Below are positions 1 through 64,000 of a stretch of DNA of 64,000 nucleotides, one piece after another; the first letter of the stretch is position 1, and each line of letters starts with the position of its first letter. This DNA is from Candidatus Doudnabacteria bacterium. GTDB lineage: Bacteria > Patescibacteriota > Doudnabacteria > UBA920. Location: positions 11,330 through 75,329 of the forward strand of contig JARLHZ010000022.1 of the NCBI GenBank assembly GCA_031291995.1. The letters run 5' to 3'. The translations under genes and the position numbers were made by a program. The notes below the pieces were generated by a model. That model saw only the letters and a program-made list of their open reading frames with translations, made no database searches and was not told the DNA's origin.

Positions 1-1
1 G

Positions 2-715
2 GTTTCCGGCAACAAGACCTATGATATCAAATTGGATCTAGGTACTGTCGGCACAGGAACGGGCACCGCGGGTAGCGACGTACGGGTAACCTTGGTATCT
101 TATACTGCCAATGGTTCTAACGGTACGCCGCACACGGGACCCTCCACTGGCTTTACCATCAACGGTTCCACTTCTGGTACAGCTCCTGGAAACCACATTT
201 ATGTTTACAACGCCGTCCCGTCCGTCACTTCTGCCGGCGGCAGCGGCACTTTGAGCACTGGTCAGCAGACTTTGTACACCTTCACAATTGGTGGCACCAA
301 TGTAACCTGGGATAAGATTGGCTTTAACGTCAATGTCGCCGGGTCTGGTGTATCAGTATCTACTACCACTTTGGGCGTGTATAACAGCTCTAACCAGTTA
401 GTTGCAAATGCCTGTTCTACGTACGATGGCAGCGGAAATACGTTCTGCACAGCCACCACCGAACAACCGACCGGCACCTTTACCTTAAAGGGTACTGTTG
501 CCGCCACCGGCGCTTTGACTGGTGCGTCTGTCAGCACTTACATTCCGATGTCCTCCAGCAGCCAGTCCAACGCGACTGCTTCTGCGCAGACCGGTTCATT
601 TGTCTGGTCAGATAACTCGGCTTCGGCCCATGATTTGACCACTTCCACCGACTGGTTCACGGACTACTTAGTCCAGAGCCTGCCGTTGACTTCTTACAGC
701 CTGACCCACAACTAA
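2..715 (+). CDS. C-terminal fragment of Thr/Ser/Gly-rich secreted/surface protein (5' end outside window)
   Basis: Frame 2 is open from position 2 with no stop before 713-715. Composition is T/S/G-rich and low complexity. A Cys pair (CSTYDGSGNTFC) sits near the C-terminus. An intrinsic terminator follows. Confidence 0.5.
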   Translation, partial: VSGNKTYDIKLDLGTVGTGTGTAGSDVRVTLVSYTANGSNGTPHTGPSTGFTINGSTSGTAPGNHIYVYNAVPSVTSAGGSGTLSTGQQTLYTFTIGGTNVTWDKIGFNVNVAGSGVSVSTTTLGVYNSSNQLVANACSTYDGSGNTFCTATTEQPTGTFTLKGTVAATGALTGASVSTYIPMSSSSQSNATASAQTGSFVWSDNSASAHDLTTSTDWFTDYLVQSLPLTSYSLTHN

Positions 716-771
716 GGGTTTAGCTTTAGTGAATAAACTGCCTTAAGCCAGTTGGAAAAAGCTTAAGCAAA

Positions 772-806
772 AACCCCCGCTTCGCAAGAAGCGGGGGTTT
801 TGTTTG
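772..806 (+). terminator. Rho-independent terminator (stem CCCCCGC / GCGGGGG, loop TTCGCAAGAA, T-run)
   Basis: GC-rich 7-bp stem followed by TTTTGTTTG, directly after the stop of the upstream CDS. Confidence 0.6.
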
Positions 807-820
807 CGGGTTAAGGCAAA

Positions 821-865
821 GTGTCAAAGGTGCTCTTTGCCAGTGGCAAAGAGCACCTTTGACAC
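821..865. repeat. REP doublet (REPIN-like): two inverted copies of 23-nt palindromic unit GTGTCAAAGGTGCTCTTTGCCAC
   Basis: GTGTCAAAGGTGCTCTTTGCCA-GTGGCAAAGAGCACCTTTGACAC. The same unit recurs at 3771, 7951, 8621 and 34481. Confidence 0.75.
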
Positions 866-888
866 TGGGAGCTGAATTGCGGCTGTGG

Positions 889-917
889 TTGATAAATAGG
901 GCCGCTGTTGGTATAAT
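889..917 (+). promoter_or_regulatory. Sigma70-like promoter TTGATA-17-TATAAT upstream of adhesin gene
   Basis: Near-consensus -35 and -10 hexamers with a 17-nt spacer, about 95 nt upstream of the ATG at 1012. Confidence 0.45.
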
Positions 918-1011
918 TAGTATGTCAGATGAGGGCAAATTTACACCATATTTACCATTTCATCCGTATAAATATTACGGAATTAGAAACCAAAAAATTA
1001 ATTAAGCATTT

Positions 1012-3585
1012 ATGAACATCAAACAAAAGATTCCGCTTTTTTTGGCAGCGGTTATTGTATTTTTAATGGCTTTGGGCAATGTTCCGGCCGCCCGGGCGGC
1101 TACACCGGTTTTGTCGCTGGCCTTAAACAGCAATGGCAATACTGTCCAGGTTACTGTTAACGGAGATCCTAACGCCAGCGTGATTTTTTATTACACTAAG
1201 ACAAACGTTGGCGCTCAAACGGCTTATTTGGGTTTGACTAATGCTAGCGGCGTTTTTTCCACCAACATTGACACCTCCTCTTACGTAATTGTCGCAAACA
1301 GTACGGCTTATGTTACGGTCGGCGGAATAAACGGGCTAAAATCAAACACCGTAACCTGGCCAAACGTTTCGGCTTCGGGGAATTTTTATGTGAGCCCGAC
1401 CAGCGTCGCGTTGTCATCCGGACAAACGTCAAGCATTACGGCGTACAATCTCGGGTCCTCGTCAGTTTACATGTCCAATAATTCCAATCCGCCAATTGCC
1501 AACGTAAACATTAACGGCAGCCAGATTACGGTTACCGCCCTGGGTTACGGATCTACCGTAATTAACCTGTGTATTCAGGGCAATACCGCAAATTGCGCCA
1601 GCGTATATGTGACGGTGCAAAACGGCAATGTTCAGGCGCTGACTTTTAGCATCAGTAATGTTACCGTGTCTCCGGGGCAGAGCGTGCCGGTAACCATAAC
1701 CGGCGGTACCGGAGTTTATTCCGTGCAGAATAATTCCAACTCTTCAGTTATTCAGGCCAGCATAAGCGGCAACATTATTACCCTAACTACCACCGCCACT
1801 TCGGGTAGCGGGGCGATTACCGTTTGTTCCTCGGATATGGGTTCCTGCGGCATTATTAATGTTACGGCAAGCAGTGTCAGCTCCACGCCGCTGGTATTTA
1901 GCCCGTTAAACCCTGTGCTTTCCATCGGGCAGGTGATGACCGTCGCGTTATCCAACGGTTCAACCGGCACTTATTTTGTTTCCGCCAATTCAAATTCCAC
2001 GGCCGTAACTGCAAGCGTTAGCGGCAGCAGTTTGTTGTTGACGGGTCTAGCTAACGGTTCATCTAATATTACCGTCTGTTCTTCGGCCGGTTCATGCGGC
2101 ACGCTTCCCGTTACGGTTAGTTATACTTCCAACGGCGGCGTACTTCAGCTTAGCCAATCAACCGTATCGCTTTTGGTGGGACAGGTTTTGAGCATTACGG
2201 TTTCCGGCGGCACCACGCCTTATAATTTATATCCGGCCACCCAGGGCTCCATATTCCAAGCCAGTTTAAGCGGCAACATAGTTACTTTGTCCGGCATTAG
2301 CGCCGGCTCGGCAACGGTTAACGTCTGTACGGCCGGGGGGGCATGCCAACTTTTATCCGTAATTGTAAACAGCTCGGGTGCCGGTACTCCGGTAACATTC
2401 AGCCAGAATAATTTGTCTATAAATGTGGGAGCCGTAACGGCCGTTGCCCTTTCCGGCGGCGGCGGGTATTACGTTTCCAACAGCTCCAACTCCAACGTGG
2501 CTTCGGTGCAGATTTCCGGAAGCGTGGCCGCGGTAACCGGCCTGGCAGCGGGAAGTACCAATATTTCCGTGTGCCAAAGCGGCGGGCAGTGCGCGATTTT
2601 GTTTGTTACCGTAACAAGCGGTTCTACGAGCGCTTTAATTCCCTCATTCAGCGCGGCTAATCCGACCATAGCGGTCGGGCAAACTTCCAGCGTAACGGTT
2701 TCCGGCGGTGCCGGGTCGAATTATTACATTTCGGCAAATTCCAATCCGAACGTTGCCAGTCTGAGCGTTTCGGGAAACGCTTTGCTGATTACCGGTTTGG
2801 CCCAGGGTTCCTCTTCGGTCGCGGTCTGCGCCACCGCAAACAGCTGCGGCGTATTGACGGTTACGGTCAGCGGAACCGCCCCGGCTTCAACTCCAATCAG
2901 TTTTGCCTCAGCCGCTTTGTCGGCGGCAACTACGGGACAGGCTTATAATTACCAGTTGCAGGCATCGGGCGGAAGCGGCAGTTTGGTTTATTCGGTTACC
3001 TCTGGAAATTTACCGGCGGGTCTGGTACTTTCCACCAGCGGGCTAATTTCCGGGACGACTAACGCCACGGGCATTAGCAATTTTACCGTAAAAGTTACCG
3101 ACGGTTCGGGGCAAACGGCTTCGGCTAGTTTTAATATTACGGGTGCTTTACCCTCCGCTCCTTCCGGGGTGGTTGTTCCCACGTCAACGCCTGTTAGTGC
3201 GGGAAATTTTTCCAGCGGGGAATTAATAAATGAAGGCGGAACTATTTATATTGTTTATCAAAACACCAAAGTCGGATTTGCGAACGCACCGGCATTTTTG
3301 GGGCTGGGTTTTAGTTTTGATAACGTGACGAATACGGACAATTCCGGGTTGGCCCTTTCCGATAAGGTTGTTGTTACAGCCGATGGCGCGCATCCCCGGG
3401 GCACATGGGTAATTAGCGGCCAGACCGTTTATTTTCTAACTCCGGCCGGACTGATACCGGTTTCGGACTGGAATACGTTTTTGGGCAACGGCGGCCAGGC
3501 CAGTTATATTGTTAAAGCCAACAGTTATGATATGGCGTTTAAACAGCTTCCGCTAATGACAGCCAATGACAGCCGGGTAAAATAG
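1012..3585 (+). CDS. Large secreted surface protein (adhesin-like) with signal peptide, six tandem ~85-aa Ig-like (Big-type) repeats each carrying a Cys-x4-6-Cys loop, plus a cadherin-like/putative-Ig domain
   Basis: N-terminal signal peptide (LFLAAVIVFLMALGNVPAARAA). Repeated motifs are VCSSxxGSCG, VCTAGGACQ, VCQSGGQCA and VCATANSCG at about 255-nt periodicity. The C-terminal motif 'LPAGL...SGLISGT...FTVKVTDG' is typical of dystroglycan/cadherin-like Ig domains. Confidence 0.8.
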   Translation: MNIKQKIPLFLAAVIVFLMALGNVPAARAATPVLSLALNSNGNTVQVTVNGDPNASVIFYYTKTNVGAQTAYLGLTNASGVFSTNIDTSSYVIVANSTAYVTVGGINGLKSNTVTWPNVSASGNFYVSPTSVALSSGQTSSITAYNLGSSSVYMSNNSNPPIANVNINGSQITVTALGYGSTVINLCIQGNTANCASVYVTVQNGNVQALTFSISNVTVSPGQSVPVTITGGTGVYSVQNNSNSSVIQASISGNIITLTTTATSGSGAITVCSSDMGSCGIINVTASSVSSTPLVFSPLNPVLSIGQVMTVALSNGSTGTYFVSANSNSTAVTASVSGSSLLLTGLANGSSNITVCSSAGSCGTLPVTVSYTSNGGVLQLSQSTVSLLVGQVLSITVSGGTTPYNLYPATQGSIFQASLSGNIVTLSGISAGSATVNVCTAGGACQLLSVIVNSSGAGTPVTFSQNNLSINVGAVTAVALSGGGGYYVSNSSNSNVASVQISGSVAAVTGLAAGSTNISVCQSGGQCAILFVTVTSGSTSALIPSFSAANPTIAVGQTSSVTVSGGAGSNYYISANSNPNVASLSVSGNALLITGLAQGSSSVAVCATANSCGVLTVTVSGTAPASTPISFASAALSAATTGQAYNYQLQASGGSGSLVYSVTSGNLPAGLVLSTSGLISGTTNATGISNFTVKVTDGSGQTASASFNITGALPSAPSGVVVPTSTPVSAGNFSSGELINEGGTIYIVYQNTKVGFANAPAFLGLGFSFDNVTNTDNSGLALSDKVVVTADGAHPRGTWVISGQTVYFLTPAGLIPVSDWNTFLGNGGQASYIVKANSYDMAFKQLPLMTANDSRVK

Positions 3586-3659
3586 GTAATAAATTGCCAA
3601 TACTGTCTTAAGCCTTTCGACTTCGCTCAAGACGAGCGACAGTTGCAAAAACTTAAGCC

Positions 3660-3718
3660 GCCTGCCGGATGGCAGGCCAGCCTGCCTGGAAGGCAGGCCC
3701 GCCTGCCGATGAGGCAGG
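3660..3718. repeat. Array of three consecutive ~19-nt hairpin units (GCCTGCC-N4/5-GGCAGGC) in 3' UTR
   Basis: gcctgccGGATggcaggc / gcctgccTGGAAggcaggc / gcctgccGATGAggcagg, each self-complementary. A further hairpin, tcgctcAAGAcgagcga, lies at about 3623-3640. Confidence 0.6.
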
Positions 3719-3760
3719 AAAACGCCCCGCCCCTTCGCAAGAATGGGCGGGGTTGTTTTA
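3719..3760 (+). terminator. Rho-independent terminator sharing the TTCGCAAGAA loop with the terminator at 772-806
   Basis: CGCCCCGCCCC-TTCGCAAGAATG-GGCGGGG followed by TTGTTTT. Confidence 0.6.
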
Positions 3761-3770
3761 TAGAAGCAGA

Positions 3771-3793
3771 GTGGCAAAGGTGCTCTTTGCCAC
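3771..3793. repeat. REP unit (GTGGCAAAGGTGCTCTTTGCCAC, perfect-stem variant)
   Basis: Sequence match to the REP family seen at 821, 7951, 8621 and 34481. It lies about 10 nt after the terminator, as at 821. Confidence 0.7.
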
Positions 3794-3808
3794 GCTTTAA
3801 ATCCGTTG

Positions 3809-3838
3809 TTTGACTTAAGGGTAATTAATGGCTAAAAT
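3809..3838 (+). promoter_or_regulatory. Promoter TTGACT-18-TAAAAT for hicBA, positioned for a leaderless transcript
   Basis: The -10 element ends 7 nt before the ATG at 3845. No Shine-Dalgarno sequence is present. Confidence 0.4.
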
Positions 3839-3844
3839 TAGATT

Positions 3845-4105
3845 ATGAAAACTTTCCGATACAATTTAGTTTTTCAATCCGAACCGGAAGGCGGGTTTAC
3901 AGTAATTGTTCCGGCCCTGCCGGGGTGCGTTAGCTATGGAAAAAATTTAAAGCAGGCCAAAGCCATGGCTCAGGACGCCATTACCGGCTATCTGCAAAGT
4001 TTGCGTAAACACGGCAAAAATATTCCAAACGATAACGACAGTTTTATAACAGTTACGGAAGTCAGTTTGGAGGAGAATAAATTTAAAAAAATCTCTTATG
4101 CCTAA
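3845..4105 (+). CDS. hicB: HicB-family antitoxin (UPF0150)
   Basis: 86 aa. The motif 'FTVIVPALPGCVSYGKNLKQAKAMAQDAITGYL' is typical of HicB N-terminal domains. It overlaps the downstream hicA by 8 nt. Confidence 0.7.
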   Translation: MKTFRYNLVFQSEPEGGFTVIVPALPGCVSYGKNLKQAKAMAQDAITGYLQSLRKHGKNIPNDNDSFITVTEVSLEENKFKKISYA

Positions 4106-4313
4106 GCTCCCGGTTTTGACGGCAAGGAGAATTATCAAACTTCTTAAACGCAACGGTTTTATTCTTGATCACGCAACTGGCGCCCACTATATTTTTTATA
4201 ACGCTGCCCGTGACCGCCATGTGACGGTTCCTTATCATGCCAAGGATTTGCCAAAAGGGACACTGCTTTCCATCCTTGACCAAGCCGGGTTGGACAGAAA
4301 AGACATAATATAA
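4098..4313 (+). CDS. hicA: HicA-family mRNA interferase toxin
   Basis: 71 aa. 'LTARRIIKLLKRNGFILDHATGAHYIF...HVTVPYHAKDLPKGTLLSILDQAGL' matches the YcfA/HicA family. It is translationally coupled to hicB. Confidence 0.75.
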   Translation: MPKLPVLTARRIIKLLKRNGFILDHATGAHYIFYNAARDRHVTVPYHAKDLPKGTLLSILDQAGLDRKDII

Positions 4314-4630
4314 GCCAAAAGAGCAGAGTTATACTGCAATGGCCATTATTTTATTTTTTAGTCCAAAGTTACCACAAAATCCCTGTCACTTTAGAAGCTC
4401 TCCTGGCAAAAATGAAGGCCGAGGATAAGCAGAAAACCGTTTCTGTAGAACGCTTTGAGATGCTGGAAAAATGGGCTGTGTTGGTCGGTAAAAAATTGGC
4501 ATTGAGCTGGAATTGTAAAATTTAAAGAAAATCTGTGTAAAACTTTTGTAAATATGGGGAATTTATATATTTTTCCTTTATTTACAGAAGTTTTTTATTT
4601 AATTACTATAACCCTATGAGTAATTTAATT

Positions 4631-4656
4631 GCCGCCCCCTCCGGGCGGTTTTTGTT
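4631..4656 (+). terminator. Orphan intrinsic terminator (CCGCCC-CCTCC-GGGCGG + TTTTT) in a 410-bp gene-free region
   Basis: GC stem plus T-run with no annotated upstream gene. It may terminate a small RNA or peptide transcribed from 4320-4630. Confidence 0.4.
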
Positions 4657-4726
4657 CGGTAATACGTAAAAATATAAATTATGTATACTTTAAGAAGGTG
4701 TAAAAATTAATCCCAAAGGGAAAAAC

Positions 4727-5047
4727 ATGACAAAAACACAAAAGGTTTGGTTAGGGCTTTTTATAGCAATAGTATTAGTTCCGGAAATTTTTTTGCAAAG
4801 TACGACACGCCTAATTCACGGAGTTTTTACACTCCAAGATATTGCCTTAGGCCACAAATATACAATAGTTCTTGTCCAAGCCGTCGCCTCGTTAATTTCC
4901 GCGGGTTTGCTATTTAGTTTAAGAAAGAACTTTCAACGTAAATGGCTGTGCTATTTATTGGTCGGTTTTTTTATACTATGGGCAATTGTGGGTTACTTGT
5001 CATATGATACGGCACTACACGCTGTCGTTGAATTTAGGGGTTTTTAA
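4727..5047 (+). CDS. Small hypothetical membrane protein (3 predicted TM helices)
   Basis: 106 aa with hydrophobic segments. No recognisable family. Confidence 0.4.
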   Translation: MTKTQKVWLGLFIAIVLVPEIFLQSTTRLIHGVFTLQDIALGHKYTIVLVQAVASLISAGLLFSLRKNFQRKWLCYLLVGFFILWAIVGYLSYDTALHAVVEFRGF

Positions 5048-5064
5048 AATATAACTGCTTGCTT

Positions 5065-7938
5065 ATGAAAAAAATATTATTTTGGTTGATTGTAATAATG
5101 CTTGTAACACCCGTATTTTCTTTTGCTGACTCAGGCGATGGCGGCGGTGGTAATCCACCGCAACCTTTTGAAGGGAACTGCGGATTTAATTATTGGTTAA
5201 GCAATGACGATAATATTTTTCAGGATTTCCATAGTCAGGAATATGTTAACGGACTATTAGAAATACATTTAATGTTCAACAGTACTACCGAAGGCTACAA
5301 TAATATTAACCACTATTTGGTTTTATATGACTCCGATTGCAATAAATATTTTTATTATGCGGATTTCGCGCAAGACCCGTCGTTAAATATTCCACCAAAT
5401 ACCAGCGGGGTTAGTTTGCGTTTTACGAGCCCAACACATTTTCAAGTTTGGGATGACGATCTTAATCAGCGCTTAGATTGCGACCAATGCGATGTTGATT
5501 TAAGTTCTTATGGTTTCCCTTCCGGCCTCCGCGCGTCTTTCCATCTTCAATTAAACGATTATGATAATAATAAGTACGATTGGGACTTTTCCGAAGGATT
5601 TCCGGTTCAGGAGCCGGTAACTGATCAAAAAACTCCGGTTTTAATAGTTCCCGGAATTTTAGGGACGAAAATAGTCAAACAAAGCGAGGTTTTGTGGCCG
5701 GATGTCGTGCGGATGGCGGCACCTTTAGGGGATGACAGTTTTATGGATCCTTTAATTTTAAACCCGGACGGTTCACCGTTGGATACAAGCGTTGCCATGC
5801 CGGACATTTTAAGGGAACCTTATCCAGGTGAGCATTTTTATGACGGGATAATTCAGTCGTTTATAGACCAGGGTTACGTAGAAAATAAAGATCTGTTTGT
5901 ATTTCCTTATGACTGGCGACAGGATATTTTCAAGACGGCTTATAATGAAGAGGAACAGGGTTTATCGTTAGACAAAAGAACCGACCTTGCGGGCAAAATA
6001 GATCAAATTTTGTCGAATACCGGAGCTGATAAAGTGGATATTATCGCTCATAGTCAGGGAGGTCTTGTTACTAAGCGCTTACTATTTGAGAAACCCTCAT
6101 ATCAGGATAAAATCCGCAAATTAGTTTTAGTAGGGGTTCCAAACTTTGGATCACCTCAAACCGCAAAGACTTTATTATATGGTGATAATATGGGAATAAT
6201 TTTCAAAAAGAACGGTATAAACCTAGGCCAACTAAACCCCGAAGAGTTAAAAAAAATGGGCCTGAATATGCCCTCGGCGTACGAATTATTGCCCAGTCCT
6301 TCTTATTTTCTCCATGAACCGCTTGGCTATATTTACGATTATTATCAATTTTACTTAAATACTTATCAGAAAAGCGCAAATTATTTAAAACAAAATAATT
6401 TAAACGGCCTTCTTATTGATAACGCCACAATTTTCCACGATTATAATTATGATAATTTTGATTTTAGTAAAACAGGAATTGAAACTTTTAACATAGTAGG
6501 TTGTGAGCAGGGGACGCTTGGCACATTGGTAACCAAAGCCAATGCAGATCAGCCGGGCTTATGGTTTACAGCCGGAGACGGTACGGTTCCTTTTAATTCC
6601 GCAAATCAGGCTAAAGGAGCAACAAGTTATTATATTCGGGGGGCAGTAGAGCATTCAAAAATGTTGAGTGATGCAAGTATTATGCCTTTAGCAACCGACT
6701 TGATAACAGGAGTTATTTTGCCGGCACCAGCTAATGTTGTCACAGATTCGTCCCAATGCCATTTCGATGGGACTGAAGTTTCCGTTCATAGCCCAGTCGA
6801 CTTAGATATTTATGATGAACATAACAATCATGTAGGTGTATCTAATAATGACAATAGTCCCTTTGTGGATTTGGGAGTTCCGGGGGCGCAATATGAAGAA
6901 ATAGGCCACAACAAGTTTGCTTTTTTACCGGCGGGACATACTTATAAGGTTCAGCTTAACGCGACCGGTGCGGGAAGTTTTAGTTTAGATTCTTCACAAA
7001 TTCAAAACGGGGGAGTGGTAGGAACCACACATTATGATTCAGTAAATATTACCGCCAGTTCAAAAGCGGAAGTAGATTTAACTTCGGGAAATAACCAGCC
7101 AATTAAACTTGATCTTAACGGCGACGGAACCGTTGACCAGACCATTCAGCCATCGTCCGTTCTTAATGCTGACCAGTCGCAGGATTTAGTCCCGCCGGTT
7201 TCTACTTCCACCATTGCGGGGATTATGGGGCAGGAGGGGTTTTATCGGAGTAATGCTACGGTTACATTGGTGGCCATTGACCCGCTTTTAGCCGGGCAGG
7301 AGAGCCAGACATCGGGAATTTTAAATATCCGCTATAGCCTGGACAACAGCGCGACCACAACTTACCAGAGTCCTGTAATTGTAACTGCCGAAGGGCCGCA
7401 TAGCATCAGTTTTTTTGCCACGGACAAAGCCGGGAATAACGAACCGGCGCAAACCGTCAGCTTTACCGTGGACAAGACCGCGCCGGAGGCAGTCATCCAG
7501 TTCAGCCCCAGCCTTAAAGACATCCAGTTTACCGGCAGCGACAATATTTCCACCACTTCCAAGGTCGCCGTACTGGACAAGGTTAACGATATTTTGTTAA
7601 CCGACCAGGCCGGCAACGTTACGGAAATAAAATTAAAAGAAAAAAACCGCAAAGCCAGTATGCAGTCCACCATCCAGTCGTTAAGCTACAACGGCACGGC
7701 TCAGGATGTCAGCAAGAACACCCTGGCGTTTGTTTGGCAATATGACAAAAAGAATAACCTAACCAAACTTACCCAAAACGTGGCCGCCAAAAAAACCTAT
7801 TATATTTTGGCCGTTTACAACGGCAAAAAAACCACCCTGGCCGGCCTCGACAAATCCGGCATAATTCTAAAATCTATTCCCGGTCTATCCCTGCTAAAAG
7901 TCACCACCAACAAAGGCGACTTGGGCTGGTCAATTTAA
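5065..7938 (+). CDS. Secreted alpha/beta-hydrolase lipase/esterase (PGAP1/LCAT-like, GxSxG = AHSQGG) with Cys-rich N-terminal region and C-terminal Ig-like (DKTAP-type) domains
   Basis: The ORF track starts at a TTG (5059). The first ATG is at 5065 (MKKILFWLIVIMLVTPVFSFA signal peptide). The motif 'PVLIVPGILGTK...DIIAHSQGGLVTKRL...LVGVPNFGSP' is typical of lipase class 2/PGAP1-like enzymes. Confidence 0.7.
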   Translation: MKKILFWLIVIMLVTPVFSFADSGDGGGGNPPQPFEGNCGFNYWLSNDDNIFQDFHSQEYVNGLLEIHLMFNSTTEGYNNINHYLVLYDSDCNKYFYYADFAQDPSLNIPPNTSGVSLRFTSPTHFQVWDDDLNQRLDCDQCDVDLSSYGFPSGLRASFHLQLNDYDNNKYDWDFSEGFPVQEPVTDQKTPVLIVPGILGTKIVKQSEVLWPDVVRMAAPLGDDSFMDPLILNPDGSPLDTSVAMPDILREPYPGEHFYDGIIQSFIDQGYVENKDLFVFPYDWRQDIFKTAYNEEEQGLSLDKRTDLAGKIDQILSNTGADKVDIIAHSQGGLVTKRLLFEKPSYQDKIRKLVLVGVPNFGSPQTAKTLLYGDNMGIIFKKNGINLGQLNPEELKKMGLNMPSAYELLPSPSYFLHEPLGYIYDYYQFYLNTYQKSANYLKQNNLNGLLIDNATIFHDYNYDNFDFSKTGIETFNIVGCEQGTLGTLVTKANADQPGLWFTAGDGTVPFNSANQAKGATSYYIRGAVEHSKMLSDASIMPLATDLITGVILPAPANVVTDSSQCHFDGTEVSVHSPVDLDIYDEHNNHVGVSNNDNSPFVDLGVPGAQYEEIGHNKFAFLPAGHTYKVQLNATGAGSFSLDSSQIQNGGVVGTTHYDSVNITASSKAEVDLTSGNNQPIKLDLNGDGTVDQTIQPSSVLNADQSQDLVPPVSTSTIAGIMGQEGFYRSNATVTLVAIDPLLAGQESQTSGILNIRYSLDNSATTTYQSPVIVTAEGPHSISFFATDKAGNNEPAQTVSFTVDKTAPEAVIQFSPSLKDIQFTGSDNISTTSKVAVLDKVNDILLTDQAGNVTEIKLKEKNRKASMQSTIQSLSYNGTAQDVSKNTLAFVWQYDKKNNLTKLTQNVAAKKTYYILAVYNGKKTTLAGLDKSGIILKSIPGLSLLKVTTNKGDLGWSI

Positions 7939-7950
7939 TCCAATTCGGCA

Positions 7951-7973
7951 GTGCCAAAGGTGCTCTTTGCCAC
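7951..7973. repeat. REP unit (GTGCCAAAGGTGCTCTTTGCCAC) flanking the 5' side of RAYT
   Basis: Family member lying 24 nt upstream of the RAYT start. Confidence 0.7.
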
Positions 7974-7996
7974 TATACTAAATAAGCGGATAGTTA

Positions 7997-8614
7997 ATGA
8001 ACTCAAGGGATTATAAAATCCTCCGGCCCGGAAATTATTATCATATTTTTAATCGGGGGAATAATAAAGAAAAAGTTTTCCTTGATAGCCAGGATTACGG
8101 GGTCTTTTTGATACGTTTAAAAATGGCTTTGGGCTTGTTGCAACTTAGCTTTAACAAGAATAGCCGTGTTCGCATTAGGCCATTGCCCCAAGGATCTTTT
8201 ACCATAATTTGTTACTGTTTAATGCCCAATCATTATCATTTTTTGATAAGGCAAAATTCCGGTATTGGAATAGACAAGCTAATTGCGAAAGTCTGTACCA
8301 GCTATGCAAAATATTTTAATTTAAAGTACGGACATATTGGTAATGTCTTTCAAGATCGTTTTAAATCAAAATTAGTAGATAGTGACTCTTATCTTACCTA
8401 CCTATCCGCCTACATTCACAACAATCCGGATCAACCGCTGGATTGGGAATATTCCAGCTTTCGCGACTATCTTGGCTTAAGACAAGGTCAGATTTGCGAT
8501 AAAACCTTTTTGCTGGGAATGTTTAATAATCGTCCCGACGATTATAGAAAATTTGTGTTGGATTTTTCCGAAGAAGGAGCAGCTAAGATTAAAGATTTGC
8601 TATTTGAAGAATAA
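7997..8614 (+). CDS. REP-associated tyrosine transposase (RAYT; IS200/IS605-like HUH transposase family, COG1943)
   Basis: 205 aa. The N-terminal 'YHIFNRGNNKEKVF' compares with 'GRYHVxNRGNxRQxIF' in E. coli RayT. The HuH motif is 'LMPNHYHFLI'. Downstream Tyr candidates lie in 'TSYAKYF'. REP copies flank the gene on both sides. Confidence 0.8.
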   Translation: MNSRDYKILRPGNYYHIFNRGNNKEKVFLDSQDYGVFLIRLKMALGLLQLSFNKNSRVRIRPLPQGSFTIICYCLMPNHYHFLIRQNSGIGIDKLIAKVCTSYAKYFNLKYGHIGNVFQDRFKSKLVDSDSYLTYLSAYIHNNPDQPLDWEYSSFRDYLGLRQGQICDKTFLLGMFNNRPDDYRKFVLDFSEEGAAKIKDLLFEE

Positions 8615-8620
8615 TTGGAA

Positions 8621-8670
8621 GTGTCAAAGGTGCTCTTTGCCACAGCTGTGGCAAAGAGCACCTTTGACAC
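8621..8670. repeat. REP doublet (inverted pair separated by AGCT) flanking the 3' side of RAYT
   Basis: GTGTCAAAGGTGCTCTTTGCCAC-AGCT-GTGGCAAAGAGCACCTTTGACAC, 6 nt after the RAYT stop. Confidence 0.75.
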
Positions 8671-8711
8671 TATCATGCATCTGTTGACGGGATGCGCGGT
8701 TTAAAATATAC

Positions 8712-8742
8712 TTTAGTTGAACAGTTGAACTGTTCAACTAAA
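8712..8742. promoter_or_regulatory. 31-nt near-perfect palindrome (TTTAGTTGAACAG-TTGAA-CTGTTCAACTAAA), likely TA operator
   Basis: 13-bp inverted arms with GTTGAAC triplets lie 20 nt upstream of the AbrB-type antitoxin. Autoregulated TA promoters typically carry such operators. Confidence 0.45.
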
Positions 8743-8762
8743 TATTAAATAGTCGTTTATTT

Positions 8763-9056
8763 ATGCCTATTGTTACCGTAAAAAATAAATATCAGGTGGT
8801 TATACCGCAGACTCTGCGGCAGCAGATTGGAGTTAATATTGGGGACTTAATGGAGGCCAAAGTGGAAAAGGGGAAAATTACTTTTACCCCAAAGACTCTT
8901 GTTGACAGCCTGGAAAGCCGGATTGCCGAGAGCATGGCAGACTATAAAGCCGGACGGTCTTACGGACCGTTTGAGACCGCGGATGAACTTATCGCGTCTT
9001 TAAAGGGTATGCTAAAAAAGCGCGCAGCTTTTAAAAAGAAACATAAGATTTTATAA
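8763..9056 (+). CDS. AbrB/MazE/SpoVT-family antitoxin
   Basis: 97 aa. 'PIVTVKNKYQVVIPQTLRQQIGVNIGDLME' forms a swapped-hairpin AbrB-type DNA-binding domain. Its stop overlaps the downstream toxin start (TAAATG). Confidence 0.6.
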   Translation: MPIVTVKNKYQVVIPQTLRQQIGVNIGDLMEAKVEKGKITFTPKTLVDSLESRIAESMADYKAGRSYGPFETADELIASLKGMLKKRAAFKKKHKIL

Positions 9057-9302
9057 ATGCGAGCCCGTTATTCAAAAGGATTTTTTGATGCGTTAGAAAT
9101 TGCTCCTGATGCAATAAAAAAAGCTTTTTTCAAACAAGTTCGTTTTTTGGTTGCCAATTTGCGACACCCATCTTTGCATGCCAAAAAATATGACGAAAGC
9201 GGCGATCTCTGGCAGGCCCGCGTAAATGACGATTGGAGATTGTACTTTACCATACAAGGAGACGAATACCGCCTGCACGACATAAAACCCCATCCAAAAT
9301 AG
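9057..9302 (+). CDS. RelE/YafQ-like mRNA interferase toxin
   Basis: 81 aa. The C-terminal 'HPSLHAKKY..G.LWQARVNDDWRLYFTIQGDEYRLHDIKPH' matches the YafQ/RelE pattern (hP..ykdh..G.w...R..hv.pDwlLiY....d.l.l.rtGtH). Confidence 0.55.
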   Translation: MRARYSKGFFDALEIAPDAIKKAFFKQVRFLVANLRHPSLHAKKYDESGDLWQARVNDDWRLYFTIQGDEYRLHDIKPHPK

Positions 9303-9410
9303 GCCAACTTGGCCTATTTTTATATTGTTGAAAGGAATATACAGCAAAACGTGCCGTTTTGCCGAAGTTTTGCTATAATAGCAATTACTATCCTTTAACA
9401 TGTATTTATT

Positions 9411-11693
9411 ATGGCGAAAACCGTTTATCAGTCGGGCACCACTAAAGTCGTTGGCGTTATTTTTTTTATTTTAGTCAGCTTGAGCCTGCTTGCGCCCCTG
9501 TGGGTGTTTCGGGATCTGTTGTTTCCCTACGTGACCAGTAAGGCGTTTTTTTTCAGGATTTGCCTGGAGCTGGCTTTGCCGTTTTATGTTTATTTGTTGA
9601 TTGTCCGTCCCGAACTGCGTCCCAAATGGCGGCGGCAGTATTTGAACTGGTTGATGATTGTGTTTTTAATTTTGAATCTGGTTTCCGCCCTTTGGGGTGA
9701 TGTCCCGACCAGAAGCCTCTGGGGAAATTTTGAACGCATGGGCGGCGTTTATTACATTGCCCATTTAACATTGTTATATTTTTACGCGATTGCCCTGGCC
9801 CAAATGGGCGGGTCTTATTTTAAACGTTTTTTGCAGGTATTTTTAGCCGGCGCCATGGTGGTAACCATAAACGGAATTTTCGGCAAGCTTGGCCTGCCGA
9901 CTCTGGTAATGGATCCGTCCCTGCCGGTCCGCGTGTCCAGCACTTTAGGGAACCCGATATATGTAGGCAGCTTTTTAATTGTCCCGATGTTTTTGGCCAT
10001 GTTTTTTGGCGGCCAGGCGGAAGAGGCCTGGCAGAAGTACGGTTACTATTTTTCCGCTTTCTTATTTTTTGTGGGCATAGTGCTAAGCGGCACCAGAGGA
10101 GCCATGGTCGGCCTGATTGCCGGGGTATTTTTAGCCGCCGTTGCTTATGTGATTTTTAACCCCAGCCGCAAATTGAGGCTTTACGGCGCGGGTGCAATCG
10201 GTATATTTGTCTTGCTTTGCGCTTTATTGTTCGCATTTAACAGCAAGCTGCCGCAGGGTGATTTTCAGCGTCTGTTCCACTTAAAAGACAGCAACACCTC
10301 CGCCCGCCTGGTGCAGTGGGGCGTGGCTCTAAAGGGCTATAAAGAGCATCCCTGGTTCGGGGTCGGACCGGAAAATTATTACATTATTTCCAACAAATAT
10401 TACAATCCGGCTATTTTTGTGTTTGACCGCAGCTGGTTCGATAAGCCTCACAATTACTGGATAGAGGTTTTGGTGACCGATGGCGTGTTTGCCTTTATCA
10501 CATATTTGGGGATTTTGTTGTTGCTTGCCTGGGCGCTTTATAAAGGATACCGCGGAGGGTTTTTAACCCTGACGGAATTCTCCCTGCTTTTGGCGGCTTT
10601 GCTGGCCTATCAAATCCAAAACCTAACCGTATTTGACACCGTGCCGGCCAGCATCGCCTTTTACTGCCTAATGGGTTTGGCCGGATTTATTTGGGACGCT
10701 CAATTATCATCGAACGGCGGAAACGGCAAGGCCGCTCCGACGCCAAAGTTTAAACCTGCCGACCCTATTCTGCCCGCGGCCGCTTTTGGCGCGGCTCTGG
10801 TAGTTGCCGCTTATTTGGTTTACTCCACCAATATCGTACCGATGGAAATTGCCAAAGCCGTTAACTATGGATACGCCTACAGCAGCGTAGATCCGGCAAA
10901 GGCCGATGAATATTTCCAGCGCGCGGTAACTTTGCCGTTTAATTTTGACAAAACCCAGGTCGCCCAAAAATACGCGGAATTTTCCATAAACCTGGAACGT
11001 TCAGCAACTACTGCGACCCAAGCTACGGCTTCTAAGGTTAGCGATGAATCCATAGCATTTTTAAACGAGGCCTTGGCAACGGAACCGCAATACCCGATTT
11101 TATGGCAGGAATTGGCCGAGGTCTATTTGTTCAAGAATATTCAAAACGGACGGCTGTCCAGTGTGGATCCCCATGCCGAGATTGATATTCAAAAGGCTAT
11201 TGCCCTGGCGCCCGGGCGGGAAGAGCCATTAATAACCGAGGCGCAAATTCAGGCTTCGGAAGGGAACCTGACGGGTTCGGAAAATATTTTGAAAAATTTG
11301 GAAGCGGAGTTTCCAACCGATAACACCATTCCGGCGCAACTGGCTACCATTAACCGCTTGGGCGGGAAAGCGGACGAGGCGGCGGCGAGCATGCAAAAAG
11401 CTTTGGACGCCGGTTACGCCGTAACTTCGGCCAGCGAAGCGCAGTGGCTGGTGGATTATTATGGAAGTAAAAAACAGTACCCGCAGGCCCTGGAGCTGGA
11501 GCTGAAAATCCAGGCCATAGATCCGAATAATCCGGACGTCTTGCTCGGCCTGGCTCAGCTGTACGCGCAAAACGGGCAAAATACCGAGGCTATTGCCGCG
11601 GCTCGCGCGGCGGAACAGAGCGACCCGACCAAACAAAAAGAAATAGAAGCGTTTATTACTTCCTTGGGCGGCGCGGCTACTACAACTAAATAA
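9411..11693 (+). CDS. O-antigen ligase/polymerase-like (Wzy_C) membrane protein fused to C-terminal TPR repeats
   Basis: 760 aa with about 10 TM helices. It carries a Wzy_C-like loop and a C-terminal 250 aa rich in TPR-like helices (ALAPGREEPL..., AIDPNNPDVLLGLAQLYAQNGQNTEAI). Confidence 0.7.
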   Translation: MAKTVYQSGTTKVVGVIFFILVSLSLLAPLWVFRDLLFPYVTSKAFFFRICLELALPFYVYLLIVRPELRPKWRRQYLNWLMIVFLILNLVSALWGDVPTRSLWGNFERMGGVYYIAHLTLLYFYAIALAQMGGSYFKRFLQVFLAGAMVVTINGIFGKLGLPTLVMDPSLPVRVSSTLGNPIYVGSFLIVPMFLAMFFGGQAEEAWQKYGYYFSAFLFFVGIVLSGTRGAMVGLIAGVFLAAVAYVIFNPSRKLRLYGAGAIGIFVLLCALLFAFNSKLPQGDFQRLFHLKDSNTSARLVQWGVALKGYKEHPWFGVGPENYYIISNKYYNPAIFVFDRSWFDKPHNYWIEVLVTDGVFAFITYLGILLLLAWALYKGYRGGFLTLTEFSLLLAALLAYQIQNLTVFDTVPASIAFYCLMGLAGFIWDAQLSSNGGNGKAAPTPKFKPADPILPAAAFGAALVVAAYLVYSTNIVPMEIAKAVNYGYAYSSVDPAKADEYFQRAVTLPFNFDKTQVAQKYAEFSINLERSATTATQATASKVSDESIAFLNEALATEPQYPILWQELAEVYLFKNIQNGRLSSVDPHAEIDIQKAIALAPGREEPLITEAQIQASEGNLTGSENILKNLEAEFPTDNTIPAQLATINRLGGKADEAAASMQKALDAGYAVTSASEAQWLVDYYGSKKQYPQALELELKIQAIDPNNPDVLLGLAQLYAQNGQNTEAIAAARAAEQSDPTKQKEIEAFITSLGGAATTTK

Positions 11694-11695
11694 GC

Positions 11696-11728
11696 AAAAG
11701 CGCCCCACTTAACGGGGCGCTTTTAAAA
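11696..11728. terminator. Bidirectional intrinsic terminator between convergent genes
   Basis: AAAAGCGCCCC-ACTTAAC-GGGGCGCTTTTAAAA has A-runs and T-runs on both sides. It overlaps the stop of the minus-strand GT4 gene. Confidence 0.6.
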
Positions 11729-12848
11729 TATGTTGATAAATTTTTTCGGTATCTTCCAGCATTTTTTGTTCATCGAATAGATTCGACCGCTCAAGCGAAT
11801 TTTGGGAAAGCTCCCGCATTTTTTCGGGATTATTAATCAGGAAACTAATGCCGCCGGCTAAAGCCCCGGGGTCTTCGGACTTTACCAGCATGCCGGCACC
11901 CCCCAAGGCTTCCGGGACACCACCGACATTTGTGGCTATAATCGGCAATCCGGCCTGTATGGCTTCCAAAATGGCATATGGAAAGCCTTCTTTTCGGGAA
12001 GGAAGGACAAAGATATCAAAAGCCTTTAAATACTTTGAGGCATCGCGGATCTCCCCTAAAAGCTTAATGTATTTTTCCAGACCATAATTCCTAATTCCTA
12101 ATTCCAAATTCTTTCTCTCCGCGCCATCACCCAATATTACTATCTGAAGTTTTGATATTATTTGTTCATCGATTTTTGCCGCGGCTTCCACCAAAACATC
12201 CAGCCCCTTGGTCTTATAAAAATTAGCCACGGTGCCAATAATAATTTTATCATCCGCGATTTTTAAACTCCGGCGCGCTTCCTGTTTATTCAGGAATTGA
12301 ATTTGTCCGATGCCGTTATGAATGGTGCTGATTTTATCCGGAGAAATTAATTTATTAGCCAGAGCCGATTGTTTGTCCGCCTCCGACACCGTAATAATAT
12401 AGTCGCGGTAATTGGAGGCCATTTTTTCCAGGGCCAGAAAAAAATTCCTTTTTGCCGCGCCCATTGGCTCGTTAAAAATAAAGCCGTGGGCGGTAAACAC
12501 CACTTTCGTTTTGCCGCCGAAAGCGGATCCTCTACTGGCGGAAAGCCCCACCGCGGCAAAGCTGCCAAGGACTCCGGCTTTGCTGGAATTTAAATGCACT
12601 ATATCCGGTTTTTCGCGTTCAATGAGCCGCCGGATTTCCCAGGCGGCCAAAAAATCGTTTAGCGGGCTAAGCGCGCGTTTTAAATGAGGTAAGTTGTATG
12701 TTGTAATTTGTAAGTTTCGGGCATCATCAAACAGCTGTCCGGCTTCGCTCCCGGCCGCAATACTGCCGCCAAAATGCCTGGCCAACCCCAAAACATACTT
12801 TTGCGCCCCCCCGCCATCGGCCTGGGTAATAATGTAAAGAATTTTCAT
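11709..12848 (-). CDS. Glycosyltransferase family 4 (GT-B, retaining)
   Basis: 379 aa. The N-terminal motif is 'MKILYIITQADGGGAQKY'. The C-terminal EX7E motif is 'RKEGFPYAILEAIQAGLPIIATNVGGVPE'. Confidence 0.75.
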   Translation of the reverse strand: MKILYIITQADGGGAQKYVLGLARHFGGSIAAGSEAGQLFDDARNLQITTYNLPHLKRALSPLNDFLAAWEIRRLIEREKPDIVHLNSSKAGVLGSFAAVGLSASRGSAFGGKTKVVFTAHGFIFNEPMGAAKRNFFLALEKMASNYRDYIITVSEADKQSALANKLISPDKISTIHNGIGQIQFLNKQEARRSLKIADDKIIIGTVANFYKTKGLDVLVEAAAKIDEQIISKLQIVILGDGAERKNLELGIRNYGLEKYIKLLGEIRDASKYLKAFDIFVLPSRKEGFPYAILEAIQAGLPIIATNVGGVPEALGGAGMLVKSEDPGALAGGISFLINNPEKMRELSQNSLERSNLFDEQKMLEDTEKIYQHILKAPR

Positions 12849-12873
12849 TACGCTAATTGTAGCGGAAAACCGA

Positions 12874-12902
12874 TTGATTTAAAAGGGGAATTATGATAAA
12901 TT
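12874..12902 (+). promoter_or_regulatory. Candidate promoter TTGATT-17-TAAATT upstream of gmd (would give a leaderless mRNA starting at the second ATG, 12909)
   Basis: Hexamers with 17-nt spacing in the divergent intergenic region. The -10 element ends 0 nt before the first ATG and 6 nt before the second. Confidence 0.3.
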
Positions 12903-13925
12903 ATGTTTATGATTACACCACAAAAGACCGCGCTAATTACTGGCATCACCGGACAGGACGGCTCCTATTTGGCCGAATTTTTGTTGGCCAAGGGCTACTC
13001 GGTCCACGGGATTATGCGCCGGGCATCAACATTCAATACCGGGAGAATTGAACAAATTTATCAGGACCCGCATATGTCTCATCGCCGTTTATTTTTGCAT
13101 TACGGCGATTTATCCGACGCGTCAAATTTAAACCAACTTATAAAAACCATAAAGCCCATTGAAATTTATAACCTGGGGGCGCAAAGCCATGTCAAGGTCA
13201 GCTTTGAAATACCTGAGTTTACGTCCAATGTGGATGCCTTGGGGACTTTGAGGCTTTTGGACGCGGTGCGAGACAGTGGAGTCAAAACAAAAATTTATCA
13301 GGCCGGAAGCAGCGAAATGTTCGGGGAGGCGCTGGAAAAGCCGCAGACCGAGAAAACTCCTTTTAACCCAGTTAGCCCTTACGCGGCGGCCAAAGTTTTT
13401 GCCCATCAAATGTGCAAAATTTATCGGGACAGCTACGGGATGTTTATTTGCAACGGCATATTGTTTAATCACGAAAGCGAGCGACGGGGGAAAACTTTTG
13501 TCACGCGAAAAATTACCGCGGGGATAGCCGCGATTTTAGCCGGTAAACAGGACAAAATTTTTTTGGGGAATTTGGACGCCAAACGGGATTGGGGATATGC
13601 TCCCGAGTATGTTAAAGCCATGTGGCTGATGTTACAAAAAAGCAAACCGGACGATTATGTAATCGCCACGGGGGAAACCCACAGCATAAGGGAATTTTTG
13701 GATGTGGCTTTTGGCCTGGTGGGCAAAAAAAACTGGAAGCCATTTGTTAGTATTGACCCGGCGTATTACCGTCCGAGCGAAGTTGACTATTTGCTGGGTA
13801 ATGCAGGCAAGGCCAAAAAACAGCTCGGCTGGAGGCCAAAGGTCAAATTTAAGGAACTGGTCCGGATAATGATGGAAGCCGATTTACGGGATGCGGGCTT
13901 AAATCCGGCACAGTATTTAATATGA
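12903..13925 (+). CDS. gmd: GDP-mannose 4,6-dehydratase
   Basis: 340 aa. '[46 protein letters not shown]' is the canonical Gmd N-terminus. The SDR catalytic region and the C-terminal region are conserved. Confidence 0.85.
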
Positions 13926-14701
13926 AGCTGTTAACGTTGAATGTTTGGGGCGCAACGCGGGGCCAGGTGCTTTTTGATTATATCAGGGAGGAAGCCGAGG
14001 ATACCGATATTTTTTGTTTCCAGGAAATATTTTCCGCTTTGCCGGGCGCCCCTGAAATCAGCTCGGGCGGCAGGATGTTTTTATTTCAGGAGTTGTCCCG
14101 GATGTTGCCGGAATTTGCCGGATTTTACGACCCCCGCAGCAGCGAAGCGGATTTTAACGGCCCAATCGCGCAGCCAATCAGCCATGGGACAGCGATGTTT
14201 GTGCGCAAAAATTTGGAAATTTTAAATTATAGCGCGGAAATTATTGAGCAAACGCATAACGCTAATGATGCCGCGGAAGGCTGGACCAAAGCGCAAGTCT
14301 TAAAATTGGAACACTTGGGCGGGGCTTTTTTTGTTATAAATTTTCACGGCGTGGCACAGCCGGGCAACAAGCTGGATACTCCCCAAAGGCTGGCGCACGC
14401 GAAAAGGCTGAGGCTGATTTGGGACAGTTTGGATGGCGGGAAAATTTTGTGCGGGGACTTTAATATGTATCCGGAAATTGAGAGCATTAAACTTTTGGAG
14501 GAGCGGAGCCGAAACCTAATAAAGGAATTTAATGTTCAGAACACCCGTAATAATTTGTCCTGGGCCAAATATCCGGGCGGCAGGCAAACCTTCGCCGATT
14601 TCACTTTTGTCAGTTCGGAAATAAAAGTTAAAAATTTTGAGGTTCCGTATAATGAAGTTTCCGACCATTTGCCCATGATTTTGGAGTTTGATTTCCACTG
14701 A
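13922..14701 (+). CDS. Endonuclease/exonuclease/phosphatase (EEP) family protein
   Basis: 259 aa. It carries the 'LLTLNVWG' N-terminal EEP motif and a C-terminal 'SDHLPM' His motif. It is translationally coupled to gmd (ATGA overlap). Confidence 0.6.
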
Positions 14702-14774
14702 TTACCAATAAACACAAATACTACCGGTTATCATTTTACGCCCATTTGAAAATTTGTGATTTGTCGTGAAGTAT

Positions 14775-15833
14775 ATGAAAATTCTCTTTTGCGGACTAAA
14801 GTATGAATATGGCAAGCCCTCGGCCGGTTTGTCTTTTGAATATCAAAATTTTTATCAGGTTTTAAATTCCATGCCGGGCATAGACTGCTCTCTGTTTGCC
14901 GTGGATGAAAAAATGTTGGAAGGCGGGCGGGAAGCAATGAACGCGCTGCTGATTAAAGAGGTTGAACTTACTAGTCCCGACTTATTGTTTTGCTTTCTTT
15001 TTACCGATGAAATCAAACAGAAAACTATCGAGCATATAACTAATCGTACCAAAACCAAGACTTTTAACTGGTTTGCGGACGACCATTGGCGACTGCCCAT
15101 TTATTCGCGATATTGGGCGCCATTGTTTACCATGGTCGGAACCACCGACTCCCGGGCACCGGCAAGGTACGCCGCATATGGCATAAAAAATGTGGTTAAA
15201 ACGCAATGGGCGGCCAATGTATCATTGTTCCGTCATGTCGGGGAATTGGAAAATCGGGGAATTGGAAGTTGCGATATTACATTTGTGGGAAAAAATTATG
15301 GGAAACGGGGAAAATATATTTCGGGGCTTAAATCGACCGGCCTTCCGGCCCGAGGTTTTGGCAAAGGCTGGGATGGCGGAATTGTCAGCCAACAAACTAT
15401 GTTGGAAATTTTTTCCCAGTCCAAAATCAACCTGAATTTTACCGAGAGTTATTTTACCTGGACCAACCAGTTGGCAAAGTTGCTTTTTAAAAAAAATCGC
15501 GGACGCTGGGCGTTAAGCTTCCATCCGCTTGACCAATTGCGTTCCTTGGCTGGCGCCAGGCGCCGGCAAATAAAAGGCCGCACCTTTGAAATTCCGGCCT
15601 GTGGCGGCTTTTTATTGAGCGGCGATGCGGACGACATCGGCAATTACTATGTGGACGGTAAAGAGGCAGTTATTTTTAAAAACGAGGCGGAGTTATTTGA
15701 AAAATGCCGTTATTACCTGTCTCATGATGCGGAACGCCAAGCTATCGCCCGAGCCGGACATGAGCGCACTTTGAGGGATAATACTTACGAAAAAAGATTT
15801 ACGGAAATTTTTAGGGCTTTGGGCTTAATGTGA
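14775..15833 (+). CDS. CgeB-like glycosyltransferase (DUF3880 + Glyco_trans_1_2)
   Basis: The ORF track starts at a GTG (14766). The first ATG is at 14775. The C-terminal 'CGGFLLSGDADDIGNYYVDGKEAVIFKNEAELFEKCRYYLSHDAERQAIARAG' is typical of the CgeB/GT1-like family. Confidence 0.5.
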   Translation: MKILFCGLKYEYGKPSAGLSFEYQNFYQVLNSMPGIDCSLFAVDEKMLEGGREAMNALLIKEVELTSPDLLFCFLFTDEIKQKTIEHITNRTKTKTFNWFADDHWRLPIYSRYWAPLFTMVGTTDSRAPARYAAYGIKNVVKTQWAANVSLFRHVGELENRGIGSCDITFVGKNYGKRGKYISGLKSTGLPARGFGKGWDGGIVSQQTMLEIFSQSKINLNFTESYFTWTNQLAKLLFKKNRGRWALSFHPLDQLRSLAGARRRQIKGRTFEIPACGGFLLSGDADDIGNYYVDGKEAVIFKNEAELFEKCRYYLSHDAERQAIARAGHERTLRDNTYEKRFTEIFRALGLM

Positions 15834-15846
15834 TATTATAACTATA

Positions 15847-16788
15847 ATGGATTTAAAACGAGCAAAAATTTTATTGACCGGCGGCCACGGATTTTTGGGA
15901 GAAAAGGTCTACAGCGAGCTTTTAAAAGCGGGCGTTTTGGCTGGCAATGTAAGCCGACCCCGGAGTAAAGAGCTTGATTTTAGGCTGGCCTCAGCTTGCG
16001 ATAAAGCCGTTAGTGGGCGGGATTTGGTTATTCATTTGGCGGCCAGCGTCGGCGGCATCGGGTTTAACCAAAATCATCCGGGTCAATTATTTTATGATAA
16101 TGCCATAATGGGCATTAATTTAATCGAGGCTTCGCGCAAAGCCGGGGTTAAAAAGTTTGTACAAGTGGGGACTGTATGTGCTTACCCAAAAGTTCCGGAG
16201 CATATTCCGTTTCGTGAAGACGATTTATGGAAAGGTTATCCTGAAGAAACCAATGCCCCGTACGGTTTAGCCAAACTGATGCTTTTGGAAATGCTTCAGG
16301 CTTATCGGCGCGAATATGGCTTTAATGGAATTTATTTATTACCGGTAAATTTATACGGCCCCGGTGATAATTTTAAGCCGGAATCGTCCCATGTTATTCC
16401 GGCTTTGATAAAAAAATTTGTCGAGGCCGCCAAAAATCATAATTCGGAAGTTGTGGTTTGGGGTTCAGGTAAAGCGTCGCGTGAATTTTTATATGTTGAC
16501 GATGCCGCACGGGCCATTGTTTTAGCTGCGCGAAAATACGACAAGCCCTACCCTGTCAACATCGGATCCAGCAATGAATTAAAAATCAAGGAGCTTGTAG
16601 CGCTTATCGCAAAAATCACCGGGTTTAAAGGCGAGATTGTTTGGGACGCAGCCAAGCCCGATGGCCAACCCCGCCGTAAGCTCGACGTAAGTCGGGCCAA
16701 AAAGGAGTTTGATTTTATATCTAAAGTTGAGTTTAAATATGGTTTGGGGAAAACAATTGCATGGTATAAGCAAAATTACCATAAATAA
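15847..16788 (+). CDS. fcl: GDP-L-fucose synthase (GDP-4-keto-6-deoxy-D-mannose 3,5-epimerase/4-reductase). A ColC-type GDP-colitose synthase cannot be excluded.
   Basis: 313 aa SDR. 'KPDGQPRRKLDVSRAKK.FDF' compares with Fcl 'KPDGTPRKLLDVSRL'. The N-terminal NAD-binding motif is 'ILLTGGHGFLG'. It is adjacent to gmd. Confidence 0.7.
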   Translation: MDLKRAKILLTGGHGFLGEKVYSELLKAGVLAGNVSRPRSKELDFRLASACDKAVSGRDLVIHLAASVGGIGFNQNHPGQLFYDNAIMGINLIEASRKAGVKKFVQVGTVCAYPKVPEHIPFREDDLWKGYPEETNAPYGLAKLMLLEMLQAYRREYGFNGIYLLPVNLYGPGDNFKPESSHVIPALIKKFVEAAKNHNSEVVVWGSGKASREFLYVDDAARAIVLAARKYDKPYPVNIGSSNELKIKELVALIAKITGFKGEIVWDAAKPDGQPRRKLDVSRAKKEFDFISKVEFKYGLGKTIAWYKQNYHK

Positions 16789-16825
16789 GCGGATTTACTA
16801 AAATTTTTGATACCTATTGACACCT

Positions 16826-16863
16826 AAATACACCTCTTGATACAATTGAGGTGTATTTTTTTT
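16826..16863 (+). terminator. Intrinsic terminator (AATACACCTC-loop-GAGGTGTATT + T8)
   Basis: 10-bp stem followed by TTTTTTTT after the fcl stop. Confidence 0.5.
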
Positions 16864-16871
16864 GTATAATT

Positions 16872-17117
16872 ATGCCTGAAATAAAACCAAATGAAGTTTA
16901 TACTACGGAAGAAAGTCGAGTATTATTGAAGATTAGCAATAGCACCATTAAACGGATGCTGAAGAGTGGATTATTGCGTGCCAATAAAGTAGGAAAACAA
17001 TACCGGATTTTGGGACACGAACTCCTGAGATTGGTTTCGCCGGAAATTGAAGAAAAAGCAGTTGATGTTTACCAAAAAATTAAGACAACCGCCAGAGAAA
17101 AAACCAAAAATTGGTAA
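16872..17117 (+). CDS. Helix-turn-helix DNA-binding protein (excisionase/MerR-like HTH_17)
   Basis: The first ATG is at 16872 (MPEIKPNEVYTTEESRVLLKISNSTIKRMLKSGLLRANKVGKQYRI). This is an excisionase-family HTH signature. The ORF-track start at 16851 overlaps the terminator. Confidence 0.45.
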   Translation: MPEIKPNEVYTTEESRVLLKISNSTIKRMLKSGLLRANKVGKQYRILGHELLRLVSPEIEEKAVDVYQKIKTTAREKTKNW

Positions 17118-17195
17118 AAAATAATTGACAAAATTTTAAGACAGCAATTTTTGTCAGTTATATCAATTTTTTAAATTTTGTCATTGTAACTATTT

Positions 17196-18662
17196 ATGGA
17201 TCATAACGAACAGGCAGGTAAGAATTTTGCTTGGCTATCAGCCGCCCAGCTCGGAACCCGCATTCTTGGGGCGGCGTTTTTTATTTTTCTTTCGCGAAAA
17301 TTATTGGAAACCGGAGTCGGGGAGTACAGCTTTGTTTCTTCTTTTGTGCCCTTTTGGTTTATTTTAGTGGATTTCGGCGGCGCCGCGTATTTATTCCGCG
17401 AGTGGACCCATGGCAAAAAAACCGCGGCGGAAATTAAAGACGACTTCCACCAGTTGTTCACGCTCAGGTTGTTGATTGTACTGGCAATTGGTATACCGTT
17501 TTTAACGGTAAATTATTTTATAAACCGCCAGGTTTTGGGCTCCTTGGTTTTGTTTTACATTTCCATGTATTTAGCCATGTTCACAAACCTTTTGGATTTG
17601 TATTTTCAATCGCAAAACCAGTATCGGTATCTGGCAGTCAGACAAGTAATTGAGAAAACCACCGCCGTAGCGGCAGGCGTGGTTTTGCTCCTGATTCATC
17701 CTTCGGTCATAATGGTATTTGTTGCAATTTTAATAAGCCAATTGGCGAGCATTGCCTATTATTATTTGGCAACTTCGCCCTTTGGCATAAAATTAGTTTT
17801 GCGTAAAGAGTATGCCAAAAAGTTATTCATTAAAGGAATGCCTTTTTTATTTATTGGAATTTTTGCATCCCTTTATGCCAAAATTGATGTGACCATGCTC
17901 AGGTATATGGACAATTTTCAGACCGTCGGTTACTATGGCGCGGCCTACAAGTTTATGGATTTTACGGCGCTTTTTTCATCATTGTTCATTTCAGCCATTT
18001 TTCCCGTGCTATCGCCACTTTGGCAGGGCGGCAAGGATAGTCTGGCTTTTAACGATTTTTTTCAGAAATGTTTTCGGATTTTATTTTCCGCCGGCTTGCT
18101 GGTCGCCTTGTTTTTAATTGTGGCCGCGCCTTTGCTTATAAAAATATTTTTTCCCGCTTCTTTCGGCCCCTCCGTACTGGCCCTGAGGATTTTGGCAATT
18201 GGGCAGACGTTGGCGTTTTTAAGCGCGATTTTCAGTACGATGCTGATTATTGAAGGGCGCGAAAAAATCGGTTTGGCTATAATTATTTTTGGAGCGGTAT
18301 TCAATATTGTTCTCAATTTTATTTTAATTCCCCGCTTTTCCCTGTATGGCTCGGCGTGGGCTACCGTCATTGCCGAAATGGGAAATCTGTATCTCCTTCA
18401 GCATTTTGTCTCATGGAAAAAACCGGTCAACTTGCTGTTTAAGATTGTCAGCGTCGCTGGCGTAAACACCGTAATTTTTGTGTTTTTAAAGTTTACCGGA
18501 CTGACAAACAGCCTGCTGGCCGGGACCGTTATTCTATTGACGAACGCCGTAATCTTATTTACAGTTAAACTATTGGAAAAACAGGATGTCGCTCTCTTTG
18601 TTAACCCGTTTTTAGGCAAAGTTAAAACTTTATTTGGCCCTTTAATAAGTAACATTTTTTAA
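17196..18662 (+). CDS. wzx: Oligosaccharide/polysaccharide flippase (Wzx, MOP superfamily)
   Basis: 488 aa with about 12-14 TM helices, typical PF01943/PF13440 topology. It sits within the glycan locus. Confidence 0.7.
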   Translation: MDHNEQAGKNFAWLSAAQLGTRILGAAFFIFLSRKLLETGVGEYSFVSSFVPFWFILVDFGGAAYLFREWTHGKKTAAEIKDDFHQLFTLRLLIVLAIGIPFLTVNYFINRQVLGSLVLFYISMYLAMFTNLLDLYFQSQNQYRYLAVRQVIEKTTAVAAGVVLLLIHPSVIMVFVAILISQLASIAYYYLATSPFGIKLVLRKEYAKKLFIKGMPFLFIGIFASLYAKIDVTMLRYMDNFQTVGYYGAAYKFMDFTALFSSLFISAIFPVLSPLWQGGKDSLAFNDFFQKCFRILFSAGLLVALFLIVAAPLLIKIFFPASFGPSVLALRILAIGQTLAFLSAIFSTMLIIEGREKIGLAIIIFGAVFNIVLNFILIPRFSLYGSAWATVIAEMGNLYLLQHFVSWKKPVNLLFKIVSVAGVNTVIFVFLKFTGLTNSLLAGTVILLTNAVILFTVKLLEKQDVALFVNPFLGKVKTLFGPLISNIF

Positions 18663-18663
18663 T

Positions 18664-19476
18664 ATGAAAGTCGTCATTTTGTGCGGCGGGGAAGGTACCC
18701 GCATGAAGGAAGAAACCGAATTTAAACCCAAGCCGCTTGTCTTAGTCGGTGGCAAGCCGATTTTGTGGCATATTATGAAAATGTATGCCCATTATGGTTA
18801 TAATGAGTTTATTTTGACCCTGGGTTATAAAGGCGAAATGATAAAGGATTATTTTTTGAACCAGAATCGATATCTTAACGATTTTACCTTGGACACAAAA
18901 TCAGGCAAAGTCGATTATCATAACAACGAGTGCGATGATTTTCAGATCACCTTCGTTGAAACCGGTCTAAAGAGTTTGACCGGAGAACGGGTCAGGCGCG
19001 CTAAAAAATTTATCGAAGGGGAGGATTTTATGGTCACATACGGCGACGGCCTGGCCAATATTGATATTGCCAAGTTGGCGGAGTTTCATAAATCGCAGGG
19101 GACATTAGGGACAATCAGCGGTGTCCATCCCATTACCAGATTCGGCGTGCTGTCCATAAACGAGGACAACAAGAAAGTGGAAAAATTCCGACAGTACGGG
19201 GTCATTGACGAAGATATGAGCCCCAAGCAGATACACGAAGCCCGTAAAAGTTATATGAATGATTTTATTAACGGCGGCTTTATGGTGTTTAAAAACAGTG
19301 TCCTTAATTACGTCCACGAAAACAGCATGATTGAGGAGGCTTTTCCTCTTTTGGCCAAAGAAGGCAAATTGTCAGTCTACGAGCATACCGGTTTATGGAA
19401 AGCCATGGACACTTACAAGGACGTGGAGGAAATGAATATACTGTGGCAAAAAGATCCGTTTTGGAAAGTCTGGTAA
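18664..19476 (+). CDS. rfbF: Glucose-1-phosphate cytidylyltransferase
   Basis: 270 aa, alignable end to end with Salmonella RfbF. '[41 protein letters not shown]' matches '[41 protein letters not shown]'. The C-terminal 'DPFWKVW' matches 'APWKTWE'. Confidence 0.85.
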   Translation: [270 protein letters not shown]

Positions 19477-19553
19477 GCCGCGGATTGGACGCGGATAGCT
19501 GCGCGGATTAAGCGCGGAATCTGAATTCGATTATAACTGCGGGCTTGGCATAA

Positions 19554-20540
19554 ATGAAAAACTTAAATTTTATGAGCGAGTCATGGTCGGGAAAAAACGT
19601 GCTGGTGACCGGCGGTACCGGTTTGGTCGGGTCGCATTTGACGGAAAGGCTTTTGGAGCTCGGAGCTAAGGTTTTTGTATTGGATATTGTTTTGGAAGCG
19701 AATTCTTATTTTGCTTCCAAAAAGCTGGCTGATAAAGCCGGACTTTTTATGGTTGATTTGCGGAATTTTGAGGGAGTGAAAAAAGTCATTGCGGAAAATC
19801 AGATCAACTACATTTTCCATTTGGGCGCGCAGGCGCTGGTGCCGGTGGCATTAGAACAGCCGATGGAAACTCTGGACGCCAATGTTATGGGTACGGTTCA
19901 TGTGCTGGAAGCGGCGCGGCAGCTGGGAACGGTGAGCGGCATAGTGGTTGCTTCATCGGACAAGGCTTACGGCAAGGATTGCATTAACGTCAAAGAAGAC
20001 CAAAAACTGGCCGGCGACCACCCTTATGATGTGTCCAAGACCTGTGCCGATTTAATTTCTACAACCTATTTTAAAACGTATAATTTGCCGGTGGCCGTAG
20101 CCCGCTTTGGCAATATTTTCGGGCCGGGCGATTTACATTTTGACCGGATTGTGCCGGGAGTTATGGAATCGCTGATAAAAAATCAGGAATTGCAAATCCG
20201 CAGCAATGGGAAATTTCGTCGGGATTATTTATACGTTAAGGACGTGGCGGAAGGCTATATCAAGATGGCTCAAAAAGCCGAAGAAATTAAAGGCGAGGCC
20301 TTTAATTTTAGCACCAACTGGAATTTTTCCGTCACTGAACTGGTGGAAAAAATCGGCCAGATTCTGGGACGGCAGGTTCATTACAAAATCTTGGACACCC
20401 AAAAAAACGAAATTCCCGAACAGAGTCTGAACTGGGATAAGGCCAAAAAAGTTTTGGGCTGGGAACCGGAATGTTCTTTTGAGAAGGGAATAGAGGAAAC
20501 CGTTAACTGGTATAATAACTATTTTTCCGGAAAGGATTAG
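19554..20540 (+). CDS. rfbG: CDP-glucose 4,6-dehydratase-like SDR
   Basis: 328 aa. 'PMETLDANVMGTVHVLEAARQLG...ASSDKAYG' compares with RfbG 'PIETYSTNVMGTVHLLE...TSDKCY'. The motif is 'VLVTGGTGLVGSHL'. Confidence 0.65.
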   Translation: MKNLNFMSESWSGKNVLVTGGTGLVGSHLTERLLELGAKVFVLDIVLEANSYFASKKLADKAGLFMVDLRNFEGVKKVIAENQINYIFHLGAQALVPVALEQPMETLDANVMGTVHVLEAARQLGTVSGIVVASSDKAYGKDCINVKEDQKLAGDHPYDVSKTCADLISTTYFKTYNLPVAVARFGNIFGPGDLHFDRIVPGVMESLIKNQELQIRSNGKFRRDYLYVKDVAEGYIKMAQKAEEIKGEAFNFSTNWNFSVTELVEKIGQILGRQVHYKILDTQKNEIPEQSLNWDKAKKVLGWEPECSFEKGIEETVNWYNNYFSGKD

Positions 20541-20543
20541 TCT

Positions 20544-21422
20544 ATGAAGCTTCTTCTAACGGGGGCGGGAGGGTTTATCGGAAAAAATTTGATCCAATCC
20601 GATTTGGCGAAAAAACATCAGATAATTGCCCCTTCTAGATTGCAACTGGATTTAATGGACGAAAAGGCGCTTAAAGAATTTTTTTTCCGAAACCAAGTTG
20701 ACTGCGTAATACACGCGGCCGGCAAGCCCGGGCACAGGAACGCTAAAGATCCGAGCAACATTTTTTACAGCGATACGCGGATGTTCCTGAATCTTTTACA
20801 AAATTCTGATCGCTACAAAAAAATGATTGTGTTAAGTTCCGGAGCAGTTTACGACCAGAGGTTTGCGATTGATAAGGTCAAGGAGTCGGACTATAAGTTG
20901 CGTCTGCCAGCTGATGAACACGCTTTATTTCGTAGGGTCTCGGCCGATTATATAGGGCGATCGGACAAAATCGTGGAGCTTAGGATTTTTGGCATCTTCG
21001 GTCCTTATGAAGATTATGCTATCCGCTTTATTTCCAACGCCATCTGCAAATGCCTGTTTAATTTACCCATTACCATCAAACAAAACCGGATGTTTGATTA
21101 TATTTATGTTAAAGATTTGCCCGGTATTTTAGAAAATATTTTACAAACTAGCGATATGAGCGGCGCTTATAATTTAACTCCCGATGAGCCCATTGAGCTA
21201 TTGCAGTTGGCGGAAATGGTAAAAAATTTATCCGACAAAAATGTGCCGATTATCGTCCAAAAATCCGGCATGGGGCCGGAATACAGCGGCAATAACGAAA
21301 AAATTAAACGGGACATTAATTACAATTTACGTCCCTTGCCGGAGGCAGTGGAAGAATTATATAAATGGTACAAAGAGAATTTTTCAACCCTAGATCAAAC
21401 AAAACTTTTAACCGATAAATAA
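20544..21422 (+). CDS. NAD-dependent epimerase/dehydratase family protein (candidate sugar 4-reductase/epimerase)
   Basis: 292 aa with a 'LLLTGAGGFIGKNL' Rossmann motif. It lies between rfbG and the NeuB-like gene. Confidence 0.55.
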   Translation: MKLLLTGAGGFIGKNLIQSDLAKKHQIIAPSRLQLDLMDEKALKEFFFRNQVDCVIHAAGKPGHRNAKDPSNIFYSDTRMFLNLLQNSDRYKKMIVLSSGAVYDQRFAIDKVKESDYKLRLPADEHALFRRVSADYIGRSDKIVELRIFGIFGPYEDYAIRFISNAICKCLFNLPITIKQNRMFDYIYVKDLPGILENILQTSDMSGAYNLTPDEPIELLQLAEMVKNLSDKNVPIIVQKSGMGPEYSGNNEKIKRDINYNLRPLPEAVEELYKWYKENFSTLDQTKLLTDK

Positions 21423-21434
21423 TTAATACTATAT

Positions 21435-22523
21435 ATGCAAAGAGATATATTTGAAGATCTGTTCGTTCTGGAAATGGCCAGTAATCACTTGGGAAGCCTG
21501 GACAGGGCGCTAAAGATTGTGGAGCAGCACTCTAAAATAGTTAGGTTCAACAACGTACGCGCGGCTATAAAGCTGCAATTCCGCGACGTTGATAATTTTG
21601 TACACAAGAATTTTACTGACCGCAAGGAAATTCGCTACATCCGCAGGACCCTGGAAACAAAAATGTCCAAAGAAGATTACGGGGTATTGGTGGAAGCCAT
21701 TAAAAAGAGCGGTTGCATCCCCATGGCAACGCCTTTTGACGAGAAGTCTGTGGATTTGTGCGTGGAATTTAACATGCCGATTATTAAGGTTGCCAGCGCG
21801 GACAGTAATGACTGGATGCTCTTGGAAAAAATCGCTTCGACCAAAAAACCTGTTATTGTATCCGTAGGCGGATTGTCCCTAAAAGATATGGATGATATGG
21901 TGACTTTTTTTGAGCACCGCAATACGACCCTGGCCATTAACCACTGTGTTGCCGCATATCCCCACGAAGACTCGGAATGCGAGTTGGACCAGATAGATTT
22001 CCTCAAAAACCGCTTCCCTGACCACACTATCGGCCTATCCACACACGAATATCACGATTGGTATTCTTCGCTGCTTATCGCTTATGGCAAAGGCGCCCGC
22101 ACTTTTGAGCGGCACATAGATATTGACGAAGGCGGGGCGGAAGTGGCAAAATATTCTTCCCTTCCGGAACAAATAGATGTTTGGTTTAGAGCTTACAACA
22201 AGGCCAGGGAAATGTGCGGAACTGCCAAAACTGAACGCAGGGTGCCGTTGGAACGGGAGTCAAAATATTTGGACGGTTATATTCGAGGGGTCTATGCCAA
22301 GCATGACCTTAAGAAAGGGGATATTTTGATGGAAGAGGATATTTATATGGCCATTCCCCTCCAGAAAGGCCAGATTTCCAGCCGGGAATTAATGCTCGGA
22401 AAGTATGGGCATAAAATGATTGCCGACTGTAAAGCCGACGAGCCAATTAAAATTGATATAATAGACACTCCTTACGCCCATAATGAAGAATTGAAAAAAA
22501 CAATTTATGGCAGGGGTCTCTAA
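21435..22523 (+). CDS. NeuB-family (N-acylneuraminate/nonulosonate synthase-like) protein with C-terminal SAF domain
   Basis: 362 aa. 'MATPFDEKSVDLCVEFNMPIIKVASADSNDWMLLEKIASTKKPVIVSVGGLS...INHCVAAYPHEDSECELDQIDFL...IGLSTHE' follows the NeuB TIM-barrel pattern. The C-terminal SAF is 'LKKGDILMEEDIYMAIP'. Confidence 0.7.
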   Translation: MQRDIFEDLFVLEMASNHLGSLDRALKIVEQHSKIVRFNNVRAAIKLQFRDVDNFVHKNFTDRKEIRYIRRTLETKMSKEDYGVLVEAIKKSGCIPMATPFDEKSVDLCVEFNMPIIKVASADSNDWMLLEKIASTKKPVIVSVGGLSLKDMDDMVTFFEHRNTTLAINHCVAAYPHEDSECELDQIDFLKNRFPDHTIGLSTHEYHDWYSSLLIAYGKGARTFERHIDIDEGGAEVAKYSSLPEQIDVWFRAYNKAREMCGTAKTERRVPLERESKYLDGYIRGVYAKHDLKKGDILMEEDIYMAIPLQKGQISSRELMLGKYGHKMIADCKADEPIKIDIIDTPYAHNEELKKTIYGRGL

Positions 22524-22529
22524 AAACAG

Positions 22530-24338
22530 ATGATTAAAGTTTCCGATTATATTTTCCATCGATTGCATAAAGTCCACGGTGTGGATCAGGTGTTTATGAT
22601 TACAGGAGGTGGCGCCATGCATTTAAACGATGCCATTGGCCGTTGTGAAGGCTTAAAATTTATCTGCAACCACCATGAACAAGCCTGCGCCATTGCCGCG
22701 GAGGGTTATGCGCGCACCACAGGAAAGTTGGCGGCGGTAAATGTCACCAGCGGTCCCGGAGGTACGAACACCTTGACGGGCGTGCTTGGGCAATGGACCG
22801 ATTCCGTACCTGTAATTTATATTTCCGGCCAGGTCAAGTTTGAAACTACAATTTCGTCCTGTCCCGATTTGGGTTTGCGCCAGCTTGGCGATCAGGAATT
22901 TAATATAATTGACGTTGTCCGGCCATTCACTAAATTCGCCGCAATGGTCACGGATAAAAACGATATTAAAAAATTTCTTGACCAGGCTGTCCATTTAGCC
23001 ACGCATGGACGTCCCGGGCCGGTATGGCTGGATATCCCCATGGACGTGCAGGGGGCTCTGGTGGATGAAAAAAAATTAGGTGAATTCGCTATGACGGAAA
23101 GTTCCGCGGACGCAGTTCCACTTGAGTCGGAAGTTGGCAAAGTCATCGAATTGCTTGGGCAAGTCAAGCGGCCGGTGCTGGTTTTGGGGCGGGGCGTGCG
23201 AATTGCCGGAGCGCGGGATTTAGCCTTGGCATTGGCCAAGAGGATAGGCCTGCCTTTGCTCGGTACTTTTAACGCTTATGATTTGATTCCGGCCAGCCAT
23301 CCCAATTATGCGGGAAGGATTGGGACTTTAGGCGATCGCGCCGGAAATTTCGCCCTGCAAAATTCCGACTTGTATATTTCCGTGGGCAGTCGTAATAATT
23401 TGCGGCAGGTCAGCTACAACTGGCAGTCATACGCACGGGTCGCAAAAAAAATTGTCGTGGATATAGACCCTGCCGAACTTGCTAAACCTACCTTGATTCC
23501 CGATATCCCAATTTTGGCCGATGCTAAAGTTTTTTTGGAATTGCTCGGCGGGAAATTAAAATCCGCTACCTTGCCGGATTGGTCGGAGTGGAATGCCTGG
23601 TGTCAAAAACGCAGGAAAAGTTATCCCGTGGTCTTGCCCGAATATAGTGATGATAGCATGGGGGTCCATCCTTACTATTTTATGCAACGCCTGACCCAGG
23701 CCTTGGAGCCGGGAGCGGTGGCGGTGGCCGGGGATGGGACTGCCTGCGTCGCTTTGTTCCAGGCCGGGGAAGTCAAGGAAGGCCAGACGATTTTTTGGAA
23801 TTCCGGCTGCGCGGCTATGGGTTATGATTTACCGGCTGCCATCGGCGCGTGTATTGCAAATAAAAAGAGCACCGTATGCATAGCGGGGGACGGCAGCCTG
23901 CAGTTAAATATCCAGGAACTGGAAACAGTGGCTTTTAATAAACTTCCGTTAAAAATATTTTATTTGAATAACGGCGGCTACCAGTCCATTAAGCAGACCC
24001 AGGCCAATTATTTTCCGGATAATTTTATAGGTTGCAGCCCGGATAGCGGGATTGGCTTTCCCGATATTGTCAAAGTGGCTCGGGCTTACGGTCTAAAAAC
24101 CGAAATAATCGATAATCATAAAAATTTGGATAAAATTGTCCGGGCGGTACTAGAGGCTGAGGTTCCGGTGGTTTGTGAGGTAAGGTTAAGGGCTGATTAT
24201 GTTTTTTCCCCTAAATTATCTTCAAAAAAATTATCTGACGGAAGGATGATTTCCAAGCCCTTGGAAGATATGTATCCGTTTTTAAGCCGCGAAGAATTTA
24301 AATCTAATATGATAATTGAGCCTTTAGCGGAGGAATAA
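22530..24338 (+). CDS. Thiamine-diphosphate-dependent acetolactate-synthase-like enzyme (YerE-like candidate sugar C-branching enzyme)
   Basis: 602 aa with the three-domain ALS/IlvB architecture. The TPP motif is 'IAGDGSLQLNIQELET...NNGGYQSI'. The N-terminal 'ITGGGAMHLNDAI' carries the PYR-domain glutamate region. It sits inside a CDP-deoxysugar gene set. Confidence 0.75.
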   Translation: MIKVSDYIFHRLHKVHGVDQVFMITGGGAMHLNDAIGRCEGLKFICNHHEQACAIAAEGYARTTGKLAAVNVTSGPGGTNTLTGVLGQWTDSVPVIYISGQVKFETTISSCPDLGLRQLGDQEFNIIDVVRPFTKFAAMVTDKNDIKKFLDQAVHLATHGRPGPVWLDIPMDVQGALVDEKKLGEFAMTESSADAVPLESEVGKVIELLGQVKRPVLVLGRGVRIAGARDLALALAKRIGLPLLGTFNAYDLIPASHPNYAGRIGTLGDRAGNFALQNSDLYISVGSRNNLRQVSYNWQSYARVAKKIVVDIDPAELAKPTLIPDIPILADAKVFLELLGGKLKSATLPDWSEWNAWCQKRRKSYPVVLPEYSDDSMGVHPYYFMQRLTQALEPGAVAVAGDGTACVALFQAGEVKEGQTIFWNSGCAAMGYDLPAAIGACIANKKSTVCIAGDGSLQLNIQELETVAFNKLPLKIFYLNNGGYQSIKQTQANYFPDNFIGCSPDSGIGFPDIVKVARAYGLKTEIIDNHKNLDKIVRAVLEAEVPVVCEVRLRADYVFSPKLSSKKLSDGRMISKPLEDMYPFLSREEFKSNMIIEPLAEE

Positions 24339-24340
24339 CC

Positions 24341-25015
24341 ATGAAAACTTTATTTATTACCGGAGGCCATGGGGGCATTGGACAGGCTATTGTTCAGGAA
24401 TTTCAGGCGCGGAACTATAAAATTATCTCGCCAAGCAGTCGGGAGTTGGATTTATCCCAGGTCGAGTCTATTAAATCCTATTTTTCAGCTTCGGTTCCGG
24501 ATATTGATGTGTTAGTTCATAGCGCGGGCATAAATTTTCCCAAACCCCTGGAGGAAATTAATGGTGAGGAATTTGAGAAGACTCTTGCCGTAAATGCAAC
24601 CAGTTTGTTTTATTTGGCGCAGATTTTTTTGCCCCGCCTTAAAGCAAAAAATGGCGGACATATTTTGGCCGTAAATTCAATCTGGGGAATTATTTCTAAA
24701 CCAGGGCGGCTGTCTTACGCCATGTCAAAACAGGCCTTGAACGGTTTGGTAAAAACATTGGCCTTGGAGCTGGCTCCCCATAATATTAAAGTCAACTCCG
24801 TCGCTCCCGGCTTTGTCGATACAAAACTTACTAGGCAAAACAATACCGAGGAGCAGATTAAATCGATTGTAAAACAGGTACCACTTGGCCGCTTGGCTAA
24901 GCCCGAAGAGATCGCAAGGGCCGTTTATTATTTATGCTCAGATGATAACAATTATATCACTGGACAAAATTTGGTAATTGACGGCGGTTTTACCGCTGGG
25001 ATTTTTGGAAATTAG
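24341..25015 (+). CDS. Short-chain dehydrogenase/reductase (SDR, classical)
   Basis: 224 aa. The motifs are 'LFITGGHGGIGQAI', 'YAMSKQALNGLVKTLALELA' (YxxxK) and a C-terminal 'VIDGGF'. A strong GGAGG Shine-Dalgarno sequence lies upstream. Confidence 0.75.
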   Translation: MKTLFITGGHGGIGQAIVQEFQARNYKIISPSSRELDLSQVESIKSYFSASVPDIDVLVHSAGINFPKPLEEINGEEFEKTLAVNATSLFYLAQIFLPRLKAKNGGHILAVNSIWGIISKPGRLSYAMSKQALNGLVKTLALELAPHNIKVNSVAPGFVDTKLTRQNNTEEQIKSIVKQVPLGRLAKPEEIARAVYYLCSDDNNYITGQNLVIDGGFTAGIFGN

Positions 25016-25019
25016 TTTT

Positions 25020-26159
25020 ATGGGACAATTTGATTTTAAAATCCAGGATGAAAGTTTTACCCTGCCGGATAAATATTCGGAGTTGTCTGATTTTAAAGTG
25101 GATTCAGTTCCGCGCCCTTATAAAGTCGCCTGGTGGGACGAGGATCCGGCGCAAATCATTAACAGGGAAATGGCTGACGCAGCCGGGAATGTTTTGGTCA
25201 TTGACGAAAAATTGCGGCAATTATTTTCCGCCGCATTTGGTTTTTCACCGGAGAGAATTTTTTCTTTGGTTGCGGACGAGGAGCATAAAATTTTAGATAC
25301 AGCCGCCGCTTTGTTTGATTTTTTGCAGGCTCGGGGCTTTTCTAAAAGCGATAGGCTGATAGTGGTTGGAGGCGGAGTAACACAGGACGTTGGCGGGTTT
25401 GTCGGTGGCATTTATAAGCGCGGCCTAAACTGGGTATTTTACCCGACAACTCTTTTATCAATGTGCGACAGTTGTATAGGCGCCAAAGCGGGATTAAATT
25501 TTAAGGGCGTCAAAAATCAGCTGGCAATTTTTTCCGCTCCAAGGGAAGTGGTAGTAAACCCTCAATTCCTCAAGACTTTAAATGAGCGGGAATTCCATTC
25601 CGGTTTGGGGGAAATCCTAAAGTTGCATGTTACCGGAGGCGGGGGATTGCTGGAAAACTACCAAAAAATAGTGGCTGACGGCATAGTTAAGGATTTTACC
25701 GGATATAAGTCCCTCATCTTCGGATCGCTTTTTGTAAAAAAAGCCGTCATAGAGAAAGATGAATTTGAACAGGGTTTAAGGAAAAGTCTAAACTACGGCC
25801 ACACCTTTGGCCACGCTATTGAGACGCTGACCGGTTATAACATTCCTCATGGCCAAGCAGTCGCGGCCGGCATGATTATTGTTAACCAACTCGCACATGA
25901 GCGCGGGTTGCTGCGTGCGGATAAAAATCTTTTGATGCAAAATTTATGCCTTAAGCTTCTGGATGCGCCAACCAGGCGCAAAATTAAATGTTTATCCGGA
26001 GATAATTTTCTTGAATTATTGAGGCAGGACAAGAAAGCTTCGTCCGGCCGGATTAACCTGGTGTTTTTAAAAGACTTAGGAGAAACAATTTTTGTAAATT
26101 ATGAAATTAATAAAGACCTGTCCAAATCGGTGGATAAGGTAATTACGAGTATCTTTTGA
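25020..26159 (+). CDS. 3-dehydroquinate synthase-like (sugar phosphate cyclase superfamily) enzyme
   Basis: Start set at the ATG at 25020 (MGQFDF...) to avoid overlap with the SDR. 'VVGGGVTQDVGGFVGGIYKRGLNWVFYPTTLLSMCDSCIGAKAGLNF' compares with AroB '[46 protein letters not shown]'. The motif 'EFHSGLGEILKLHV' compares with 'ELASGLAEVIKYGI'. Confidence 0.7.
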   Translation: MGQFDFKIQDESFTLPDKYSELSDFKVDSVPRPYKVAWWDEDPAQIINREMADAAGNVLVIDEKLRQLFSAAFGFSPERIFSLVADEEHKILDTAAALFDFLQARGFSKSDRLIVVGGGVTQDVGGFVGGIYKRGLNWVFYPTTLLSMCDSCIGAKAGLNFKGVKNQLAIFSAPREVVVNPQFLKTLNEREFHSGLGEILKLHVTGGGGLLENYQKIVADGIVKDFTGYKSLIFGSLFVKKAVIEKDEFEQGLRKSLNYGHTFGHAIETLTGYNIPHGQAVAAGMIIVNQLAHERGLLRADKNLLMQNLCLKLLDAPTRRKIKCLSGDNFLELLRQDKKASSGRINLVFLKDLGETIFVNYEINKDLSKSVDKVITSIF

Positions 26160-26248
26160 CGATTAATGGTGTCTGCGACAGGCGCGATTTTGCTTAAACC
26201 CGTTTTTTTACTATAATTATGTAGGTGTTTATAATTATTTACGAAACA

Positions 26249-27472
26249 ATGCCGACAAAAATACAGTCGAATATGAGAGTCCCTTACGGCCTGTCCGTAC
26301 ATGGGCAGGAAGAAATAGACGCTGTTGTTGAAGTTTTAAAAGGCAATACCGCCCTGGGCGACAAGGTGAAGGAGTTTGAAAATAAGGTTGCCAAAATGTT
26401 CGGGAAAAAGTATGGGGTAATGGTTAACTCCGGCTCCAGTGCCAACCTTTTGGCTCTTGAACTTCTTAATTTACCCCGCGGCAGCGAAGTCATAACTCCC
26501 GTTTTAACTTTTTCCACCACTGTCGCGCCGATTGTCCAAAAGGGCTTGGTTCCGGTGTATGTCGATATCAACCCGCAAACATATATTGCGAACCTTAACC
26601 AGGTCGAAAAAGCCATCGGCAAAAAAACCAAAGCTTTGATGATCCCGTCGTTAATGGGGAACATTCCAAACTTAAAGCGACTGCAGGCAATAGCGAAAAA
26701 ATACAAACTTTGGCTGATTGAAGATTCCTGCGATACCTTGGGCGGCAGTTATAACGGGCGGCCGAGCGGGACATATTCGGATATTTCCACAACAAGTTTT
26801 TACGGATCTCATGTTATTAACGGCGCGGGAGGGGGAGGCATGATTTGCGTTAATAATCCGGAGTGGGTGGATCGTTTGGTGGTACTTCGGGGTTGGGGCA
26901 GGCAGTCTTCTTTGTTTGGCGAAAAATCCAATTCCGAATTGCTCGCCAATCGTTTTCAAGGAAAAATTGACGGTACCCCTTACGATAATAAATTTATTTT
27001 CAGTGAAATCGGCTATAATTTTTTACCTCTGGAAATTTCGGCCGCCTTCGCGCTGGTCCAGCTAAAGAAGTATCCAAAATTTTTGGCTCTCCGCCAAAAA
27101 TATTTTGCGGAAATGTACAAATTTATAGAAAAAAAACATCAAAAATATTTTCTCCTGCCCAAACAAACGCCCAATACCAAAACCGCCTGGCTGGCTTTCC
27201 CCCTTATTATCAAACCCGGCGCGCCGTTTACCCGCCTGGACATAGTGACGTTTTTGGAAAATAATAATGTCCAGACCAGACCGGTGTTTACCGGAAGCAT
27301 TTTAAAGCAGCCCGGCTTTAAAAATATCAGGCATCGCAATGCCGTCAATAATTTTCCCCATTCGGAAGACGTCATGAAGAACGCTTTTGTCGTAGCCTGC
27401 CATCATGGCTTGTCGGATCGGCAAATTAAATATTTGCAGGAATGCTTTAATGAATTTTTAGCAGCTTTTTAA
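26249..27472 (+). CDS. RfbH/ColD-type PLP/PMP-dependent sugar 3-dehydrase (DegT family), lacking the E1 [2Fe-2S] cysteine motif
   Basis: The first ATG is at 26249 (the ORF track starts at a GTG, 26225). 'NSGSSANLLALELL', 'WLIEDSCDTLG', 'TTSFYGSHVING' (His where aminotransferases carry the Schiff-base Lys) and 'QTRPVFTGSILKQPGF' parallel RfbH/DdhC. The region matching the RfbH Cys cluster (CYCAPGCDNTCGKRF) reads 'WGRQSSLFGEKSNSELLANRF'. Confidence 0.7.
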   Translation: MPTKIQSNMRVPYGLSVHGQEEIDAVVEVLKGNTALGDKVKEFENKVAKMFGKKYGVMVNSGSSANLLALELLNLPRGSEVITPVLTFSTTVAPIVQKGLVPVYVDINPQTYIANLNQVEKAIGKKTKALMIPSLMGNIPNLKRLQAIAKKYKLWLIEDSCDTLGGSYNGRPSGTYSDISTTSFYGSHVINGAGGGGMICVNNPEWVDRLVVLRGWGRQSSLFGEKSNSELLANRFQGKIDGTPYDNKFIFSEIGYNFLPLEISAAFALVQLKKYPKFLALRQKYFAEMYKFIEKKHQKYFLLPKQTPNTKTAWLAFPLIIKPGAPFTRLDIVTFLENNNVQTRPVFTGSILKQPGFKNIRHRNAVNNFPHSEDVMKNAFVVACHHGLSDRQIKYLQECFNEFLAAF

Positions 27473-27473
27473 A

Positions 27474-28424
27474 ATGACAAATCCGAGTACTCCTCCCATA
27501 TTAAGTATTTGCATACCGACTTTTTCCCGCTCTCATTTTCTGCGGGAATGCCTGGACAGTATTACCGCGCAGTTTTCGGACGAGGCTATCCGTTCGGTTG
27601 TGGAAATCGCGGTTTCCGACAACGCGAGTACGGACGATACCGAAGCGGTGGTAAAGAGTTACCAAAAAAAATATCCCAACATCCGTTACAGCCGTAATGC
27701 CGAAAATTTGGGTTTTGACCGCAACGTGGCTGCGGCGCTTGCGCTTGGTGGTGGCAGGTTTTTATGGCTGATGAGCGATGATGAAATGCTGGCGCCGGAG
27801 GCTTTAAAATTTATTTTGCCTTTGCTGCTGGGGCATCCGCAAGTGGCTTATTTTTGCGTCAACCACGGCGGCCTGCCGCGGGACACGGAATTTGAGGTCT
27901 TTTCGGATGGCAGCGCCTGGCTGGATAGTTTGGGTTTGACCGGCGGTTTAATTTCGCAGAATATTTACAACCGGGATTTTTTGCCGGCAGATATCTCCCG
28001 GTATTACGGCAATTACTGGATACATTATTCGCTGGCGTTTGAAGTTATGGCCGCGCATCCGGCCATGCTGGTAAAAAAATTATTTTTGGATCCGCCACAA
28101 GAGCGTGAGTGCGGCTGGGCGGAAGGCGGGCACGCCCTGACTGTTTATAACAGTTTAAATGCCATCTTAAAAGGTTTGCCGGCTTTAGGTTACCGGCCAT
28201 CGGCCGTGCGCCGCCGGCTGCGGGATATGGCCAAAGGGCTGGCGAGGCAGGTTGCTTCCTCTAAAATACACAATTTAAAAATTTCCGCGGCTGTTTTTAA
28301 AAAACTTTGCCGCGATTATGGGGCATATCCCTGGTGGCTGCTGCCGGCGCTGGCGGTTTATTTATGCCCCAACGCCTGGCTGCGGCCGTTGCGGGGTGCC
28401 GTAAAAGCCGCCGGGGTAATTTGA
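27474..28424 (+). CDS. Glycosyltransferase family 2
   Basis: 316 aa. 'LSICIPTFSRSHFLRECLDSITAQ...SDNASTDDT' is the GT-A DXD-type N-terminus. Confidence 0.7.
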   Translation: MTNPSTPPILSICIPTFSRSHFLRECLDSITAQFSDEAIRSVVEIAVSDNASTDDTEAVVKSYQKKYPNIRYSRNAENLGFDRNVAAALALGGGRFLWLMSDDEMLAPEALKFILPLLLGHPQVAYFCVNHGGLPRDTEFEVFSDGSAWLDSLGLTGGLISQNIYNRDFLPADISRYYGNYWIHYSLAFEVMAAHPAMLVKKLFLDPPQERECGWAEGGHALTVYNSLNAILKGLPALGYRPSAVRRRLRDMAKGLARQVASSKIHNLKISAAVFKKLCRDYGAYPWWLLPALAVYLCPNAWLRPLRGAVKAAGVI

Positions 28425-28443
28425 TCATTATACAGTTTGCTAT

Positions 28444-29493
28444 ATGGTGCCAAAAAAATTAGTAGTCTTGGATTTTGACGAGCCGCGCCTGCTGGAGAAT
28501 AAGATTTTCAATCCGGCGGAAGCCATAAAAGTCAGCCATACTATTTTGCCGACTTGTTATTTGCAGCGCCAAGCCGCGTTGCTGGGCATTGCTATGGTGA
28601 CCCCCGACGTCTACCTGCGCGGCCGTCCGCTTCCGGCTTTAATGCTGTCCCACCTGCATACCTCCTGGACCAAACGGCTGATTGGCGCCGGCGCCCGCCC
28701 GATAATTTTGACCTGCCAGGAGTCGCCGTTCATTGCCACGCGGTTTTACGCTAACTTAAAAAATTACAGCGGACTATATAAACATTCCTTTGTGTTCGCG
28801 GGAATGAGAAAAAGGTTGTCGTCGAAAACCCAGTATCGCCAGATGTTTTTCCCCCAGGCCTATAACCCGGCGGTTATTGCGGAAGTGCCGTTCGGACAAA
28901 GAAAATTTTTGACAATGATCAGCGGCAATAAGCGGATGGGCAATTGGAAAAAAACTTTGCTGATAAAATTCATGTATGGCTGGGGTATAAAAGAAATTTA
29001 CTCATTGCGCCAGCGCGTAATTAATTTGATGGCCACCCGCGGGGGTTTTGACCTGTATGGCGTTGGCTGGGACAGGGGCGGCTTAAATCCGGGCGACACG
29101 TCCAATATAAAAAAAGTTTATCGGGGTAAAGTGGACGACAAAACCGAAACACTGCGGCAATACAAGTTCGCTTTTTGTTTTGAAAACAGCGTTTTTCCCG
29201 GCTACGTCACGGAAAAAATTTTTGACGTGATGTTCGCCGGCTGCGTGCCGGTGTATAACGGCGCGCCGGACATTAAAAATTTTGTGCCGGCCGGCGCCTT
29301 TATTGACGTCCGCGATTTTTCCGGCCTGGACCGGCTGGCGGAGTTTTTGGAAAATATGGACGAATCCGTTTATAATAGATATATGGCAAACATAAAAAAA
29401 TATTTGGCTTCGCCGGAGTTTTTAAAATTTTCCCAGGAAAATTTTGCTGAAAATATTTTGGGGATTTTGGAACAGGAGTTCAATAATGAGTAA
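28444..29493 (+). CDS. GT10-like alpha-1,3-fucosyltransferase family glycosyltransferase
   Basis: 349 aa. 'YKFAFCFENSVFPGYVTEKIFDVMFAGCVPVY' matches the FucT signature (FxxxFENS...GYxTEK). The locus also carries a GDP-fucose supply (gmd and fcl). Confidence 0.6.
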   Translation: MVPKKLVVLDFDEPRLLENKIFNPAEAIKVSHTILPTCYLQRQAALLGIAMVTPDVYLRGRPLPALMLSHLHTSWTKRLIGAGARPIILTCQESPFIATRFYANLKNYSGLYKHSFVFAGMRKRLSSKTQYRQMFFPQAYNPAVIAEVPFGQRKFLTMISGNKRMGNWKKTLLIKFMYGWGIKEIYSLRQRVINLMATRGGFDLYGVGWDRGGLNPGDTSNIKKVYRGKVDDKTETLRQYKFAFCFENSVFPGYVTEKIFDVMFAGCVPVYNGAPDIKNFVPAGAFIDVRDFSGLDRLAEFLENMDESVYNRYMANIKKYLASPEFLKFSQENFAENILGILEQEFNNE

Positions 29494-30412
29494 AGTCACC
29501 ATTGCCGTCCCGACATACAACCGGCCGGAATTTCTGGCGGAAAGCCTTAGGAGTATTCTCAATCAGGCATTCCAGGATTTTGAAATAATTATTTTTGATA
29601 ACCACAGCGATTACGACGTACGGGCCGCCCTGAAAGCGAAGGCGCTGGACGACCCGCGCATCAGCCTGATCCAAACTCCGGTTAACCTGGGCGGCCCGGA
29701 AAATTTCCACCGAATTTTTCGCCAACGGTACGCTTCCGAATATGTCATGGTCTTCCACGACGATGACACCATGCACCCCGAACTGCTCTCGCGCCAGCTG
29801 AAAGTTATGGAGTCGCGCGCGGACGCGATTTGGGCCGGCACGGATTTGCGTTTTGTCCATCGCGGCGCGCGGATGGGAATTTTTGCGGAGGCGGGGCCGG
29901 AGATAAAATTTGGCGTTTATGATAAAGTCGGAATCGTGCGTCTGCTGCTGACTAATTTTAACCTGGCATTTGACACTGTGTTATATCGCAGCAGGTACCT
30001 GGAAGATATTGAGCCTTTCAACCGTGACTTTTCCAAGTGGGGGGACAGGCCGTACCTGGTTCGTTTGGCGGAAAAAGGCTCCGTAGTTGTACTTAAGGAG
30101 AGGCTGGTAAATTACCGGATGCATCCCGGCCAGGATTCCAAGCTGGCGCCGGTTGGCCAAGCAGATTTTATTTTTAAGCTTTATGGATTTTATCGCGACA
30201 ATCTTCCGCAGCCTTTACTGCCGGTGGACGAAAAATTATTCAGATCCTGGGCGGCAAACAACAGCGTACTGCCGGCGGCGGCCTTCGTAAAAAATTTTCA
30301 TGATTACCGAAAATTACTGTGGCAATTTAAAGACAAGGGTTTTTTTGATTACCGATACATTAATGCCCGGGGAATTTGGTATTTTTTAAAAGCGATTAAA
30401 AAATTCATCTGA
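29486..30412 (+). CDS. Glycosyltransferase family 2
   Basis: Start at the ATG at 29486 (MSKVTIAVPTYNRPEFLAESLRSILNQAFQDFEIIIFDNHSDYD). The ORF-track start at 29444 overlaps the upstream gene. Confidence 0.7.
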   Translation: MSKVTIAVPTYNRPEFLAESLRSILNQAFQDFEIIIFDNHSDYDVRAALKAKALDDPRISLIQTPVNLGGPENFHRIFRQRYASEYVMVFHDDDTMHPELLSRQLKVMESRADAIWAGTDLRFVHRGARMGIFAEAGPEIKFGVYDKVGIVRLLLTNFNLAFDTVLYRSRYLEDIEPFNRDFSKWGDRPYLVRLAEKGSVVVLKERLVNYRMHPGQDSKLAPVGQADFIFKLYGFYRDNLPQPLLPVDEKLFRSWAANNSVLPAAAFVKNFHDYRKLLWQFKDKGFFDYRYINARGIWYFLKAIKKFI

Positions 30413-30420
30413 AATAAACT

Positions 30421-31356
30421 ATGCTGCCTCCGACAAAAGTGTTATTAAAGGGTCTGGCCACGTTTATCCCCGGCGCTTACGCGCTGTTTTCTAAAGGCAC
30501 GGGCGGCACGGGCTCGGCGCGGTATTGTTACAGTGTCTGGCTGAGGCATTTGGTGCTGGCAAAAAAATCCGGGCGTTTAAACCGGTTCCCGTCAGTCATA
30601 GCCGAATTAGGGCCGGGCGATTCTTTGGGTATCGGTTTGGCGGCGCTGTTGTCTGGCGCCGATAAATATTATGGCTTGGACGTGGTGAGGCATACCGACA
30701 CCCGAACCAATTTAAAAATTTTTGAACAATTAATTGAATTGTTCAAGCGGCAAGCCCCAATTCCCGACAGCCGGGAATTTCCCAACATTTATCCTTTATT
30801 GGATAATTATGAATTCCCGTCGGATATTTTAACCGTCGAGCTGCTGCAAAAAACGCTCGCGGCGGAGCGTTTGTGGCAGTTGCGGAAGGATATAGAAGCG
30901 TCAAGCGAAAAATTTATTGCTTATTTTGTGCCTTGGGATGACGCCAAAGTCATCAAACCTAATTCCGTGGATTTTATTTATTCCCAATTCGTCCTGGAGC
31001 ACGTCAATAGCCTGGAACTGACCTACGGGTCTTTAAACCGGTGGCTCAAGCCCGGCGGCTTAATGTCCCATATGGTGGATTTTCGCTGTCACGGCACGGC
31101 CACAAAGTGGAACGGGCAGTGGGCGTACTCCGATTTTATGTGGAAATTAATTAAGGGTGGCCGGCCGTTTTTATTAAACCGGCAACCGGCATCGGCGCAC
31201 ATTCAATTGTTGGAAAAATTCGGGTTTAACATCATCAACAGCTTAAAGTTTACGTCCAATGACGGGATAGCGCGCGCTAATCTGTCCGCGGCTTTCAAAA
31301 ATTTGGCAGACGACGATTTAAAGACCTGGGGGTTGTTTGTCCAAGCCACAAAGTAA
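30421..31356 (+). CDS. Class I SAM-dependent methyltransferase-like protein
   Basis: 311 aa. 'VIAELGPGDSLGIGLAALLSGADKYYGLDV' is a motif-I-like glycine-rich loop with an acidic residue at the end of beta2. Confidence 0.45.
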   Translation: MLPPTKVLLKGLATFIPGAYALFSKGTGGTGSARYCYSVWLRHLVLAKKSGRLNRFPSVIAELGPGDSLGIGLAALLSGADKYYGLDVVRHTDTRTNLKIFEQLIELFKRQAPIPDSREFPNIYPLLDNYEFPSDILTVELLQKTLAAERLWQLRKDIEASSEKFIAYFVPWDDAKVIKPNSVDFIYSQFVLEHVNSLELTYGSLNRWLKPGGLMSHMVDFRCHGTATKWNGQWAYSDFMWKLIKGGRPFLLNRQPASAHIQLLEKFGFNIINSLKFTSNDGIARANLSAAFKNLADDDLKTWGLFVQATK

Positions 31357-31359
31357 TTT

Positions 31360-32385
31360 ATGATTAATATCATTTCCAAAAGTTATTGCAGCCGGCTGGT
31401 TTCTGGGCCGAAGAAGGTTGTGGATAATTTAATTAAGGGCCTGGATTTAATCGGCTACCCGTATGTCGTCAATCGCCGACTGGATGCTTGCCGGAGATTA
31501 TGGATCCACGATGACGCCGCGGCCCTGAAAAAAATCAATAAACTGCCCGGCAATATTAAAGTTGTCCTTGGGCCGAATTTATTTGTTTTGCCCCGCCAGA
31601 TCCCGCCGGACATTAACCTGTCAGCTGCGGTGTACCTGCAGCCTTCAGACTGGGTCAGGAATTTTTGGAAAGAGTTTGGCTTTAATAAGTGCCCGATCGC
31701 GGTTTGGCCTGCCGGCATAGATACCGCGGAGTTTTCGCCGGTGCCGGCTCATAAGCGGCAAGTCATTCTTTATTATAAGCAGCGCCAGGCCGGGGAATTA
31801 GCTCAAGTAAAACGGGCTTTGAGCAGTAAAAATATCGGCTACCATGTGTTATACTATGGTAAATACTCGGAGAAAGATTATAAGAGACATTTGGCCTCCG
31901 CGCGCTATATGGTCTGGCTGGGCAGGCAGGAAAGCCAGGGTATAGCCCTGGAAGAGGCCTTGTCGGCGGATGTTCCTGTTATAGTATGCGACGTGAAAAA
32001 TTTGGGACACTGGTCGGCCAGCCAAAAAGAGATGGCGGTATTTAATCAGGGTGAAAACGCTTATGCGGGCGTCACCAGCTGTCCTTACTTTGACGCTTCC
32101 TGTGGCGTACAAATTAAAGATTTGGACGGCCTTGACCAGGCTTTGGAAGATATGGAAGCGGGGTGGAAAAATTTTCAGCCGCGGCGGTATGTATTAAACA
32201 ATCTAAGCTTGGAAAAACAGGCCAGGGATTTTGTCGGGATTTTCGGCAAATATTTTGGGTTGAGCTATGAAGATGGGCTTAAAGAAAGGTTGTTAAAAAA
32301 AGGGGATTGGGTTAATTCTTATCCGCTGGCCCGGGTTAAATTTTTTGTTAAAGATTTTACAAAGGGCTTCAATAATTTTAAATAA
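31360..32385 (+). CDS. Putative GT-B fold glycosyltransferase (divergent GT1/GT4-like)
   Basis: 341 aa. 'IAVWPAGIDTAEFSP' and 'ESQGIALEEALSADVPVIVCD' resemble the GT4 C-terminal EX7E region. The family assignment is weak. Confidence 0.4.
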   Translation: MINIISKSYCSRLVSGPKKVVDNLIKGLDLIGYPYVVNRRLDACRRLWIHDDAAALKKINKLPGNIKVVLGPNLFVLPRQIPPDINLSAAVYLQPSDWVRNFWKEFGFNKCPIAVWPAGIDTAEFSPVPAHKRQVILYYKQRQAGELAQVKRALSSKNIGYHVLYYGKYSEKDYKRHLASARYMVWLGRQESQGIALEEALSADVPVIVCDVKNLGHWSASQKEMAVFNQGENAYAGVTSCPYFDASCGVQIKDLDGLDQALEDMEAGWKNFQPRRYVLNNLSLEKQARDFVGIFGKYFGLSYEDGLKERLLKKGDWVNSYPLARVKFFVKDFTKGFNNFK

Positions 32386-32393
32386 TCGGAACG

Positions 32394-32642
32394 ATGATGG
32401 CTCTGAAACATTACATTTCCATTGCCCGGCCTAACCATTGGTTTAAAAATATTTTTATTTTGCCCGGGGTCATTTTGGCGACACTGCTGACCCATAAGTC
32501 CTGGCAGGAGGTTATTTTTAATTTATTTGTCGGTTTTTTGGTGGCATGTTTAATCGCTTCGGCAAATTATACCATTAACGAATGGCTGGATGCGGAGTTT
32601 GACCGGTATCATCCTTTAAGAGAGTTAATATCCCAATGGTGA
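32394..32642 (+). pseudogene. N-terminal fragment of a UbiA-family prenyl/phosphoribosyltransferase (decaprenyl-phosphate phosphoribosyltransferase-like), truncated at 82 aa
   Basis: 'ARPNHWFKNIFILPGVILA...ASANYTINEWLDAEFDRYHP' carries the first Asp-rich motif (NxxxDxxxD). The gene stops after 82 aa and is overlapped by the next gene. Full-length homologues are about 290 aa. Confidence 0.4.
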
Positions 32643-33367
32643 AAAAGACCTTGAAAAAAATTTGGCGGATGGTTTTGAACGCGTTAAGCGGCGCATTTTG
32701 GTATAGCAGAGATTTAATCCGCTACCGTCGGATTTTACGGCCTGCCGGGGATGCATTTTATTTGTTTCCTCGGATTTTTGACAAAAATCCTTCCTCCCAT
32801 ACTTTTGACAAACATTACGTTTATATGGATAGGTGGGCTTTTAAACATATAATGTCGGCCAGGCCGGCGGAACATGTGGACATTGGTTCTTCCATCCGGT
32901 TTTTATCTATGGCCAGTACCGTGGTCAAGTTGAAGTTTGTAGACATCAGACCGGTTCATTTGGATTTTGACAATTTTGAATGCATAGAAGGAAGTATTTT
33001 AAAACTGCCGTTTGCCGACAATTCCGTAGCGTCTTTATCCTGTCTGCACGTGGCGGAACACATCGGTCTTGGACGCTATGGCGACCCGCTTGACGTTGAT
33101 GGAACAAAAAATGCCTGCCGGGAACTGGCGCGAGTGTTATCGCCGGGAGGAAAATTATATTTTGCTTTACCGGTTGGCAAATCGGCAATTTATTTTAACG
33201 CGCACCGCGTGCATAGTCCGCAAACAATAGTTGAGTACTTTTCGGGCCTTAAGTTATTGAGTTTTGCCGCAGTCAATGATGCCGGGCATTTTATAGCGCA
33301 AGCTAAAACCCAGGATTTTTTAAACGCCAATTACTCCTGCGGGATGTTTGAATTCACAAAAATATAG
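32636..33367 (+). CDS. SAM-dependent methyltransferase (DUF268/Methyltransf_11-like)
   Basis: 243 aa. 'VDIGSSIRFLSMAS' and 'LSPGGKLYFALPVGK' are methyltransferase-fold signatures. Confidence 0.5.
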   Translation: MVKKTLKKIWRMVLNALSGAFWYSRDLIRYRRILRPAGDAFYLFPRIFDKNPSSHTFDKHYVYMDRWAFKHIMSARPAEHVDIGSSIRFLSMASTVVKLKFVDIRPVHLDFDNFECIEGSILKLPFADNSVASLSCLHVAEHIGLGRYGDPLDVDGTKNACRELARVLSPGGKLYFALPVGKSAIYFNAHRVHSPQTIVEYFSGLKLLSFAAVNDAGHFIAQAKTQDFLNANYSCGMFEFTKI

Positions 33368-33369
33368 CA

Positions 33370-33662
33370 ATGTCCATTAAGGAAAAAATTTACCAGCACT
33401 TTCGGCGGAAGACCAATACGACCAGTTTTATTCCGCAAATTGACGGGTTGAGGTTTTTAGTCATTATAATATCTCCCATTCCTACCCCCTGGATTATTTA
33501 TGGCATACTTTAGTTTTGCTTCCGGTTATCCTGATAATTTCCGCGGCCTTTTATCTGCTGATTGAGCGGCCATGCATGGATAAAGATTGGCCAACTAAAA
33601 TGTGGCATTGGTTAAAAATTTTTTTAAAGGTGCCGGTATTGCCCCGAATCAGCCAGAATTAG
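33370..33662 (+). pseudogene. Internally deleted acyltransferase-3 (OafA/O-acetyltransferase) family gene remnant
   Basis: The 47-aa ORF (33370-33513) 'MSIKEKIYQHFRRKTNTTSFIPQIDGLRFLVIIISPIP' matches the AT3 N-terminus (IP.lDGLR.lAi). A shifted frame at 33510-33662 encodes 'LVLLPVILIISAAFYLLIERPCM...', the typical AT3 C-terminus. About 250 aa of TM core is missing between them. Confidence 0.5.
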
Positions 33663-33674
33663 TAAAATAATGGA

Positions 33675-34481
33675 ATGCTAAAAAAGTTTTTAAAATTTTT
33701 ATCCGCCCCATTTTTGGGCAACAAATACCTGCAATGGTTTTATTCGGGGTTATTTTTTGTATCCTTAAAAGGCATGAATTTTGGCGGGGGCAGCAGTTAT
33801 GATGAAAGCGGCGAATCGTGGGTATTAAAAATGATGGCGCAAAAAATCTCTGAGCCGGCTATTATTTTTGACGGCGGCGCCAACCGGGGAAATTACGCCC
33901 TGATGGCCGATAAAATTTTAGGCGGACGCGGAACCGCGCCGCAAATTTACTGTTTTGAGCCTTCGGCCGAAACTTTTTCTCTTTTGGGAAAAAATCTCGG
34001 CGAACGAAAAAATATTCGGTTGATAAATCAAGGTTTGGGCGAGCGCGCAGGTTCTTTAACCCTTTACTCCAATGCTAAAGGGTCGGGCCTGGCCAGTGTT
34101 TATAATAGGGAACTTTTAGCAAGCGGCTCGGGTCCCCATTTGACCGAACAGGTCGGCATAATCAGCGTAGATGATTTTTGTACCCGTAATAAGATCGGGC
34201 ATATTGATTTGTTAAAACTGGACACAGAAGGCCACGAGTTGGCCGCTCTGCGCGGCGCGGCGCAAATGATAGCCCGGGGCGCCGTAGCCAATATCCAATT
34301 TGAGTTCGGCGGGACAGATATAGACGCCGGAGTATATTTTCGGGATTTTTACCGGCTGCTTTCGCCACGTTACCGGATTTTTCGAATTTTAAAAAATGGA
34401 CTCAGGCCGATTAATAAATATTCCGAATGGGATGAAATATTTATAACCACAAATTACTACGCAGAATTAAAAAGAAATTAG
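33675..34481 (+). CDS. FkbM-family SAM-dependent methyltransferase
   Basis: 268 aa. 'IFDGGANRGNYALMA...CFEPSAETFSLLGKNL' and 'IDLLKLDTEGHELAAL' are the FkbM domain hallmarks. Confidence 0.7.
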   Translation: MLKKFLKFLSAPFLGNKYLQWFYSGLFFVSLKGMNFGGGSSYDESGESWVLKMMAQKISEPAIIFDGGANRGNYALMADKILGGRGTAPQIYCFEPSAETFSLLGKNLGERKNIRLINQGLGERAGSLTLYSNAKGSGLASVYNRELLASGSGPHLTEQVGIISVDDFCTRNKIGHIDLLKLDTEGHELAALRGAAQMIARGAVANIQFEFGGTDIDAGVYFRDFYRLLSPRYRIFRILKNGLRPINKYSEWDEIFITTNYYAELKRN

Positions 34482-34503
34482 TGTCAAAGAGCACCTTTGA
34501 CAC
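34481..34503. repeat. REP unit (GTGTCAAAGAGCACCTTTGACAC, perfect palindrome variant)
   Basis: Same family as 821, 3771, 7951 and 8621. It lies immediately after the stop of the FkbM gene. Confidence 0.7.
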
Positions 34504-34512
34504 TACTGATTT

Positions 34513-35253
34513 ATGCCCAAAGTTTCCGTAAATATTTTAACCAAAAACCGCGCCGAGCGCTTAAAAAAAGCTCTGGAGTCGGTTTTGGCGCAGGGCTTTA
34601 AGGATTTTGAGGTTATTGTAGTTAATGACGGTTCTACCGATACGACCGCCGAAGTCTTAAAAAATTTTGCTTCCGTTCTGGACCTAAAAATTATCAGCCA
34701 TAACCTTTCGCTTGGTATTACTCAAAGCCGGCAGGAAGCTTTGGCGCTATCAACGGGGGATTACGTGGCTATTTTGGATGACGACGACGTTTGGCTAAAC
34801 CCCAATAAGCTAAAAAAACAGGCGGAGTTTTTGGACCACAACCCGAACTGTGTTTTAACCGGGGGCGGCATGGAAATTGACGGCGATGAAAATTCTTGTA
34901 TGGGCAAGTTCCGGCCCCAAAGCGACCGGGCCATCCGCAGTTCCATGTTGTTTAAAAACAATTTTTTTACCTCCACGGCCATGTTCCGGCGCGGGGCGGC
35001 CATACAGGCCGGGGGGTTTATCAGCCGGGGCGCGGACCTGGCCGAAGACTACGACCTCTGGCTGAGGCTGGGACTGCTCGGCCAATTTTATAATTTCCAT
35101 GAGGTATTTACCTTATACGCCAAACCGAAGTATAATAAGGAAAGGTTTAAGCGGTTTTTACAAAAGCAGCTGATGTTAATAGCAAAATACAAAAATGATT
35201 ACCCGGGCTTTTATTTAGCCAGCCTTATCCTCCGCCTCCGCTTAATTTTTTAA
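34513..35253 (+). CDS. Glycosyltransferase family 2
   Basis: 246 aa. 'VSVNILTKNRAERLKKALESVLAQGFKDFEVIVVNDGSTDTT' and the 'AILDDDD' DXD motif. Confidence 0.7.
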   Translation: MPKVSVNILTKNRAERLKKALESVLAQGFKDFEVIVVNDGSTDTTAEVLKNFASVLDLKIISHNLSLGITQSRQEALALSTGDYVAILDDDDVWLNPNKLKKQAEFLDHNPNCVLTGGGMEIDGDENSCMGKFRPQSDRAIRSSMLFKNNFFTSTAMFRRGAAIQAGGFISRGADLAEDYDLWLRLGLLGQFYNFHEVFTLYAKPKYNKERFKRFLQKQLMLIAKYKNDYPGFYLASLILRLRLIF

Positions 35254-35277
35254 ATCTCCCTCCTCGCCCCTAACTTT

Positions 35278-35312
35278 TAACTTGTCACTTGTCACTTGTA
35301 ACTTGTCACTAA
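35278..35312. repeat. Short tandem heptamer repeat (ACTTGTC/ACTTGTA x4-5) upstream of the initiating transferase
   Basis: aacttgtcacttgtcacttgtaacttgtcact lies directly 5' of the ATG at 35318. The preceding 25 nt are pyrimidine-rich (ctccctcctcgcccc). Confidence 0.5.
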
Positions 35313-35317
35313 TTCCC

Positions 35318-36628
35318 ATGTCCAAACCTGCCCTCCGTTTTTGGTTAATTGTCATCCCGACCGCCGCGATTTTTTATTTGAGCCTGCAGGCGACTCTGGT
35401 TTTGCGCTATCACGGTCAGCTGGCCTACGATGCTTTGGACGCGCACTACAAAATATTCAGCATAATATTTGTCATATGGCTGCTGGTCTTTTTTATCCAC
35501 GGCCTGTTCGATGTCCGGGTGTTTCGCCGCTACTCAAGCCTATTTTTTAATTTGGTTTCGGCCATGGCGGTCAACCTGCTGCTGGCCATTATATATTTTT
35601 ATTTCCAGCCGAATTTAATTTTGACCCCCAGGCGCATTTTGTTGTTATTGGTCGGCGTCGCCTTTGTCCTTATTTTGTTATGGTATTTGCTGGTCAAGTA
35701 TATTTTTAAAAGTCGGTTGTCCGAAGGTATTTACCTGTTTTCGTTCAACAACGAACTGTCGGAATTGGAAGGGGAAATTAAGGGACATGCATTTTTGGGT
35801 TTTCGCGTGCTTGGGCATTTAAATCAGCAAAGCCTGGGGCAAATGGCGCTGGACAAAAATTCCAGCATTATTTTTCCCGATAACCTTCAGGCCAGCCCGC
35901 AAACCGCGGAACAAATGTACCAGCTGCGGACCCTGGGCGTGCGGTTTTATAACCACAAAAGTTTTTACGAGCAGCTGCTGCGCCGCATATATCTTTCCCA
36001 AATTGACGAGCTGTGGTTTTTGGAAAACATAGATTATCAGGAAAAACGGTTTTATAACCTGGCAAAACGGGCCATGGATATTATTTTGGGGGCGATAGGC
36101 CTGATTTTCTTTTTGGCAAGCCTGCCATTCTGCGCCCTGTTGATTAAGCTGGCCGACCGGAAAGGCTCAATATTTTTTGTCCAGGAGCGGGTGGGCCGCG
36201 GCGGCAAGCTGTTTAAGGTTTACAAGTACCGAACCATGAATTCCTGGGGCGTGACCAATACCTGGACTTCGGCCAACGATCCGCGCATTACCGGGGTCGG
36301 CAAATTTTTACGGAAGAGCCGTATAGACGAATGGCCGCAGTTTATAAATTTGTTGTTTGGGCACATGAGCCTGGTCGGGCCCCGTCCCGAACAGCCCCAT
36401 ATTGTGGAAGAGTTAAAAAAGCAAATCCCGTTTTACGATGAGCGTCACCTGGTTAAACCCGGTCTGACCGGCTGGGCGCAAATTAACAACATCTACGCCG
36501 CCAGCCTGGAAGAAACCAGAACCAAGCTCCAGTACGACCTCTACTATATTAAGCACCGCAGTCTGCTGTTTGATTTGGAAATAATTTTAAAAACCATCTA
36601 CTATATATTTACCTGGCAGGGGAGATAA
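35318..36628 (+). CDS. Polyprenyl-phosphate sugar phosphotransferase (WbaP/EpsB-type initiating glycosyltransferase, bacterial sugar transferase family)
   Basis: The first ATG is at 35318 (the ORF-track start at 35282 is a TTG inside the repeat). There are five N-terminal TM helices. The C-terminal 'KRAMDIILGAIGLIFFLASLPF...FVQERVGRGGKLFKVYKYRTM...DEWPQFINLLFGHMSLVGPRPE' is the canonical PF02397 domain. Confidence 0.8.
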   Translation: MSKPALRFWLIVIPTAAIFYLSLQATLVLRYHGQLAYDALDAHYKIFSIIFVIWLLVFFIHGLFDVRVFRRYSSLFFNLVSAMAVNLLLAIIYFYFQPNLILTPRRILLLLVGVAFVLILLWYLLVKYIFKSRLSEGIYLFSFNNELSELEGEIKGHAFLGFRVLGHLNQQSLGQMALDKNSSIIFPDNLQASPQTAEQMYQLRTLGVRFYNHKSFYEQLLRRIYLSQIDELWFLENIDYQEKRFYNLAKRAMDIILGAIGLIFFLASLPFCALLIKLADRKGSIFFVQERVGRGGKLFKVYKYRTMNSWGVTNTWTSANDPRITGVGKFLRKSRIDEWPQFINLLFGHMSLVGPRPEQPHIVEELKKQIPFYDERHLVKPGLTGWAQINNIYAASLEETRTKLQYDLYYIKHRSLLFDLEIILKTIYYIFTWQGR

Positions 36629-36782
36629 CGTAGTAATCGCAAAGATACGAATCTTAATTAATATACAAAACCGTCAGTTGTAGGCAAGTCGGGATAGAAA
36701 AGATAACTTACAGTGTACGGCTTCGTATATTAATATTAATTTGTATATTCGCGATTACTCGTATATTCGCGATTACTACTAT

Positions 36783-37550
36783 ATGAAACAATCTACATCC
36801 TGGGGCAAAGTCGCCGGCTGGTATAACCAGCTTTTGCAGGAAGGCGAAGATACTTATCAGGAAAAAATAATAAAACCGAATTTATTAAGAATTCTCGCGC
36901 CAAAATCCGGCGAGGAAATTTTGGACGTGGGCTGCGGGCAGGGATTTTTCGCGCGCGAGATTGGCAAAGCTGGGGCAAAAGTTTTGGGGATAGATGTGGG
37001 CGGGGAATTAATCCGGCTGGCCAAAGCTCAAGCGGGCAAAAATGAAACATATTTGGTGCTGTCGGCCGAAAAAATGGCCGGGTTGGCGGACTCCCGATTT
37101 AACGCGGCCGTTTGCGTGCTGGCCCTGCAGAATATCAAGAATATGCAGGCGGCAATTTTGGAAATTTCCCGCGTGTTAAAACCCGGCGGCCGCGCAGTTT
37201 TGGTGTTAAACCATCCGGCGTTCCGTATTCCCGGCGCATCAACCTGGGGTTACGATGAAAAAACTAATATCCAATATCGCAATATCAACAAATATCTGTC
37301 CCAAATTTCCCAGGAAGTGGATATGACCCAGGGCGTGGCCGATCCGAAACGGAAGAAATTTACCTTGTCCTTCCATCACCCTTTACAGGTTTACTTTAAA
37401 GCGTTTGCCAAAGCCGGGCTGGCTGTTTCGCGCCTGGAAGAATGGGTGTCGCACAAAACCAGCGACAAAGGCCCGCGCAAACAGGCCGAAGACGCGGCCC
37501 GAAAAGAGATTCCGTTATTTATGTGCCTGGAATTGAAAAAAATTTATTAA
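36783..37550 (+). CDS. Class I SAM-dependent methyltransferase (Methyltransf_11/UbiE-like)
   Basis: The first ATG is at 36783 (the ORF-track TTG start at 36741 lies in a tandem repeat). 'ILDVGCGQGFFAREIGKAGAKVLGIDVG' is motif I. 'LKPGGRAVLV' is the post-motif II region. Confidence 0.65.
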   Translation: MKQSTSWGKVAGWYNQLLQEGEDTYQEKIIKPNLLRILAPKSGEEILDVGCGQGFFAREIGKAGAKVLGIDVGGELIRLAKAQAGKNETYLVLSAEKMAGLADSRFNAAVCVLALQNIKNMQAAILEISRVLKPGGRAVLVLNHPAFRIPGASTWGYDEKTNIQYRNINKYLSQISQEVDMTQGVADPKRKKFTLSFHHPLQVYFKAFAKAGLAVSRLEEWVSHKTSDKGPRKQAEDAARKEIPLFMCLELKKIY

Positions 37551-37571
37551 TATTAATTTAACTCTAATCGT

Positions 37572-37925
37572 ATGGGTGAAAAAATCAAACCAAATATCGA
37601 CCGCGAATCTGAAGAGGATATCTCGTTGGGAAGCTACGGCAGATTTGAAAACATGCCGCCGCTGGCCGCTTTGTCGAATTTTCACGTTTTGCGGTATCAA
37701 GGCTGGGAATTTTTAAACAATCATCCGGATAAAGCCCAGGTTATCGCCAGAGTGGCTAACGCTACCGACCAAGAAATTTTTGCTTGGGCTCAGCTTACGT
37801 CAAAAGGAAAAGCACATGAAGATATAAATTTTTATGTCAATCTAGGAGAAGGATATAGAACAGAAGCTAATAAGATTTTAGGAGATATCACAGATATTAA
37901 AATTAAGCCGCCAACTGTTCAATAG
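37572..37925 (+). CDS. Hypothetical protein (no recognisable family)
   Basis: 117-aa ORF with an ATG start, co-oriented with its neighbours. Confidence 0.35.
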   Translation: MGEKIKPNIDRESEEDISLGSYGRFENMPPLAALSNFHVLRYQGWEFLNNHPDKAQVIARVANATDQEIFAWAQLTSKGKAHEDINFYVNLGEGYRTEANKILGDITDIKIKPPTVQ

Positions 37926-37965
37926 GTTTAATCCATTTTTTTGTCTTTACTTGTGGAAAAGTTTA

Positions 37966-37995
37966 AAAAAATGCCTCAAAATAAGGCATTTTTTA
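37966..37995. terminator. Intrinsic terminator (TGCCT-CAAAATA-AGGCA + T-run, A-run upstream)
   Basis: Hairpin flanked by A7 and T6. It looks bidirectional. Confidence 0.4.
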
Positions 37996-37998
37996 ATT

Positions 37999-38027
37999 TT
38001 GACGGGCGGTGAACGAAGGTTTACTAT
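37999..38027 (+). promoter_or_regulatory. Promoter TTGACG-17-TACTAT upstream of the secreted repeat protein gene
   Basis: Good -35 and -10 hexamers with 17-nt spacing. An AAGGAG Shine-Dalgarno sequence lies 8 nt before the ATG at 38084. Confidence 0.45.
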
Positions 38028-38083
38028 ATATTCATAATAATTAGGGGGAACGTCATAATCTTAGAACGTCAAAAGGAGAATGT

Positions 38084-38878
38084 ATGAAAAAAGTCTATTT
38101 GGCGTTGGTTGCGGCCGTTGTTGCCGGTTTTTTTGCGCCCGTAATATGTGCGGCCGCGCCGCCGGTTTACTCCGGCACGGTCACTAAAATTTACGGCAGC
38201 GGCGTGTATTTTATATCCACTAACGCCGCCACTTATTCGGCTGACTCTTCCGGCGCCCAACTTTTGCGCAAAAACGGCGCGATGATGGCACTCACTGAAA
38301 TTTTGGTCGGGGACAAGGTGCAGGTTACCGGCCAGATTTGGCATGATAACAGCATTAGCGCGGCAGTCATTAAAGATATGTCGCTTTACGCGCATACCGG
38401 GACTTTTAGCGGAAAAATTACCGGCATAAACACATCCAACAACAGTTTTACCCTCCAAACCAAGGCTTATGGGGATCAAACCATTAACACCACCAACCTG
38501 ACCGCGTATACCAAAAACGATTCCAGTGCCGGCTTGCCCGACATGCAGCTGGGAATGACGGCCAGCGTCAAAGGCCAGTGGGAGCGAAGCAATAAAAACG
38601 TAACCGCTTCTTCGGTCGCGGGCATATATAAGCCGGTCTCCATAGATCTAACCGGCAGTTTATTGTACCGGATTGGCACGTCGCTAACCGTGCTTGGCAA
38701 TGGCAATGTCCTGTACGGCGTGGATGCCGGCTCGGCTAAACTGGTCAGCAAAAATAACAAGACCATGTCTGTGGCCGAATTTAAGCAGGGCGACACCCTG
38801 CGCGTAACGGGCAAACATCTGTCCGGAATGGTCGCGGTCACGGCGACTCAGGTTAAAGATAATAGTGTGGTAAAATGA
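38084..38878 (+). CDS. Secreted protein with three ~75-aa DUF5666-like repeats
   Basis: Signal peptide (MKKVYLALVAAVVAGFFAPVICAAA). The internal repeats are 'GDKVQVTGQIWHDNS', 'GMTASVKGQWERSN' and 'GDTLRVTGKHLSGM'. Confidence 0.5.
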   Translation: MKKVYLALVAAVVAGFFAPVICAAAPPVYSGTVTKIYGSGVYFISTNAATYSADSSGAQLLRKNGAMMALTEILVGDKVQVTGQIWHDNSISAAVIKDMSLYAHTGTFSGKITGINTSNNSFTLQTKAYGDQTINTTNLTAYTKNDSSAGLPDMQLGMTASVKGQWERSNKNVTASSVAGIYKPVSIDLTGSLLYRIGTSLTVLGNGNVLYGVDAGSAKLVSKNNKTMSVAEFKQGDTLRVTGKHLSGMVAVTATQVKDNSVVK

Positions 38879-38895
38879 CAAAGCAACGAATATAG

Positions 38896-38940
38896 GTCGT
38901 ATAAGTCCTATACGACATATTTATCTTATTTTTATTAGCG
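38896..38940 (+). terminator. Terminator hairpin (GGTCGTATA-AGTCC-TATACGAC) + T-rich tail
   Basis: Inverted repeat directly after the stop, followed by ttatcttatttttatt. Confidence 0.45.
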
Positions 38941-39080
38941 ACGTAGAGCGAGTCCGGCCATTTATGGCCGCGCGAGCCGAGGAGCTAATACAGGTTCAAT
39001 ACCGCGCGGCTCGCCGCGCAATTGTAGCGATGTCTTTGCAGTAATACCCCGCTGCTTGCGGCGGGGAACCTTTATTTTTT

Positions 39081-41129
39081 ATGTCCGACCAACCCCAACC
39101 CACAAAATATAATATAGCAGAACTCCGCAAAATTCACCCCAAAATAGGGCTGAAGTGGGAACAGGAAGAAGACGAGCGGTTAAAAAAGTTGTACACCGAA
39201 AACCGAACCGCAAGAGCCGGTGATTTTGACGAGTTCGTGCTTGAGTTAACCGAGGACTTTGGCCGCGCGGCCGGCGGACTCAAGGCCCGGCTGGCCATGC
39301 ATTTTACCGACGTCCCGGGCTGGGATTACAGCCGTGACGAGTTCCGGCGCCAGGAAATGGACAAAAAGGCCGCTGCGGCCATCCCGGAAAGCCGCAATGA
39401 TTTTTTGCGCGATGAATATAAAAAATATTCGGAAAATAAGAAAGAAACTTATACCGGTTTTCTCAAACGCTTATCTCAGTCTTTGGGAGGCGTGGAAGGG
39501 ACTTTTGTGAAGCATCGTTTGGAGCAGTTGGTCGGCAAGCTGGAGAAATATCGGCGGGACGACGTGAATCCTTTTGCCAGAGCGCATAAACCGGACCCGG
39601 AGCCCGAAATTCCTAAATATTCTTTTGCCGAAAATCCCGAGGCTATGGAAACGTTAAAGATAATGGGCCGGACGGCGGAAAATTTGTTTTTAACCGGCGA
39701 GGCTGGCACGGGCAAGTCCACATTGCTGCAATATTTTCGTCTTACGACCCAAAAAAATGTCGTGGTTCTGGCTCCTACCGGCGTGGCAGCTATTAACGTG
39801 GGCGGGCAGACCATTCATTCGTTTTGCGCCTTTGGGCCGGATATTACTTTAAGCAAAGTTAAAAAGCTCGGGTCGGGCAGCGGTAAATTCCAGCTGCTGC
39901 AAAAATTGCAGATTATCATTATCGATGAAATCTCCATGGTACGGGCGGATTTATTGGACTGCGTAGATAAATTTTTGCGCATAAACGGTCCGGCCAAAGA
40001 CGAGCCGTTTGGCGGCATCCAAATGGTATTTATAGGCGACCTTTACCAGCTGCCCCCGGTGGACCGAGATTTTATTTCCGGAGACGGGCTGTTTGGTAAT
40101 TATCAATCCCCATATTTTTTTGATTCCCGGGCGTTTAAAGGCGCCAAGTTCCACCATATCCAGTTAAAGCAAATGTACCGGCAAAAGGAGCAGGTGTTTA
40201 TAGACGTGTTAAACGCGGTGCGCAATAACGCGGCCACTCAGGAACATTTGCAGGTTTTAAACCGGCGCGCGGACGTTGCCGGCGCCAAATTTACTTTTGA
40301 GAAATTCGCCATATATTTAACGCCGCACAACCATCAGGCGCGCAAAGTTAATAATTATTTTTTGGAAAGAATAGCCGCGCCGGTAAAAATTTATGAAGGG
40401 CTCGTTAGCGGTAGTTTTGAAGACCGCGAACCGCCAACGGACGTTAGCCTCCAGGTAAAAGTTGGCGCCCAGGTTATGATGCTCAACAACGACCAGCGCA
40501 AACGCTGGGTCAACGGGACAATGGGCAAAGTGGTGGGGATACGGGGGAACGAGGACAATAGCGATAACAATAACTATAACCGAGATGTAGTGCAGGCCCG
40601 TGGCCTGCCCGACGATAATTATAGTGATAATGTTGATGATATTGAGAATTCCCGCTCTCCCCTTGTGAGGGGAGATGCCCCGGAGGGGCAGAGAGGTTGG
40701 TCCTACGCTGTTGATGACGATGAGGACTCTTCTTCATCCGACTCCATCCTCATAGAACTTGAAACCGGCGAAACCGTGTATGTACAGCCCCACACCTGGG
40801 AAATGTTCCAGTTTACCCTGGACAAGCACACGCAAAAAGTGGACAGCAAGACCACCGGCACGTTTACCCAGTATCCGTTTAAGCTGGCCTGGGCGGTAAC
40901 CATCCATAAGGCTCAGGGCAAAACTTTTGACAAAGTCTATGTGGACCTGTCCACCGGCACCTTTGCCCACGGCCAGCTTTATGTTGCCCTGTCCCGCTGC
41001 CGCACGCTGGAAGGTTTGTATTTAAAGCGGCCGATTACCCAAAAAGATATTATTTTGGACAACCGCATAGTGGAATTTTTGCACGGCTTAAACCCGACAG
41101 AATCGTATTATTCGACCGTCGATGAATAA
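39081..41129 (+). CDS. PIF1/RecD2-family SF1B DNA helicase with ~190-aa N-terminal domain of unknown function and a ~75-aa acidic low-complexity insertion
   Basis: Walker A is 'LTGEAGTGKSTLL'. Walker B is 'IIIDEISMV'. 'MVFIGDLYQLPPV' is a Pif1 signature. The C-terminal motif is 'WAVTIHKAQGKTFDKVYVDL'. The insertion 'NEDNSDNNNYNRDVVQARGLPDDNYSDNVDDIENSRS...DDDEDSSSSDS' lies at about 40540-40760. Confidence 0.75.
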   Translation: MSDQPQPTKYNIAELRKIHPKIGLKWEQEEDERLKKLYTENRTARAGDFDEFVLELTEDFGRAAGGLKARLAMHFTDVPGWDYSRDEFRRQEMDKKAAAAIPESRNDFLRDEYKKYSENKKETYTGFLKRLSQSLGGVEGTFVKHRLEQLVGKLEKYRRDDVNPFARAHKPDPEPEIPKYSFAENPEAMETLKIMGRTAENLFLTGEAGTGKSTLLQYFRLTTQKNVVVLAPTGVAAINVGGQTIHSFCAFGPDITLSKVKKLGSGSGKFQLLQKLQIIIIDEISMVRADLLDCVDKFLRINGPAKDEPFGGIQMVFIGDLYQLPPVDRDFISGDGLFGNYQSPYFFDSRAFKGAKFHHIQLKQMYRQKEQVFIDVLNAVRNNAATQEHLQVLNRRADVAGAKFTFEKFAIYLTPHNHQARKVNNYFLERIAAPVKIYEGLVSGSFEDREPPTDVSLQVKVGAQVMMLNNDQRKRWVNGTMGKVVGIRGNEDNSDNNNYNRDVVQARGLPDDNYSDNVDDIENSRSPLVRGDAPEGQRGWSYAVDDDEDSSSSDSILIELETGETVYVQPHTWEMFQFTLDKHTQKVDSKTTGTFTQYPFKLAWAVTIHKAQGKTFDKVYVDLSTGTFAHGQLYVALSRCRTLEGLYLKRPITQKDIILDNRIVEFLHGLNPTESYYSTVDE

Positions 41130-41170
41130 ATATTAAGGCTGAAATAGTTATATAATACAATCAATCGAAG

Positions 41171-41200
41171 CCCGCGAGACTCATATGGTCTTGCGGGTTT
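41171..41200 (+). terminator. Intrinsic terminator (CCCGCGAGAC-TCATATG-GTCTTGCGGG + TTTT)
   Basis: 10-bp stem with one G-T wobble pair, followed by TTTTATTTT. Confidence 0.5.
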
Positions 41201-41204
41201 TATT

Positions 41205-41897
41205 TTGATTACTAATTTTAATAAAAAAATAACCTTGCCCATAAAAAATCTCCACAAAATTGAACAGCCCAGGGAAAAATTGCAAAAGTACGGCGCGGAA
41301 AGGCTTTCCGATGCCGAGCTGTTTGCCATTCTGCTGCGGACCGGGCCAAAGGGGAGCGGGGTTTTGGAACTGTCAAAAAAAATTCTTAGGCAGTTGCCGG
41401 GAGTAAGGCTTGCCAATGCCGGGTATAAGGAATTGCGGCAGATTTACGGTCTTGGCCCGGCCAAGGCCTGTGAAATTGTTGCCTGCTTTGAACTTGGCCG
41501 GAGAATGCTTAAGGACAAAAAGGCATCGCTGATTATTTCACCGCGCGAAGTCTGGGAGCAATGCCGGGACATTTGGGCCAGTAAAAAAGAGCATTTTGTG
41601 GTGTTCTTTTTGGACACGCAAAACCAGGAAATAAAACGCGAACTTATAAGCATTGGCACGCTTAACGCCAGCTTAATCCACCCCCGCGAAGTCTTTGAGC
41701 CCGCCATAAAATATCTGGCCTCGCACATCATCCTCTGCCACAACCACCCCAGCGGCAGTCTGGAACCTTCCGACGAAGACCTTGCCGTCACCAAGCGCCT
41801 CACCGACTCCGGCAAACTGTTAGGAATAGAAGTTATTGATCACGTGATTATTACTAGTAGGGGATATATGAGCTTTAAAGAGAAGAACCTTCTTTAG
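41205..41897 (+). CDS. radC: RadC-family JAB/MPN domain protein
   Basis: 230 aa. 'PREKLQKYGAERLSDAELFAILLRTG' is the RadC N-terminal HhH region. 'HNHPSGSLEPSDEDLAVTKRL' is the JAMM motif. The only in-frame start is a TTG. Confidence 0.8.
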   Translation: MITNFNKKITLPIKNLHKIEQPREKLQKYGAERLSDAELFAILLRTGPKGSGVLELSKKILRQLPGVRLANAGYKELRQIYGLGPAKACEIVACFELGRRMLKDKKASLIISPREVWEQCRDIWASKKEHFVVFFLDTQNQEIKRELISIGTLNASLIHPREVFEPAIKYLASHIILCHNHPSGSLEPSDEDLAVTKRLTDSGKLLGIEVIDHVIITSRGYMSFKEKNLL

Positions 41898-41992
41898 TGT
41901 CATTCCTGCGAAGGCAGGAATCTTGCATTTATTCACTTGACCTAATGTTCAAATGTACGCTATTATGTACATATAAATATAATCCCCAATAT

Positions 41993-42355
41993 ATGAACTC
42001 AAAAACAACGCTATCTATAACCGAGGCCAGAAAAAGGATTTTTGAAATTTGCGATGCCGTCCAGCAGCCGGACAGTTATTATACTTTAACCGAAAACGGC
42101 AAGCCCAAGGCCGTTATTCTTTCCTATGCAGAATATGAATCGATAATCGAAACTATAGACGTAATGCAGGAAATGCCGGAACTCGGCAGGGAATTAAAGG
42201 AAACCCGGGAAGCAGTTAAAAGAGGCAAGCATAAAAATTGGACCACGCTAGAAGAATTATTGGCCAAACAAGGTTACGTTTTGGCTGAGAAAGCAAAAAA
42301 ACCATATGGCTTTTCGTCTAAAACTGCATCCAAGAGCCGAAAAACAACTAAATAG
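41993..42355 (+). CDS. Phd/YefM-family antitoxin with C-terminal extension
   Basis: The first ATG is at 41993 (MNSKTTLSITEARKRIFEICDAV...KAVILSYAEYESIIETIDV), a Phd/YefM fold signature. It overlaps the downstream toxin by about 50 nt. Confidence 0.55.
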   Translation: MNSKTTLSITEARKRIFEICDAVQQPDSYYTLTENGKPKAVILSYAEYESIIETIDVMQEMPELGRELKETREAVKRGKHKNWTTLEELLAKQGYVLAEKAKKPYGFSSKTASKSRKTTK

Positions 42356-42563
42356 CACCCCCAGTCCATACAATGAAAGAATTAAAATTACCCTTACAGC
42401 TATTGCCAATAATCCTTGGATTGGAAAAAAGCTTAGGGGCGAATACAATGGGTCTTATACAGTTAGGGTTTGGCCATATAGGATTATTTACGATATTTAC
42501 AAACACGAGCTTTTAGTAACGATAATTAAAATCAAACACCGAGGCCAAGGGGTCTACTCCTAA
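42306..42563 (+). CDS. RelE/ParE-family toxin
   Basis: 85 aa. 'LKLHPRAEKQL...NNPWIGKKLRGEYNGSYTVRVWPYRIIYDIYKHELLVTIIKIKHR' is the canonical RelE/StbE pattern. Confidence 0.65.
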   Translation: MAFRLKLHPRAEKQLNSTPSPYNERIKITLTAIANNPWIGKKLRGEYNGSYTVRVWPYRIIYDIYKHELLVTIIKIKHRGQGVYS

Positions 42564-42567
42564 ATTT

Positions 42568-43215
42568 ATGGGTTTATTAGGGAAAATTTTCGGGGGTCAA
42601 AAGGACGCGCAAGGGATTGCCACAGATGTGGCTATGCTTATTGCCCAAGAGTCTTTTCATAAATTCCGTGAACCTGAGTTTAGGAAGCAGCTGAATTTTA
42701 GCAATTTGGACCAGGAAGAACAGGATAGGATTTTTAACGAGTTGGTTATTACCGGCCTGTGTCTGGTTTATTTGACTTTGGAACGCGGCGAGCTTGAAAA
42801 CGCGCACGAAAAATCTCGCGAGACTTTTAGACAAATTAAAAACCAGTTGGCTGGCGGCTACGCGCGGACGTTGGCGGAAGGGGGAGTGGAAAAGGAATTT
42901 ACAGATTTGTGGTATCAGCTCATAGCCATGCGCTGCGAGGAATATCGCCAGGATTTTAAGGAACACAGGGACTTGTTTGACGACCCTTGGGTGAATTATT
43001 GGATCCATGTTTGTGCCATCGGCGGCTCAGACCACATTTGCCGCGGAAAAGGAGAACAAGTAGAAAAATTGTTGCCGGATTTAACCAGATGGTGCGGTAA
43101 AATTTATATTGAAAGCATGCGCAGTCTCGCGGGACAGCTTCACGCTACTTTAAGCGAAGGCGGCAAGTCGGTGAAAGTCGATGTCAAAGACGACGGGAGC
43201 TTAGATGTCAAGTAA
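42568..43215 (+). CDS. Hypothetical cytoplasmic protein (215 aa, no recognisable family)
   Basis: ATG start 4 nt after the relE stop. No TM helices or known motifs were seen. Confidence 0.4.
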   Translation: MGLLGKIFGGQKDAQGIATDVAMLIAQESFHKFREPEFRKQLNFSNLDQEEQDRIFNELVITGLCLVYLTLERGELENAHEKSRETFRQIKNQLAGGYARTLAEGGVEKEFTDLWYQLIAMRCEEYRQDFKEHRDLFDDPWVNYWIHVCAIGGSDHICRGKGEQVEKLLPDLTRWCGKIYIESMRSLAGQLHATLSEGGKSVKVDVKDDGSLDVK

Positions 43216-43504
43216 AATTATTAATTTTTAACTTATGCCAGGGCAATTTTACGACGACTGCGAAATCTGCCGCGCCATGAAGGCGGCCGAGGAGCGGGGC
43301 GTGCCGCTGTCGGAAAAGGAACTGTTTGCCGCTTTTGAAGCCCAAAAGAAAACCGGCATTGGAATGTTCGGTACCGGAGAAGATTTGGAAAAAATGGAAT
43401 AGCCTCTCAACCCGCCAATTGAAACGCCCTGATTTTGCTATGGTACGCGTTTAAAAAAGGGTGTAATATAAGGCTAAGCGAGGCTTATCTTTAATATAAA
43501 ATTT

Positions 43505-43801
43505 ATGCCAACAATAGAAGAGTTTGATAGCAAGCAAACAGATGTTGAGGGAAGGGCCGATGATTTGCGTCGGCAAATTCCCAAAGAAGGCGAAATTCCA
43601 AAGGATGCCAAGCCTTTTAGTCCGGCCAAGCGTTGGGAGCTTGAAGCGGAGTTGGAAGAAATGCGCCATCCCCATCGCGAACCTGAAAGGAGAAACCCTT
43701 TTTCGCCAAAGAATGCCGAAGACGCGTCTAATTCTAAACCGGAGCCGGCGGGAGGCAAAAAGGGAATTATGACCGAAGTCCGCGGCGAAGAAAAAATATA
43801 A
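43505..43801 (+). CDS. Hypothetical highly charged (K/E/R-rich) small protein
   Basis: 98 aa with an ATG start. A purine-rich region generates ORFs in several frames. This + strand frame is the one co-oriented with its neighbours. Confidence 0.3.
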   Translation: MPTIEEFDSKQTDVEGRADDLRRQIPKEGEIPKDAKPFSPAKRWELEAELEEMRHPHREPERRNPFSPKNAEDASNSKPEPAGGKKGIMTEVRGEEKI

Positions 43802-43875
43802 TTGTAACAGATTATTAAAGTTTGTACTAAAGTAAAAAATTTTATGAGTGAAGAATCGGACATGATGGATGGGGA

Positions 43876-44151
43876 GTGGGATGCTCATGGCGAGGCGCAT
43901 TTTGGCGACATCAATCTATAGAGGCATTAACCGAACTTGATACGGAGCTTATTAAAGCCGGGCCGCATGGGAAAAATTATTCTTTAAAGCCAAAAATCGC
44001 GAGGGCAATTGCCAATATGACTGACGATAATTTAGTTACTTGGATAAATTTAATGGCGCCGGATCACAACCCAAAAGTCATTGAATTTTATACCAAAAGA
44101 GCCATGGAAATTTACAACAGCTGTTGTTCCTATGTAAAAAGCCTGGAATAA
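43876..44151 (+). CDS. Hypothetical small protein (start uncertain: GTG at 43876 or ATG about 44006)
   Basis: Open frame with a C-terminal 'MTDDNLVTWINLMAPDHNPKVIEFYTKRAMEIYNSCCSYV'. The coding call is weak. Confidence 0.25.
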   Translation: MGCSWRGAFWRHQSIEALTELDTELIKAGPHGKNYSLKPKIARAIANMTDDNLVTWINLMAPDHNPKVIEFYTKRAMEIYNSCCSYVKSLE

Positions 44152-44186
44152 ATTTAAAATATTTTATTTAACGCCGCTTTTAATTT

Positions 44187-44420
44187 ATGAACAAAGTTAC
44201 AAGTATTGAATCGGGAAAGAGGTTCCAAACTCAAGAAAATAGAATTTTGGAACTTCGCAAGCAAATCGAGGAAACCAAGCGTAGGGTTGAAGACCTGGAT
44301 ACTATTTTAGGTAATTCTACAGATGTCGGCAAGAATGAAGAAATTAATCAAGAAGAAACCGCGTTAAGGTTAAAACTTCGCATATATTTAGAGGAGCTTG
44401 AAAGCCTTGAAAAAGATTAA
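44187..44420 (+). CDS. Hypothetical coiled-coil small protein
   Basis: 77 aa, heptad-like and E/K/L-rich (RILELRKQIEETKRRVEDLDTIL...LKLRIYLEELESLEKD). Confidence 0.35.
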   Translation: MNKVTSIESGKRFQTQENRILELRKQIEETKRRVEDLDTILGNSTDVGKNEEINQEETALRLKLRIYLEELESLEKD

Positions 44421-44424
44421 TTTT

Positions 44425-44715
44425 ATGGGGTACACCGAAGATTTTATAAAAGCCCAGGAAACTCCGAGCAGTTCGCCCCACGGATACCTCCAGGGCAGTT
44501 TGCCTTTGGCGGCAAAATATAACCCCAAAGGCCTGAGAAAATTTACCCTGCTAACCTACACCCTTTTCCCCCTCGCCATAATCTCCATAGCCCTTGCCCT
44601 GGAATCCACCCAGCTCTGGCTCAAGCTCCTCTCTATCGTCGTCTTCCTCCTTTCCCTATGGGGCATTTACAAATTCAGGAAAACTAATTTCATCAAACCT
44701 CCCCAAACCCCCTAA
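44425..44715 (+). CDS. Hypothetical small membrane protein (2 TM helices)
   Basis: The first ATG is at 44425 (MGYTEDFIKAQ...). There are two hydrophobic helices (LLTYTLFPLAIISIALAL, LLSIVVFLLSLWGIY). A terminator follows. Confidence 0.35.
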   Translation: MGYTEDFIKAQETPSSSPHGYLQGSLPLAAKYNPKGLRKFTLLTYTLFPLAIISIALALESTQLWLKLLSIVVFLLSLWGIYKFRKTNFIKPPQTP

Positions 44716-44742
44716 AAGCCCCGCCCAAGCGGGGCTTTTGCT
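44716..44742 (+). terminator. Intrinsic terminator (AGCCCCGC-CCAA-GCGGGGCT + TTT)
   Basis: 8-bp GC-rich stem plus T-run after the membrane-protein ORF. Confidence 0.5.
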
Positions 44743-44861
44743 ATGGCAAAGTCTTGAAAATAAGTATAAAATATACTAAAGTAAGATTATTTAAACTTAT
44801 CCACTTTACAATAGGTGAACGATTGTATACGATTAAGACACAGAGAATTATCAGCTAATCT

Positions 44862-45842
44862 ATGAACAAAAAAATCAAAACCAATAAGAAAAAAATATCC
44901 AAATCCAAGAAAAATGTTTCTTACAATATAAAAAGCAAGGGGCACAGCCATCTTAAAGAGCAGGGAGCGTTGCTTTATACTCCAACAACAATATCTAAAC
45001 CGGTAGAAAGCAAAATTCTAACTCAAATTAAAGAGCAGCCTTATTTTAGCAAGGGTAATTTTGTTTTGTACAACGACGACTGTTTAAAAATATTGGAACA
45101 GTTACCTGAGAATTCAATTGACATGATTTTTGCTGACCCGCCATATAATCTTTCCAACGGAGGTTTTACCGTTCATGCAGGAAGGCGAGTAAGCGTAAAT
45201 AAGGGTGCGTGGGATTCCAGTAAGGGTTTTGCAGATGATTTTCAATTTCAATTAGCGTGGATAAAAGCCTGTAAAAGAGTTCTTAAGCCAAATGGAACAA
45301 TTTGGATTAGCGGCACCTATCATTCTATATATCAATGCGGCTATGCGTTACAATTAGAAGGCTATAAAATTTTAAACGATATTTCTTGGTTTAAACCCAA
45401 TGCTTCACCTAATTTAAGCGGCAGGTATTTTACGGCCAGCCACGAAACTTTAATTTGGGCGCGAAAAGACGAACAGGCCAAACACACTTTTAATTATAAG
45501 CATATGAAGCTAACAAGTTGGCCGGGTGACTTTTTTAAAAACGAGGGCAAACAAATGAGGAGCGTTTGGCATATTCCGGAAAACGAAGATGTTTGGGTAG
45601 AAGGCACCCCAAAATCCGCAGAAAAAATTTTTGGCAAACATCCAACCCAAAAACCCCTGTCATTATTAAACAGGATTGTGTTAGCCTCAACAAACCCAGG
45701 AGAAATAGTTTTAGATCCTTTTGCCGGGAGTTCAACCACAGGCATTGCCGCTGCTATAAGTGGTAGAAAATTTATTGGTATTGATATGGAAAAGGACTAT
45801 CTTGAATTATCGAAAAAAAGGTTTTTAGAATTAAATAAATAA
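44862..45842 (+). CDS. Beta-class DNA methyltransferase (DPPY motif; N6-adenine or N4-cytosine) with Lys-rich ~60-aa N-terminal extension
   Basis: 'IDMIFADPPYNL' is motif IV, which precedes 'VLDPFAGSSTTGIAA' (motif I). This permuted order defines the beta class. The N-terminus is 'MNKKIKTNKKKISKSKKNVSYNIKSK'. Confidence 0.8.
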   Translation: MNKKIKTNKKKISKSKKNVSYNIKSKGHSHLKEQGALLYTPTTISKPVESKILTQIKEQPYFSKGNFVLYNDDCLKILEQLPENSIDMIFADPPYNLSNGGFTVHAGRRVSVNKGAWDSSKGFADDFQFQLAWIKACKRVLKPNGTIWISGTYHSIYQCGYALQLEGYKILNDISWFKPNASPNLSGRYFTASHETLIWARKDEQAKHTFNYKHMKLTSWPGDFFKNEGKQMRSVWHIPENEDVWVEGTPKSAEKIFGKHPTQKPLSLLNRIVLASTNPGEIVLDPFAGSSTTGIAAAISGRKFIGIDMEKDYLELSKKRFLELNK

Positions 45843-45854
45843 TTAAACAATGCT

Positions 45855-46379
45855 ATGATAGAAAAAGGTAAGGGCGGTGCCAACACTCAAACAGGATTAA
45901 AATTTGAAAAAAAGATTGACATTTTAAGCTTGCTATCTAAGACTAAAGGTTACACAATTCGAGACAAGAGTTTAATATTGTTTAATGGAAAAGAAGTTGC
46001 CAGAAGCTATAGAAAAAATGCATTGTATAAATATTTAGAGGAGAAAGGGGTTGATTACAAAAGCATAATATCAAAAAAATGGCTCCCTGATGAAGCGCTT
46101 TATGTAATTGCAAACAACACCTTGTTTATTATTGAAATCAAATTCCAAAAAGTTGGAGGCTCGGTTGATGAAAAATTACAGACTTGTGACTTTAAAAAAA
46201 AGGTATACAAAAAACTTATGGCCCCATTAAATATCGATGTTGAATACATATATATTTTAAGCAATTGGTTTCAGCATCCAAGGTATAAGGACACTTTAGA
46301 ATATGTAATTGATATGGGTTGTCAGTATTATTTTGAATTTTTACCACTAAAAAAAATTGGTTTACCGCTTCCAGAATAA
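45855..46379 (+). CDS. Candidate cognate type II restriction endonuclease (PD-(D/E)xK-like) of the adjacent methyltransferase
   Basis: 174 aa. 'LPDEALYVIANNTLFIIEIKFQK' gives a PD...(E)IK arrangement. It lies 12 nt downstream of the MTase on the same strand. There is no detectable similarity to anything I can name. Confidence 0.4.
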   Translation: MIEKGKGGANTQTGLKFEKKIDILSLLSKTKGYTIRDKSLILFNGKEVARSYRKNALYKYLEEKGVDYKSIISKKWLPDEALYVIANNTLFIIEIKFQKVGGSVDEKLQTCDFKKKVYKKLMAPLNIDVEYIYILSNWFQHPRYKDTLEYVIDMGCQYYFEFLPLKKIGLPLPE

Positions 46380-46482
46380 AAGAAAGCCATATTTAACAAT
46401 AGTATTGTTCGTTCTTGTTATAGAGGACAGACTACAAAAATGGGTATATGCCCATTTTTTTGTTTTGTGGTATGGTAATAGT

Positions 46483-48108
46483 ATGGATTTTAATTTATTG
46501 AATTTACTTAAGGAAAAACGGCGGGAGATTGCTGGGAGGGAGGGGAGGGAGCTTTTTCGGGTGTTTCAGAATAAAACATTAGAGGCTACAGTTGAGGCTA
46601 TGCCTAAGGGTCTTAGGGATTTGGAAAACATTAAGGGTTGGGGAAAAAAGAAAATTGCGATGTATGGCCGGGAGATTTTGGAAGTTTTAAATGGCACACC
46701 GGTTAATGATAATTCCTTATTTAGTTTTAATAGTAAAAGCACAACTCCTGCCCAGACTCCGGCGGTTAAATCGGCAACTCCTAAACAGCCGGCAGGTCCG
46801 AGGGTTTTGAGCGTGCAGGAATTGCTGGCGTATTTAAATGACCGATTTGTGCAGCTGGGGACTTTGCAGGTGCGAGGAGAAATTACGGAAATTAGCAAGC
46901 GGGATAATTATTGTTTTTTTACCATCAAAGATTCCCAAAGTCAGGATCATCTGGTCAGCTGCTTTATGGGCCGCATAGCTATGAATGCCTACGACTACTT
47001 GTTGGACGAAGGAATGGAAGTGGTTATAAGCGCCGTACCGTCATTGTATAAAACCGGACGCTTTAGTTTAACCGTCAGCAAAATTGAGGCTTTTGGCGAA
47101 GGCGCGTTAAAAAAAGCTTTTGAGGCTTTAAAAAATAAACTCCAGGATAAAGGTTTTTTTGACGTGGAGCGCAAACGGCCGATGCCGGAGTACATAAACA
47201 AAATCGGACTCATTACGTCGGAAAGCGGCGCCGCGGTGCGCGACTTTTTAAAAAATTTGGGGAATTACGGTTTCCAAATCACCCTTTGCGACGTGCGGGT
47301 GGAAGGGGATTACGCCGAGGAGTCTATTATAAACGCCATTGGCAAACTTAATAAAGCCCGACCGGATTTGGACGTATTGGTCCTGCTGCGCGGCGGCGGC
47401 AGTCTGGAAAATTTTAAAGCCTTTAATTCGGAAGGCGTGGCCGAGGCCATAGTCACATCGCGCCTTCCCATCCTTACGGGAATTGGCCATGAGCGGGATA
47501 TTAGCATTGCGGATTTGGCCGCGGATCTGTCGCTTTCCACGCCCACGGCCGTGGCCGCGTATATTAAAAACCAGAGGATTGGTTTGATCGAACATGTCGG
47601 CAGAATTGCGGATGACTTAGCAGCAGCTGCCGAAAATATTTTATCGGCACAAAAAGAAAAACTGGCAGACGCGCAAATGGGGCTGAAGAACTCCTATTAC
47701 GAAATTTTACATAACCAAAAGGTTAAGTTGGGCCGGCTGGCCGCGCAAATGCAGTATGGTTTGGATAAAGTTTTTAACCGGTTCCGGGAACTGGAGAAAG
47801 CCTTTATTCACAGCTTTTATCATCAGCGCTCGCTTATTCAGGCCCACTTACACAGAACCGGCCAAATTACGCGAGAAAGTTGCATTATACTGGCAAAGAA
47901 ATTACAATTCCATAAGGGGCGGCTGGATGTGGCCGAAGCCGCGCTAATGCCGCTAAGCCCCGAGGCCGTGCTAAAAAAAGGCTACAGCATTGTTTATAAA
48001 TCGGGCAAAGTCTTAAAAAATGCCGCCGATGTTCAGCCCGGCGATATGTTAAATTTAAAATTATATAAAGGAAATATTTTAACGTCTGCTGAGGAAATAA
48101 ATAATTAA
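46483..48108 (+). CDS. xseA: Exodeoxyribonuclease VII large subunit with ~100-aa N-terminal HhH-like extension
   Basis: The first ATG is at 46483 (MDFNLLNLLKEKRREIAGREGRELFRV...LENIKGWGKKKI). The OB-fold is 'LSVQELLAYLNDRFVQLGTLQVRGEITEIS'. The catalytic core is 'IGLITSESGAAVRDFLKNL' and 'LLRGGGSLENF'. Confidence 0.8.
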   Translation: MDFNLLNLLKEKRREIAGREGRELFRVFQNKTLEATVEAMPKGLRDLENIKGWGKKKIAMYGREILEVLNGTPVNDNSLFSFNSKSTTPAQTPAVKSATPKQPAGPRVLSVQELLAYLNDRFVQLGTLQVRGEITEISKRDNYCFFTIKDSQSQDHLVSCFMGRIAMNAYDYLLDEGMEVVISAVPSLYKTGRFSLTVSKIEAFGEGALKKAFEALKNKLQDKGFFDVERKRPMPEYINKIGLITSESGAAVRDFLKNLGNYGFQITLCDVRVEGDYAEESIINAIGKLNKARPDLDVLVLLRGGGSLENFKAFNSEGVAEAIVTSRLPILTGIGHERDISIADLAADLSLSTPTAVAAYIKNQRIGLIEHVGRIADDLAAAAENILSAQKEKLADAQMGLKNSYYEILHNQKVKLGRLAAQMQYGLDKVFNRFRELEKAFIHSFYHQRSLIQAHLHRTGQITRESCIILAKKLQFHKGRLDVAEAALMPLSPEAVLKKGYSIVYKSGKVLKNAADVQPGDMLNLKLYKGNILTSAEEINN

Positions 48109-48175
48109 GCCGTAGCGTGCCCATTTATGGGCGTTCTAGAAATCGCCGATGAATCGGCACGCTACACATATAACT

Positions 48176-48406
48176 ATGCCAACCGAAAAAAATAAACTTC
48201 AAACCGCGCTTAAACAGCTTGAAACCATTGTCGACGATCTAAGCAATAAAGACGTAGACGTCGAGTCCGGGCTGGAAAAGTTCAGGAGCGGCGTGGACTT
48301 GATTAAGTACTGCCGCACGGAATTAAACAAAGCCGAAAACGAATTCCAAAAACTCAAAACGGAATTGGAAACCGAAGAAACCTTACAGGACGAAAATCCG
48401 GTGTAG
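48176..48406 (+). CDS. xseB: Exodeoxyribonuclease VII small subunit
   Basis: Start at the second ATG (MPTEKNKLQTALKQLETIVDDLSNKDVDVESGLEKFRSGVDLIKYCRTELNKAE), the classical XseB helix pattern. The upstream ATG at 48149 lies inside a palindromic element. Confidence 0.7.
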   Translation: MPTEKNKLQTALKQLETIVDDLSNKDVDVESGLEKFRSGVDLIKYCRTELNKAENEFQKLKTELETEETLQDENPV

Positions 48407-48525
48407 TTTGCCGATTTGTCAGTGTCGGTCGCGACCGAAGGGAGTTATCGTACTTCCAGCCAAACAAATATTAAAGCAAAAAACCCCGGGATAAGGTTAA
48501 GATTGGAGCTCATTTTATAAATTTT

Positions 48526-49086
48526 ATGGTTATGATAAAATCCGTATTCTTTTTTACTTCTATAGTTTTATTGGCCGCCGGTTGCGGGAAGACAAGCCCT
48601 AATCCGAGCCCAAGCCCCAGCCCCAGCCCTATTGACTGCACGCAGGAAGCTAGGCAGTGTCCGGACGGCAGTTATGTTAGCCGCAGCGGGCCAAATTGCG
48701 AGTTTGCGGCCTGTCCGTCATTTCATGCCGTGCCAACTTCATCGGCTCCATCATTACCGCCCCCAAGCCTTCCGGCAAAAACGGGTGGAATTAATGGTTA
48801 CGTGCATACCGGGCCTTCGTGCCCGGTGCAAAAAGATCCCCCCGATCCGAATTGCGCTGACAAGCCGTATGTTTATATCGAAGTCGCCGTTATCGGTCCG
48901 GACGGCAAACAAGTCCAAATCCAAACCGACTCGTATGGTAAATTTAGCCTGCCAGTGCTGGCAGGGACCTATACCGTTAAAGTAATCCAAGAAAGCATGT
49001 TGCCCCGTTGTGAAGAAAAAACAGTGGCAGTTACCGGAGGCAAGCCTTCATTAGTAGATATTTCGTGTGATACCGGAATCCGTTAA
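48526..49086 (+). CDS. Lipoprotein (signal peptide + lipobox LLAAGC, (SP)n linker, Cys-rich globular domain)
   Basis: 'SIVLLAAGCGKTSPNPSPSPSPSP', then 6 Cys residues. Coordinates are taken from the ORF track. My reading of the printed line is offset by 1 nt here. Confidence 0.45.
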   Translation: MVMIKSVFFFTSIVLLAAGCGKTSPNPSPSPSPSPIDCTQEARQCPDGSYVSRSGPNCEFAACPSFHAVPTSSAPSLPPPSLPAKTGGINGYVHTGPSCPVQKDPPDPNCADKPYVYIEVAVIGPDGKQVQIQTDSYGKFSLPVLAGTYTVKVIQESMLPRCEEKTVAVTGGKPSLVDISCDTGIR

Positions 49087-49217
49087 ATTGGCCGCAAAAA
49101 TTTGGCATCATTTTATGAACTCATATGAACGCGTCCGGAAAAGATCGTAGTTTTCAAGAGTATGCCATTAGGATATCATAATGGCTGGCCCATTAATTAT
49201 TATCTAATATTAATTTT

Positions 49218-49616
49218 ATGCGCGGATTTAATTCAAATATTGAACAGGACACTTTGGCCAATACCAATTTTCGCAAAGTATTATATACCGGCCGGCATAG
49301 TCAACTGGTATTAATGAGCCTTAAACCGAAAGAGGAAATCGGCATGGAGGTACACGCGGAAAATGACCAGTTTTTTCGTATTGAAAAGGGTCAGGGCAAG
49401 TGTATAATCGACGGGCATGAGTACGTTTTGGCTGACGGCACCGCCATTGTTGTTCCGGCCGGGGCACAGCATAACGTAATAAATACATCGGCCACCGAAG
49501 ACTTAAAGCTTTACACCCTTTACAGTCCGCCGCATCACAAAGACGGCATTGTGCGCGCCAGCAAGGCAGAGGCCGAGCGGAGCGAAGAGGAATTTGACGA
49601 CCAAACTACGGAATAA
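49218..49616 (+). CDS. Cupin-domain protein
   Basis: 132 aa. 'MEVHAENDQFFRIEKGQGKCIIDGHEYVLADGTAIVVPAGAQHNVINT' is the two-motif cupin signature. Confidence 0.6.
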   Translation: MRGFNSNIEQDTLANTNFRKVLYTGRHSQLVLMSLKPKEEIGMEVHAENDQFFRIEKGQGKCIIDGHEYVLADGTAIVVPAGAQHNVINTSATEDLKLYTLYSPPHHKDGIVRASKAEAERSEEEFDDQTTE

Positions 49617-49622
49617 AAAATT

Positions 49623-49880
49623 ATGAACAAATACGAGCGCGTGCCGGAAAAAGTAATAGATTTGCACGGATATACCACCCGGGAGGCAAAGGAGATTTTA
49701 GACGAGTTGCTCGGAGGGGCGTTTAAGCATGTGCGGATTATTACCGGAAAAGGGACTTTTAGGGAGACAGGGCCGGTAATGCGGAATTTTGTGGAAGGGT
49801 ATTTAAAACGCCTTGAAATAAAATTTGAAACCGCCAAACTTTACAACGGCGGCGATGGCGCGTTTGAAGTTTATTTTTAA
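49623..49880 (+). CDS. Smr-domain protein
   Basis: 85 aa. 'IDLHGYTTREAKEILDELL...VRIITGKG' is the Smr motif. Confidence 0.6.
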   Translation: MNKYERVPEKVIDLHGYTTREAKEILDELLGGAFKHVRIITGKGTFRETGPVMRNFVEGYLKRLEIKFETAKLYNGGDGAFEVYF

Positions 49881-49952
49881 TAGTTTCCCGGACCAAATAA
49901 TTTGCCTAAAATTTACGGCAGACTAGATGGAATTTAGTGTTATAATTCATAT

Positions 49953-50681
49953 ATGAATACACAAACACAACCAATTACGGTTCCGCATATTGTGCCGACA
50001 CACGCAAAACCCGGAACAAAGTTAAACTGGCTCCGCGCGGCGGTCCTCGGTGCGAATGACGGGATTGTTTCCACCGCGTCGCTTATTGTCGGCGTGGCCG
50101 GAGCATCCAATTCCCGCGGGTTTATTTTAACGGCGGGCGTGGCCGGTTTGGTGGCCGGGGCGTTAAGTATGGGGGTAGGGGAATATGTTTCGGTAAGCAC
50201 CCAGCGCGATACGGAAAAGGCCATGCTGGAAAAAGAGCGCGAGGAATTATTAAAAAATCCCGATTACGAACTTCAGGAACTGGCCTCCATGTACAAGCAA
50301 AAAGGACTAAGCGACCAAACCGCGCTTACGGTTGCGCGGGAGCTGACTTCCCATGACGCTTTTGCTTCGCATGTTGAAACGGAGCTGGGAATAGACCCCA
50401 ATAACCTTACCAACCCGTGGCACGCGGCCTTTGCTTCTTCCGGAGCATTTGTGTTTGGGGCCATTATTCCGATTGTAATGATCCTTATTTCCTCCGCGGA
50501 CTGGAGATTGCCCGTAACTTTTGCCGGGGTGTTAATGGCCTTAGTAGTAACGGGGGCGGCCAGCGCGCACGCGGGCGAAGCCGGCAAAGTGAAAGCCACG
50601 GTGCGCGTGGTAATTGGCGGTATGCTGGCTATGGCCGTAACTTTCGGCATCGGCAAACTGTTTGGCACCACGGGCATATAA
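49953..50681 (+). CDS. VIT1/CCC1-family membrane protein (putative Fe/Mn transporter)
   Basis: 242 aa. 'LNWLRAAVLGANDGIVSTASLIVGVAGA' and C-terminal TM helices. VIT-family signature. Confidence 0.6.
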   Translation: MNTQTQPITVPHIVPTHAKPGTKLNWLRAAVLGANDGIVSTASLIVGVAGASNSRGFILTAGVAGLVAGALSMGVGEYVSVSTQRDTEKAMLEKEREELLKNPDYELQELASMYKQKGLSDQTALTVARELTSHDAFASHVETELGIDPNNLTNPWHAAFASSGAFVFGAIIPIVMILISSADWRLPVTFAGVLMALVVTGAASAHAGEAGKVKATVRVVIGGMLAMAVTFGIGKLFGTTGI

Positions 50682-50739
50682 CGGGAGACAATTACCCGGC
50701 GCGGGCGTATAAGCTAAAGCCATTAACGAAAGGAGTTTT

Positions 50740-51183
50740 ATGTTGAATGCGGGAACTAAAGCCCCGGAGTTTACGCTATTGGACGACGGTTTGAATAAAA
50801 TAAGCTTAAGCGATTTTGCCGGAAAATATGTGGTGGTGTATTTTTATCCGGAAGACGACACCCCTGGCTGTACCAAAGAAGCCTGTGCTATTCGTGATTT
50901 CTTCGGTGAATTTGAAAAACAGGGAATTGTTGTTTTAGGAATTTCTAAGGATTCGCCGGAGTCGCATAAAAAATTTAAAGAAAAATATCATTTGCCGTTT
51001 ACCCTGCTTTCGGATCCGGAGCGGCAGGTAATTACCGGCTACGGCGCGGCCGAGGGAGCGCGGAACAAACGCGTTAGTTATGTTATTGATCCGCACGGCA
51101 TTATTGTCAAAACATACCCCAACGTGGATCCTTCCTCCCACGCGGCGGAAATTTTGAACGATTTCAAAAGCCTGCAAAATTAA
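50740..51183 (+). CDS. bcp: Peroxiredoxin Bcp (thiol peroxidase, thioredoxin-dependent)
   Basis: 147 aa. 'YVVVYFYPEDDTPGCTKEACAIRD' has the peroxidatic Cys in a PxxxTxxC context. An AAGGAG Shine-Dalgarno sequence lies upstream. Confidence 0.8.
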   Translation: MLNAGTKAPEFTLLDDGLNKISLSDFAGKYVVVYFYPEDDTPGCTKEACAIRDFFGEFEKQGIVVLGISKDSPESHKKFKEKYHLPFTLLSDPERQVITGYGAAEGARNKRVSYVIDPHGIIVKTYPNVDPSSHAAEILNDFKSLQN

Positions 51184-51198
51184 AAACCACAAAGCTTA

Positions 51199-51906
51199 AT
51201 GGCCAAATTTTACGGCAGAAACAGCCGGTACCTAATTTGGGGCGATTTAAAAAATTACATTTACGCGGTAGGGTTGGTTTTATCGGTGCTGGTTATTGTC
51301 TGGGCGTTTTTAAAATCATCCTGGGTCCTGGCCGCGCCATTTGCCGCGCTAATCGGGATTTTTATTTTGGTCCGGCTTGCCGATCCGCTATTAATGCATT
51401 TTCGGCGAAAGTCGGACAAGTATTATCGGGGGTTTGCCGGCGAAGTGGCCATAAAACAGGTGCTTAAAGAATTGTCCGACGATTATATTGTTTTTCAGGA
51501 TTTAAAATTTCCCGGGCTTCGGGGCAATATAGATTTTGTGGTGATGGGACCTACGGGAATTTTTACCCTCGAGGTTAAAAGCCATTACGGGGAAATCGGA
51601 TTTAATGGCCGGGATTTGACCTTAAACGGCCGGTTATTCCCGGAACAAAATATTTTAAAGCAGGGCTACGCCGAAGCTTTAAGGCTGAAAAATTATATCC
51701 GGGATTCTGCCGGCCGGGAAGTTTATATAATACCGGTTATAGTTTTTAGCCGCGGCTACGGTTTGCGTTTTGGTTTAAATCCCGTTGACGGCGTTTACGT
51801 AGTCGGTAAAGACTTTTTGTTGGAGCTCATTGGCCGCCACCCCAACTATAAATACCCGCTGTCCCAAGAGCAATTAATCGCCGATCTCAAGATGCTTGTC
51901 GCTTAG
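51199..51906 (+). CDS. NERD-domain protein (nuclease-related) with N-terminal TM helices
   Basis: 235 aa. 'GFAGEVAIKQVLKEL...YIVFQDLKFP...NIDFVVMGPTGIFTLEVK' is the NERD signature. Confidence 0.55.
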   Translation: MAKFYGRNSRYLIWGDLKNYIYAVGLVLSVLVIVWAFLKSSWVLAAPFAALIGIFILVRLADPLLMHFRRKSDKYYRGFAGEVAIKQVLKELSDDYIVFQDLKFPGLRGNIDFVVMGPTGIFTLEVKSHYGEIGFNGRDLTLNGRLFPEQNILKQGYAEALRLKNYIRDSAGREVYIIPVIVFSRGYGLRFGLNPVDGVYVVGKDFLLELIGRHPNYKYPLSQEQLIADLKMLVA

Positions 51907-51921
51907 TTCTACCTGCTCTAA

Positions 51922-51951
51922 TTCGCGCGAATAGGAGAATGGTGGTATAAT
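51922..51951 (+). promoter_or_regulatory. Extended -10 promoter (TGgTATAAT) placed 7 nt upstream of the arsR ATG (leaderless)
   Basis: gtggTATAATggttgtATG with a weak -35 (TTCGCG, 18-nt spacer). There is no room for a Shine-Dalgarno sequence. Confidence 0.4.
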
Positions 51952-51957
51952 GGTTGT

Positions 51958-52218
51958 ATGGAACAAACGGAACAGATATTAAAAGCCTTAGCCAACAAAC
52001 GGCGGCTGGCCATTGTCAAACTGCTGAGCAACAACGCGAAATATTCGGTGGGGCACATTGCCAAAGAAATAAAATTGTCTCTCAAGGCCACTTCCAAGCA
52101 TCTCGGCATTTTATTCAACGCGAATATTTTGGAGAAGGAACAGGTTAACTTATTAATTTATTACAGTCTGGTCCGCCCGACCTCTTCCATAGTCCGGTCA
52201 GTAGTGGGCAGGCTCTAA
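51958..52218 (+). CDS. ArsR/SmtB-family transcriptional regulator
   Basis: 86 aa. 'ILKALANKRRLAIVKLLSNNAKYSVGHIAKEIKLSLKATSKHLGIL' is a winged HTH of the ArsR type. Confidence 0.7.
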   Translation: MEQTEQILKALANKRRLAIVKLLSNNAKYSVGHIAKEIKLSLKATSKHLGILFNANILEKEQVNLLIYYSLVRPTSSIVRSVVGRL

Positions 52219-52222
52219 ATTT

Positions 52223-52702
52223 ATGGAAAAATTCAAATACAAATTAACTTCGCCTGTTATAATGTGGGGGATTATCGCCATCGGCGGGGTCATCTTGTGG
52301 TACTCGGTTCCCCGTGGCCGATTGTTTTACAGCGGAATGTTTGGGATTGCGCTGTTGGTTTTGGGAGCGGTAAATTGGATATATATTTTAGTTAAGTCCT
52401 TCAGCGTCCATGCCAAAGTCGGCGCCAGCGTTAACCGCATTGACCGGCTGATTACCGAAGGAACGTACGCGGTAGTCCGGCATCCGATTTACGCGGCCGA
52501 TATTGTTTTTGTCTGGTGCATATTTTTATATTATCCGGCCTTTGTCATGTTATTTATTGCCGTCTGGGCTACCATAGTCTTTGTTTTTTGGTCCGCTCTG
52601 GAAGAGCGCATGCTTGAAGAAAAATTTCTGGACGACTACCGCGCCTACAAACAGCAGGTACCCAGGTTCATTCCAAGGTTTAATGCGCGTCGTCCGGTTT
52701 AA
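52223..52702 (+). CDS. Isoprenylcysteine carboxyl methyltransferase (ICMT)/phospholipid methyltransferase-family membrane protein
   Basis: 159 aa and 4 TM helices. 'LITEGTYAVVRHPIYAADIVFV' and 'EERMLEEKFLDDYRAYKQQVPRFIP' are ICMT/PEMT motifs. Confidence 0.55.
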   Translation: MEKFKYKLTSPVIMWGIIAIGGVILWYSVPRGRLFYSGMFGIALLVLGAVNWIYILVKSFSVHAKVGASVNRIDRLITEGTYAVVRHPIYAADIVFVWCIFLYYPAFVMLFIAVWATIVFVFWSALEERMLEEKFLDDYRAYKQQVPRFIPRFNARRPV

Positions 52703-52716
52703 ACACAACAACCGTC

Positions 52717-53124
52717 ATGGATAACGCATATAACTGGTACAATCGGCTCATACTGCCCTCCTGGGCGCCGCCCAAGCAAGTTTTTGCCCCGGTCTGGACC
52801 GTGCTTTATATGTTAATAGCCGTATCTTTCGGTACGGTTTTTTATATGGCCTGGCAACAGCAAATCTCTCTCGTGGTCGTTTTACCTTTTGTCCTGAATT
52901 TGCTTTTTAATTTTTCATTTACCACAATCCAATTCAGGCTGAGAAACAACCTTTTTGCCGCCGCGGATATTTTGCTGGTTTTGGCCACCATTGTCTGGGC
53001 CGCGATTGCTATATTTCCTTTTAAACCTTGGATAGCATATATCCAAACCCCTTATTTTCTTTGGGTTATATTTGCTACGGCATTACAATTAACCGTCAGT
53101 TATTTAAACAGGATAAAAAAATAA
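52717..53124 (+). CDS. tspO: TspO/MBR family (tryptophan-rich sensory protein)
   Basis: 135 aa. 'WYNRLILPSWAPPKQVFAPVWTVLYMLIAVSF' is the hallmark TspO N-terminus. Confidence 0.7.
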   Translation: MDNAYNWYNRLILPSWAPPKQVFAPVWTVLYMLIAVSFGTVFYMAWQQQISLVVVLPFVLNLLFNFSFTTIQFRLRNNLFAAADILLVLATIVWAAIAIFPFKPWIAYIQTPYFLWVIFATALQLTVSYLNRIKK

Positions 53125-53128
53125 AATT

Positions 53129-53581
53129 ATGGATATGCAAAAACCGCTTAACTTTGACGAACTGAAAAAAACTTTTAAGCCGATGCGCGACGTTAATGCC
53201 GAACACCGGCAGCATCTTTCCAAGCTGGAACGGTTGGCGGTCTGGATTACCGATCATATAGGCACAATGGGATTTATCCTGATAATTTTTTGCTGGACCA
53301 TATTGTGGCTGTCCTGGAACACGCTCGCTCCCAAAGCGGAAAGGTTTGACCCGTTTCCGGCCTTCGTTTTATGGTTGTTTATTTCCAATATGATCCAAAT
53401 ATTTCTTATGCCGCTAATTATGATCGGCCAAAATTTGCAGGGCCGCCACGCGGAACTGCGCGCGCAGGCGGATTTTGAAGTTAATACCAAGGCGGAACTG
53501 GAAGTTGAGGCGATATTAAGACATTTGGAAAATCAAAATAAATTGATTTTGGAAATTTTAAGAAAATTGGAAAATAATTAG
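53129..53581 (+). CDS. DUF1003-family membrane protein
   Basis: 150 aa. 'LERLAVWITDHIGTMGFILIIF...ISNMIQIFLMPLIMIGQNLQGRHAELRAQADFEVN' follows the DUF1003 pattern. Confidence 0.5.
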   Translation: MDMQKPLNFDELKKTFKPMRDVNAEHRQHLSKLERLAVWITDHIGTMGFILIIFCWTILWLSWNTLAPKAERFDPFPAFVLWLFISNMIQIFLMPLIMIGQNLQGRHAELRAQADFEVNTKAELEVEAILRHLENQNKLILEILRKLENN

Positions 53582-53673
53582 CCACGGGCGGCACTGGAAA
53601 TGCGGCATTTTGCGGACAAACCATCCTTAAATATAAACTTTTTCCGGATTCGGCCGCCATGCCGGATCTTTTT

Positions 53674-53701
53674 TTGAATTCTTCCCCTGTTATGTTATAA
53701 T
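53674..53701 (+). promoter_or_regulatory. Promoter TTGAAT-16-TATAAT upstream of pilB
   Basis: Near-consensus hexamers about 58 nt upstream of the pilB ATG. Confidence 0.45.
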
Positions 53702-53758
53702 GATTACGACAATTTGCCTGTGGAAACAAAAAGCTAAAGCTTTGATAATAAAACAAAT

Positions 53759-55513
53759 ATGGATCGTAACGAGCTCAATACAGCTTTAATACAAAAGAAT
53801 ATCCTTACCGACGACAAGCTCAAAGTCCTGGAAAAAGAAGCCGCCCAATTAAAGGTTCCTGAAGCCTGGGATGATTTTCTTATCGGGAAAAAGGCGCTTA
53901 AGGAAGACGAACTGCTTAACGTTAAAAGCGAACTTTTGGGCGTGCCGGTCGTGGATTTAACCAGCCTGCAAATCCCCCAGGATGTGTTGAATTTGGTGCC
54001 GGAACCGATTGCTCACCGCCATCAGGTTATTAGCTTTGCCAAGACTAAGGAAGATTTGTCCCTGGCCATGACCGATCCCGACGACATCCAAACCAAAGAA
54101 TTTATTCAAAAAAAGACCGGGTTAAAAATAAAAGCTTTTGTTATCGGTAAGACCAGTTTGGATTTCGGCCTGTCCAAGTACCATTCCAGCCTGGAAAAAG
54201 AAATCAAACATTTATTTACCCCCGAAGGCAAACCGTTGAGCAGTAAGCCGGAAGGGGAGAGCGCGCTGGATGACGGGCTCAAGAAAATGGCCCAGGAAAT
54301 TCCGGTTATCCGCGTAGTGGATACTTTGCTGGAATACGCGGTATTCGAAAAAGCCAGCGATATCCATATTGAGCCGCAGGAAAACGCCGTAACCGTACGC
54401 TACCGCATTGACGGCGTACTGCATGACGTTATGACTCTGCCCAAAGTAATCCAGGCGGCTATTGCGGCACGCATAAAAGTACTGTCCAACCTTAAAATCG
54501 ACGAGCATCGCCTGCCGCAGGACGGCCGTTTTAAAATCGACAAGGACGGTTACAAATTTTCTTTGCGCGTATCCACCATCCCGATTTTTGACGGTGAAAA
54601 AGTGGTAATACGTTTATTGGATGAATCGGCCAAAGCTTCAACTTTGGAAGATTTGGGGTTTGAACAGAACTCCCTGGAGATAATCAGCCGAAACATCAAA
54701 AAGCCGCACGGTATGCTTTTGGTAACCGGGCCGACCGGTAGCGGAAAATCCACAACTTTGTACACGGTTCTGTCCATGCTCAATACCAAGAGCGTGAACA
54801 TATCAACCATAGAAGACCCGGTGGAATACCGAATTGTCGGCGCCAACCAGATGCAGGTGAACCCCAAAATCGGCTTAACCTTTGATATCGGGCTTCGGGC
54901 GCTTTTGCGGCAAGATCCGAATATTATAATGATCGGTGAAATCCGCGACCGCGAAACCGCCGAGGAAGCGGTACACGCGGCTATGACCGGGCACATTGTG
55001 TTTTCCACGTTGCACACCAACACCGCGGCCAGCGCCCTGCCCCGGCTTTTGGATATTGGCGTGGAACCTTATTTAATCGCGTCAACAATTAACGCGGTAC
55101 TGGCTCAACGGCTGGTGCGCGTTGTCTGCAAGGACTGCCAGCAGGCATATAATTTGGACGAAGCCACGGTGGAGGGACTGTCAAAACAATTTCATTTGGA
55201 AAAACTTATTCCCATCCTTGTCCGCGCCGGTCTGGCGCCAGCCAAAATTAAAAGCCTGACGGAACTGCGCTTTTACAAAGGCCAGGGCTGCGACAAGTGC
55301 AACCACAGCGGCTACAAAGGACGCGTCGGCATTCACGAGATTTTGGAAGTGACCCCCGAAGTCCAGCAAATGATTATGGAACACAAATCCGCCCAGGAAA
55401 TCCAGGACGAAGGCGAAAAAGAGGGAATGGTTTTAATGTGGGAAGACGGGTTTTTAAAGGCGCTGAAGGGAATTACCACGATTGACGAGATAGTAAGGGT
55501 GTCGAAGGAGTAA
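53759..55513 (+). CDS. pilB: Type IV pilus assembly ATPase PilB/GspE (with N-terminal T2SS_E_N domain)
   Basis: 584 aa. Walker A is 'LLVTGPTGSGKSTTLY'. The Asp box and His box are 'IMIGEIRDRETAEEAVHAAMTGHIVFSTLHTN'. The tetracysteine motif is 'CKDCQ...CDKCNHSGY'. Confidence 0.85.
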   Translation: MDRNELNTALIQKNILTDDKLKVLEKEAAQLKVPEAWDDFLIGKKALKEDELLNVKSELLGVPVVDLTSLQIPQDVLNLVPEPIAHRHQVISFAKTKEDLSLAMTDPDDIQTKEFIQKKTGLKIKAFVIGKTSLDFGLSKYHSSLEKEIKHLFTPEGKPLSSKPEGESALDDGLKKMAQEIPVIRVVDTLLEYAVFEKASDIHIEPQENAVTVRYRIDGVLHDVMTLPKVIQAAIAARIKVLSNLKIDEHRLPQDGRFKIDKDGYKFSLRVSTIPIFDGEKVVIRLLDESAKASTLEDLGFEQNSLEIISRNIKKPHGMLLVTGPTGSGKSTTLYTVLSMLNTKSVNISTIEDPVEYRIVGANQMQVNPKIGLTFDIGLRALLRQDPNIIMIGEIRDRETAEEAVHAAMTGHIVFSTLHTNTAASALPRLLDIGVEPYLIASTINAVLAQRLVRVVCKDCQQAYNLDEATVEGLSKQFHLEKLIPILVRAGLAPAKIKSLTELRFYKGQGCDKCNHSGYKGRVGIHEILEVTPEVQQMIMEHKSAQEIQDEGEKEGMVLMWEDGFLKALKGITTIDEIVRVSKE

Positions 55514-55622
55514 TTTTAAAATTACAAATATCAACTGGCAAATTTCAAATATAGTAAAACGAAACCGATATAAGATCAGCGACCAATCAGCGTAACTATC
55601 AGCGTTAATTCAGCGGAATCCA

Positions 55623-56831
55623 ATGGCCGAATTTGCATACACAGCCCTGACTAAAGACGGGCATCACGAAAGCTCCACCATCCAGGCGCCGAACGCGGCG
55701 ACCGCGGGCCATTTACTCAAGGATCAGGGTCTGTTGCCAGTGCAAATTTCGGAAAAAGGCGGCAAGGGTGGTACCGATGTCCTGCAATTCTTATCCACTG
55801 TAAGTTTTAACGAAAAAATCGGTTTCATAGAAAACCTGGGAGTTATGTTGAAAGCCGGTATTTCCATAACCCGCTGTTTGCAAATTTTAGTCAAACAAAC
55901 CACCAATCCAAAATTTAAATCCATCCTGGCCGATGTCGGTACCCAGGTTGAACAGGGCAAATCTTTGGGTGAGGCTCTGTCCAAGTACCCCGGGGTTTTC
56001 CCCGGTATCGCCGTCAGCATGGTTAAGGTCGGCGAATTGTCGGGAAATTTGGACAAAAGCCTGGAATATTTAACGGTACAGCTGCATCGCGAGGCCGATT
56101 TAAAAAGCAAAGTTCGCGGCGCCATGATATATCCTTCGGTTATTGTCGGAGCCATGCTGATTATCGGCCTGCTTTTGTCCATATTTGTGTTGCCCGGTCT
56201 GGTTAGTATTTTTAAGGAGCAGGCGGCGGATTTGCCTTTGACCACCAAAATAGTAATTGCTTTTTCGGACTTTATGAGCGGCCACGCGATATTGGTCATT
56301 GGCGCGTTAATTGCCATTATTGCCGGTCTTGTTTCCGTTTACCGGACTTACCCCGGCCAGCGCGCTTTTGATACCATGAACCTCCATATTTTCAGCATCG
56401 GCCCGGTTGTCAGAAAAGTTAATTTAGCCAGGTTTGCCAGAATTTTAAGCTCAATGCTCAAGAGCGGGATCCCGATTGTCCAGGCTTTGGACGTGGCCGC
56501 CGACTCGCTGGGCAATATCCGCTATCGCGAACTTGTCAAAGAGGCTTCCGGGGAAGTTAAGGTCGGCAAAACCCTGGCCGAATCTTTGGGCAAAAATTCC
56601 CAGCTTTTCCCCGTGTTGGTGCTGCAAATGATCCAGGTCGGCGAAGAAAGCGGTACGGTGCAGGAAATTTTGGAACAACTGGCCGGGCATTACGAGGAAG
56701 AAGTCGACAATACTTTAAAAAATTTATCTTCGATTATCGAGCCGTTGCTTTTGCTGGCCATTGGCGCGGTGGTCGGCTTGCTTGCTTTGGCGTTAATTTC
56801 CCCAATTTACAGTATTTACCAAAATCAATGA
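55623..56831 (+). CDS. pilC: Type IV pilus inner-membrane platform protein PilC/GspF
   Basis: 402 aa with two T2SF domains (LGVMLKAGISITRCLQIL ..., LSSMLKSGIPIVQALDVA ...) and 3 TM helices. Confidence 0.8.
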   Translation: MAEFAYTALTKDGHHESSTIQAPNAATAGHLLKDQGLLPVQISEKGGKGGTDVLQFLSTVSFNEKIGFIENLGVMLKAGISITRCLQILVKQTTNPKFKSILADVGTQVEQGKSLGEALSKYPGVFPGIAVSMVKVGELSGNLDKSLEYLTVQLHREADLKSKVRGAMIYPSVIVGAMLIIGLLLSIFVLPGLVSIFKEQAADLPLTTKIVIAFSDFMSGHAILVIGALIAIIAGLVSVYRTYPGQRAFDTMNLHIFSIGPVVRKVNLARFARILSSMLKSGIPIVQALDVAADSLGNIRYRELVKEASGEVKVGKTLAESLGKNSQLFPVLVLQMIQVGEESGTVQEILEQLAGHYEEEVDNTLKNLSSIIEPLLLLAIGAVVGLLALALISPIYSIYQNQ

Positions 56832-57892
56832 AATTTAAACTATTTTCCAAAACCATACCCGCGTTCGGACTGGATATTTCCGGGAGTTCTTTTAAGTTTA
56901 TGCAGTTGGACGGCCCGGCCAAAAACCTGGGCGTTAAGGCTTACGCGGACGTTGCCGTACCCAAGAGCCTGATAGCCAACGATGTTATTACGGACAATAA
57001 AACATTCCTGACGCTGCTGAAGCAAAGCTTGGATCGGCCACAGTTTGGCCGGCTCACGACCAATTACGTAGTGGCCAGCCTGCCGGAATCAAAATCTTTT
57101 GTCCGCGTCATCCAGATTCCCAAAATGAGCGAGGGCGAGGCCGATAACGCCGTACCGTTTGAAGCGGAAAATTTTATCCCCCTGCCGCTCGACCAGGTCT
57201 ATTTGGATTGGGAAAAAATCGGCGAAGAGGGCGATAAAATGGTGGTACTAATGGTCGCGGCACCCAAAGAATTTGTAGACGGCTATATGGATTTGCTGGA
57301 GAAAGCCGGCCTTAAGCCGGCCGCGCTTGAAGTGGAGTCGCAAAGCTGCCGCCGGGCCGTTCTGTTGCCGGACAGCCGGGAAACCGTTTTGCTTGTGGAT
57401 ATAGAGGCCTATCGCAGCAGCATGATAATGGTGGAAAACGGCAGCCTGCAATTTACTTCCACTATTCCCATAGCCGGAAACAGTTTTACCGAAAGCGTGG
57501 CCAAGGCCCTGGGCGTTTCCGCCGCCAAGGCCGAGGAAATTAAACGCAAGGTTGGGATTGCCAATACCGCCGAATACCCCAATATTAAAACTTCACTGTT
57601 GCCGGTATTGGGGAATTTGGAAGCCGAAATCAAGAATATTTTAAAATTCCATGGCGAACATTCCAGCCGCCAGGTCGAGCGGATAATCCTTTCCGGCGGG
57701 AGCGCCAAACTCAAAAACCTGGCCGAATATTTGGGTCCGCAAATGTCGGGTTCCGGCGTCGCGAGAGTGGAGCTGGCAAACCCGTGGTTAAACGTCGGCA
57801 GCCAAAAACAGGAGTCCTTCCAGGAAGACAGCCTGAGTTTTGTTACGGCTATCGGCCTGGCCCTGCGCGGCGGCAATTACGAGATCACTTAA
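56828..57892 (+). CDS. pilM: Type IV pilus assembly protein PilM (actin-like ATPase fold)
   Basis: 354 aa. The N-terminal motif is 'FGLDISGSSFKFMQL'. The later motif is 'ILSGGSAKLKNLAEYL'. It overlaps the pilC stop by 4 nt. Confidence 0.7.
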   Translation: MKFKLFSKTIPAFGLDISGSSFKFMQLDGPAKNLGVKAYADVAVPKSLIANDVITDNKTFLTLLKQSLDRPQFGRLTTNYVVASLPESKSFVRVIQIPKMSEGEADNAVPFEAENFIPLPLDQVYLDWEKIGEEGDKMVVLMVAAPKEFVDGYMDLLEKAGLKPAALEVESQSCRRAVLLPDSRETVLLVDIEAYRSSMIMVENGSLQFTSTIPIAGNSFTESVAKALGVSAAKAEEIKRKVGIANTAEYPNIKTSLLPVLGNLEAEIKNILKFHGEHSSRQVERIILSGGSAKLKNLAEYLGPQMSGSGVARVELANPWLNVGSQKQESFQEDSLSFVTAIGLALRGGNYEIT

Positions 57893-57901
57893 ATTTATCA
57901 T

Positions 57902-58468
57902 ATGGCTAAAGTCATTAACCTGTTGCCCAAACCAAAGCAAAGGGAACTCCATTACGATTCCATTCTGCACAGCTTATGGAAACTCGTGATTTGGTCGTGC
58001 TTTAGTTTTGCCCTGGTATTTTTCGTCCAGGTTGCCACTAAGTTTTACCTGCAATTGGAAGGCCAGGTTATCCACGACCAAATCCAGGCGCTGCAGCAGC
58101 AGGTGGGCAAGCAGCAGAACAGCGACGTTAAAGTGCAAATTACCACGGCCAACAATTTAATTAAAGATTATCACGCGCTTTCCGTGGCCAGCCCGCAATG
58201 GTCTAAAATTATTAACGCTTTTGCCCCGCTGCCCCCGTCTGGGATAAAAATAAATTCCTTCGGGGTTAATACCGACACTAAGGCGATTACCATAACCGGT
58301 TTGAGCCCGACGCGCGATTTGGTCATTAAGCTCTATAATATTATTCTGGCGGATCAAAAAGATTTTTACGGGATAGACTATCCGCTGGAGAATGTCGTGT
58401 CGCCGACGGACGATACCTTCCACTTTACTTTTTACGTCCAAAACAGCCTTTGGAAACAGGCGCCTTAA
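57902..58468 (+). CDS. pilN: PilN-like bitopic membrane protein
   Basis: 188 aa with a single N-terminal TM helix after a short cytoplasmic tail (MAKVINLLPKPKQRE), the PilN signature N-terminus. Confidence 0.5.
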   Translation: MAKVINLLPKPKQRELHYDSILHSLWKLVIWSCFSFALVFFVQVATKFYLQLEGQVIHDQIQALQQQVGKQQNSDVKVQITTANNLIKDYHALSVASPQWSKIINAFAPLPPSGIKINSFGVNTDTKAITITGLSPTRDLVIKLYNIILADQKDFYGIDYPLENVVSPTDDTFHFTFYVQNSLWKQAP

Positions 58469-58483
58469 TTCCCGCGATTTTTT

Positions 58484-59035
58484 ATGGGTAAAATGTCAGC
58501 AAAAAATAAAATAATTATTTTACTTATTGTCTGGATTATGTCCGGCGCTTTAATGCTGGGCTATTTCTTTAAGATTTTAGACGGGCAAAATCTGCAGACT
58601 TTGAATGACATGGGCCAGGAGAGACTAACCTTGGCCGTGCTTCAGGCTGAGGATCAGAGTTTTAAGGAAGCGCAGAGCGATTTGCAAAAGCTGGCCCGGG
58701 AGCCAAAGCAGCCCGCTGATTTTTTCAGCAGCGATATTACGCTGGTAAAGGAACTGGTTATTTTGGAAAACATGCAGCCAAAATATGGGGTCCAAATGAC
58801 CCTGTCCGGCGTATCCGGCACGATTAATAATTTGCCGTCCGCGCCCACAGCCAGCCCGATTGTGGTCGTCCCATACAGCATCAGCCTATCGGGTTCGCTT
58901 GGCCAGGTGGTTAATTTTCTGGAAGCTTTGGAGAACGCCCCTTTTGTTACCGATATAAACGGTTTGTCCGTTTCCGTGGGGGGGCAAAACAGCGTGAATC
59001 TTAACTTGGCAGCCAATTTTTATCTGCTTAAATAG
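58484..59035 (+). CDS. pilO: PilO-like bitopic membrane protein
   Basis: 183 aa with an N-terminal TM helix then a coiled-coil. Its position after pilN supports the call. Confidence 0.45.
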   Translation: MGKMSAKNKIIILLIVWIMSGALMLGYFFKILDGQNLQTLNDMGQERLTLAVLQAEDQSFKEAQSDLQKLAREPKQPADFFSSDITLVKELVILENMQPKYGVQMTLSGVSGTINNLPSAPTASPIVVVPYSISLSGSLGQVVNFLEALENAPFVTDINGLSVSVGGQNSVNLNLAANFYLLK

Positions 59036-59043
59036 GAATTATT

Positions 59044-59490
59044 ATGGATAAGAACCTCAATATTAATATTAGTTTCAGCAAGCAGTCCTTTGGCGCGTTG
59101 TTTAAAAATTTAATTTGGATATTTTTTTGCGTGTTTCTGTGCCTGCTGGCCTTTGAAGGACTGGAAATCCGCAATTCGGTCGGACTTATTTTACAACTTA
59201 ACGAGGCGCCGCAGCAGGCCCTGCCGGCCAGGAATTCCGTAGATCGTATTGATTTCGGCACTTACGACAAAAATTTGACAAGAGTCCAAAACGCGCAAAG
59301 TTTTGTTTCTCCCGGCGGCATTAACTATGATCCGTTTAACGATATCGGCACGCCGCCCGCCGGCGGTCCGTCCGGAGCCGTTCTTGCGCCGAGTTCCACT
59401 CCGATTACCGCGCCTCAAAGCACCGGCACGACCCCTGCTCTTCCCGGATCTTTGGTTGCCACTTCAACATCCGGAACGCTCCCGCATTAA
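59044..59490 (+). CDS. Hypothetical pilus-operon membrane-anchored protein with Pro/Thr-rich C-terminal tail
   Basis: 148 aa with a TM helix at residues 20-40, then 'PPAGGPSGAVLAPSSTPITAPQSTGTTPALPGS'. Confidence 0.35.
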   Translation: MDKNLNINISFSKQSFGALFKNLIWIFFCVFLCLLAFEGLEIRNSVGLILQLNEAPQQALPARNSVDRIDFGTYDKNLTRVQNAQSFVSPGGINYDPFNDIGTPPAGGPSGAVLAPSSTPITAPQSTGTTPALPGSLVATSTSGTLPH

Positions 59491-59498
59491 CAGGAAAA

Positions 59499-59530
59499 CA
59501 AAAAACCGCCCTGGGCGGTTTTTTGTTGTT
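59499..59530 (+). terminator. Intrinsic terminator (CCGCC-CTG-GGCGG + T6GTTGTT) ending the pilus operon
   Basis: GC stem with a long T-run. An A6 tract lies upstream. Confidence 0.6.
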
Positions 59531-59590
59531 CGGGTTAAGGGATTTTTGCTATAATGGCAATCGGGGAAGCTAAATGCCGCCAGACTCGCA

Positions 59591-59667
59591 TGGTGACCTC
59601 GGTAGGATTCGAACCTACTACCTCCTGGTTCGAAGCCAGGCGCTCTATCCAAATGAGCTACGAGGCC
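59591..59667 (-). tRNA. tRNA-Arg (anticodon TCG), CCA-encoded
   Basis: The reverse complement GGCCTCGTAGCTCATTTGGATAGAGCGCCTGGCTTCGAACCAGG...GGTTCGAATCCTACCGAGGTCACCA folds as a cloverleaf. The anticodon loop is CTTCGAA. The T-loop is GGTTCGAATCC. Confidence 0.85.
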
Positions 59668-59714
59668 GCAAGGCGAGTCGGGCGGAATAACCTTACTCAT
59701 TTGCGGTTCTGTGT

Positions 59715-59790
59715 TGGTGGGTCGGGTGGGGATCGAACCCACGACAAATAGCTTAAGAGGCTACTGCTCTACCAACTGAGCTACCGACCC
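59715..59790 (-). tRNA. tRNA-Lys (anticodon CTT), CCA-encoded
   Basis: The reverse complement is GGGTCGGTAGCTCAGTTGGTAGAGCAGTAGCCTCTTAAGCTATTTGTCGTGGGTTCGATCCCCACCCGACCCACCA. The anticodon loop is CTCTTAA. Confidence 0.85.
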
Positions 59791-59874
59791 TTGCCTGCCA
59801 AAGCTTGCCAGGCGAACCCGTTTCACTTTAACTCTCGTTATTTTACATCAAACAGCCTTTAATTTCAAGTCTTT

Positions 59875-60861
59875 ATGGTATCAATGCTGCTGGGCTCCGA
59901 CGACTTTTCCAAAAAAATGCACATCGCCGAGCTGGCCAAAAAGCACCGGGCCGAAGTGGAGTTTTTTGGCGCGGATGGAACAAGACCGGAATTGGCGGGT
60001 TTTTTTGGCCAGGATCTTTTTGCCCGGCCCAAGATTGTTATTTTGGAGAATTTACTGACCGGATACGGGTACAGCGCCGGGTTGGTTGAAAAGTTGTCCG
60101 CCAGTAAAAATATTATTATATTTCAAGACACCAAGCTGGATAAGCGCCTGTCAGGCAACAAGCAATGGCTGGCCGACAAGAATCTCGAAATCCTGACTTT
60201 CGATTTGCCTCACGGCACGGAATTGGATAATTGGATTATCAAAAGGGTTAAAGAACTCGGCGGGTTAATCGGCCCGGCAGCGGCCGGTTTGCTGGGCTTT
60301 AAATTGGGGCGTGACGACGCAAAAGAGACGAGGTTTGGCGGAAAAGTTGTTGCCGTAGAAGAGATTTACAATTTATGGCAGGCGCAAGCGGAAATCCAAA
60401 AGTTGATTTCTTATTCAAGCGGCCGGGAAATTACGGAAGCGGATGTCCAGGCGCTGGCTTCGGAAAACGGCGAAGTCGATGTGTTTAATTTAATTAGCGC
60501 TATCGCGGAAAACCGGCGGCGGGAGACCATGACCCTGTTGGGCCGGTTTTTGGCCGGCCAAAGCACCGTAGACGAAAAGGGTTCCATAATCCAGTTAAAC
60601 GCCCTGTTGTCGGAACAATTTCGCAATGTCGCCATGGTGCAGGATTTTGTGGCGCGGAAAACTACGGATAACGAAATACTTGAAATTTCGGGCTGGAAAT
60701 CCGGCCGGTTGTTTGTAATAAAAAAAATTGCGGCCCGGTTCGCTCCGGACAAAGTCAGGGATACGTTGAATAAGCTTGCGGCGCTGGATGACGAACTTAA
60801 AACCGGCAGTGTGCCGCCGAAAGTTTTATTGGATTTGATTTTAGCACAGCTGTTTGTTTGA
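59875..60861 (+). CDS. holA: DNA polymerase III delta subunit-like protein
   Basis: 328 aa with a helical C-terminal domain. The N-terminal 'LLGSDDF' resembles the delta 'YLLYGEDxFL' motif. The assignment is moderate. Confidence 0.45.
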   Translation: MVSMLLGSDDFSKKMHIAELAKKHRAEVEFFGADGTRPELAGFFGQDLFARPKIVILENLLTGYGYSAGLVEKLSASKNIIIFQDTKLDKRLSGNKQWLADKNLEILTFDLPHGTELDNWIIKRVKELGGLIGPAAAGLLGFKLGRDDAKETRFGGKVVAVEEIYNLWQAQAEIQKLISYSSGREITEADVQALASENGEVDVFNLISAIAENRRRETMTLLGRFLAGQSTVDEKGSIIQLNALLSEQFRNVAMVQDFVARKTTDNEILEISGWKSGRLFVIKKIAARFAPDKVRDTLNKLAALDDELKTGSVPPKVLLDLILAQLFV

Positions 60862-60939
60862 CACGCGGTGCCGCCCGGTGTAATATTAAATTAAGATTTA
60901 ATACATCCTTCCCATCCCGGGAGGGATTTTACATGTTTT

Positions 60940-62175
60940 ATGGTGGAAAATATAAAAAATTTTGGTAAAATAACTTTTGCGTCCCTGGCAATAAGGAATT
61001 TCCGGCTGTATTTTATCGGCCAGGCTATTTCGTTAAGCGGCACCTGGATGCAGACTATCGGCCAGAGCTGGCTGGTGTTGGTTATAACCCATTCCGGTAC
61101 CCAGTTGGGTTTGGTTACGGCCGTGCAGTTTGTGCCGATTTTATTTTTCGGGCCATGGGGCGGAGTGGTGGCTGACCGATTCGATAAGCGGAAACTCCTT
61201 TATTTTACCCAAAGTGCCGCCGCCGTGCTGGCTTTGATTTTGGGAATTTTAGTCGCAACCGCCACAGTGCAGTTGTGGATGATTTATATTTTAGCCGCGG
61301 CGTTGGGGCTTGTTAATGCCTTGGACAATCCGGCTCGACAGACTTTTATAATGGAAATGGTGGGAAAGGATAATTTGTCCAACGCCGTGTCGCTTAATTC
61401 CACGCAGGTTAATTTGGCGCGTGTGATAGGTCCGGCCATAGGAGGGGCATTTATAGCTACCCTTGGATTGGCGCCTCTGTTTATTTTTAACGCGGTTTCT
61501 TATATAGCGGTTTTGATTGTTTTAAAAATGATGTCAGCCAGAGAATTGTCTCCCGCCCCCGTCGCTCAAAAAGCCGCCGGCCAGCTCAGGGAAGGCTTTA
61601 ATTATGTAAAGTCAACTCCGGTTTTGCGCGACACCTTGCTTATGATGGCAATTATTGGTACGTTGTCATACGAATTCTCCGTTATTCTACCTTTATTGGC
61701 GCAGTTCAGTTTCCACGGCAATGCCACAACTTATGCCAGTTTGACAGTGGCTATGGGAGTCGGTTCCGTTGCAGGAGGCCTTTATACCGCCAGTCGCAGT
61801 AAGCGATCGGCATTAATGCTTATTGCCGCGGCTTTGATGTTTGGCGCTACCATGTTACTTTCATCTGCTATGCCCAACCTTGAGTTTGAGCTTGCAGCGA
61901 TGGCCTTAGTAGGGTTTTTCTCCATAAATTTTTTGGCTCTGGGCAACTCGATCCTGCAATTGGAAAGCAGTCCGCAAATGCGCGGGCGGGTTATGGCTTT
62001 ATGGGCTGTGGCTTTTTTGGGATCTACTCCCATTGGCGGACCGATTATTGGGGCAATTGGACAGTATTTTAACCCGCGCTGGGGCTTGGCGGTTGGCGGT
62101 TTGGCCGCGGTATTCGCGGCCGGCCTGGGTTATTGGCGGCTGAAGCGGGACAGCAGACCGAGTTTGGTGGTATGA
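60940..62175 (+). CDS. MFS transporter
   Basis: 411 aa with 12 TM helices. The MFS motif A-like 'GPWGGVVADRFDKRKLL' lies between TM2 and TM3. Confidence 0.75.
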   Translation: MVENIKNFGKITFASLAIRNFRLYFIGQAISLSGTWMQTIGQSWLVLVITHSGTQLGLVTAVQFVPILFFGPWGGVVADRFDKRKLLYFTQSAAAVLALILGILVATATVQLWMIYILAAALGLVNALDNPARQTFIMEMVGKDNLSNAVSLNSTQVNLARVIGPAIGGAFIATLGLAPLFIFNAVSYIAVLIVLKMMSARELSPAPVAQKAAGQLREGFNYVKSTPVLRDTLLMMAIIGTLSYEFSVILPLLAQFSFHGNATTYASLTVAMGVGSVAGGLYTASRSKRSALMLIAAALMFGATMLLSSAMPNLEFELAAMALVGFFSINFLALGNSILQLESSPQMRGRVMALWAVAFLGSTPIGGPIIGAIGQYFNPRWGLAVGGLAAVFAAGLGYWRLKRDSRPSLVV

Positions 62176-62210
62176 TAATGGCATAGTCCAGTAACCATAA
62201 ATATACTGCC

Positions 62211-62420
62211 ATGACTATAATACAGCGGTCGCAAGCATGGCTGCAAAAAATCAGGGACAGCAAATCTCCCTATAAAAAAATAGTCGGGGTGGTATTTATT
62301 ATTTTGGGTTTTTTGGCGCTGGTTACTCCGTTTACCCCGGGTTCATGGCTGATTTTCGTGGGTTTGGAATTGGTGGGTTTGCGCATCACTGCCTGGGACT
62401 GGATAAAATCTAAATTATGA
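62211..62420 (+). CDS. Small hypothetical membrane protein (2 TM helices)
   Basis: 69-aa ORF. It overlaps the engB start by 4 nt, which suggests translational coupling. Confidence 0.3.
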   Translation: MTIIQRSQAWLQKIRDSKSPYKKIVGVVFIILGFLALVTPFTPGSWLIFVGLELVGLRITAWDWIKSKL

Positions 62421-62986
62421 ACATTACATCCGCGCAATTTGTAAAAGGTCTGGTGGAAGACGACGTAATACTCAACGATGGCAAACCGCAAGTCGCGTTT
62501 GTCGGCCGTTCAAACGTCGGCAAATCCAGTTTAATCAATTCGCTTACCAAACAAAAGAATTTGGCCAAGACCAGCTCGTTTCCCGGACGCACCCAGCAGG
62601 TAAACGTGTTTTTGGTTAATAAGGATTTTTATTTTGTCGACCTGCCCGGCTACGGTTTTGCCAAAGGTTCAAAGCAGGACCAGGAACGTATTCAGGCTTT
62701 AATTTATTGGTATTTACTGGATTCGGATTATCGGCAAAAAACTGTTGTGTTAATAATGGACGCCAACATCGGACCCACGGAAAACGATATGCAAATGATC
62801 CATAGCCTAAAAGAGCGGCATAAAAACATAATTGTGGTGGCCAATAAAGTGGACAAACTAAAAAAATCCCAGGTTAAAAACCAGCTAAACAAGATTCAGG
62901 AAGTAATCGGGGACTACAAAATAATTCCGTATTCATCGGAATCCAAAATAGGGATAAGTGAGCTGACAAACGAAATATTTAAATAG
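62417..62986 (+). CDS. engB: Ribosome biogenesis GTP-binding protein YihA/EngB
   Basis: 189 aa. G1 is 'FVGRSNVGKSSLINSL'. G3 is 'VDLPGYGFA'. G4 is 'ANKVDK'. Confidence 0.8.
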   Translation: MNITSAQFVKGLVEDDVILNDGKPQVAFVGRSNVGKSSLINSLTKQKNLAKTSSFPGRTQQVNVFLVNKDFYFVDLPGYGFAKGSKQDQERIQALIYWYLLDSDYRQKTVVLIMDANIGPTENDMQMIHSLKERHKNIIVVANKVDKLKKSQVKNQLNKIQEVIGDYKIIPYSSESKIGISELTNEIFK

Positions 62987-63051
62987 ATTATTTGCCATAG
63001 CAAAACAGCGCGGGACCTGGGAGGATCTCGCGCTGCTTATTTTTTTTGTAA

Positions 63052-64000
63052 TTATTTTCTTTCCGAGCGTTTTCTTTCGGTGCCGTTTAGAATTTTTTTG
63101 CGGATTCTAATTGATTGCGGAGTGACTTCTACCAGTTCATCGCCGCCTACGTATTCCAAGGCAAAGTCGAGTTCAACGGGGTGCGGGGGAGTCAGAATAA
63201 TCGCTTCATCCGTGCCAGAGGAACGGATATTGGTGAGTTTCTTGGTTTTACAGACATTTAATTCCAGGTCGGTATCAACGCCATTTTTACCCACAACCAT
63301 ACCCTCATACACATCCACAGCGGAGCCTATGAACATCATGCCGCGCTCCTGGGCGTTGTTTAAGCCGTAAGCGTTGCTGACACCGGTTTCGCTGGAAATC
63401 AGCGAGCCGTGCTCGTTGCTGCGAATGTCTATATCGTGCACCGCTTTATAGGAATCGAATAAACTGTTCATAATTACCGTGCCGCGGGTTCGCGTTAACA
63501 GCAAATTTTTTAAACCAATTAAGCCGCGGGTCGGAATAAGATATTCGGCATGGATGTCTCCGCCGCTATGGCCGCTTTCCAGAATTTGCATTTGTCCGCC
63601 GCGTTTGCCGAGTTCTTCTATAACCACACCCTGGTGCTCGGTCGGCACGTCAATGGTTACAACTTCGTAAGGTTCCATTTTTTTGCCGTCTTGTTCATGG
63701 TAAATAACTTCCGGCTGGGAGACCTGCAACTCGAAACCTTCGCGCCGCATGGTTTCCACTAAAACAGCCAAATGAAGTTCGCCGCGACCGGAGACCAGGA
63801 AGGAATCACTGCCCTGTTCTAATCCTTCAACCTTCAAAGCAACGTTAGTTTCCAATTCTTTGATTAAGCGTTCGCGCAATTGACGGGAAGTCACAAATTT
63901 TCCTTCGCGTCCGGCAAACGGGGAAGTGTTGACGCCAAAAGTCATTTTAATGGTCGGTGGTTCAATTTCCACAGGCGGCAGGACTTTGGGATTTAACGGA
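63052..64000 (-). CDS. typA: Translational GTPase TypA/BipA, C-terminal two-thirds (5' end beyond window)
   Basis: Minus-strand ORF open to the window edge. 'PTIKMTFGVNTSPFAGREGKFVTSRQLRERL' is the BipA domain III/IV signature. The C-terminal BipA-specific domain is present. Confidence 0.8.
   Translation of the reverse strand, partial: PLNPKVLPPVEIEPPTIKMTFGVNTSPFAGREGKFVTSRQLRERLIKELETNVALKVEGLEQGSDSFLVSGRGELHLAVLVETMRREGFELQVSQPEVIYHEQDGKKMEPYEVVTIDVPTEHQGVVIEELGKRGGQMQILESGHSGGDIHAEYLIPTRGLIGLKNLLLTRTRGTVIMNSLFDSYKAVHDIDIRSNEHGSLISSETGVSNAYGLNNAQERGMMFIGSAVDVYEGMVVGKNGVDTDLELNVCKTKKLTNIRSSGTDEAIILTPPHPVELDFALEYVGGDELVEVTPQSIRIRKKILNGTERKRSERK

What the first reader, a model, noticed from the sequence alone, without database searches (positions are those of the whole stretch)
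7951..8670. RAYT (REP-associated tyrosine transposase) flanked by its own REP elements, with the same 23-nt REP dispersed at five sites in the window
The 205-aa HUH-Y1 transposase (YHIFNRGNNKEKVF ... NHYHFLI) has the RayT-type N-terminal signature, not a classical IS200 TnpA. A single REP (GTGCCAAAGGTGCTCTTTGCCAC) lies 24 nt upstream of it. An inverted REP doublet (REPIN) lies 6 nt downstream. Further copies sit at 821-865 (doublet), 3771-3793 and 34481-34503, all intergenic and immediately 3' of genes. This is the architecture described for REP/RAYT systems in Proteobacteria. In the CPR-like genomic context suggested by the neighbouring genes, such a domesticated single-copy transposase and repeat system is not commonly annotated. 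REP density of about 5 per 64 kb suggests an actively maintained family.
Basis: partly seen in the sequence, partly recalled or inferred. Interest (0 to 1): 0.7.

Follow-up and report, generated by a model that had tools for sequence, protein, structure and literature searches.

The report
REP hairpin repeats with their RAYT gene
A tiny-genome bacterium (Candidatus Doudnabacteria) carries a single-copy, fixed-position tyrosine "transposase" gene bracketed by short DNA hairpins, copies of which are also scattered between other genes; this is the REP/RAYT arrangement known from Proteobacteria, found here in a lineage and protein branch where it has not been described.

Summary
A 23-nt hairpin repeat occurs seven times at five intergenic sites (0 expected by chance). 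One copy lies 23 nt upstream and an inverted doublet 6 nt downstream of a 205-aa HUH/Y1 gene (7997-8614).

- **Protein:** it passes Pfam Y1_Tnp and has NHYH and YIHNNP motifs (class 2, not IS200). Its AlphaFold model is closest to E. coli RAYT bound to a REP hairpin (4ER8).
- **Family pattern:** in 57 of 72 metagenomic homolog loci the two flanks share a locus-specific word of at least 12 nt, usually a hairpin. Control genes do so about 3% of the time.
- **Orthologs:** they sit in two conserved gene contexts. Each has its own REP variant, some with compensatory stem changes.
- **REP turnover:** doublets are present or absent between syntenic genomes. In two relatives a doublet is inserted in frame inside the RAYT gene.
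- **Copy number:** two homologs, each seen on 24 contigs, always occupy one context.

The REP/RAYT reading is therefore supported, with three caveats:
- The protein fails the E. coli-type RAYT model. It is nearest to subclass 2.1 (TIRYT), which was reported to lack REPs.
- REP numbers are small and cluster near the gene.
- The source genome could not be censused, and nothing biochemical was tested.

Verdict: a new member of a known kind, of moderate interest.

The parts
7997..8614 (+). RAYT-family HUH/Y1 gene, 205 aa (NCBI MDR3642604.1, annotated 'transposase')
   Evidence: ORF. Pfam Y1_Tnp scores 36.9 bits against a gathering score of 23. The AF2 model has pLDDT 93, and its best PDB fold match is 4ER8, E. 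coli RAYT with a REP hairpin. It is the only copy in the window.
8228..8239 (+). HUH motif N78-H79-Y80-H81 (metal-binding histidines)
   Evidence: N78, H79 and H81 are invariant in the 63-sequence family alignment. Codon positions were read.
8411..8428 (+). Y motif Y139-I-H-N-N143-P144 (catalytic tyrosine; class 2 'Y---NP' signature)
   Evidence: Y139, I140, H141 and N143 are invariant and P144 is conserved in at least 90% of sequences. The motif definition comes from PMC6006769 Table 1.
7950..7974 (+). Single REP hairpin 23 nt upstream of the RAYT start (C/C mismatch at stem position 4)
   Evidence: Promoter-like hexamers overlap it.
8620..8671 (.). REP doublet (REPIN-like perfect 24-bp palindrome, 4-nt spacer AGCT) 6 nt after the RAYT stop
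   Evidence: I5; -30 kcal/mol. Logan contig L001 ends inside it, which looks like an assembly break at a repeat.
820..866 (.). REP doublet (arms share one base) between a terminator-like hairpin (774-805) and a promoter-like site (889-917)
   Evidence: (I10).
3770..3793 (+). Single REP with a perfect 9-bp stem, just after a terminator-like hairpin (3727-3758) and before the hicB gene
34480..34504 (-). Single REP in the 31-nt spacer between ORFs 33675-34481 and 34513-35253; it overlaps the stop codon by one base

Best explanation
This is a REP/RAYT ('REPtron') system of a Candidatus Doudnabacteria (CPR/Patescibacteria) genome.

Shown:
- The 205-aa protein is a single-copy, vertically inherited HUH/Y1 single-strand DNA endonuclease. 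Its metal ligands are H79 and H81, with N143 as the likely third ligand, and its nucleophile is Y139.
- Its gene is bracketed by cognate 25-nt hairpins (REPs).
- Copies of the same hairpin, as singles and as inverted doublets (REPINs), lie at other intergenic sites.

Inferred mechanism, by analogy with E. coli TnpA-REP and with IS608/ISDra2 TnpA:
- The protein recognises the folded REP hairpin on transiently single-stranded DNA.
- It cuts next to the hairpin foot (5'-GTGG/GTGT ... CAC-3').
- It forms a 5'-phosphotyrosine intermediate and rejoins the strands.
- This excises and inserts REP doublets into new intergenic sites, typically just past terminators, while the gene itself stays put.

REP and RAYT therefore co-diverge. 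The REP population here is small, about 5-10 sites per roughly 1-Mb genome, and is concentrated near the gene.
For: Protein:
- Y1_Tnp is above the Pfam threshold.
- The HUH residues, Y139 and N143 are invariant in 63 homologs.
- The model is confident (pLDDT 93). Its top PDB fold hit is 4ER8 'REP associated tyrosine transposase bound to a REP hairpin' (E 2.8e-6, 177 columns), ahead of ISDra2 and IS608 TnpA.

Repeat:
- 7 copies against 0 expected, all intergenic, all hairpins.

Association is family-wide:
- 57 of 72 homolog loci share an exact word of at least 12 nt between the upstream and downstream 200-nt flanks. Most are palindromic and locus-specific. Among 281 control ORFs in the same loci the figure is about 3%.

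Co-divergence:
- Orthologs 57-67% identical carry the same REP (L097, L089), a loop variant (L100, ATTCT), a stem variant with compensatory change (L099, CGAAG/CTTCG), or other hairpins (L090, L092).
- Protein identity correlates with flank-word similarity: rho 0.16, 0 of 2000 permutations reach it.

The gene is not mobile:
- LCAT-RAYT-WzyC-GT4-epimerase synteny holds between the window and L089. The neighbours are 41-81% identical and the RAYT 67%.
- hyp425-RAYT-MOFRL synteny holds in four genomes.
- P0076 and P0094 were each read on 24 contigs, always in one context.
- The family is almost absent from plasmids (20 of 72,556 records, all under 32% identity) and phages (1 record).

REPs are mobile or turning over:
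- The upstream REP is present in the window and absent in L089.
- A doublet lies 3' of WzyC in L089 and is absent in the window.
- Doublets are inserted in frame inside the RAYT ORF in L089 and L099.
- Three doublets with the same 12-nt spacer lie at unrelated sites in Doudnabacteria palsa_1336.
- A RAYT-less syntenic site (L003) holds a solo REP.
Against: - No biochemical evidence exists. Cleavage sites and the active strand are unknown.
- The protein is not an E. coli-type RAYT: NCBIfam REP_Tyr_transpos scores 35.7 against a cutoff of 80, and hhalign to E. coli RayT gives E 0.016.
- Its nearest characterised relatives, subclass 2.1/TIRYT (E 1.4e-26), are flanked by terminal inverted repeats. 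They were reported to have no REPs (PMC6006769).
- Copy numbers are tiny compared with proteobacterial REPINs.
- In 28 of 36 homolog loci of at least 5 kb, the hairpin occurs only next to the gene within about 6 kb. In many genomes the hairpins could therefore be only gene-flanking signals.
- The source genome could not be censused.
- RAYT orthologs occupy at least three different contexts among lineages, so the gene has relocated at some point.
Confidence: 0.68

Rival explanations
1. The gene plus its flanking hairpins is an autonomous IS200/IS605-like insertion sequence, with the hairpins as left and right ends. The gene-less singles and doublets are its MITE-like derivatives or footprints. 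The element is selfish rather than domesticated.
For: - The hairpins sit tightly against both gene ends (10-35 nt upstream, 0-20 nt downstream) across the family, like IS200 subterminal hairpins.
- In many loci the two proximal hairpins are in direct orientation.
- Most loci show no distant copies within 6 kb.
- Close homologs occupy at least three different gene contexts.
- L003 shows the same site without the gene.
Against: - The Y motif is Y---NP, not Y---Q. The HUH motif is NHYH, not DH[VI]H. The protein is 205 aa, not about 150 aa. There is no tnpB (criteria from PMC6006769 Table 1).
- There is one copy in 64 kb.
- Identical proteins on 24 contigs each always lie in one context.
- The locus is conserved across genomes whose neighbouring genes are only 41-56% identical.
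- The nearest homolog is only 70% identical, with no near-identical multi-context copies.
- The RAYT-less site retains a REP. Precise IS200-type excision would not leave one.
- The family is virtually absent from plasmids and phages.
Confidence: 0.12
2. The protein is a domesticated HUH nuclease that uses the hairpins only as binding or regulatory sites. Examples would be autoregulation of its own gene, or processing of single-stranded DNA at forks or in repair. The dispersed copies then arose by rare recombination or gene conversion rather than by RAYT-catalysed transposition.
For: - Promoter-like hexamers overlap the upstream REP.
- In most homolog loci the hairpins are confined to the gene flanks.
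- REP copy number is very low.
- The RAYT is more conserved (67%) than its neighbours LCAT (44%) and WzyC (41%), which suggests a host-beneficial function.
Against: - Identical 15-nt cores occur at unrelated intergenic sites.
- Doublets with a conserved spacer lie at three unrelated sites in palsa_1336.
- In-frame doublet insertions lie inside RAYT ORFs.
- Presence/absence differences occur at syntenic sites.
All of these are more simply explained by transposition of the doublet.
Confidence: 0.15
3. The hairpins are ordinary host elements, such as transcription terminators or mRNA-stabilising stem-loops. Their proximity to the Y1 gene is coincidental.
For: All copies lie 3' of genes. The consensus scan scores the doublet at 821-865 as terminator-like on the minus strand.
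Against: - No T-run follows the single copies.
- At 821 and 3771 the REP lies downstream of a separate GC-rich terminator with a T-run.
- The near-identical 23-mer sequence at every site is not expected of independent terminators.
- 79% of homolog genes are flanked by locus-specific hairpins, against about 3% of control genes.
- Hairpin sequence tracks RAYT divergence.
Confidence: 0.03

Closest known systems
E. coli REPtron: RayT (YafM, TnpA-REP) with REP/BIME sequences (Quentin subclass 2.2, Bertels group 2; PDB 4ER8)
   Same: - A single-copy HUH/Y1 gene bracketed by its cognate REP hairpins.
- The same REPs are dispersed in extragenic space as singles and inverted pairs.
- It has the Y---NP motif.
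- It is the best structural match of the model.
- The REP has a 5' GT[AG]G-type foot (GTGG on one strand).
   Different: - Sequence similarity is marginal: hhalign E 0.016, and NCBIfam 35.7 bits against an 80-bit cutoff.
- Here the motifs are NHYH/FQ rather than DHLH/WE.
- This protein has a 60-residue helical tail.
- REP numbers are a few per genome, not hundreds.
- The host is a CPR bacterium of about 1 Mb, not a proteobacterium.
[quoted passage not shown]
   Same: - It is the closest protein relative tested. The family profile against the Sporomusa termitida plasmid protein gives E 1.4e-26 and 36% identity over 157 columns.
- They share the YH..(N)RGN beta-1 motif, NH[YF]H, FQ in place of WQ, and the 'SS' proximal tail motif.
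   Different: - Those proteins are 230-295 aa with a distal Bac_DnaA_C-like HTH. They are flanked by 34-38 nt terminal inverted repeats carrying GGGG[AT]CAG.
- They were reported to have no REPs nearby.
- The CPR protein lacks the HTH and the TIRs and is flanked by short self-complementary hairpins.
Subclass 2.4 RAYTs (Bertels group 4; Cyanobacteria/Bacteroidetes)
   Same: - A YIxNNP-type Y motif and a length of about 194 aa.
- 'Double-foot' REPs (GT[AG]G ... C[TC]AC).
- REP insertions inside the tnpA-REP gene that keep the reading frame. This is seen here in L089 and L099.
   Different: - Those proteins have WQ where this one has FQ.
[quoted passage not shown] Here they lie in the loop before the HUH strand.
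- No direct sequence comparison was possible, as no reference sequences were held.
IS200/IS605 TnpA (IS608, ISDra2)
   Same: The HUH/Y1 fold and hairpins next to both gene ends. The presumed single-strand cut-and-rejoin chemistry is also shared.
   Different: Those have a Y---Q motif, are about 150 aa, occur in many near-identical copies, often have tnpB alongside, and transfer horizontally. None of this is seen here.

Membership tests
REP/RAYT system (REPtron) | Protein has the HUH/Y1 core with an HuH motif and a class 2 'Y---NP' tyrosine motif | tested here: met
   Pfam Y1_Tnp scores 36.9 bits against a threshold of 23. NHYH and YIHNNP are present, with H79, H81, Y139 and N143 invariant in 63 homologs. 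The fold is closest to 4ER8.
REP/RAYT system (REPtron) | Gene flanked on both sides by copies of one palindromic repeat | tested here: met
   REPs at 7951-7973 and 8621-8670. The same arrangement holds in 57 of 72 homolog loci, against about 3% of control genes.
REP/RAYT system (REPtron) | The same repeat dispersed in extragenic space elsewhere in the genome, in numbers beyond gene duplication | tested here: inconclusive
   Three further intergenic sites lie in the 64-kb window. Another Doudnabacteria species has 8 units at 5 sites in the whole MAG. The source genome is not in the searchable collection, so there is no genome-wide count. The numbers are low.
REP/RAYT system (REPtron) | REP carries a 5' GT[AG]G tetranucleotide at the hairpin foot | tested here: met
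   Read on the strand GTGGCAAAGAGCACCTTTGACAC, five of the seven units start with GTGG. The copy at 3771 has GTGG...CCAC on both feet. The criterion is from PMC6006769. Whether this is the functional guide is untested.
REP/RAYT system (REPtron) | Inverted REP doublets (REPINs) as a repeated unit | tested here: met
   Two doublets lie in the window. Three doublets with the same 12-nt spacer lie at different sites in palsa_1336. Doublets occur in L089, L097, L099 and L100.
REP/RAYT system (REPtron) | RAYT gene is single or low copy, vertically inherited, and rare on plasmids | tested here: met
   One copy in the window. Synteny is conserved across divergent genomes. One context across 24 contigs for each of two homologs. 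Only 20 of 72,556 plasmids have distant relatives. Copy number in the whole source genome was not tested.
REP/RAYT system (REPtron) | Protein binds and cleaves its cognate REP as single-stranded DNA | not testable with these tools
   Needs biochemistry.
E. coli-type RAYT (NCBIfam NF047646 REP_Tyr_transpos; subclass 2.2) | Score at or above the curated equivalog cutoff (80 bits) | tested here: not met
   35.7 bits. Family profile against E. coli RayT: hhalign E 0.016, probability 2.9%.
Subclass 2.1 / TIRYT | Core-domain sequence similarity and motifs NH[YF]H, FQ, Y[IV]H.NP | tested here: met
   hhalign E 1.4e-26 to the Sporomusa protein. Motifs checked.
Subclass 2.1 / TIRYT | Distal C-terminal HTH domain (Bac_DnaA_C, HTH_23 or HTH_28-like) | tested here: not met
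   There is no such Pfam hit in the 205-aa protein. It is present in the Sporomusa relative.
Subclass 2.1 / TIRYT | Gene flanked by terminal inverted repeats with GGGG[AT][CG]A[CG], not by hairpins | tested here: not met
   These are found around the Sporomusa and P. aeruginosa relatives. They are absent from the window flanks, which carry REP hairpins instead.
IS200/IS605 TnpA (subclass 1.1) | Y---Q motif, DH[VI]H motif, about 150 aa, multiple near-identical copies | tested here: not met
   The protein has YIHNNP and NHYH and is 205 aa. It is single copy in the window. Homologs occupy a single context.

The most novel reading that the evidence does not exclude
These CPR proteins form a previously unclassified, Patescibacteria-wide RAYT subclass. 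It branches next to the TIRYT/subclass 2.1 proteins but has lost the HTH tail and uses short REP hairpins. It maintains very small, long-lived REPIN populations inside roughly 1-Mb streamlined genomes. If so, REPIN-RAYT partnerships are not a peculiarity of large proteobacterial genomes. Hairpin-using and TIR-using Y1 enzymes would also interconvert within one protein lineage.
Probability: 0.45. Interest if true: 0.55.

Novelty: new member of a known kind. Interest (0 to 1): 0.42.

Why it matters
REP/RAYT systems have been studied almost only in Proteobacteria, with some work in Cyanobacteria and Bacteroidetes. [quoted passage not shown]

This finding shows a clean, small example in a CPR bacterium:
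- The gene position is conserved.
- REP variants co-diverge with their RAYT, with compensatory stem changes.
- REP doublets are inserted in frame into the RAYT gene itself.

This extends the phenomenon to the most streamlined bacterial genomes. With only a handful of elements per genome, REPIN gain and loss could be traced site by site.

It also bears on published classifications. The branch nearest to this protein (subclass 2.1, group 1) was reported as not REP-associated.

Two practical points follow:
- These genes are annotated simply as "transposase", and gene callers sometimes add REP-encoded N-terminal extensions to them.
- The REP doublets break metagenomic assemblies.

Tried and rejected
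- **PDB sequence searches.** Searches with the protein and with the family profile found no meaningful hit. Only the fold search did.
- **Rfam.** It finds nothing at the REPs. The whole window yields only two tRNAs.
- **Masked-window suspicion.** I suspected the window might be a masked part of Doudnabacteria palsa_1336 contig PLYC01000020.1 (102,196 nt, against 102,204 nt recorded for the window's protein). That would have given a genome-wide count. I rejected it for three reasons: there is no sequence overlap beyond repeats; the doublet spacers differ; and the proteins of that contig are on record with a different longest contig and source than the window's protein MDR3642604.1.
- **Second hairpin type.** The hairpin ACTGGAAGAAGG...CCTTCTTCCAGT flanks a 45%-identical paralog-type gene in L007. 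It is absent from the window.
- **REP orientation.** GC skew is positive throughout the window, but three single copies (2:1) are too few to say anything about orientation relative to replication.
- **First structure job.** I rebuilt the alignment.
- **Hairpin detector.** My strict detector (stem of at least 8) missed the 6-bp hairpins of L090. They were found by eye.
- **Literature.** Searches pairing RAYT/REPIN/REP with CPR terms listed no paper treating REP/RAYT systems in CPR. One search found one preprint containing both a RAYT term and a Patescibacteria term, but its RAYT is an archaeal (Pacearchaeales) annotation. Absence from that library does not prove absence from the literature.
Full report
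**1. The observation**

None was found in 100 dinucleotide-preserving shuffles. The central 15 nt (CAAAGGTGCTCTTTG) is identical in all seven, and no weaker copy appears at up to two mismatches. Variation is confined to stem positions 4 and 20.

With the conserved A before and T after, each unit is a 25-nt near-palindrome. It folds as single-stranded DNA into a 9-11 bp stem with the 5-nt loop GTGCT. The two doublets (820-866, 8620-8671) fold into 22-24 bp hairpins of -27 to -30 kcal/mol, z about -9 to -12.

All five sites lie between long ORFs. The copy at 34481 shares one base with a stop codon. At 821 and 3771 the REP lies just downstream of a separate GC-rich terminator-like hairpin with a T-run, and upstream of a promoter-like site for the next gene.

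The ORF is 7997-8614 (+), 205 aa. The upstream REP ends 23 nt before its ATG, and the doublet begins 6 nt after its stop.

The description is therefore accurate. The one misleading statement is the density. Six of the seven units lie within the first 8.7 kb around the gene, and one lies in the remaining 55 kb.

**2. The protein**

- It passes Pfam Y1_Tnp (36.9 bits against a gathering score of 23).
- It reaches only 35.7 bits against the 80-bit cutoff of NCBIfam REP_Tyr_transpos, the E. coli-type equivalog.
- Sequence searches of the PDB find nothing.
- In an alignment of 63 homologs, H79 and H81 (NHYH), Y139, I140, H141 and N143 (YIHNNP) and the S153-S154 pair are invariant or nearly so.
- In the classification of Quentin et al. 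2018 (PMC6006769, Table 1), Y---NP defines class 2 (the TnpA-REP side). IS200 transposases have Y---Q and DH[VI]H.
- An AlphaFold model built on that alignment is confident (pLDDT 93, pTM 0.89). Its best Foldseek hit in the PDB is 4ER8, 'REP associated tyrosine transposase bound to a REP hairpin' (E 2.8e-6, 177 aligned columns). ISDra2 and IS608 TnpA follow.

At the sequence level the family profile barely sees E. coli RayT (hhalign E 0.016). It aligns strongly to a 295-aa Sporomusa termitida plasmid 'transposase' (E 1.4e-26, 36% identity). That protein has Y1_Tnp plus a Bac_DnaA_C-like tail, the hallmark of subclass 2.1, Bertels group 1. It and a P. aeruginosa relative are flanked by 34-38 nt terminal inverted repeats containing GGGGTCAG or GGGGACAG. 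This is the TIRYT signature quoted in PMC6006769.

The window protein shares the YH..NRGN, NH[YF]H, FQ and 'SS' motifs of that subclass. It lacks the distal HTH and the TIRs. What separates the protein from IS200 TnpA is the Y motif.

**3. Origin**

The exact protein is NCBI MDR3642604.1, 'MAG: transposase [Candidatus Doudnabacteria bacterium]'. The CPR context is confirmed. A Logan contig carrying the same locus ends inside the downstream doublet, as expected at a repeat.

**4. Is the hairpin association a property of the family?**

A scan of JGI metagenome contigs returned 80 homolog loci. In 72 loci with enough flank, I compared the 200 nt upstream and downstream of the gene.

- 57 loci share an exact word of at least 12 nt, direct or inverted. 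It is nearly always a palindromic hairpin, and its sequence differs from locus to locus.
- Among 281 other ORFs of at least 150 aa in the same loci, about 3% do so.
- The hairpins typically sit 10-35 nt before the start and 0-20 nt after the stop.
- Only 8 of 36 loci of at least 5 kb show further copies within about 6 kb. Large dispersed populations are therefore not the rule.
- Protein identity and similarity of the flank words are weakly but significantly correlated (Spearman 0.16; 0 of 2000 permutations reach it).

**5. Orthologs: fixed gene, changing REPs**

*Context A.* Locus L089 has a RAYT 67% identical to the window's and is syntenic with it: LCAT-like (44% identity), RAYT, Wzy_C (41%), GT4 (56%), epimerase (81%). 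It carries the same REP core, but at partly different places:
- a doublet right after the RAYT, as in the window;
- no REP upstream of the RAYT, where the window has one;
- a doublet 3' of Wzy_C, absent in the window;
- a half-doublet at the contig start;
- a doublet inside the RAYT ORF, in frame, encoding VSKVLFAKGQRAPLT in the variable loop.

*Context B.* A second context, hyp425-RAYT-MOFRL, is shared by L092, L097, L099 and L100. Their RAYTs are 59-67% identical to one another and 61-67% to the window's. The flanking genes are 51-55% identical. Each RAYT is flanked by its own variant:
- L097 has the window's REP;
- L100 has the same stem but the loop ATTCT;
- L099 has CGAAG...CTTCG, a compensatory stem change, plus an in-frame CAAAGGTGCTCTTTG doublet inside the ORF;
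- L090 and L092 have hairpins with the loop AGATTCCCA. L090's two copies differ by a compensatory A-T to T-A swap.

*A site without the gene.* In L003 the same hyp425 and MOFRL genes are adjacent with no RAYT. A single REP fills the 28-nt spacer. This looks like loss of the gene by REP-REP recombination rather than IS-type excision.

*Population-level test.* Two homologs common enough to test, P0076 and P0094, were each read on 24 contigs from many samples. Each always lies in one gene context.

*Mobile elements.* tblastn finds only 20 of 72,556 plasmids and 1 of 50,697 phage records with relatives, all below 32% identity.

**6. Dispersal beyond the window**

It found the REP in Doudnabacteria palsa_1336, Doudnabacteria nzgw382, a MAG labelled Saccharibacteria (L003), and the L097 genome (L004).

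In palsa_1336 there are 8 units at 5 sites on three contigs. Three are doublets with the same 12-nt spacer at unrelated sites, and one provides the stop codon of a membrane-protein gene.

That genome is not the source of the window. It also holds a 45%-identical second-type homolog flanked by a different hairpin. This fits the rule 'each RAYT has its own REP'.

The source genome itself is not in the searchable collection.

**7. Interpretation**

The anatomy matches a REPtron:
- a single-copy, positionally conserved HUH/Y1 gene;
- cognate hairpins on both sides;
- the same hairpin as singles and inverted doublets in other intergenic spaces;
- REP and RAYT diverging together;
- REP occupancy changing between syntenic genomes.

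The catalytic mechanism is inferred from E. coli TnpA-REP and IS608/ISDra2 (background knowledge, and PMC6006769). It comprises hairpin recognition on single-stranded DNA, cleavage at the foot, a phosphotyrosine intermediate through Y139, and rejoining. Nothing here tests it.

The main rival is an IS200-like autonomous element with MITE derivatives. The motif set, single copy, conserved loci, absence from plasmids and the solo REP at the RAYT-less site all disfavour it. It is not excluded, because the gene has changed context between lineages and most homolog loci show hairpins only next to the gene.

A second rival is a domesticated nuclease for which the hairpins are only binding or regulatory sites. 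It would fit the low copy numbers and the promoter overlap. It explains the doublet insertions poorly.

**8. Novelty**

REP/RAYT systems are well described. JGI already labels some of these proteins 'REP element-mobilizing transposase RayT' through COG assignment. The gene family is therefore not new.

What I did not find in the literature library is any description of REPs or REPINs in CPR/Patescibacteria. The nearest classified protein branch was explicitly reported as lacking REPs.

I rate this a new member of a known kind, of moderate interest. The more ambitious reading is that it is a distinct CPR-wide subclass linking TIR-type and hairpin-type Y1 enzymes.

Noticed in passing
window 38972-39080 (+); L007 779-887 (-); L005 about 6590-6660: A conserved element of about 110 nt ends in a terminator-like hairpin plus T-run. 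It is 78-91% similar between the window and two places in another Doudnabacteria genome. The terminator stem shows compensatory changes (CCCCGC/GCGGGG against CCTCG/CGAGG), and the L005 copy has a deletion of about 42 nt. There is no Rfam hit even at E<=1. It could be a small RNA gene or a second repeat family.
   Followed up: partly
window 8712-9302: A MazE-like antitoxin (8763-9056) and a ParE-like toxin (9057-9302) lie directly after the RAYT and its REP doublet. The pair is absent from the otherwise syntenic locus L089, so it is an inserted cassette. A perfect 31-nt palindrome (8712-8742) sits just upstream and may be an operator.
   Followed up: partly
window 3845-4313: A HicB/HicA toxin-antitoxin pair lies immediately downstream of the REP at 3771. 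Both TA modules in this 9-kb stretch adjoin REPs.
   Followed up: no
window 774-865 and 3727-3793: The terminator hairpin (loop CTTCGCAAGAA) plus the following REP is about 75% similar between the two sites over about 69 nt. The terminator and REP may have been copied together, or REPs may insert at a preferred distance after this type of terminator (D18, 66).
   Followed up: no
L089 3581-3626; L099 6143-6188: REP doublets are inserted in frame inside the RAYT ORF, in the variable loop before the HUH strand. They add about 13-15 residues (VSKVLFAKGQRAPLT; LSKVLFGLSQRVPLT). Several other homologs show related peptide remnants such as SKVLF and QRGSL.
   Followed up: yes
L100 3236-3290; proteins P0008, P0009: Gene callers extended some RAYT ORFs upstream into the flanking REP doublet. 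This gives false N-terminal extensions (MAKRIFDN..., MSKSTFDKG...) encoded by the repeat.
   Followed up: partly
L003 2393-2430: The syntenic hyp425-MOFRL site has no RAYT and a single REP in a 28-nt spacer. The MAG is labelled Saccharibacteria, but its two flanking genes are 50-54% identical to those at the RAYT loci of L092, L097, L099 and L100, which may indicate mis-binning or mislabelling.
   Followed up: partly
L007 5070-5818 and about 5850-5935; L101 5615-5750: A second-type RAYT homolog (215 aa, 45% identical) in Doudnabacteria palsa_1336 is flanked by a different hairpin plus a 20-nt direct repeat. A tRNA-like sequence lies next to it. The RIFCSPLOWO2 Doudnabacteria homolog (P0076) likewise has a tRNA-like sequence right after its downstream hairpin. 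ARAGORN was not run on either.
   Followed up: no
window 7951-7994: Two sigma-70-like hexamer pairs (GTGCCA-17-TATACT and TTGCCA-16-GATAGT) overlap the upstream REP. RAYT binding to that REP could therefore regulate its own promoter. This is a consensus match only.
   Followed up: no
window 36625-36784: A 45-nt inverted repeat (76% complementary, 70 nt apart) spans the end of ORF 35282-36628 and the start of ORF 36741-37550. It is unexplained (I1).
   Followed up: no

Follow-up and report, generated by a model that had tools for sequence, protein, structure and literature searches.

Closest Described Systems

The closest described relatives of the predicted fucosyltransferase considered here are the Helicobacter pylori α1,3/4-fucosyltransferase (CAZy GT10; 2NZW, 2NZX, and 2NZY) and human FUT9 (8D0O), and in loci of the colanic-acid or O-antigen type GDP-L-fucose is supplied by a module of Gmd and Fcl/WcaG. 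GDP-L-colitose (3-deoxy-L-fucose) is made by the ColD/ColC pathway (E. coli O55; 2GMS and 3GR9). Clusters for acyl-branched sugars have been brought together in PMC9306805, and comprise those for yersiniose A (Y. pseudotuberculosis DdhA–D, YerE, and YerF), erwiniose (ErwE/F/I/J), and caryophyllose (M. marinum MMAR_2331–2333).

Organization of the Locus

The window analyzed here (64,000 nucleotides) comes from a MAG of an uncultured Candidatus Doudnabacteria bacterium (CPR/Patescibacteria) with a tiny genome; a protein identical to one encoded here has been named from such a MAG. The window contains one surface-glycan assembly locus of the Wzx/Wzy type (about 9.4–37.6 kb, roughly 28 kb), whose core is the interval first annotated (12903–29493) and which holds gmd, fcl-like, and GT10 genes (Table 1); the kind of system is ordinary, but its host is unusual. 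The gmd, fcl-like, GT10, DegT, and methyltransferase genes lie where the initial annotation had placed them. Established for the locus are family memberships, conserved catalytic residues, a predicted fold, and conserved synteny. Its genes run in one direction, closely spaced or overlapping (the sole exception is a divergent GT4 gene), and the same architecture is found again in other genomes; this tight gene order within one polysaccharide locus, together with its recurrence elsewhere, argues that gmd, fcl, and GT10 do not co-occur by chance. The product of the locus is very probably a methylated glycan that contains fucose. A second product, overlooked in the initial annotation, is probably a rare acyl-branched 3,6-dideoxy sugar. 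We consider it reasonably likely that the whole is a lipid-carrier glycan locus combining a GDP-L-fucose/GT10 route, a CDP-branched-sugar route, and methyltransferases.

Table 1. Predicted genes of the glycan locus, with coordinates in the window and supporting matches
Feature	Coordinates	Strand	Match (cut-off)
Wzy_C (O-antigen polymerase/ligase/O-oligosaccharyltransferase family) membrane protein, C-terminal TPR repeats	9411..11693	+	PF04932 78 bits; TPR_19/TPR_17
GT4 glycosyltransferase, divergently oriented	11709..12848	-	PF00534 136 bits
Gmd, GDP-mannose 4,6-dehydratase	12903..13925	+	TIGR01472 522.5 bits (415); PF16363 460 bits
Endonuclease/exonuclease/phosphatase-fold protein	13922..14701	+	PF03372 51 bits
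GT-B glycosyltransferase, Glyco_trans_1_2 type	14766..15833	+	PF13524 98.8 bits
Fcl-family GDP-4-keto-6-deoxymannose 3,5-epimerase/4-reductase, divergent "type B"	15847..16788	+	NF047922 267 bits (500); E. coli Fcl 206 bits
Small helix-turn-helix protein, conserved, encoded between the fcl and wzx genes	16851..17117	+	probable start ATG at 16872
Wzx-type flippase	17196..18662	+	PF01943 99 bits
Glucose-1-phosphate cytidylyltransferase-like (RfbF/DdhA-like)	18664..19476	+	TIGR02623 267.8 bits (300)
CDP-glucose 4,6-dehydratase-like (RfbG/DdhB-like)	19554..20540	+	TIGR02622 218.5 bits (278)
Extended SDR (RmlD/epimerase-like), candidate reductase for the sugar or its side chain	20544..21422	+	PF01370 84.6 bits
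Divergent NeuB-family PEP-dependent synthase, candidate α-keto-acid donor maker	21435..22523	+	PF03102 131.9 bits
ThDP-dependent acetolactate-synthase-like carboligase, putative YerE/ErwE-like branching enzyme	22530..24338	+	all three TPP_enzyme domains
Classical SDR (FabG-like), candidate YerF-like side-chain ketoreductase	24341..25015	+	PF13561 177 bits
AroB-related putative sugar-phosphate phospho-lyase	24978..26159	+	TIGR04425 309 bits (400)
PMP/PLP-dependent NDP-4-keto-6-deoxyhexose 3-dehydratase, E1/RfbH lineage, DegT family	26225..27472	+	RfbH NF011936 340 bits (423)
GT2 glycosyltransferase GT2a	27474..28424	+	PF00535 79 bits
GT10-family glycosyltransferase, predicted α-L-fucosyltransferase	28444..29493	+	PF00852 73 bits (23.9)
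GT2 glycosyltransferase GT2b	29486..30412	+	PF00535 82 bits
Putative SAM methyltransferase, weak match	30421..31356	+	PF13489 (Methyltransf_23) 32.4 bits (27)
GT4-like glycosyltransferase, weak match	31360..32385	+	PF00534 27 bits (26.4)
DUF268/Methyltransf_11 methyltransferase	32636..33367	+	PF03269 50.6 bits
FkbM-family methyltransferase	33675..34481	+	TIGR01444 77.7 bits (37.7); PF05050 58 bits
GT2 glycosyltransferase GT2c	34513..35253	+	PF00535 102 bits
Initiating polyprenyl-phosphate sugar-phosphate transferase (Bac_transf)	35282..36628	+	PF02397 206 bits
Class I SAM methyltransferase, end of locus	36741..37550	+	PF08241 (Methyltransf_11) 73 bits

The Predicted GT10 Fucosyltransferase

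The GT10 protein scores above the cut-off of the Pfam family that it shares with the H. pylori enzyme and FUT9, in a match that spans residues 227–321 only. It retains the FEN...YVTEK donor motif; the motif quoted in the initial annotation is real, but reads YKFAFCFENSVFPGYVTEKIF, with Y rather than F as its first residue. Equivalents of N240, Y246, E249, and K250 are kept, including the conserved Glu and Lys of this motif. Its PDB matches, by sequence or profile, are GT10 fucosyltransferases only, and the AF2 model (pLDDT 95.4) has the GT-B fold, with 2NZX, 2NZW, 2NZY, and human FUT9 as best Foldseek matches. At least 90% of 80 homologs share residues E93, R189, E247, N248, E257, and K258, and E93 is, by its conservation, the putative catalytic base. 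The enzyme, as an inverting GT-B transferase in which the FEN...YVTEK motif binds the nucleotide, would add α-L-fucose to the growing unit. The likeness to the H. pylori and human enzymes extends to genomic linkage with GDP-fucose synthesis. In contrast, the window protein is only about 15–17% identical to them over the structure, no solved fucosyltransferase matches its N-terminal (acceptor) domain in sequence, it lacks the C-terminal heptad repeats and membrane anchor, and its gene belongs to a Wzx/Wzy locus in a CPR host. An analogy drawn earlier with host glycan mimicry finds no support in this locus, and a LacNAc-type mimicry structure is unlikely as acceptor.

A GT2-GT10-GT2 block is kept in about 20 related loci (the window clade), mostly from CPR. 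The gene order of the window recurs in L008/L167: GT4(−), gmd, fcl, HTH, wzx, rfbF, rfbG, ThDP enzyme, SDR, DegT, GT2, GT10, GT2. Loss of fcl from relatives that keep the transferase had been named as evidence against a fucosylated product; instead, Gmd and/or Fcl are in the cluster wherever the upstream region is readable (five window-clade loci). Canonical Fcl lies at the edge of L017 and L169, and a ManC/Fcl-like/Gmd-like trio lies 4.3–7.8 kb upstream of GT10 in P0097; GT11 is found in Wolfebacteria loci and in L169. Among more distant relatives, the order gmd-fcl-GT10 is uninterrupted in L040, L043, and L049 and almost uninterrupted in L034, and L078 and L079 have the adjacent order GT10-gmd-fcl. 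Because Gmd and/or Fcl share the cluster and distant GT10 relatives adjoin gmd-fcl, a fucosylated glycan is the best reading of the locus.

It is improbable, though no more so than any other alternative, that GT10 transfers the acyl-branched 3,6-dideoxyhexose of the CDP pathway described below, leaving the gmd/fcl product to another transferase such as the Glyco_trans_1_2 protein. The conserved neighbors of GT10 in the roughly 20 window-clade loci are the two flanking GT2 genes, not gmd/fcl, and the block follows, directly or at a short distance, the DegT 3-dehydratase and ThDP enzyme genes, a module also conserved near GT10 in at least 14 window-clade loci with enough flank. Most window-clade loci lack a true gmd within 10 kb (neither gmd nor fcl occurs within this distance of GT10 in L011–L015, L164, L166, and L170, a test that would also miss the gmd of the window itself, 14.5 kb away), and the window carries a second GT-B transferase gene in the stretch from gmd to fcl. 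However, all characterized or solved GT10 relatives found are GDP-fucose-dependent fucosyltransferases, and across the 80 homologs the donor-side residues show no clade-specific switch relative to those encoded directly beside gmd-fcl; the presence of gmd and/or fcl where the upstream region is visible also speaks for fucose. The branched-sugar pathway, moreover, usually occurs without GT10 (an RfbF-anchored scan gave roughly a dozen rfbF-rfbG-rfbH-TPP loci, with a GT10 only in L148), and the flanking GT2 genes, conserved equally well, could equally encode the transferase for the branched sugar.

A Probable CDP-Linked Branched-Sugar Pathway

Some 9 kb of the interval (18664–27472) appears to encode a ThDP-dependent pathway to a CDP-linked branched sugar of the yersiniose/caryophyllose class, since a cysteine-less E1-like gene is accompanied by those for RfbF, RfbG, and a ThDP enzyme resembling YerE. 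The pathway fits the scheme of PMC9306805 in having a cytidylyltransferase, a 4,6-dehydratase, a PMP-dependent 3-dehydratase, an ALS-like ThDP carboligase, SDR reductases, and an enzyme able to make an α-keto acid. It differs from those clusters in its CPR host, in the absence from the locus of an E3 (DdhD) reductase gene and of Fe–S cysteines from the 3-dehydratase, and in a NeuB-like PEP-dependent synthase and an AroB-related enzyme that replace the pyruvate aldolase; the closest related locus (L164) does have an HpcH/HpaI aldolase beside the ThDP enzyme, and L008 has a split transketolase instead of the ALS-like enzyme.

The RfbF-like and RfbG-like enzymes would produce CDP-4-keto-6-deoxyglucose, from which the E1-like PMP enzyme would remove the 3-OH; as the locus lacks an E3 gene, the mechanism is probably like that of ColD and independent of a reductase. 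By analogy with PMC9306805, the ThDP enzyme may act like YerE/ErwE to put an acyl branch on C-4, which the SDRs would then reduce, resulting in a sugar of the yersiniose/erwiniose/caryophyllose class. The ThDP enzyme falls under every ALS equivalog cut-off and is conserved beside the 3-dehydratase in at least 14 loci; the extended SDR accompanies this module in L008, L009, L011, L012, L015, L164, and L169. The NeuB-like and AroB-like enzymes are a probable source of the α-keto-acid donor. The former scores only 127 and 117 bits with the PseI and NeuB equivalog models (best PDB match 3G8R, an SpsE-like protein, 206 bits), and its homologs (58–62% identity) lie beside rfbF-rfbG-rfbH-TPP in L011, L140, L143, L159, L162, and L163; the best PDB matches of the latter are 3-dehydroquinate synthases (156 bits), and the TPP-fabG-aroB-like gene neighborhood recurs in L031 and L149.

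The 3-dehydratase retains the active-site His (SFYGSH) that replaces the Schiff-base Lys in both ColD and E1, and has QSSLFGEKSNSELLANRF where E1 has a CxC...C...C segment. A partnership of this enzyme with Gmd, as raised in the initial annotation, would yield GDP-L-colitose, with the Fcl-like protein in the role of ColC and GT10 in that of a colitosyltransferase. We regard this, too, as improbable. The enzyme shares with ColD the lack of an Fe–S cluster and, with no E3 gene, must act reductase-free as ColD does; the Fcl homolog is a divergent subtype, a ColD-like DegT gene directly follows a type-B fcl in L078, and both L034 and L040 combine ColD-like DegT genes with gmd, fcl, and GT10. These genuinely ColD-like genes, however, belong to those loci and not to the window, whose dehydratase is clearly nearer the CDP-specific E1 (3BCX; 240.7 bits) than ColD (176.6 bits). 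Its close cysteine-less homologs (64–78% identity in L011, L013, L014, and L017; 54% in L021) always lie beside rfbF and rfbG, with no gmd in view, and the window gene adjoins the ThDP module, with gmd/fcl 9–12 kb away. A colitose pathway would also leave RfbF/RfbG and the YerE-like enzyme without the 3-deoxy-4-keto substrate of the known pathway.

Probable GDP-Fucose Supply

In the fucosylated reading, Gmd and the divergent Fcl-family epimerase/reductase would make GDP-L-fucose from GDP-mannose. Judged by its score, well above the equivalog cut-off, the gmd product is a true GDP-mannose 4,6-dehydratase, as first annotated (64% identity to Gmd of L167). The fcl assignment holds at the level of the family: the best NCBIfam model is that for GDP-L-fucose synthase, E. 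coli Fcl is the nearest protein of solved structure, and equivalents of its Ser/Thr107, Cys109, Tyr136, Lys140, and His179 are all kept. The protein is nevertheless a divergent subtype (267–293 bits for type B, against 481 for canonical CPR Fcl). Since it falls under the equivalog cut-off and shares just 38% identity with canonical CPR Fcl, its product is put tentatively as GDP-L-fucose, with some uncertainty as to stereochemistry. Homologs of type B (54–58% identity) lie directly downstream of a true gmd in L033 and L078, as the only Fcl-like genes adjoining gmd there; L043 has both type A (beside gmd) and type B. Unlike the Gmd plus Fcl/WcaG module, the window has two other genes between gmd and fcl, no manB/manC for GDP-mannose supply among the scanned ORFs, and no Gmm NUDIX gene in the locus. 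Least probable of the alternatives is that the type-B enzyme makes another GDP-6-deoxy-L-hexose (differing in C-3, C-4, or C-5 stereochemistry), transferred by GT10 as a fucose-like sugar: its low equivalog scores and the two types in L043, which hint at non-redundant functions, point that way, but all E. coli Fcl epimerization and reduction residues are conserved, type B stands alone beside gmd in two loci, and no better match came from a family known to yield another product.

Proposed Assembly and Modification of the Glycan

A fucosylated, probably O-methylated surface glycan made from GDP-fucose by way of GT10, as first proposed, is borne out by every computational test available. We infer the order of steps, the donors and acceptors, and the cellular target of this glycan as follows. 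The Bac_transf enzyme would initiate the unit on polyprenyl phosphate, seven glycosyltransferases would elongate it at the cytoplasmic face, Wzx would flip it, and the Wzy_C/TPR protein would polymerize it or ligate it to the acceptor, with O-methylation by up to four methyltransferases.

Many of these genes have counterparts in related loci. In L167, homologs of the Wzy_C/TPR protein and of the divergent GT4 (37% identity) share position, the latter also orientation, and the HTH ORF is highly similar to an 80-aa PF12728 HTH_17 gene at the matching position; the Wolfebacteria loci likewise have an HTH_17 gene. The flippase is 45–50% identical to those of L006–L008. Homologs of the Glyco_trans_1_2 protein directly adjoin those of GT10 in L023 and L046 and are also present in L020 and L166; no homolog of the phosphatase-fold protein encoded upstream of it was found in related loci. 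GT2a is conserved directly upstream and GT2b directly downstream of GT10 in the window clade, and the ATG of GT2b overlaps the GT10 stop codon (ATGAGTAA, read directly at the junction). The GT4-like protein has homologs of 25–32% identity at the matching position. Four methyltransferase domains are present, as first counted, that at 30421–31356 just over its cut-off, and homologs of the DUF268 methyltransferase (39–45% identity) occur in L006–L008, L017, L021, and L169.

Organization of the Locus

An ORF and domain scan of the window delimits a polysaccharide assembly locus of ~28 kb, with all genes except one on a single strand (see table). The four methyltransferase domains from which O-methylated sugars had been predicted are real, one of them only just above threshold. 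The GC content of the locus (0.40-0.50) falls inside the range of the whole window, and horizontal transfer or compositional oddity was rejected on that ground. A search of the window for noncoding RNA returned two tRNAs only, both far from the locus.

Genes of the glycan assembly locus (positions in the window; a single number is the gene start)
Feature	Position	Strand	Remark
Wzy_C/TPR protein	9411-11693	+	
GT4	11709-12848	-	sole opposite-strand gene
gmd	12903	+	TIGR01472
EEP-fold protein	13922	+	
Glyco_trans_1_2 (GT1_2) transferase	14766	+	
Fcl-like SDR	15847-16788	+	NF047922 best family, below cut-off
Small HTH gene	16851-17117	+	
Wzx	17196	+	
RfbF-like	18664	+	
RfbG-like	19554	+	
SDR	20544	+	
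NeuB-like	21435-22523	+	divergent
ALS-like ThDP enzyme	22530-24338	+	
FabG-like SDR	24341	+	
AroB-related protein	24978-26159	+	TIGR04425 ("phospho-lyase"), below cut-off
E1/RfbH-like DegT protein	26225-27472	+	RfbH best NCBIfam model, below cut-off
GT2	27474	+	
GT10	28444-29493	+	PF00852
GT2	29486	+	ATG overlapping GT10 stop codon
Methyltransferase	30421	+	barely over threshold
GT4-like	31360	+	
DUF268 methyltransferase	32636	+	
FkbM methyltransferase	33675	+	
GT2	34513	+	
Bac_transf initiating transferase	35282	+	
Methyltransferase	36741	+	

Directly upstream of wzx lies an HTH_17-type DNA-binding gene (~80 aa), found in the same place in a Wolfebacteria-type locus (L001, 7350-7595) and in L167 (11128-11370), the upstream extension of the related locus L008. 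This small gene is kept wherever the position was read in CPR loci (the window, L167, and the Wolfebacteria loci) and may encode a dedicated regulator of the locus.

The GT10 Protein

The GT10 protein scores 73 bits against PF00852 (gathering threshold 23.9), the match covering residues 227-321 of the C-terminal domain only; the family is found in 120 of 120 homologues among the matches listed. The HMM thus bears out the assignment made in the initial annotation. The protein carries the alpha1,3-fucosyltransferase donor motif F-x-x-x-F-E-N-x(5)-Y-x-T-E-K, and the stretch quoted earlier as this motif is present, although its first residue is Y, not F. Residue-by-residue alignment pairs FENSVFPGYVTEK with FENTQGYGYVTEK of Helicobacter pylori FucT (2NZW), and all four equivalents of N240, Y246, E249, and K250, which contact GDP-fucose in that enzyme, are present. 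The conserved Glu and Lys are kept, E247, N248, E257, and K258 occurring in at least 90% of 80 homologues.

Searches of the PDB with the protein itself and with a 50-sequence family profile matched GT10 fucosyltransferases only (H. pylori FucT, FUT9, mango FUT13, and Arabidopsis FUT11). The AlphaFold model (pLDDT 95.4, pTM 0.91) has a GT-B fold, and Foldseek ranks 1-8 are filled by H. pylori FucT (2NZX/2NZW/2NZY) and then FUT9, with E values down to 5e-12 and TM scores of ~0.5-0.58. When the N-terminal domain or the family profile was aligned to solved fucosyltransferases, no N-terminal sequence match was found. Within the family, at least 90% of the same number of homologues (80) keep R189 and E93, the latter as part of a Q-E-S-P motif; this conservation makes E93 a candidate catalytic base and R189 a candidate for the Arg that binds the diphosphate. 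In H. pylori FucT the corresponding residues would be E95 and R195. The catalytic base of FUT9 is Glu137 (PMC12717137). An identical protein in NCBI, from a Candidatus Doudnabacteria MAG, is labeled "glycosyltransferase family 10."

Predicted Supply of GDP-Fucose

The gmd call of the initial annotation is unambiguous (TIGR01472, 522.5 bits against an equivalog cut-off of 415). For its fcl call, GDP-L-fucose synthase Fcl/WcaG (NF047922) is by far the best-matching family and the catalytic residues are kept, but the score of 267 bits lies below the equivalog cut-off of 500, and the gene belongs to a divergent subtype, type B, whose members score 267-293 bits. A canonical CPR Fcl, from L008, reaches 481 bits, and its relatives are annotated as GDP-L-fucose synthase in many CPR genomes. 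Against E. coli Fcl the window protein scores 206 bits, with equivalents of Thr/Ser107, Cys109, Tyr136, Lys140, and His179 all present (GTVCAYPK/GSSCIYPK, NAPYGLAK/NEPYAIAK, and ESSHVIPA/SNSHVIPA for the window protein and 1BSV); we take Ser/Thr107, Tyr136, and Lys140 of the E. coli enzyme to serve reduction, and Cys109 and His179 epimerization. In the window, gmd lies 1.9 kb upstream of the Fcl-like gene, and in two related loci (L033 and L078) type-B homologues directly follow gmd, a placement that supports a role on GDP-4-keto-6-deoxymannose. A different stereochemical outcome for type B is possible, as one locus (L043) carries both the canonical and the type-B form.

GT10 Relatives and the Question of the Donor

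We compared 79 GT10-homologue loci from GTDB species representatives with several metagenomic loci and 80 loci anchored on RfbF. In a neighbor-joining tree the window protein belongs to a clade of ~20 loci, nearly all from CPR (Wolfebacteria, Paceibacterota, Saccharibacteria, Harrisonbacteria, Doudnabacteria, and unclassified Patescibacteria), whose members are 38-68% identical to it, and at least 45% identical in all but one (L017). Throughout this clade a GT2-GT10-GT2 block is conserved, with a DegT-type 3-dehydratase and a ThDP enzyme as neighbors and mostly RfbF and RfbG homologues as well. No true gmd was found within 10 kb of GT10 in 15 loci of the clade, which suggested that these enzymes might serve the CDP pathway, not fucose. 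As an argument against fucose this was rejected: the window gmd is itself 14.5 kb from GT10, and the absence is largely an artefact of flank length. When L008 was extended upstream, the same architecture as in the window emerged (Wzy_C, GT4 on the opposite strand, gmd, Fcl, HTH, wzx, rfbF, rfbG, split transketolase, SDR, DegT, GT2, and GT10), with a gmd 64% identical to that of the window; this gmd, ~9.7 kb upstream of GT10, had fallen outside L008 because the true start of GT10 precedes the point from which the 10-kb flank was measured.

Retention of fcl in GT10-bearing relatives agrees with the initial annotation. Besides L008, a canonical Fcl occupies the same position in L017 and L169, at the extreme edge of the available DNA, and, 4.3-7.8 kb upstream of GT10, the locus of a further homologue (P0097) has ManC and two SDRs of 316 and 358 aa whose Pfam matches are Fcl-like and Gmd-like. 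In the more distant GT10 family, gmd-fcl-GT10 or GT10-gmd-fcl are directly adjacent in five loci (L040, L043, L049, L078, and L079); in L034 they are almost adjacent. When conserved residues of the donor-binding half were compared between the window clade and the clades with a neighboring gmd, no clade-specific change emerged.

Since gmd and fcl occur in the same clusters and the donor residues show no switch, the most economical reading is that the window GT10 is a predicted fucosyltransferase supplied by gmd and fcl, with use of GDP-beta-L-fucose suggested indirectly by gene neighborhood. Its tight linkage to the branched-sugar genes may mirror a repeat unit of conserved structure, such as the acceptor on which GT10 acts. 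The constant company of the dehydratase and ThDP enzyme could also mean that the clade was co-opted for transfer of the acyl-branched 3,6-dideoxyhexose or, in a milder version, that it fucosylates specifically the branched sugar; we consider this improbable. If true, the former would be the first case of a GT10 enzyme using a donor other than fucose, probably CDP-linked, and the latter would define a conserved CPR surface epitope.

Seven loci (the Wolfebacteria-type L001-L003, L006, L007, and L165, and L169) have a GT11 gene (PF01531, the alpha1,2-fucosyltransferase family) beside GT10, which predicts doubly fucosylated glycans and also speaks for the fucose reading. Two GT10 homologues directly downstream of gmd-fcl (L043 and L049) lack the T-E-K of the donor motif in the alignment (...GGYV-QYMKD...); the cause could be a shift in the alignment or a truly altered active site. 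Three window-clade loci (L005, L008, and L010) come from contigs whose bins are labeled Woesearchaeota, Gammaproteobacteria, and Methanoregula. In gene content the L008 contig resembles CPR, its Fcl being 73-76% identical to Magasanikbacteria proteins, and the labels of the three may reflect mis-binning rather than transfer.

The "ColD-Like" Gene

The gene at 26225, called ColD-like in the initial annotation, had raised the question of a GDP-colitose partnership with gmd. ColD identity was not borne out and is rejected: the protein is closer, at 240.7 bits, to the CDP-specific E1 (RfbH/DdhC, the CDP-6-deoxy-L-threo-D-glycero-4-hexulose 3-dehydrase; 3BCX) than, at 176.6 bits, to ColD (the GDP-4-keto-6-deoxymannose 3-dehydratase); RfbH is the top NCBIfam model (340 bits, below the cut-off of 423), and the close homologues adjoin rfbF/rfbG. 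It keeps the His that replaces the PLP-binding (Schiff-base) Lys (SFYGSH, compared with SFYPAH in E1), and the cysteine motif of the [2Fe-2S] cluster is absent, the E1 segment WGRDCYCAPGCDNTCKKRF being WGRQSSLFGEKSNSELLANRF in the window protein. A search for the E3 (DdhD) reductase partner gave no ferredoxin-reductase family match among the ORFs of the locus.

Alignment of the DegT homologues from the compared loci resolves three subtypes: E1-like with cysteines (e.g., L006-L008); cysteine-less, as in the window (L011, L013, L014, L017, and L021, beside rfbF/rfbG in all); and ColD-like (L034, L040, and L078), adjoining gmd/fcl/GT10 genes or within ~7 kb of them. This grouping, with the rfbF/rfbG neighborhood, places the window DegT gene with RfbF, RfbG, and the ThDP enzyme. 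The cysteine-less subfamily has the signature SFYGSH..GAGGGGM...WGRQSSLFGE and no E3 reductase gene nearby; its sequences suggest a ColD-like, reductase-independent mechanism acting on a CDP-sugar.

For the third subtype, ColD is the best PDB match of the L040 and L078 proteins. In L034, L040, and L078, gmd, an Fcl-like gene, and the ColD-like gene accompany the GT10 homologue, and L109 has such a set without GT10 in view. These four look like GDP-colitose loci, and some GT10-family members may be colitosyltransferases.

A Predicted Branched-Sugar Pathway

The genes from 18664 to 27472 form a complete-looking set (RfbF-like, RfbG-like, SDR, NeuB-like, ALS-like ThDP enzyme, FabG-like SDR, AroB-related, and E1-like) that went unrecognized in the initial annotation and is perhaps the more novel portion of the interval. 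From sequence and by analogy, it is predicted to encode a CDP-linked, ThDP-dependent route to an acyl-branched 3,6-dideoxyhexose of the yersiniose/erwiniose/caryophyllose class. A published scheme unites the acyl-branched sugars yersiniose, erwiniose, caryophyllose, and gastriose (PMC9306805); at the level of genes, the window resembles those clusters in co-locating CDP-4-keto-3,6-dideoxyglucose genes, an ALS-like ThDP enzyme, a putative NAD(P)H reductase, and a candidate alpha-keto-acid-forming enzyme.

The closest related locus (L164) has an HpcH/HpaI aldolase and a HAD phosphatase beside the ThDP enzyme, whereas in the window this enzyme is flanked by the NeuB-family synthase and the AroB-related protein. 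We speculate that the alpha-keto-acid donor is the product of this pair, perhaps by way of a 3-deoxy-ulosonate phosphate with subsequent dephosphorylation or deoxygenation. Their pairing resembles that of DAHP synthase and dehydroquinate synthase, and by this analogy their product could be a deoxygenated polyhydroxy alpha-keto acid destined for a long side chain. The trio of ThDP enzyme, FabG-like, and AroB-like genes also occurs in L031 and L149. The RfbF-anchored metagenome scan yielded mostly loci without GT10, the usual setting of the branched-sugar pathway.

In L167 (14780-16524) the place of the ALS-like enzyme is taken by a transketolase/E1-type ThDP enzyme split into N and C halves, in an otherwise syntenic locus, which implies that alternative ThDP chemistries serve sugar branching within one locus type.

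The Predicted Surface Glycan

In the most likely order of assembly, Bac_transf would begin a lipid-linked oligosaccharide unit; the GT4, GT1_2, three GT2, GT10, and GT4-like transferases would extend it; Wzx would flip it; and the Wzy_C/TPR protein would polymerize it or ligate it to an acceptor. The unit would contain alpha-L-fucose, the branched 3,6-dideoxyhexose, and O-methyl groups. To our knowledge LPS synthesis is not known in CPR bacteria, and the target would therefore be a capsule, a wall polymer, or a protein.

GT10 enzymes, Gmd/Fcl pairs, and YerE-type clusters are all of known kinds, and the protein already carries a GT10 annotation; alone, the fucose/GT10 part is routine annotation. 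Searches of the literature for fucosylation in CPR/Patescibacteria and for colitose in connection with bacterial GT10 gave no relevant result, and three elements appear undescribed in the literature searched: a conserved CPR-wide locus type, a cysteine-less E1-like dehydratase, and a branched-sugar route in its NeuB/AroB-like variant. Members of the CPR/Patescibacteria are episymbionts of ultra-small size, mostly uncultured, and we know of almost nothing on their surface chemistry. The locus type, found in several CPR lineages, predicts a surface glycan with fucose, methylated sugars, and a rare branched 3,6-dideoxyhexose of the yersiniose/caryophyllose class, which could give a handle for studies of host attachment and a lectin or antibody target for enriching the organisms that carry the locus. 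It could also yield new ThDP carboligases and an Fe-S-independent 3-dehydratase acting on CDP-sugars.

Flanking Genes

A type IV pilus cluster (53759-59035; PilB-like T2SSE ATPase, PilC-like T2SSF, PilM, and two further ORFs) begins ~16 kb beyond the downstream end of the locus; its pilins might be targets of glycosylation, but nothing ties the pilus genes to the locus. Nearer to it, a mobile-element or defence-like run (39081-48108) holds a PIF1-type helicase, RadC, a Phd/YefM antitoxin, and an N6/N4 DNA methylase adjoined by a PD-(D/E)XK nuclease-like ORF. The run also includes an XseA whose N-terminal HRDC domain is unusual. Upstream of the locus, 7997-8614 holds a fragment of an IS200-like transposase.
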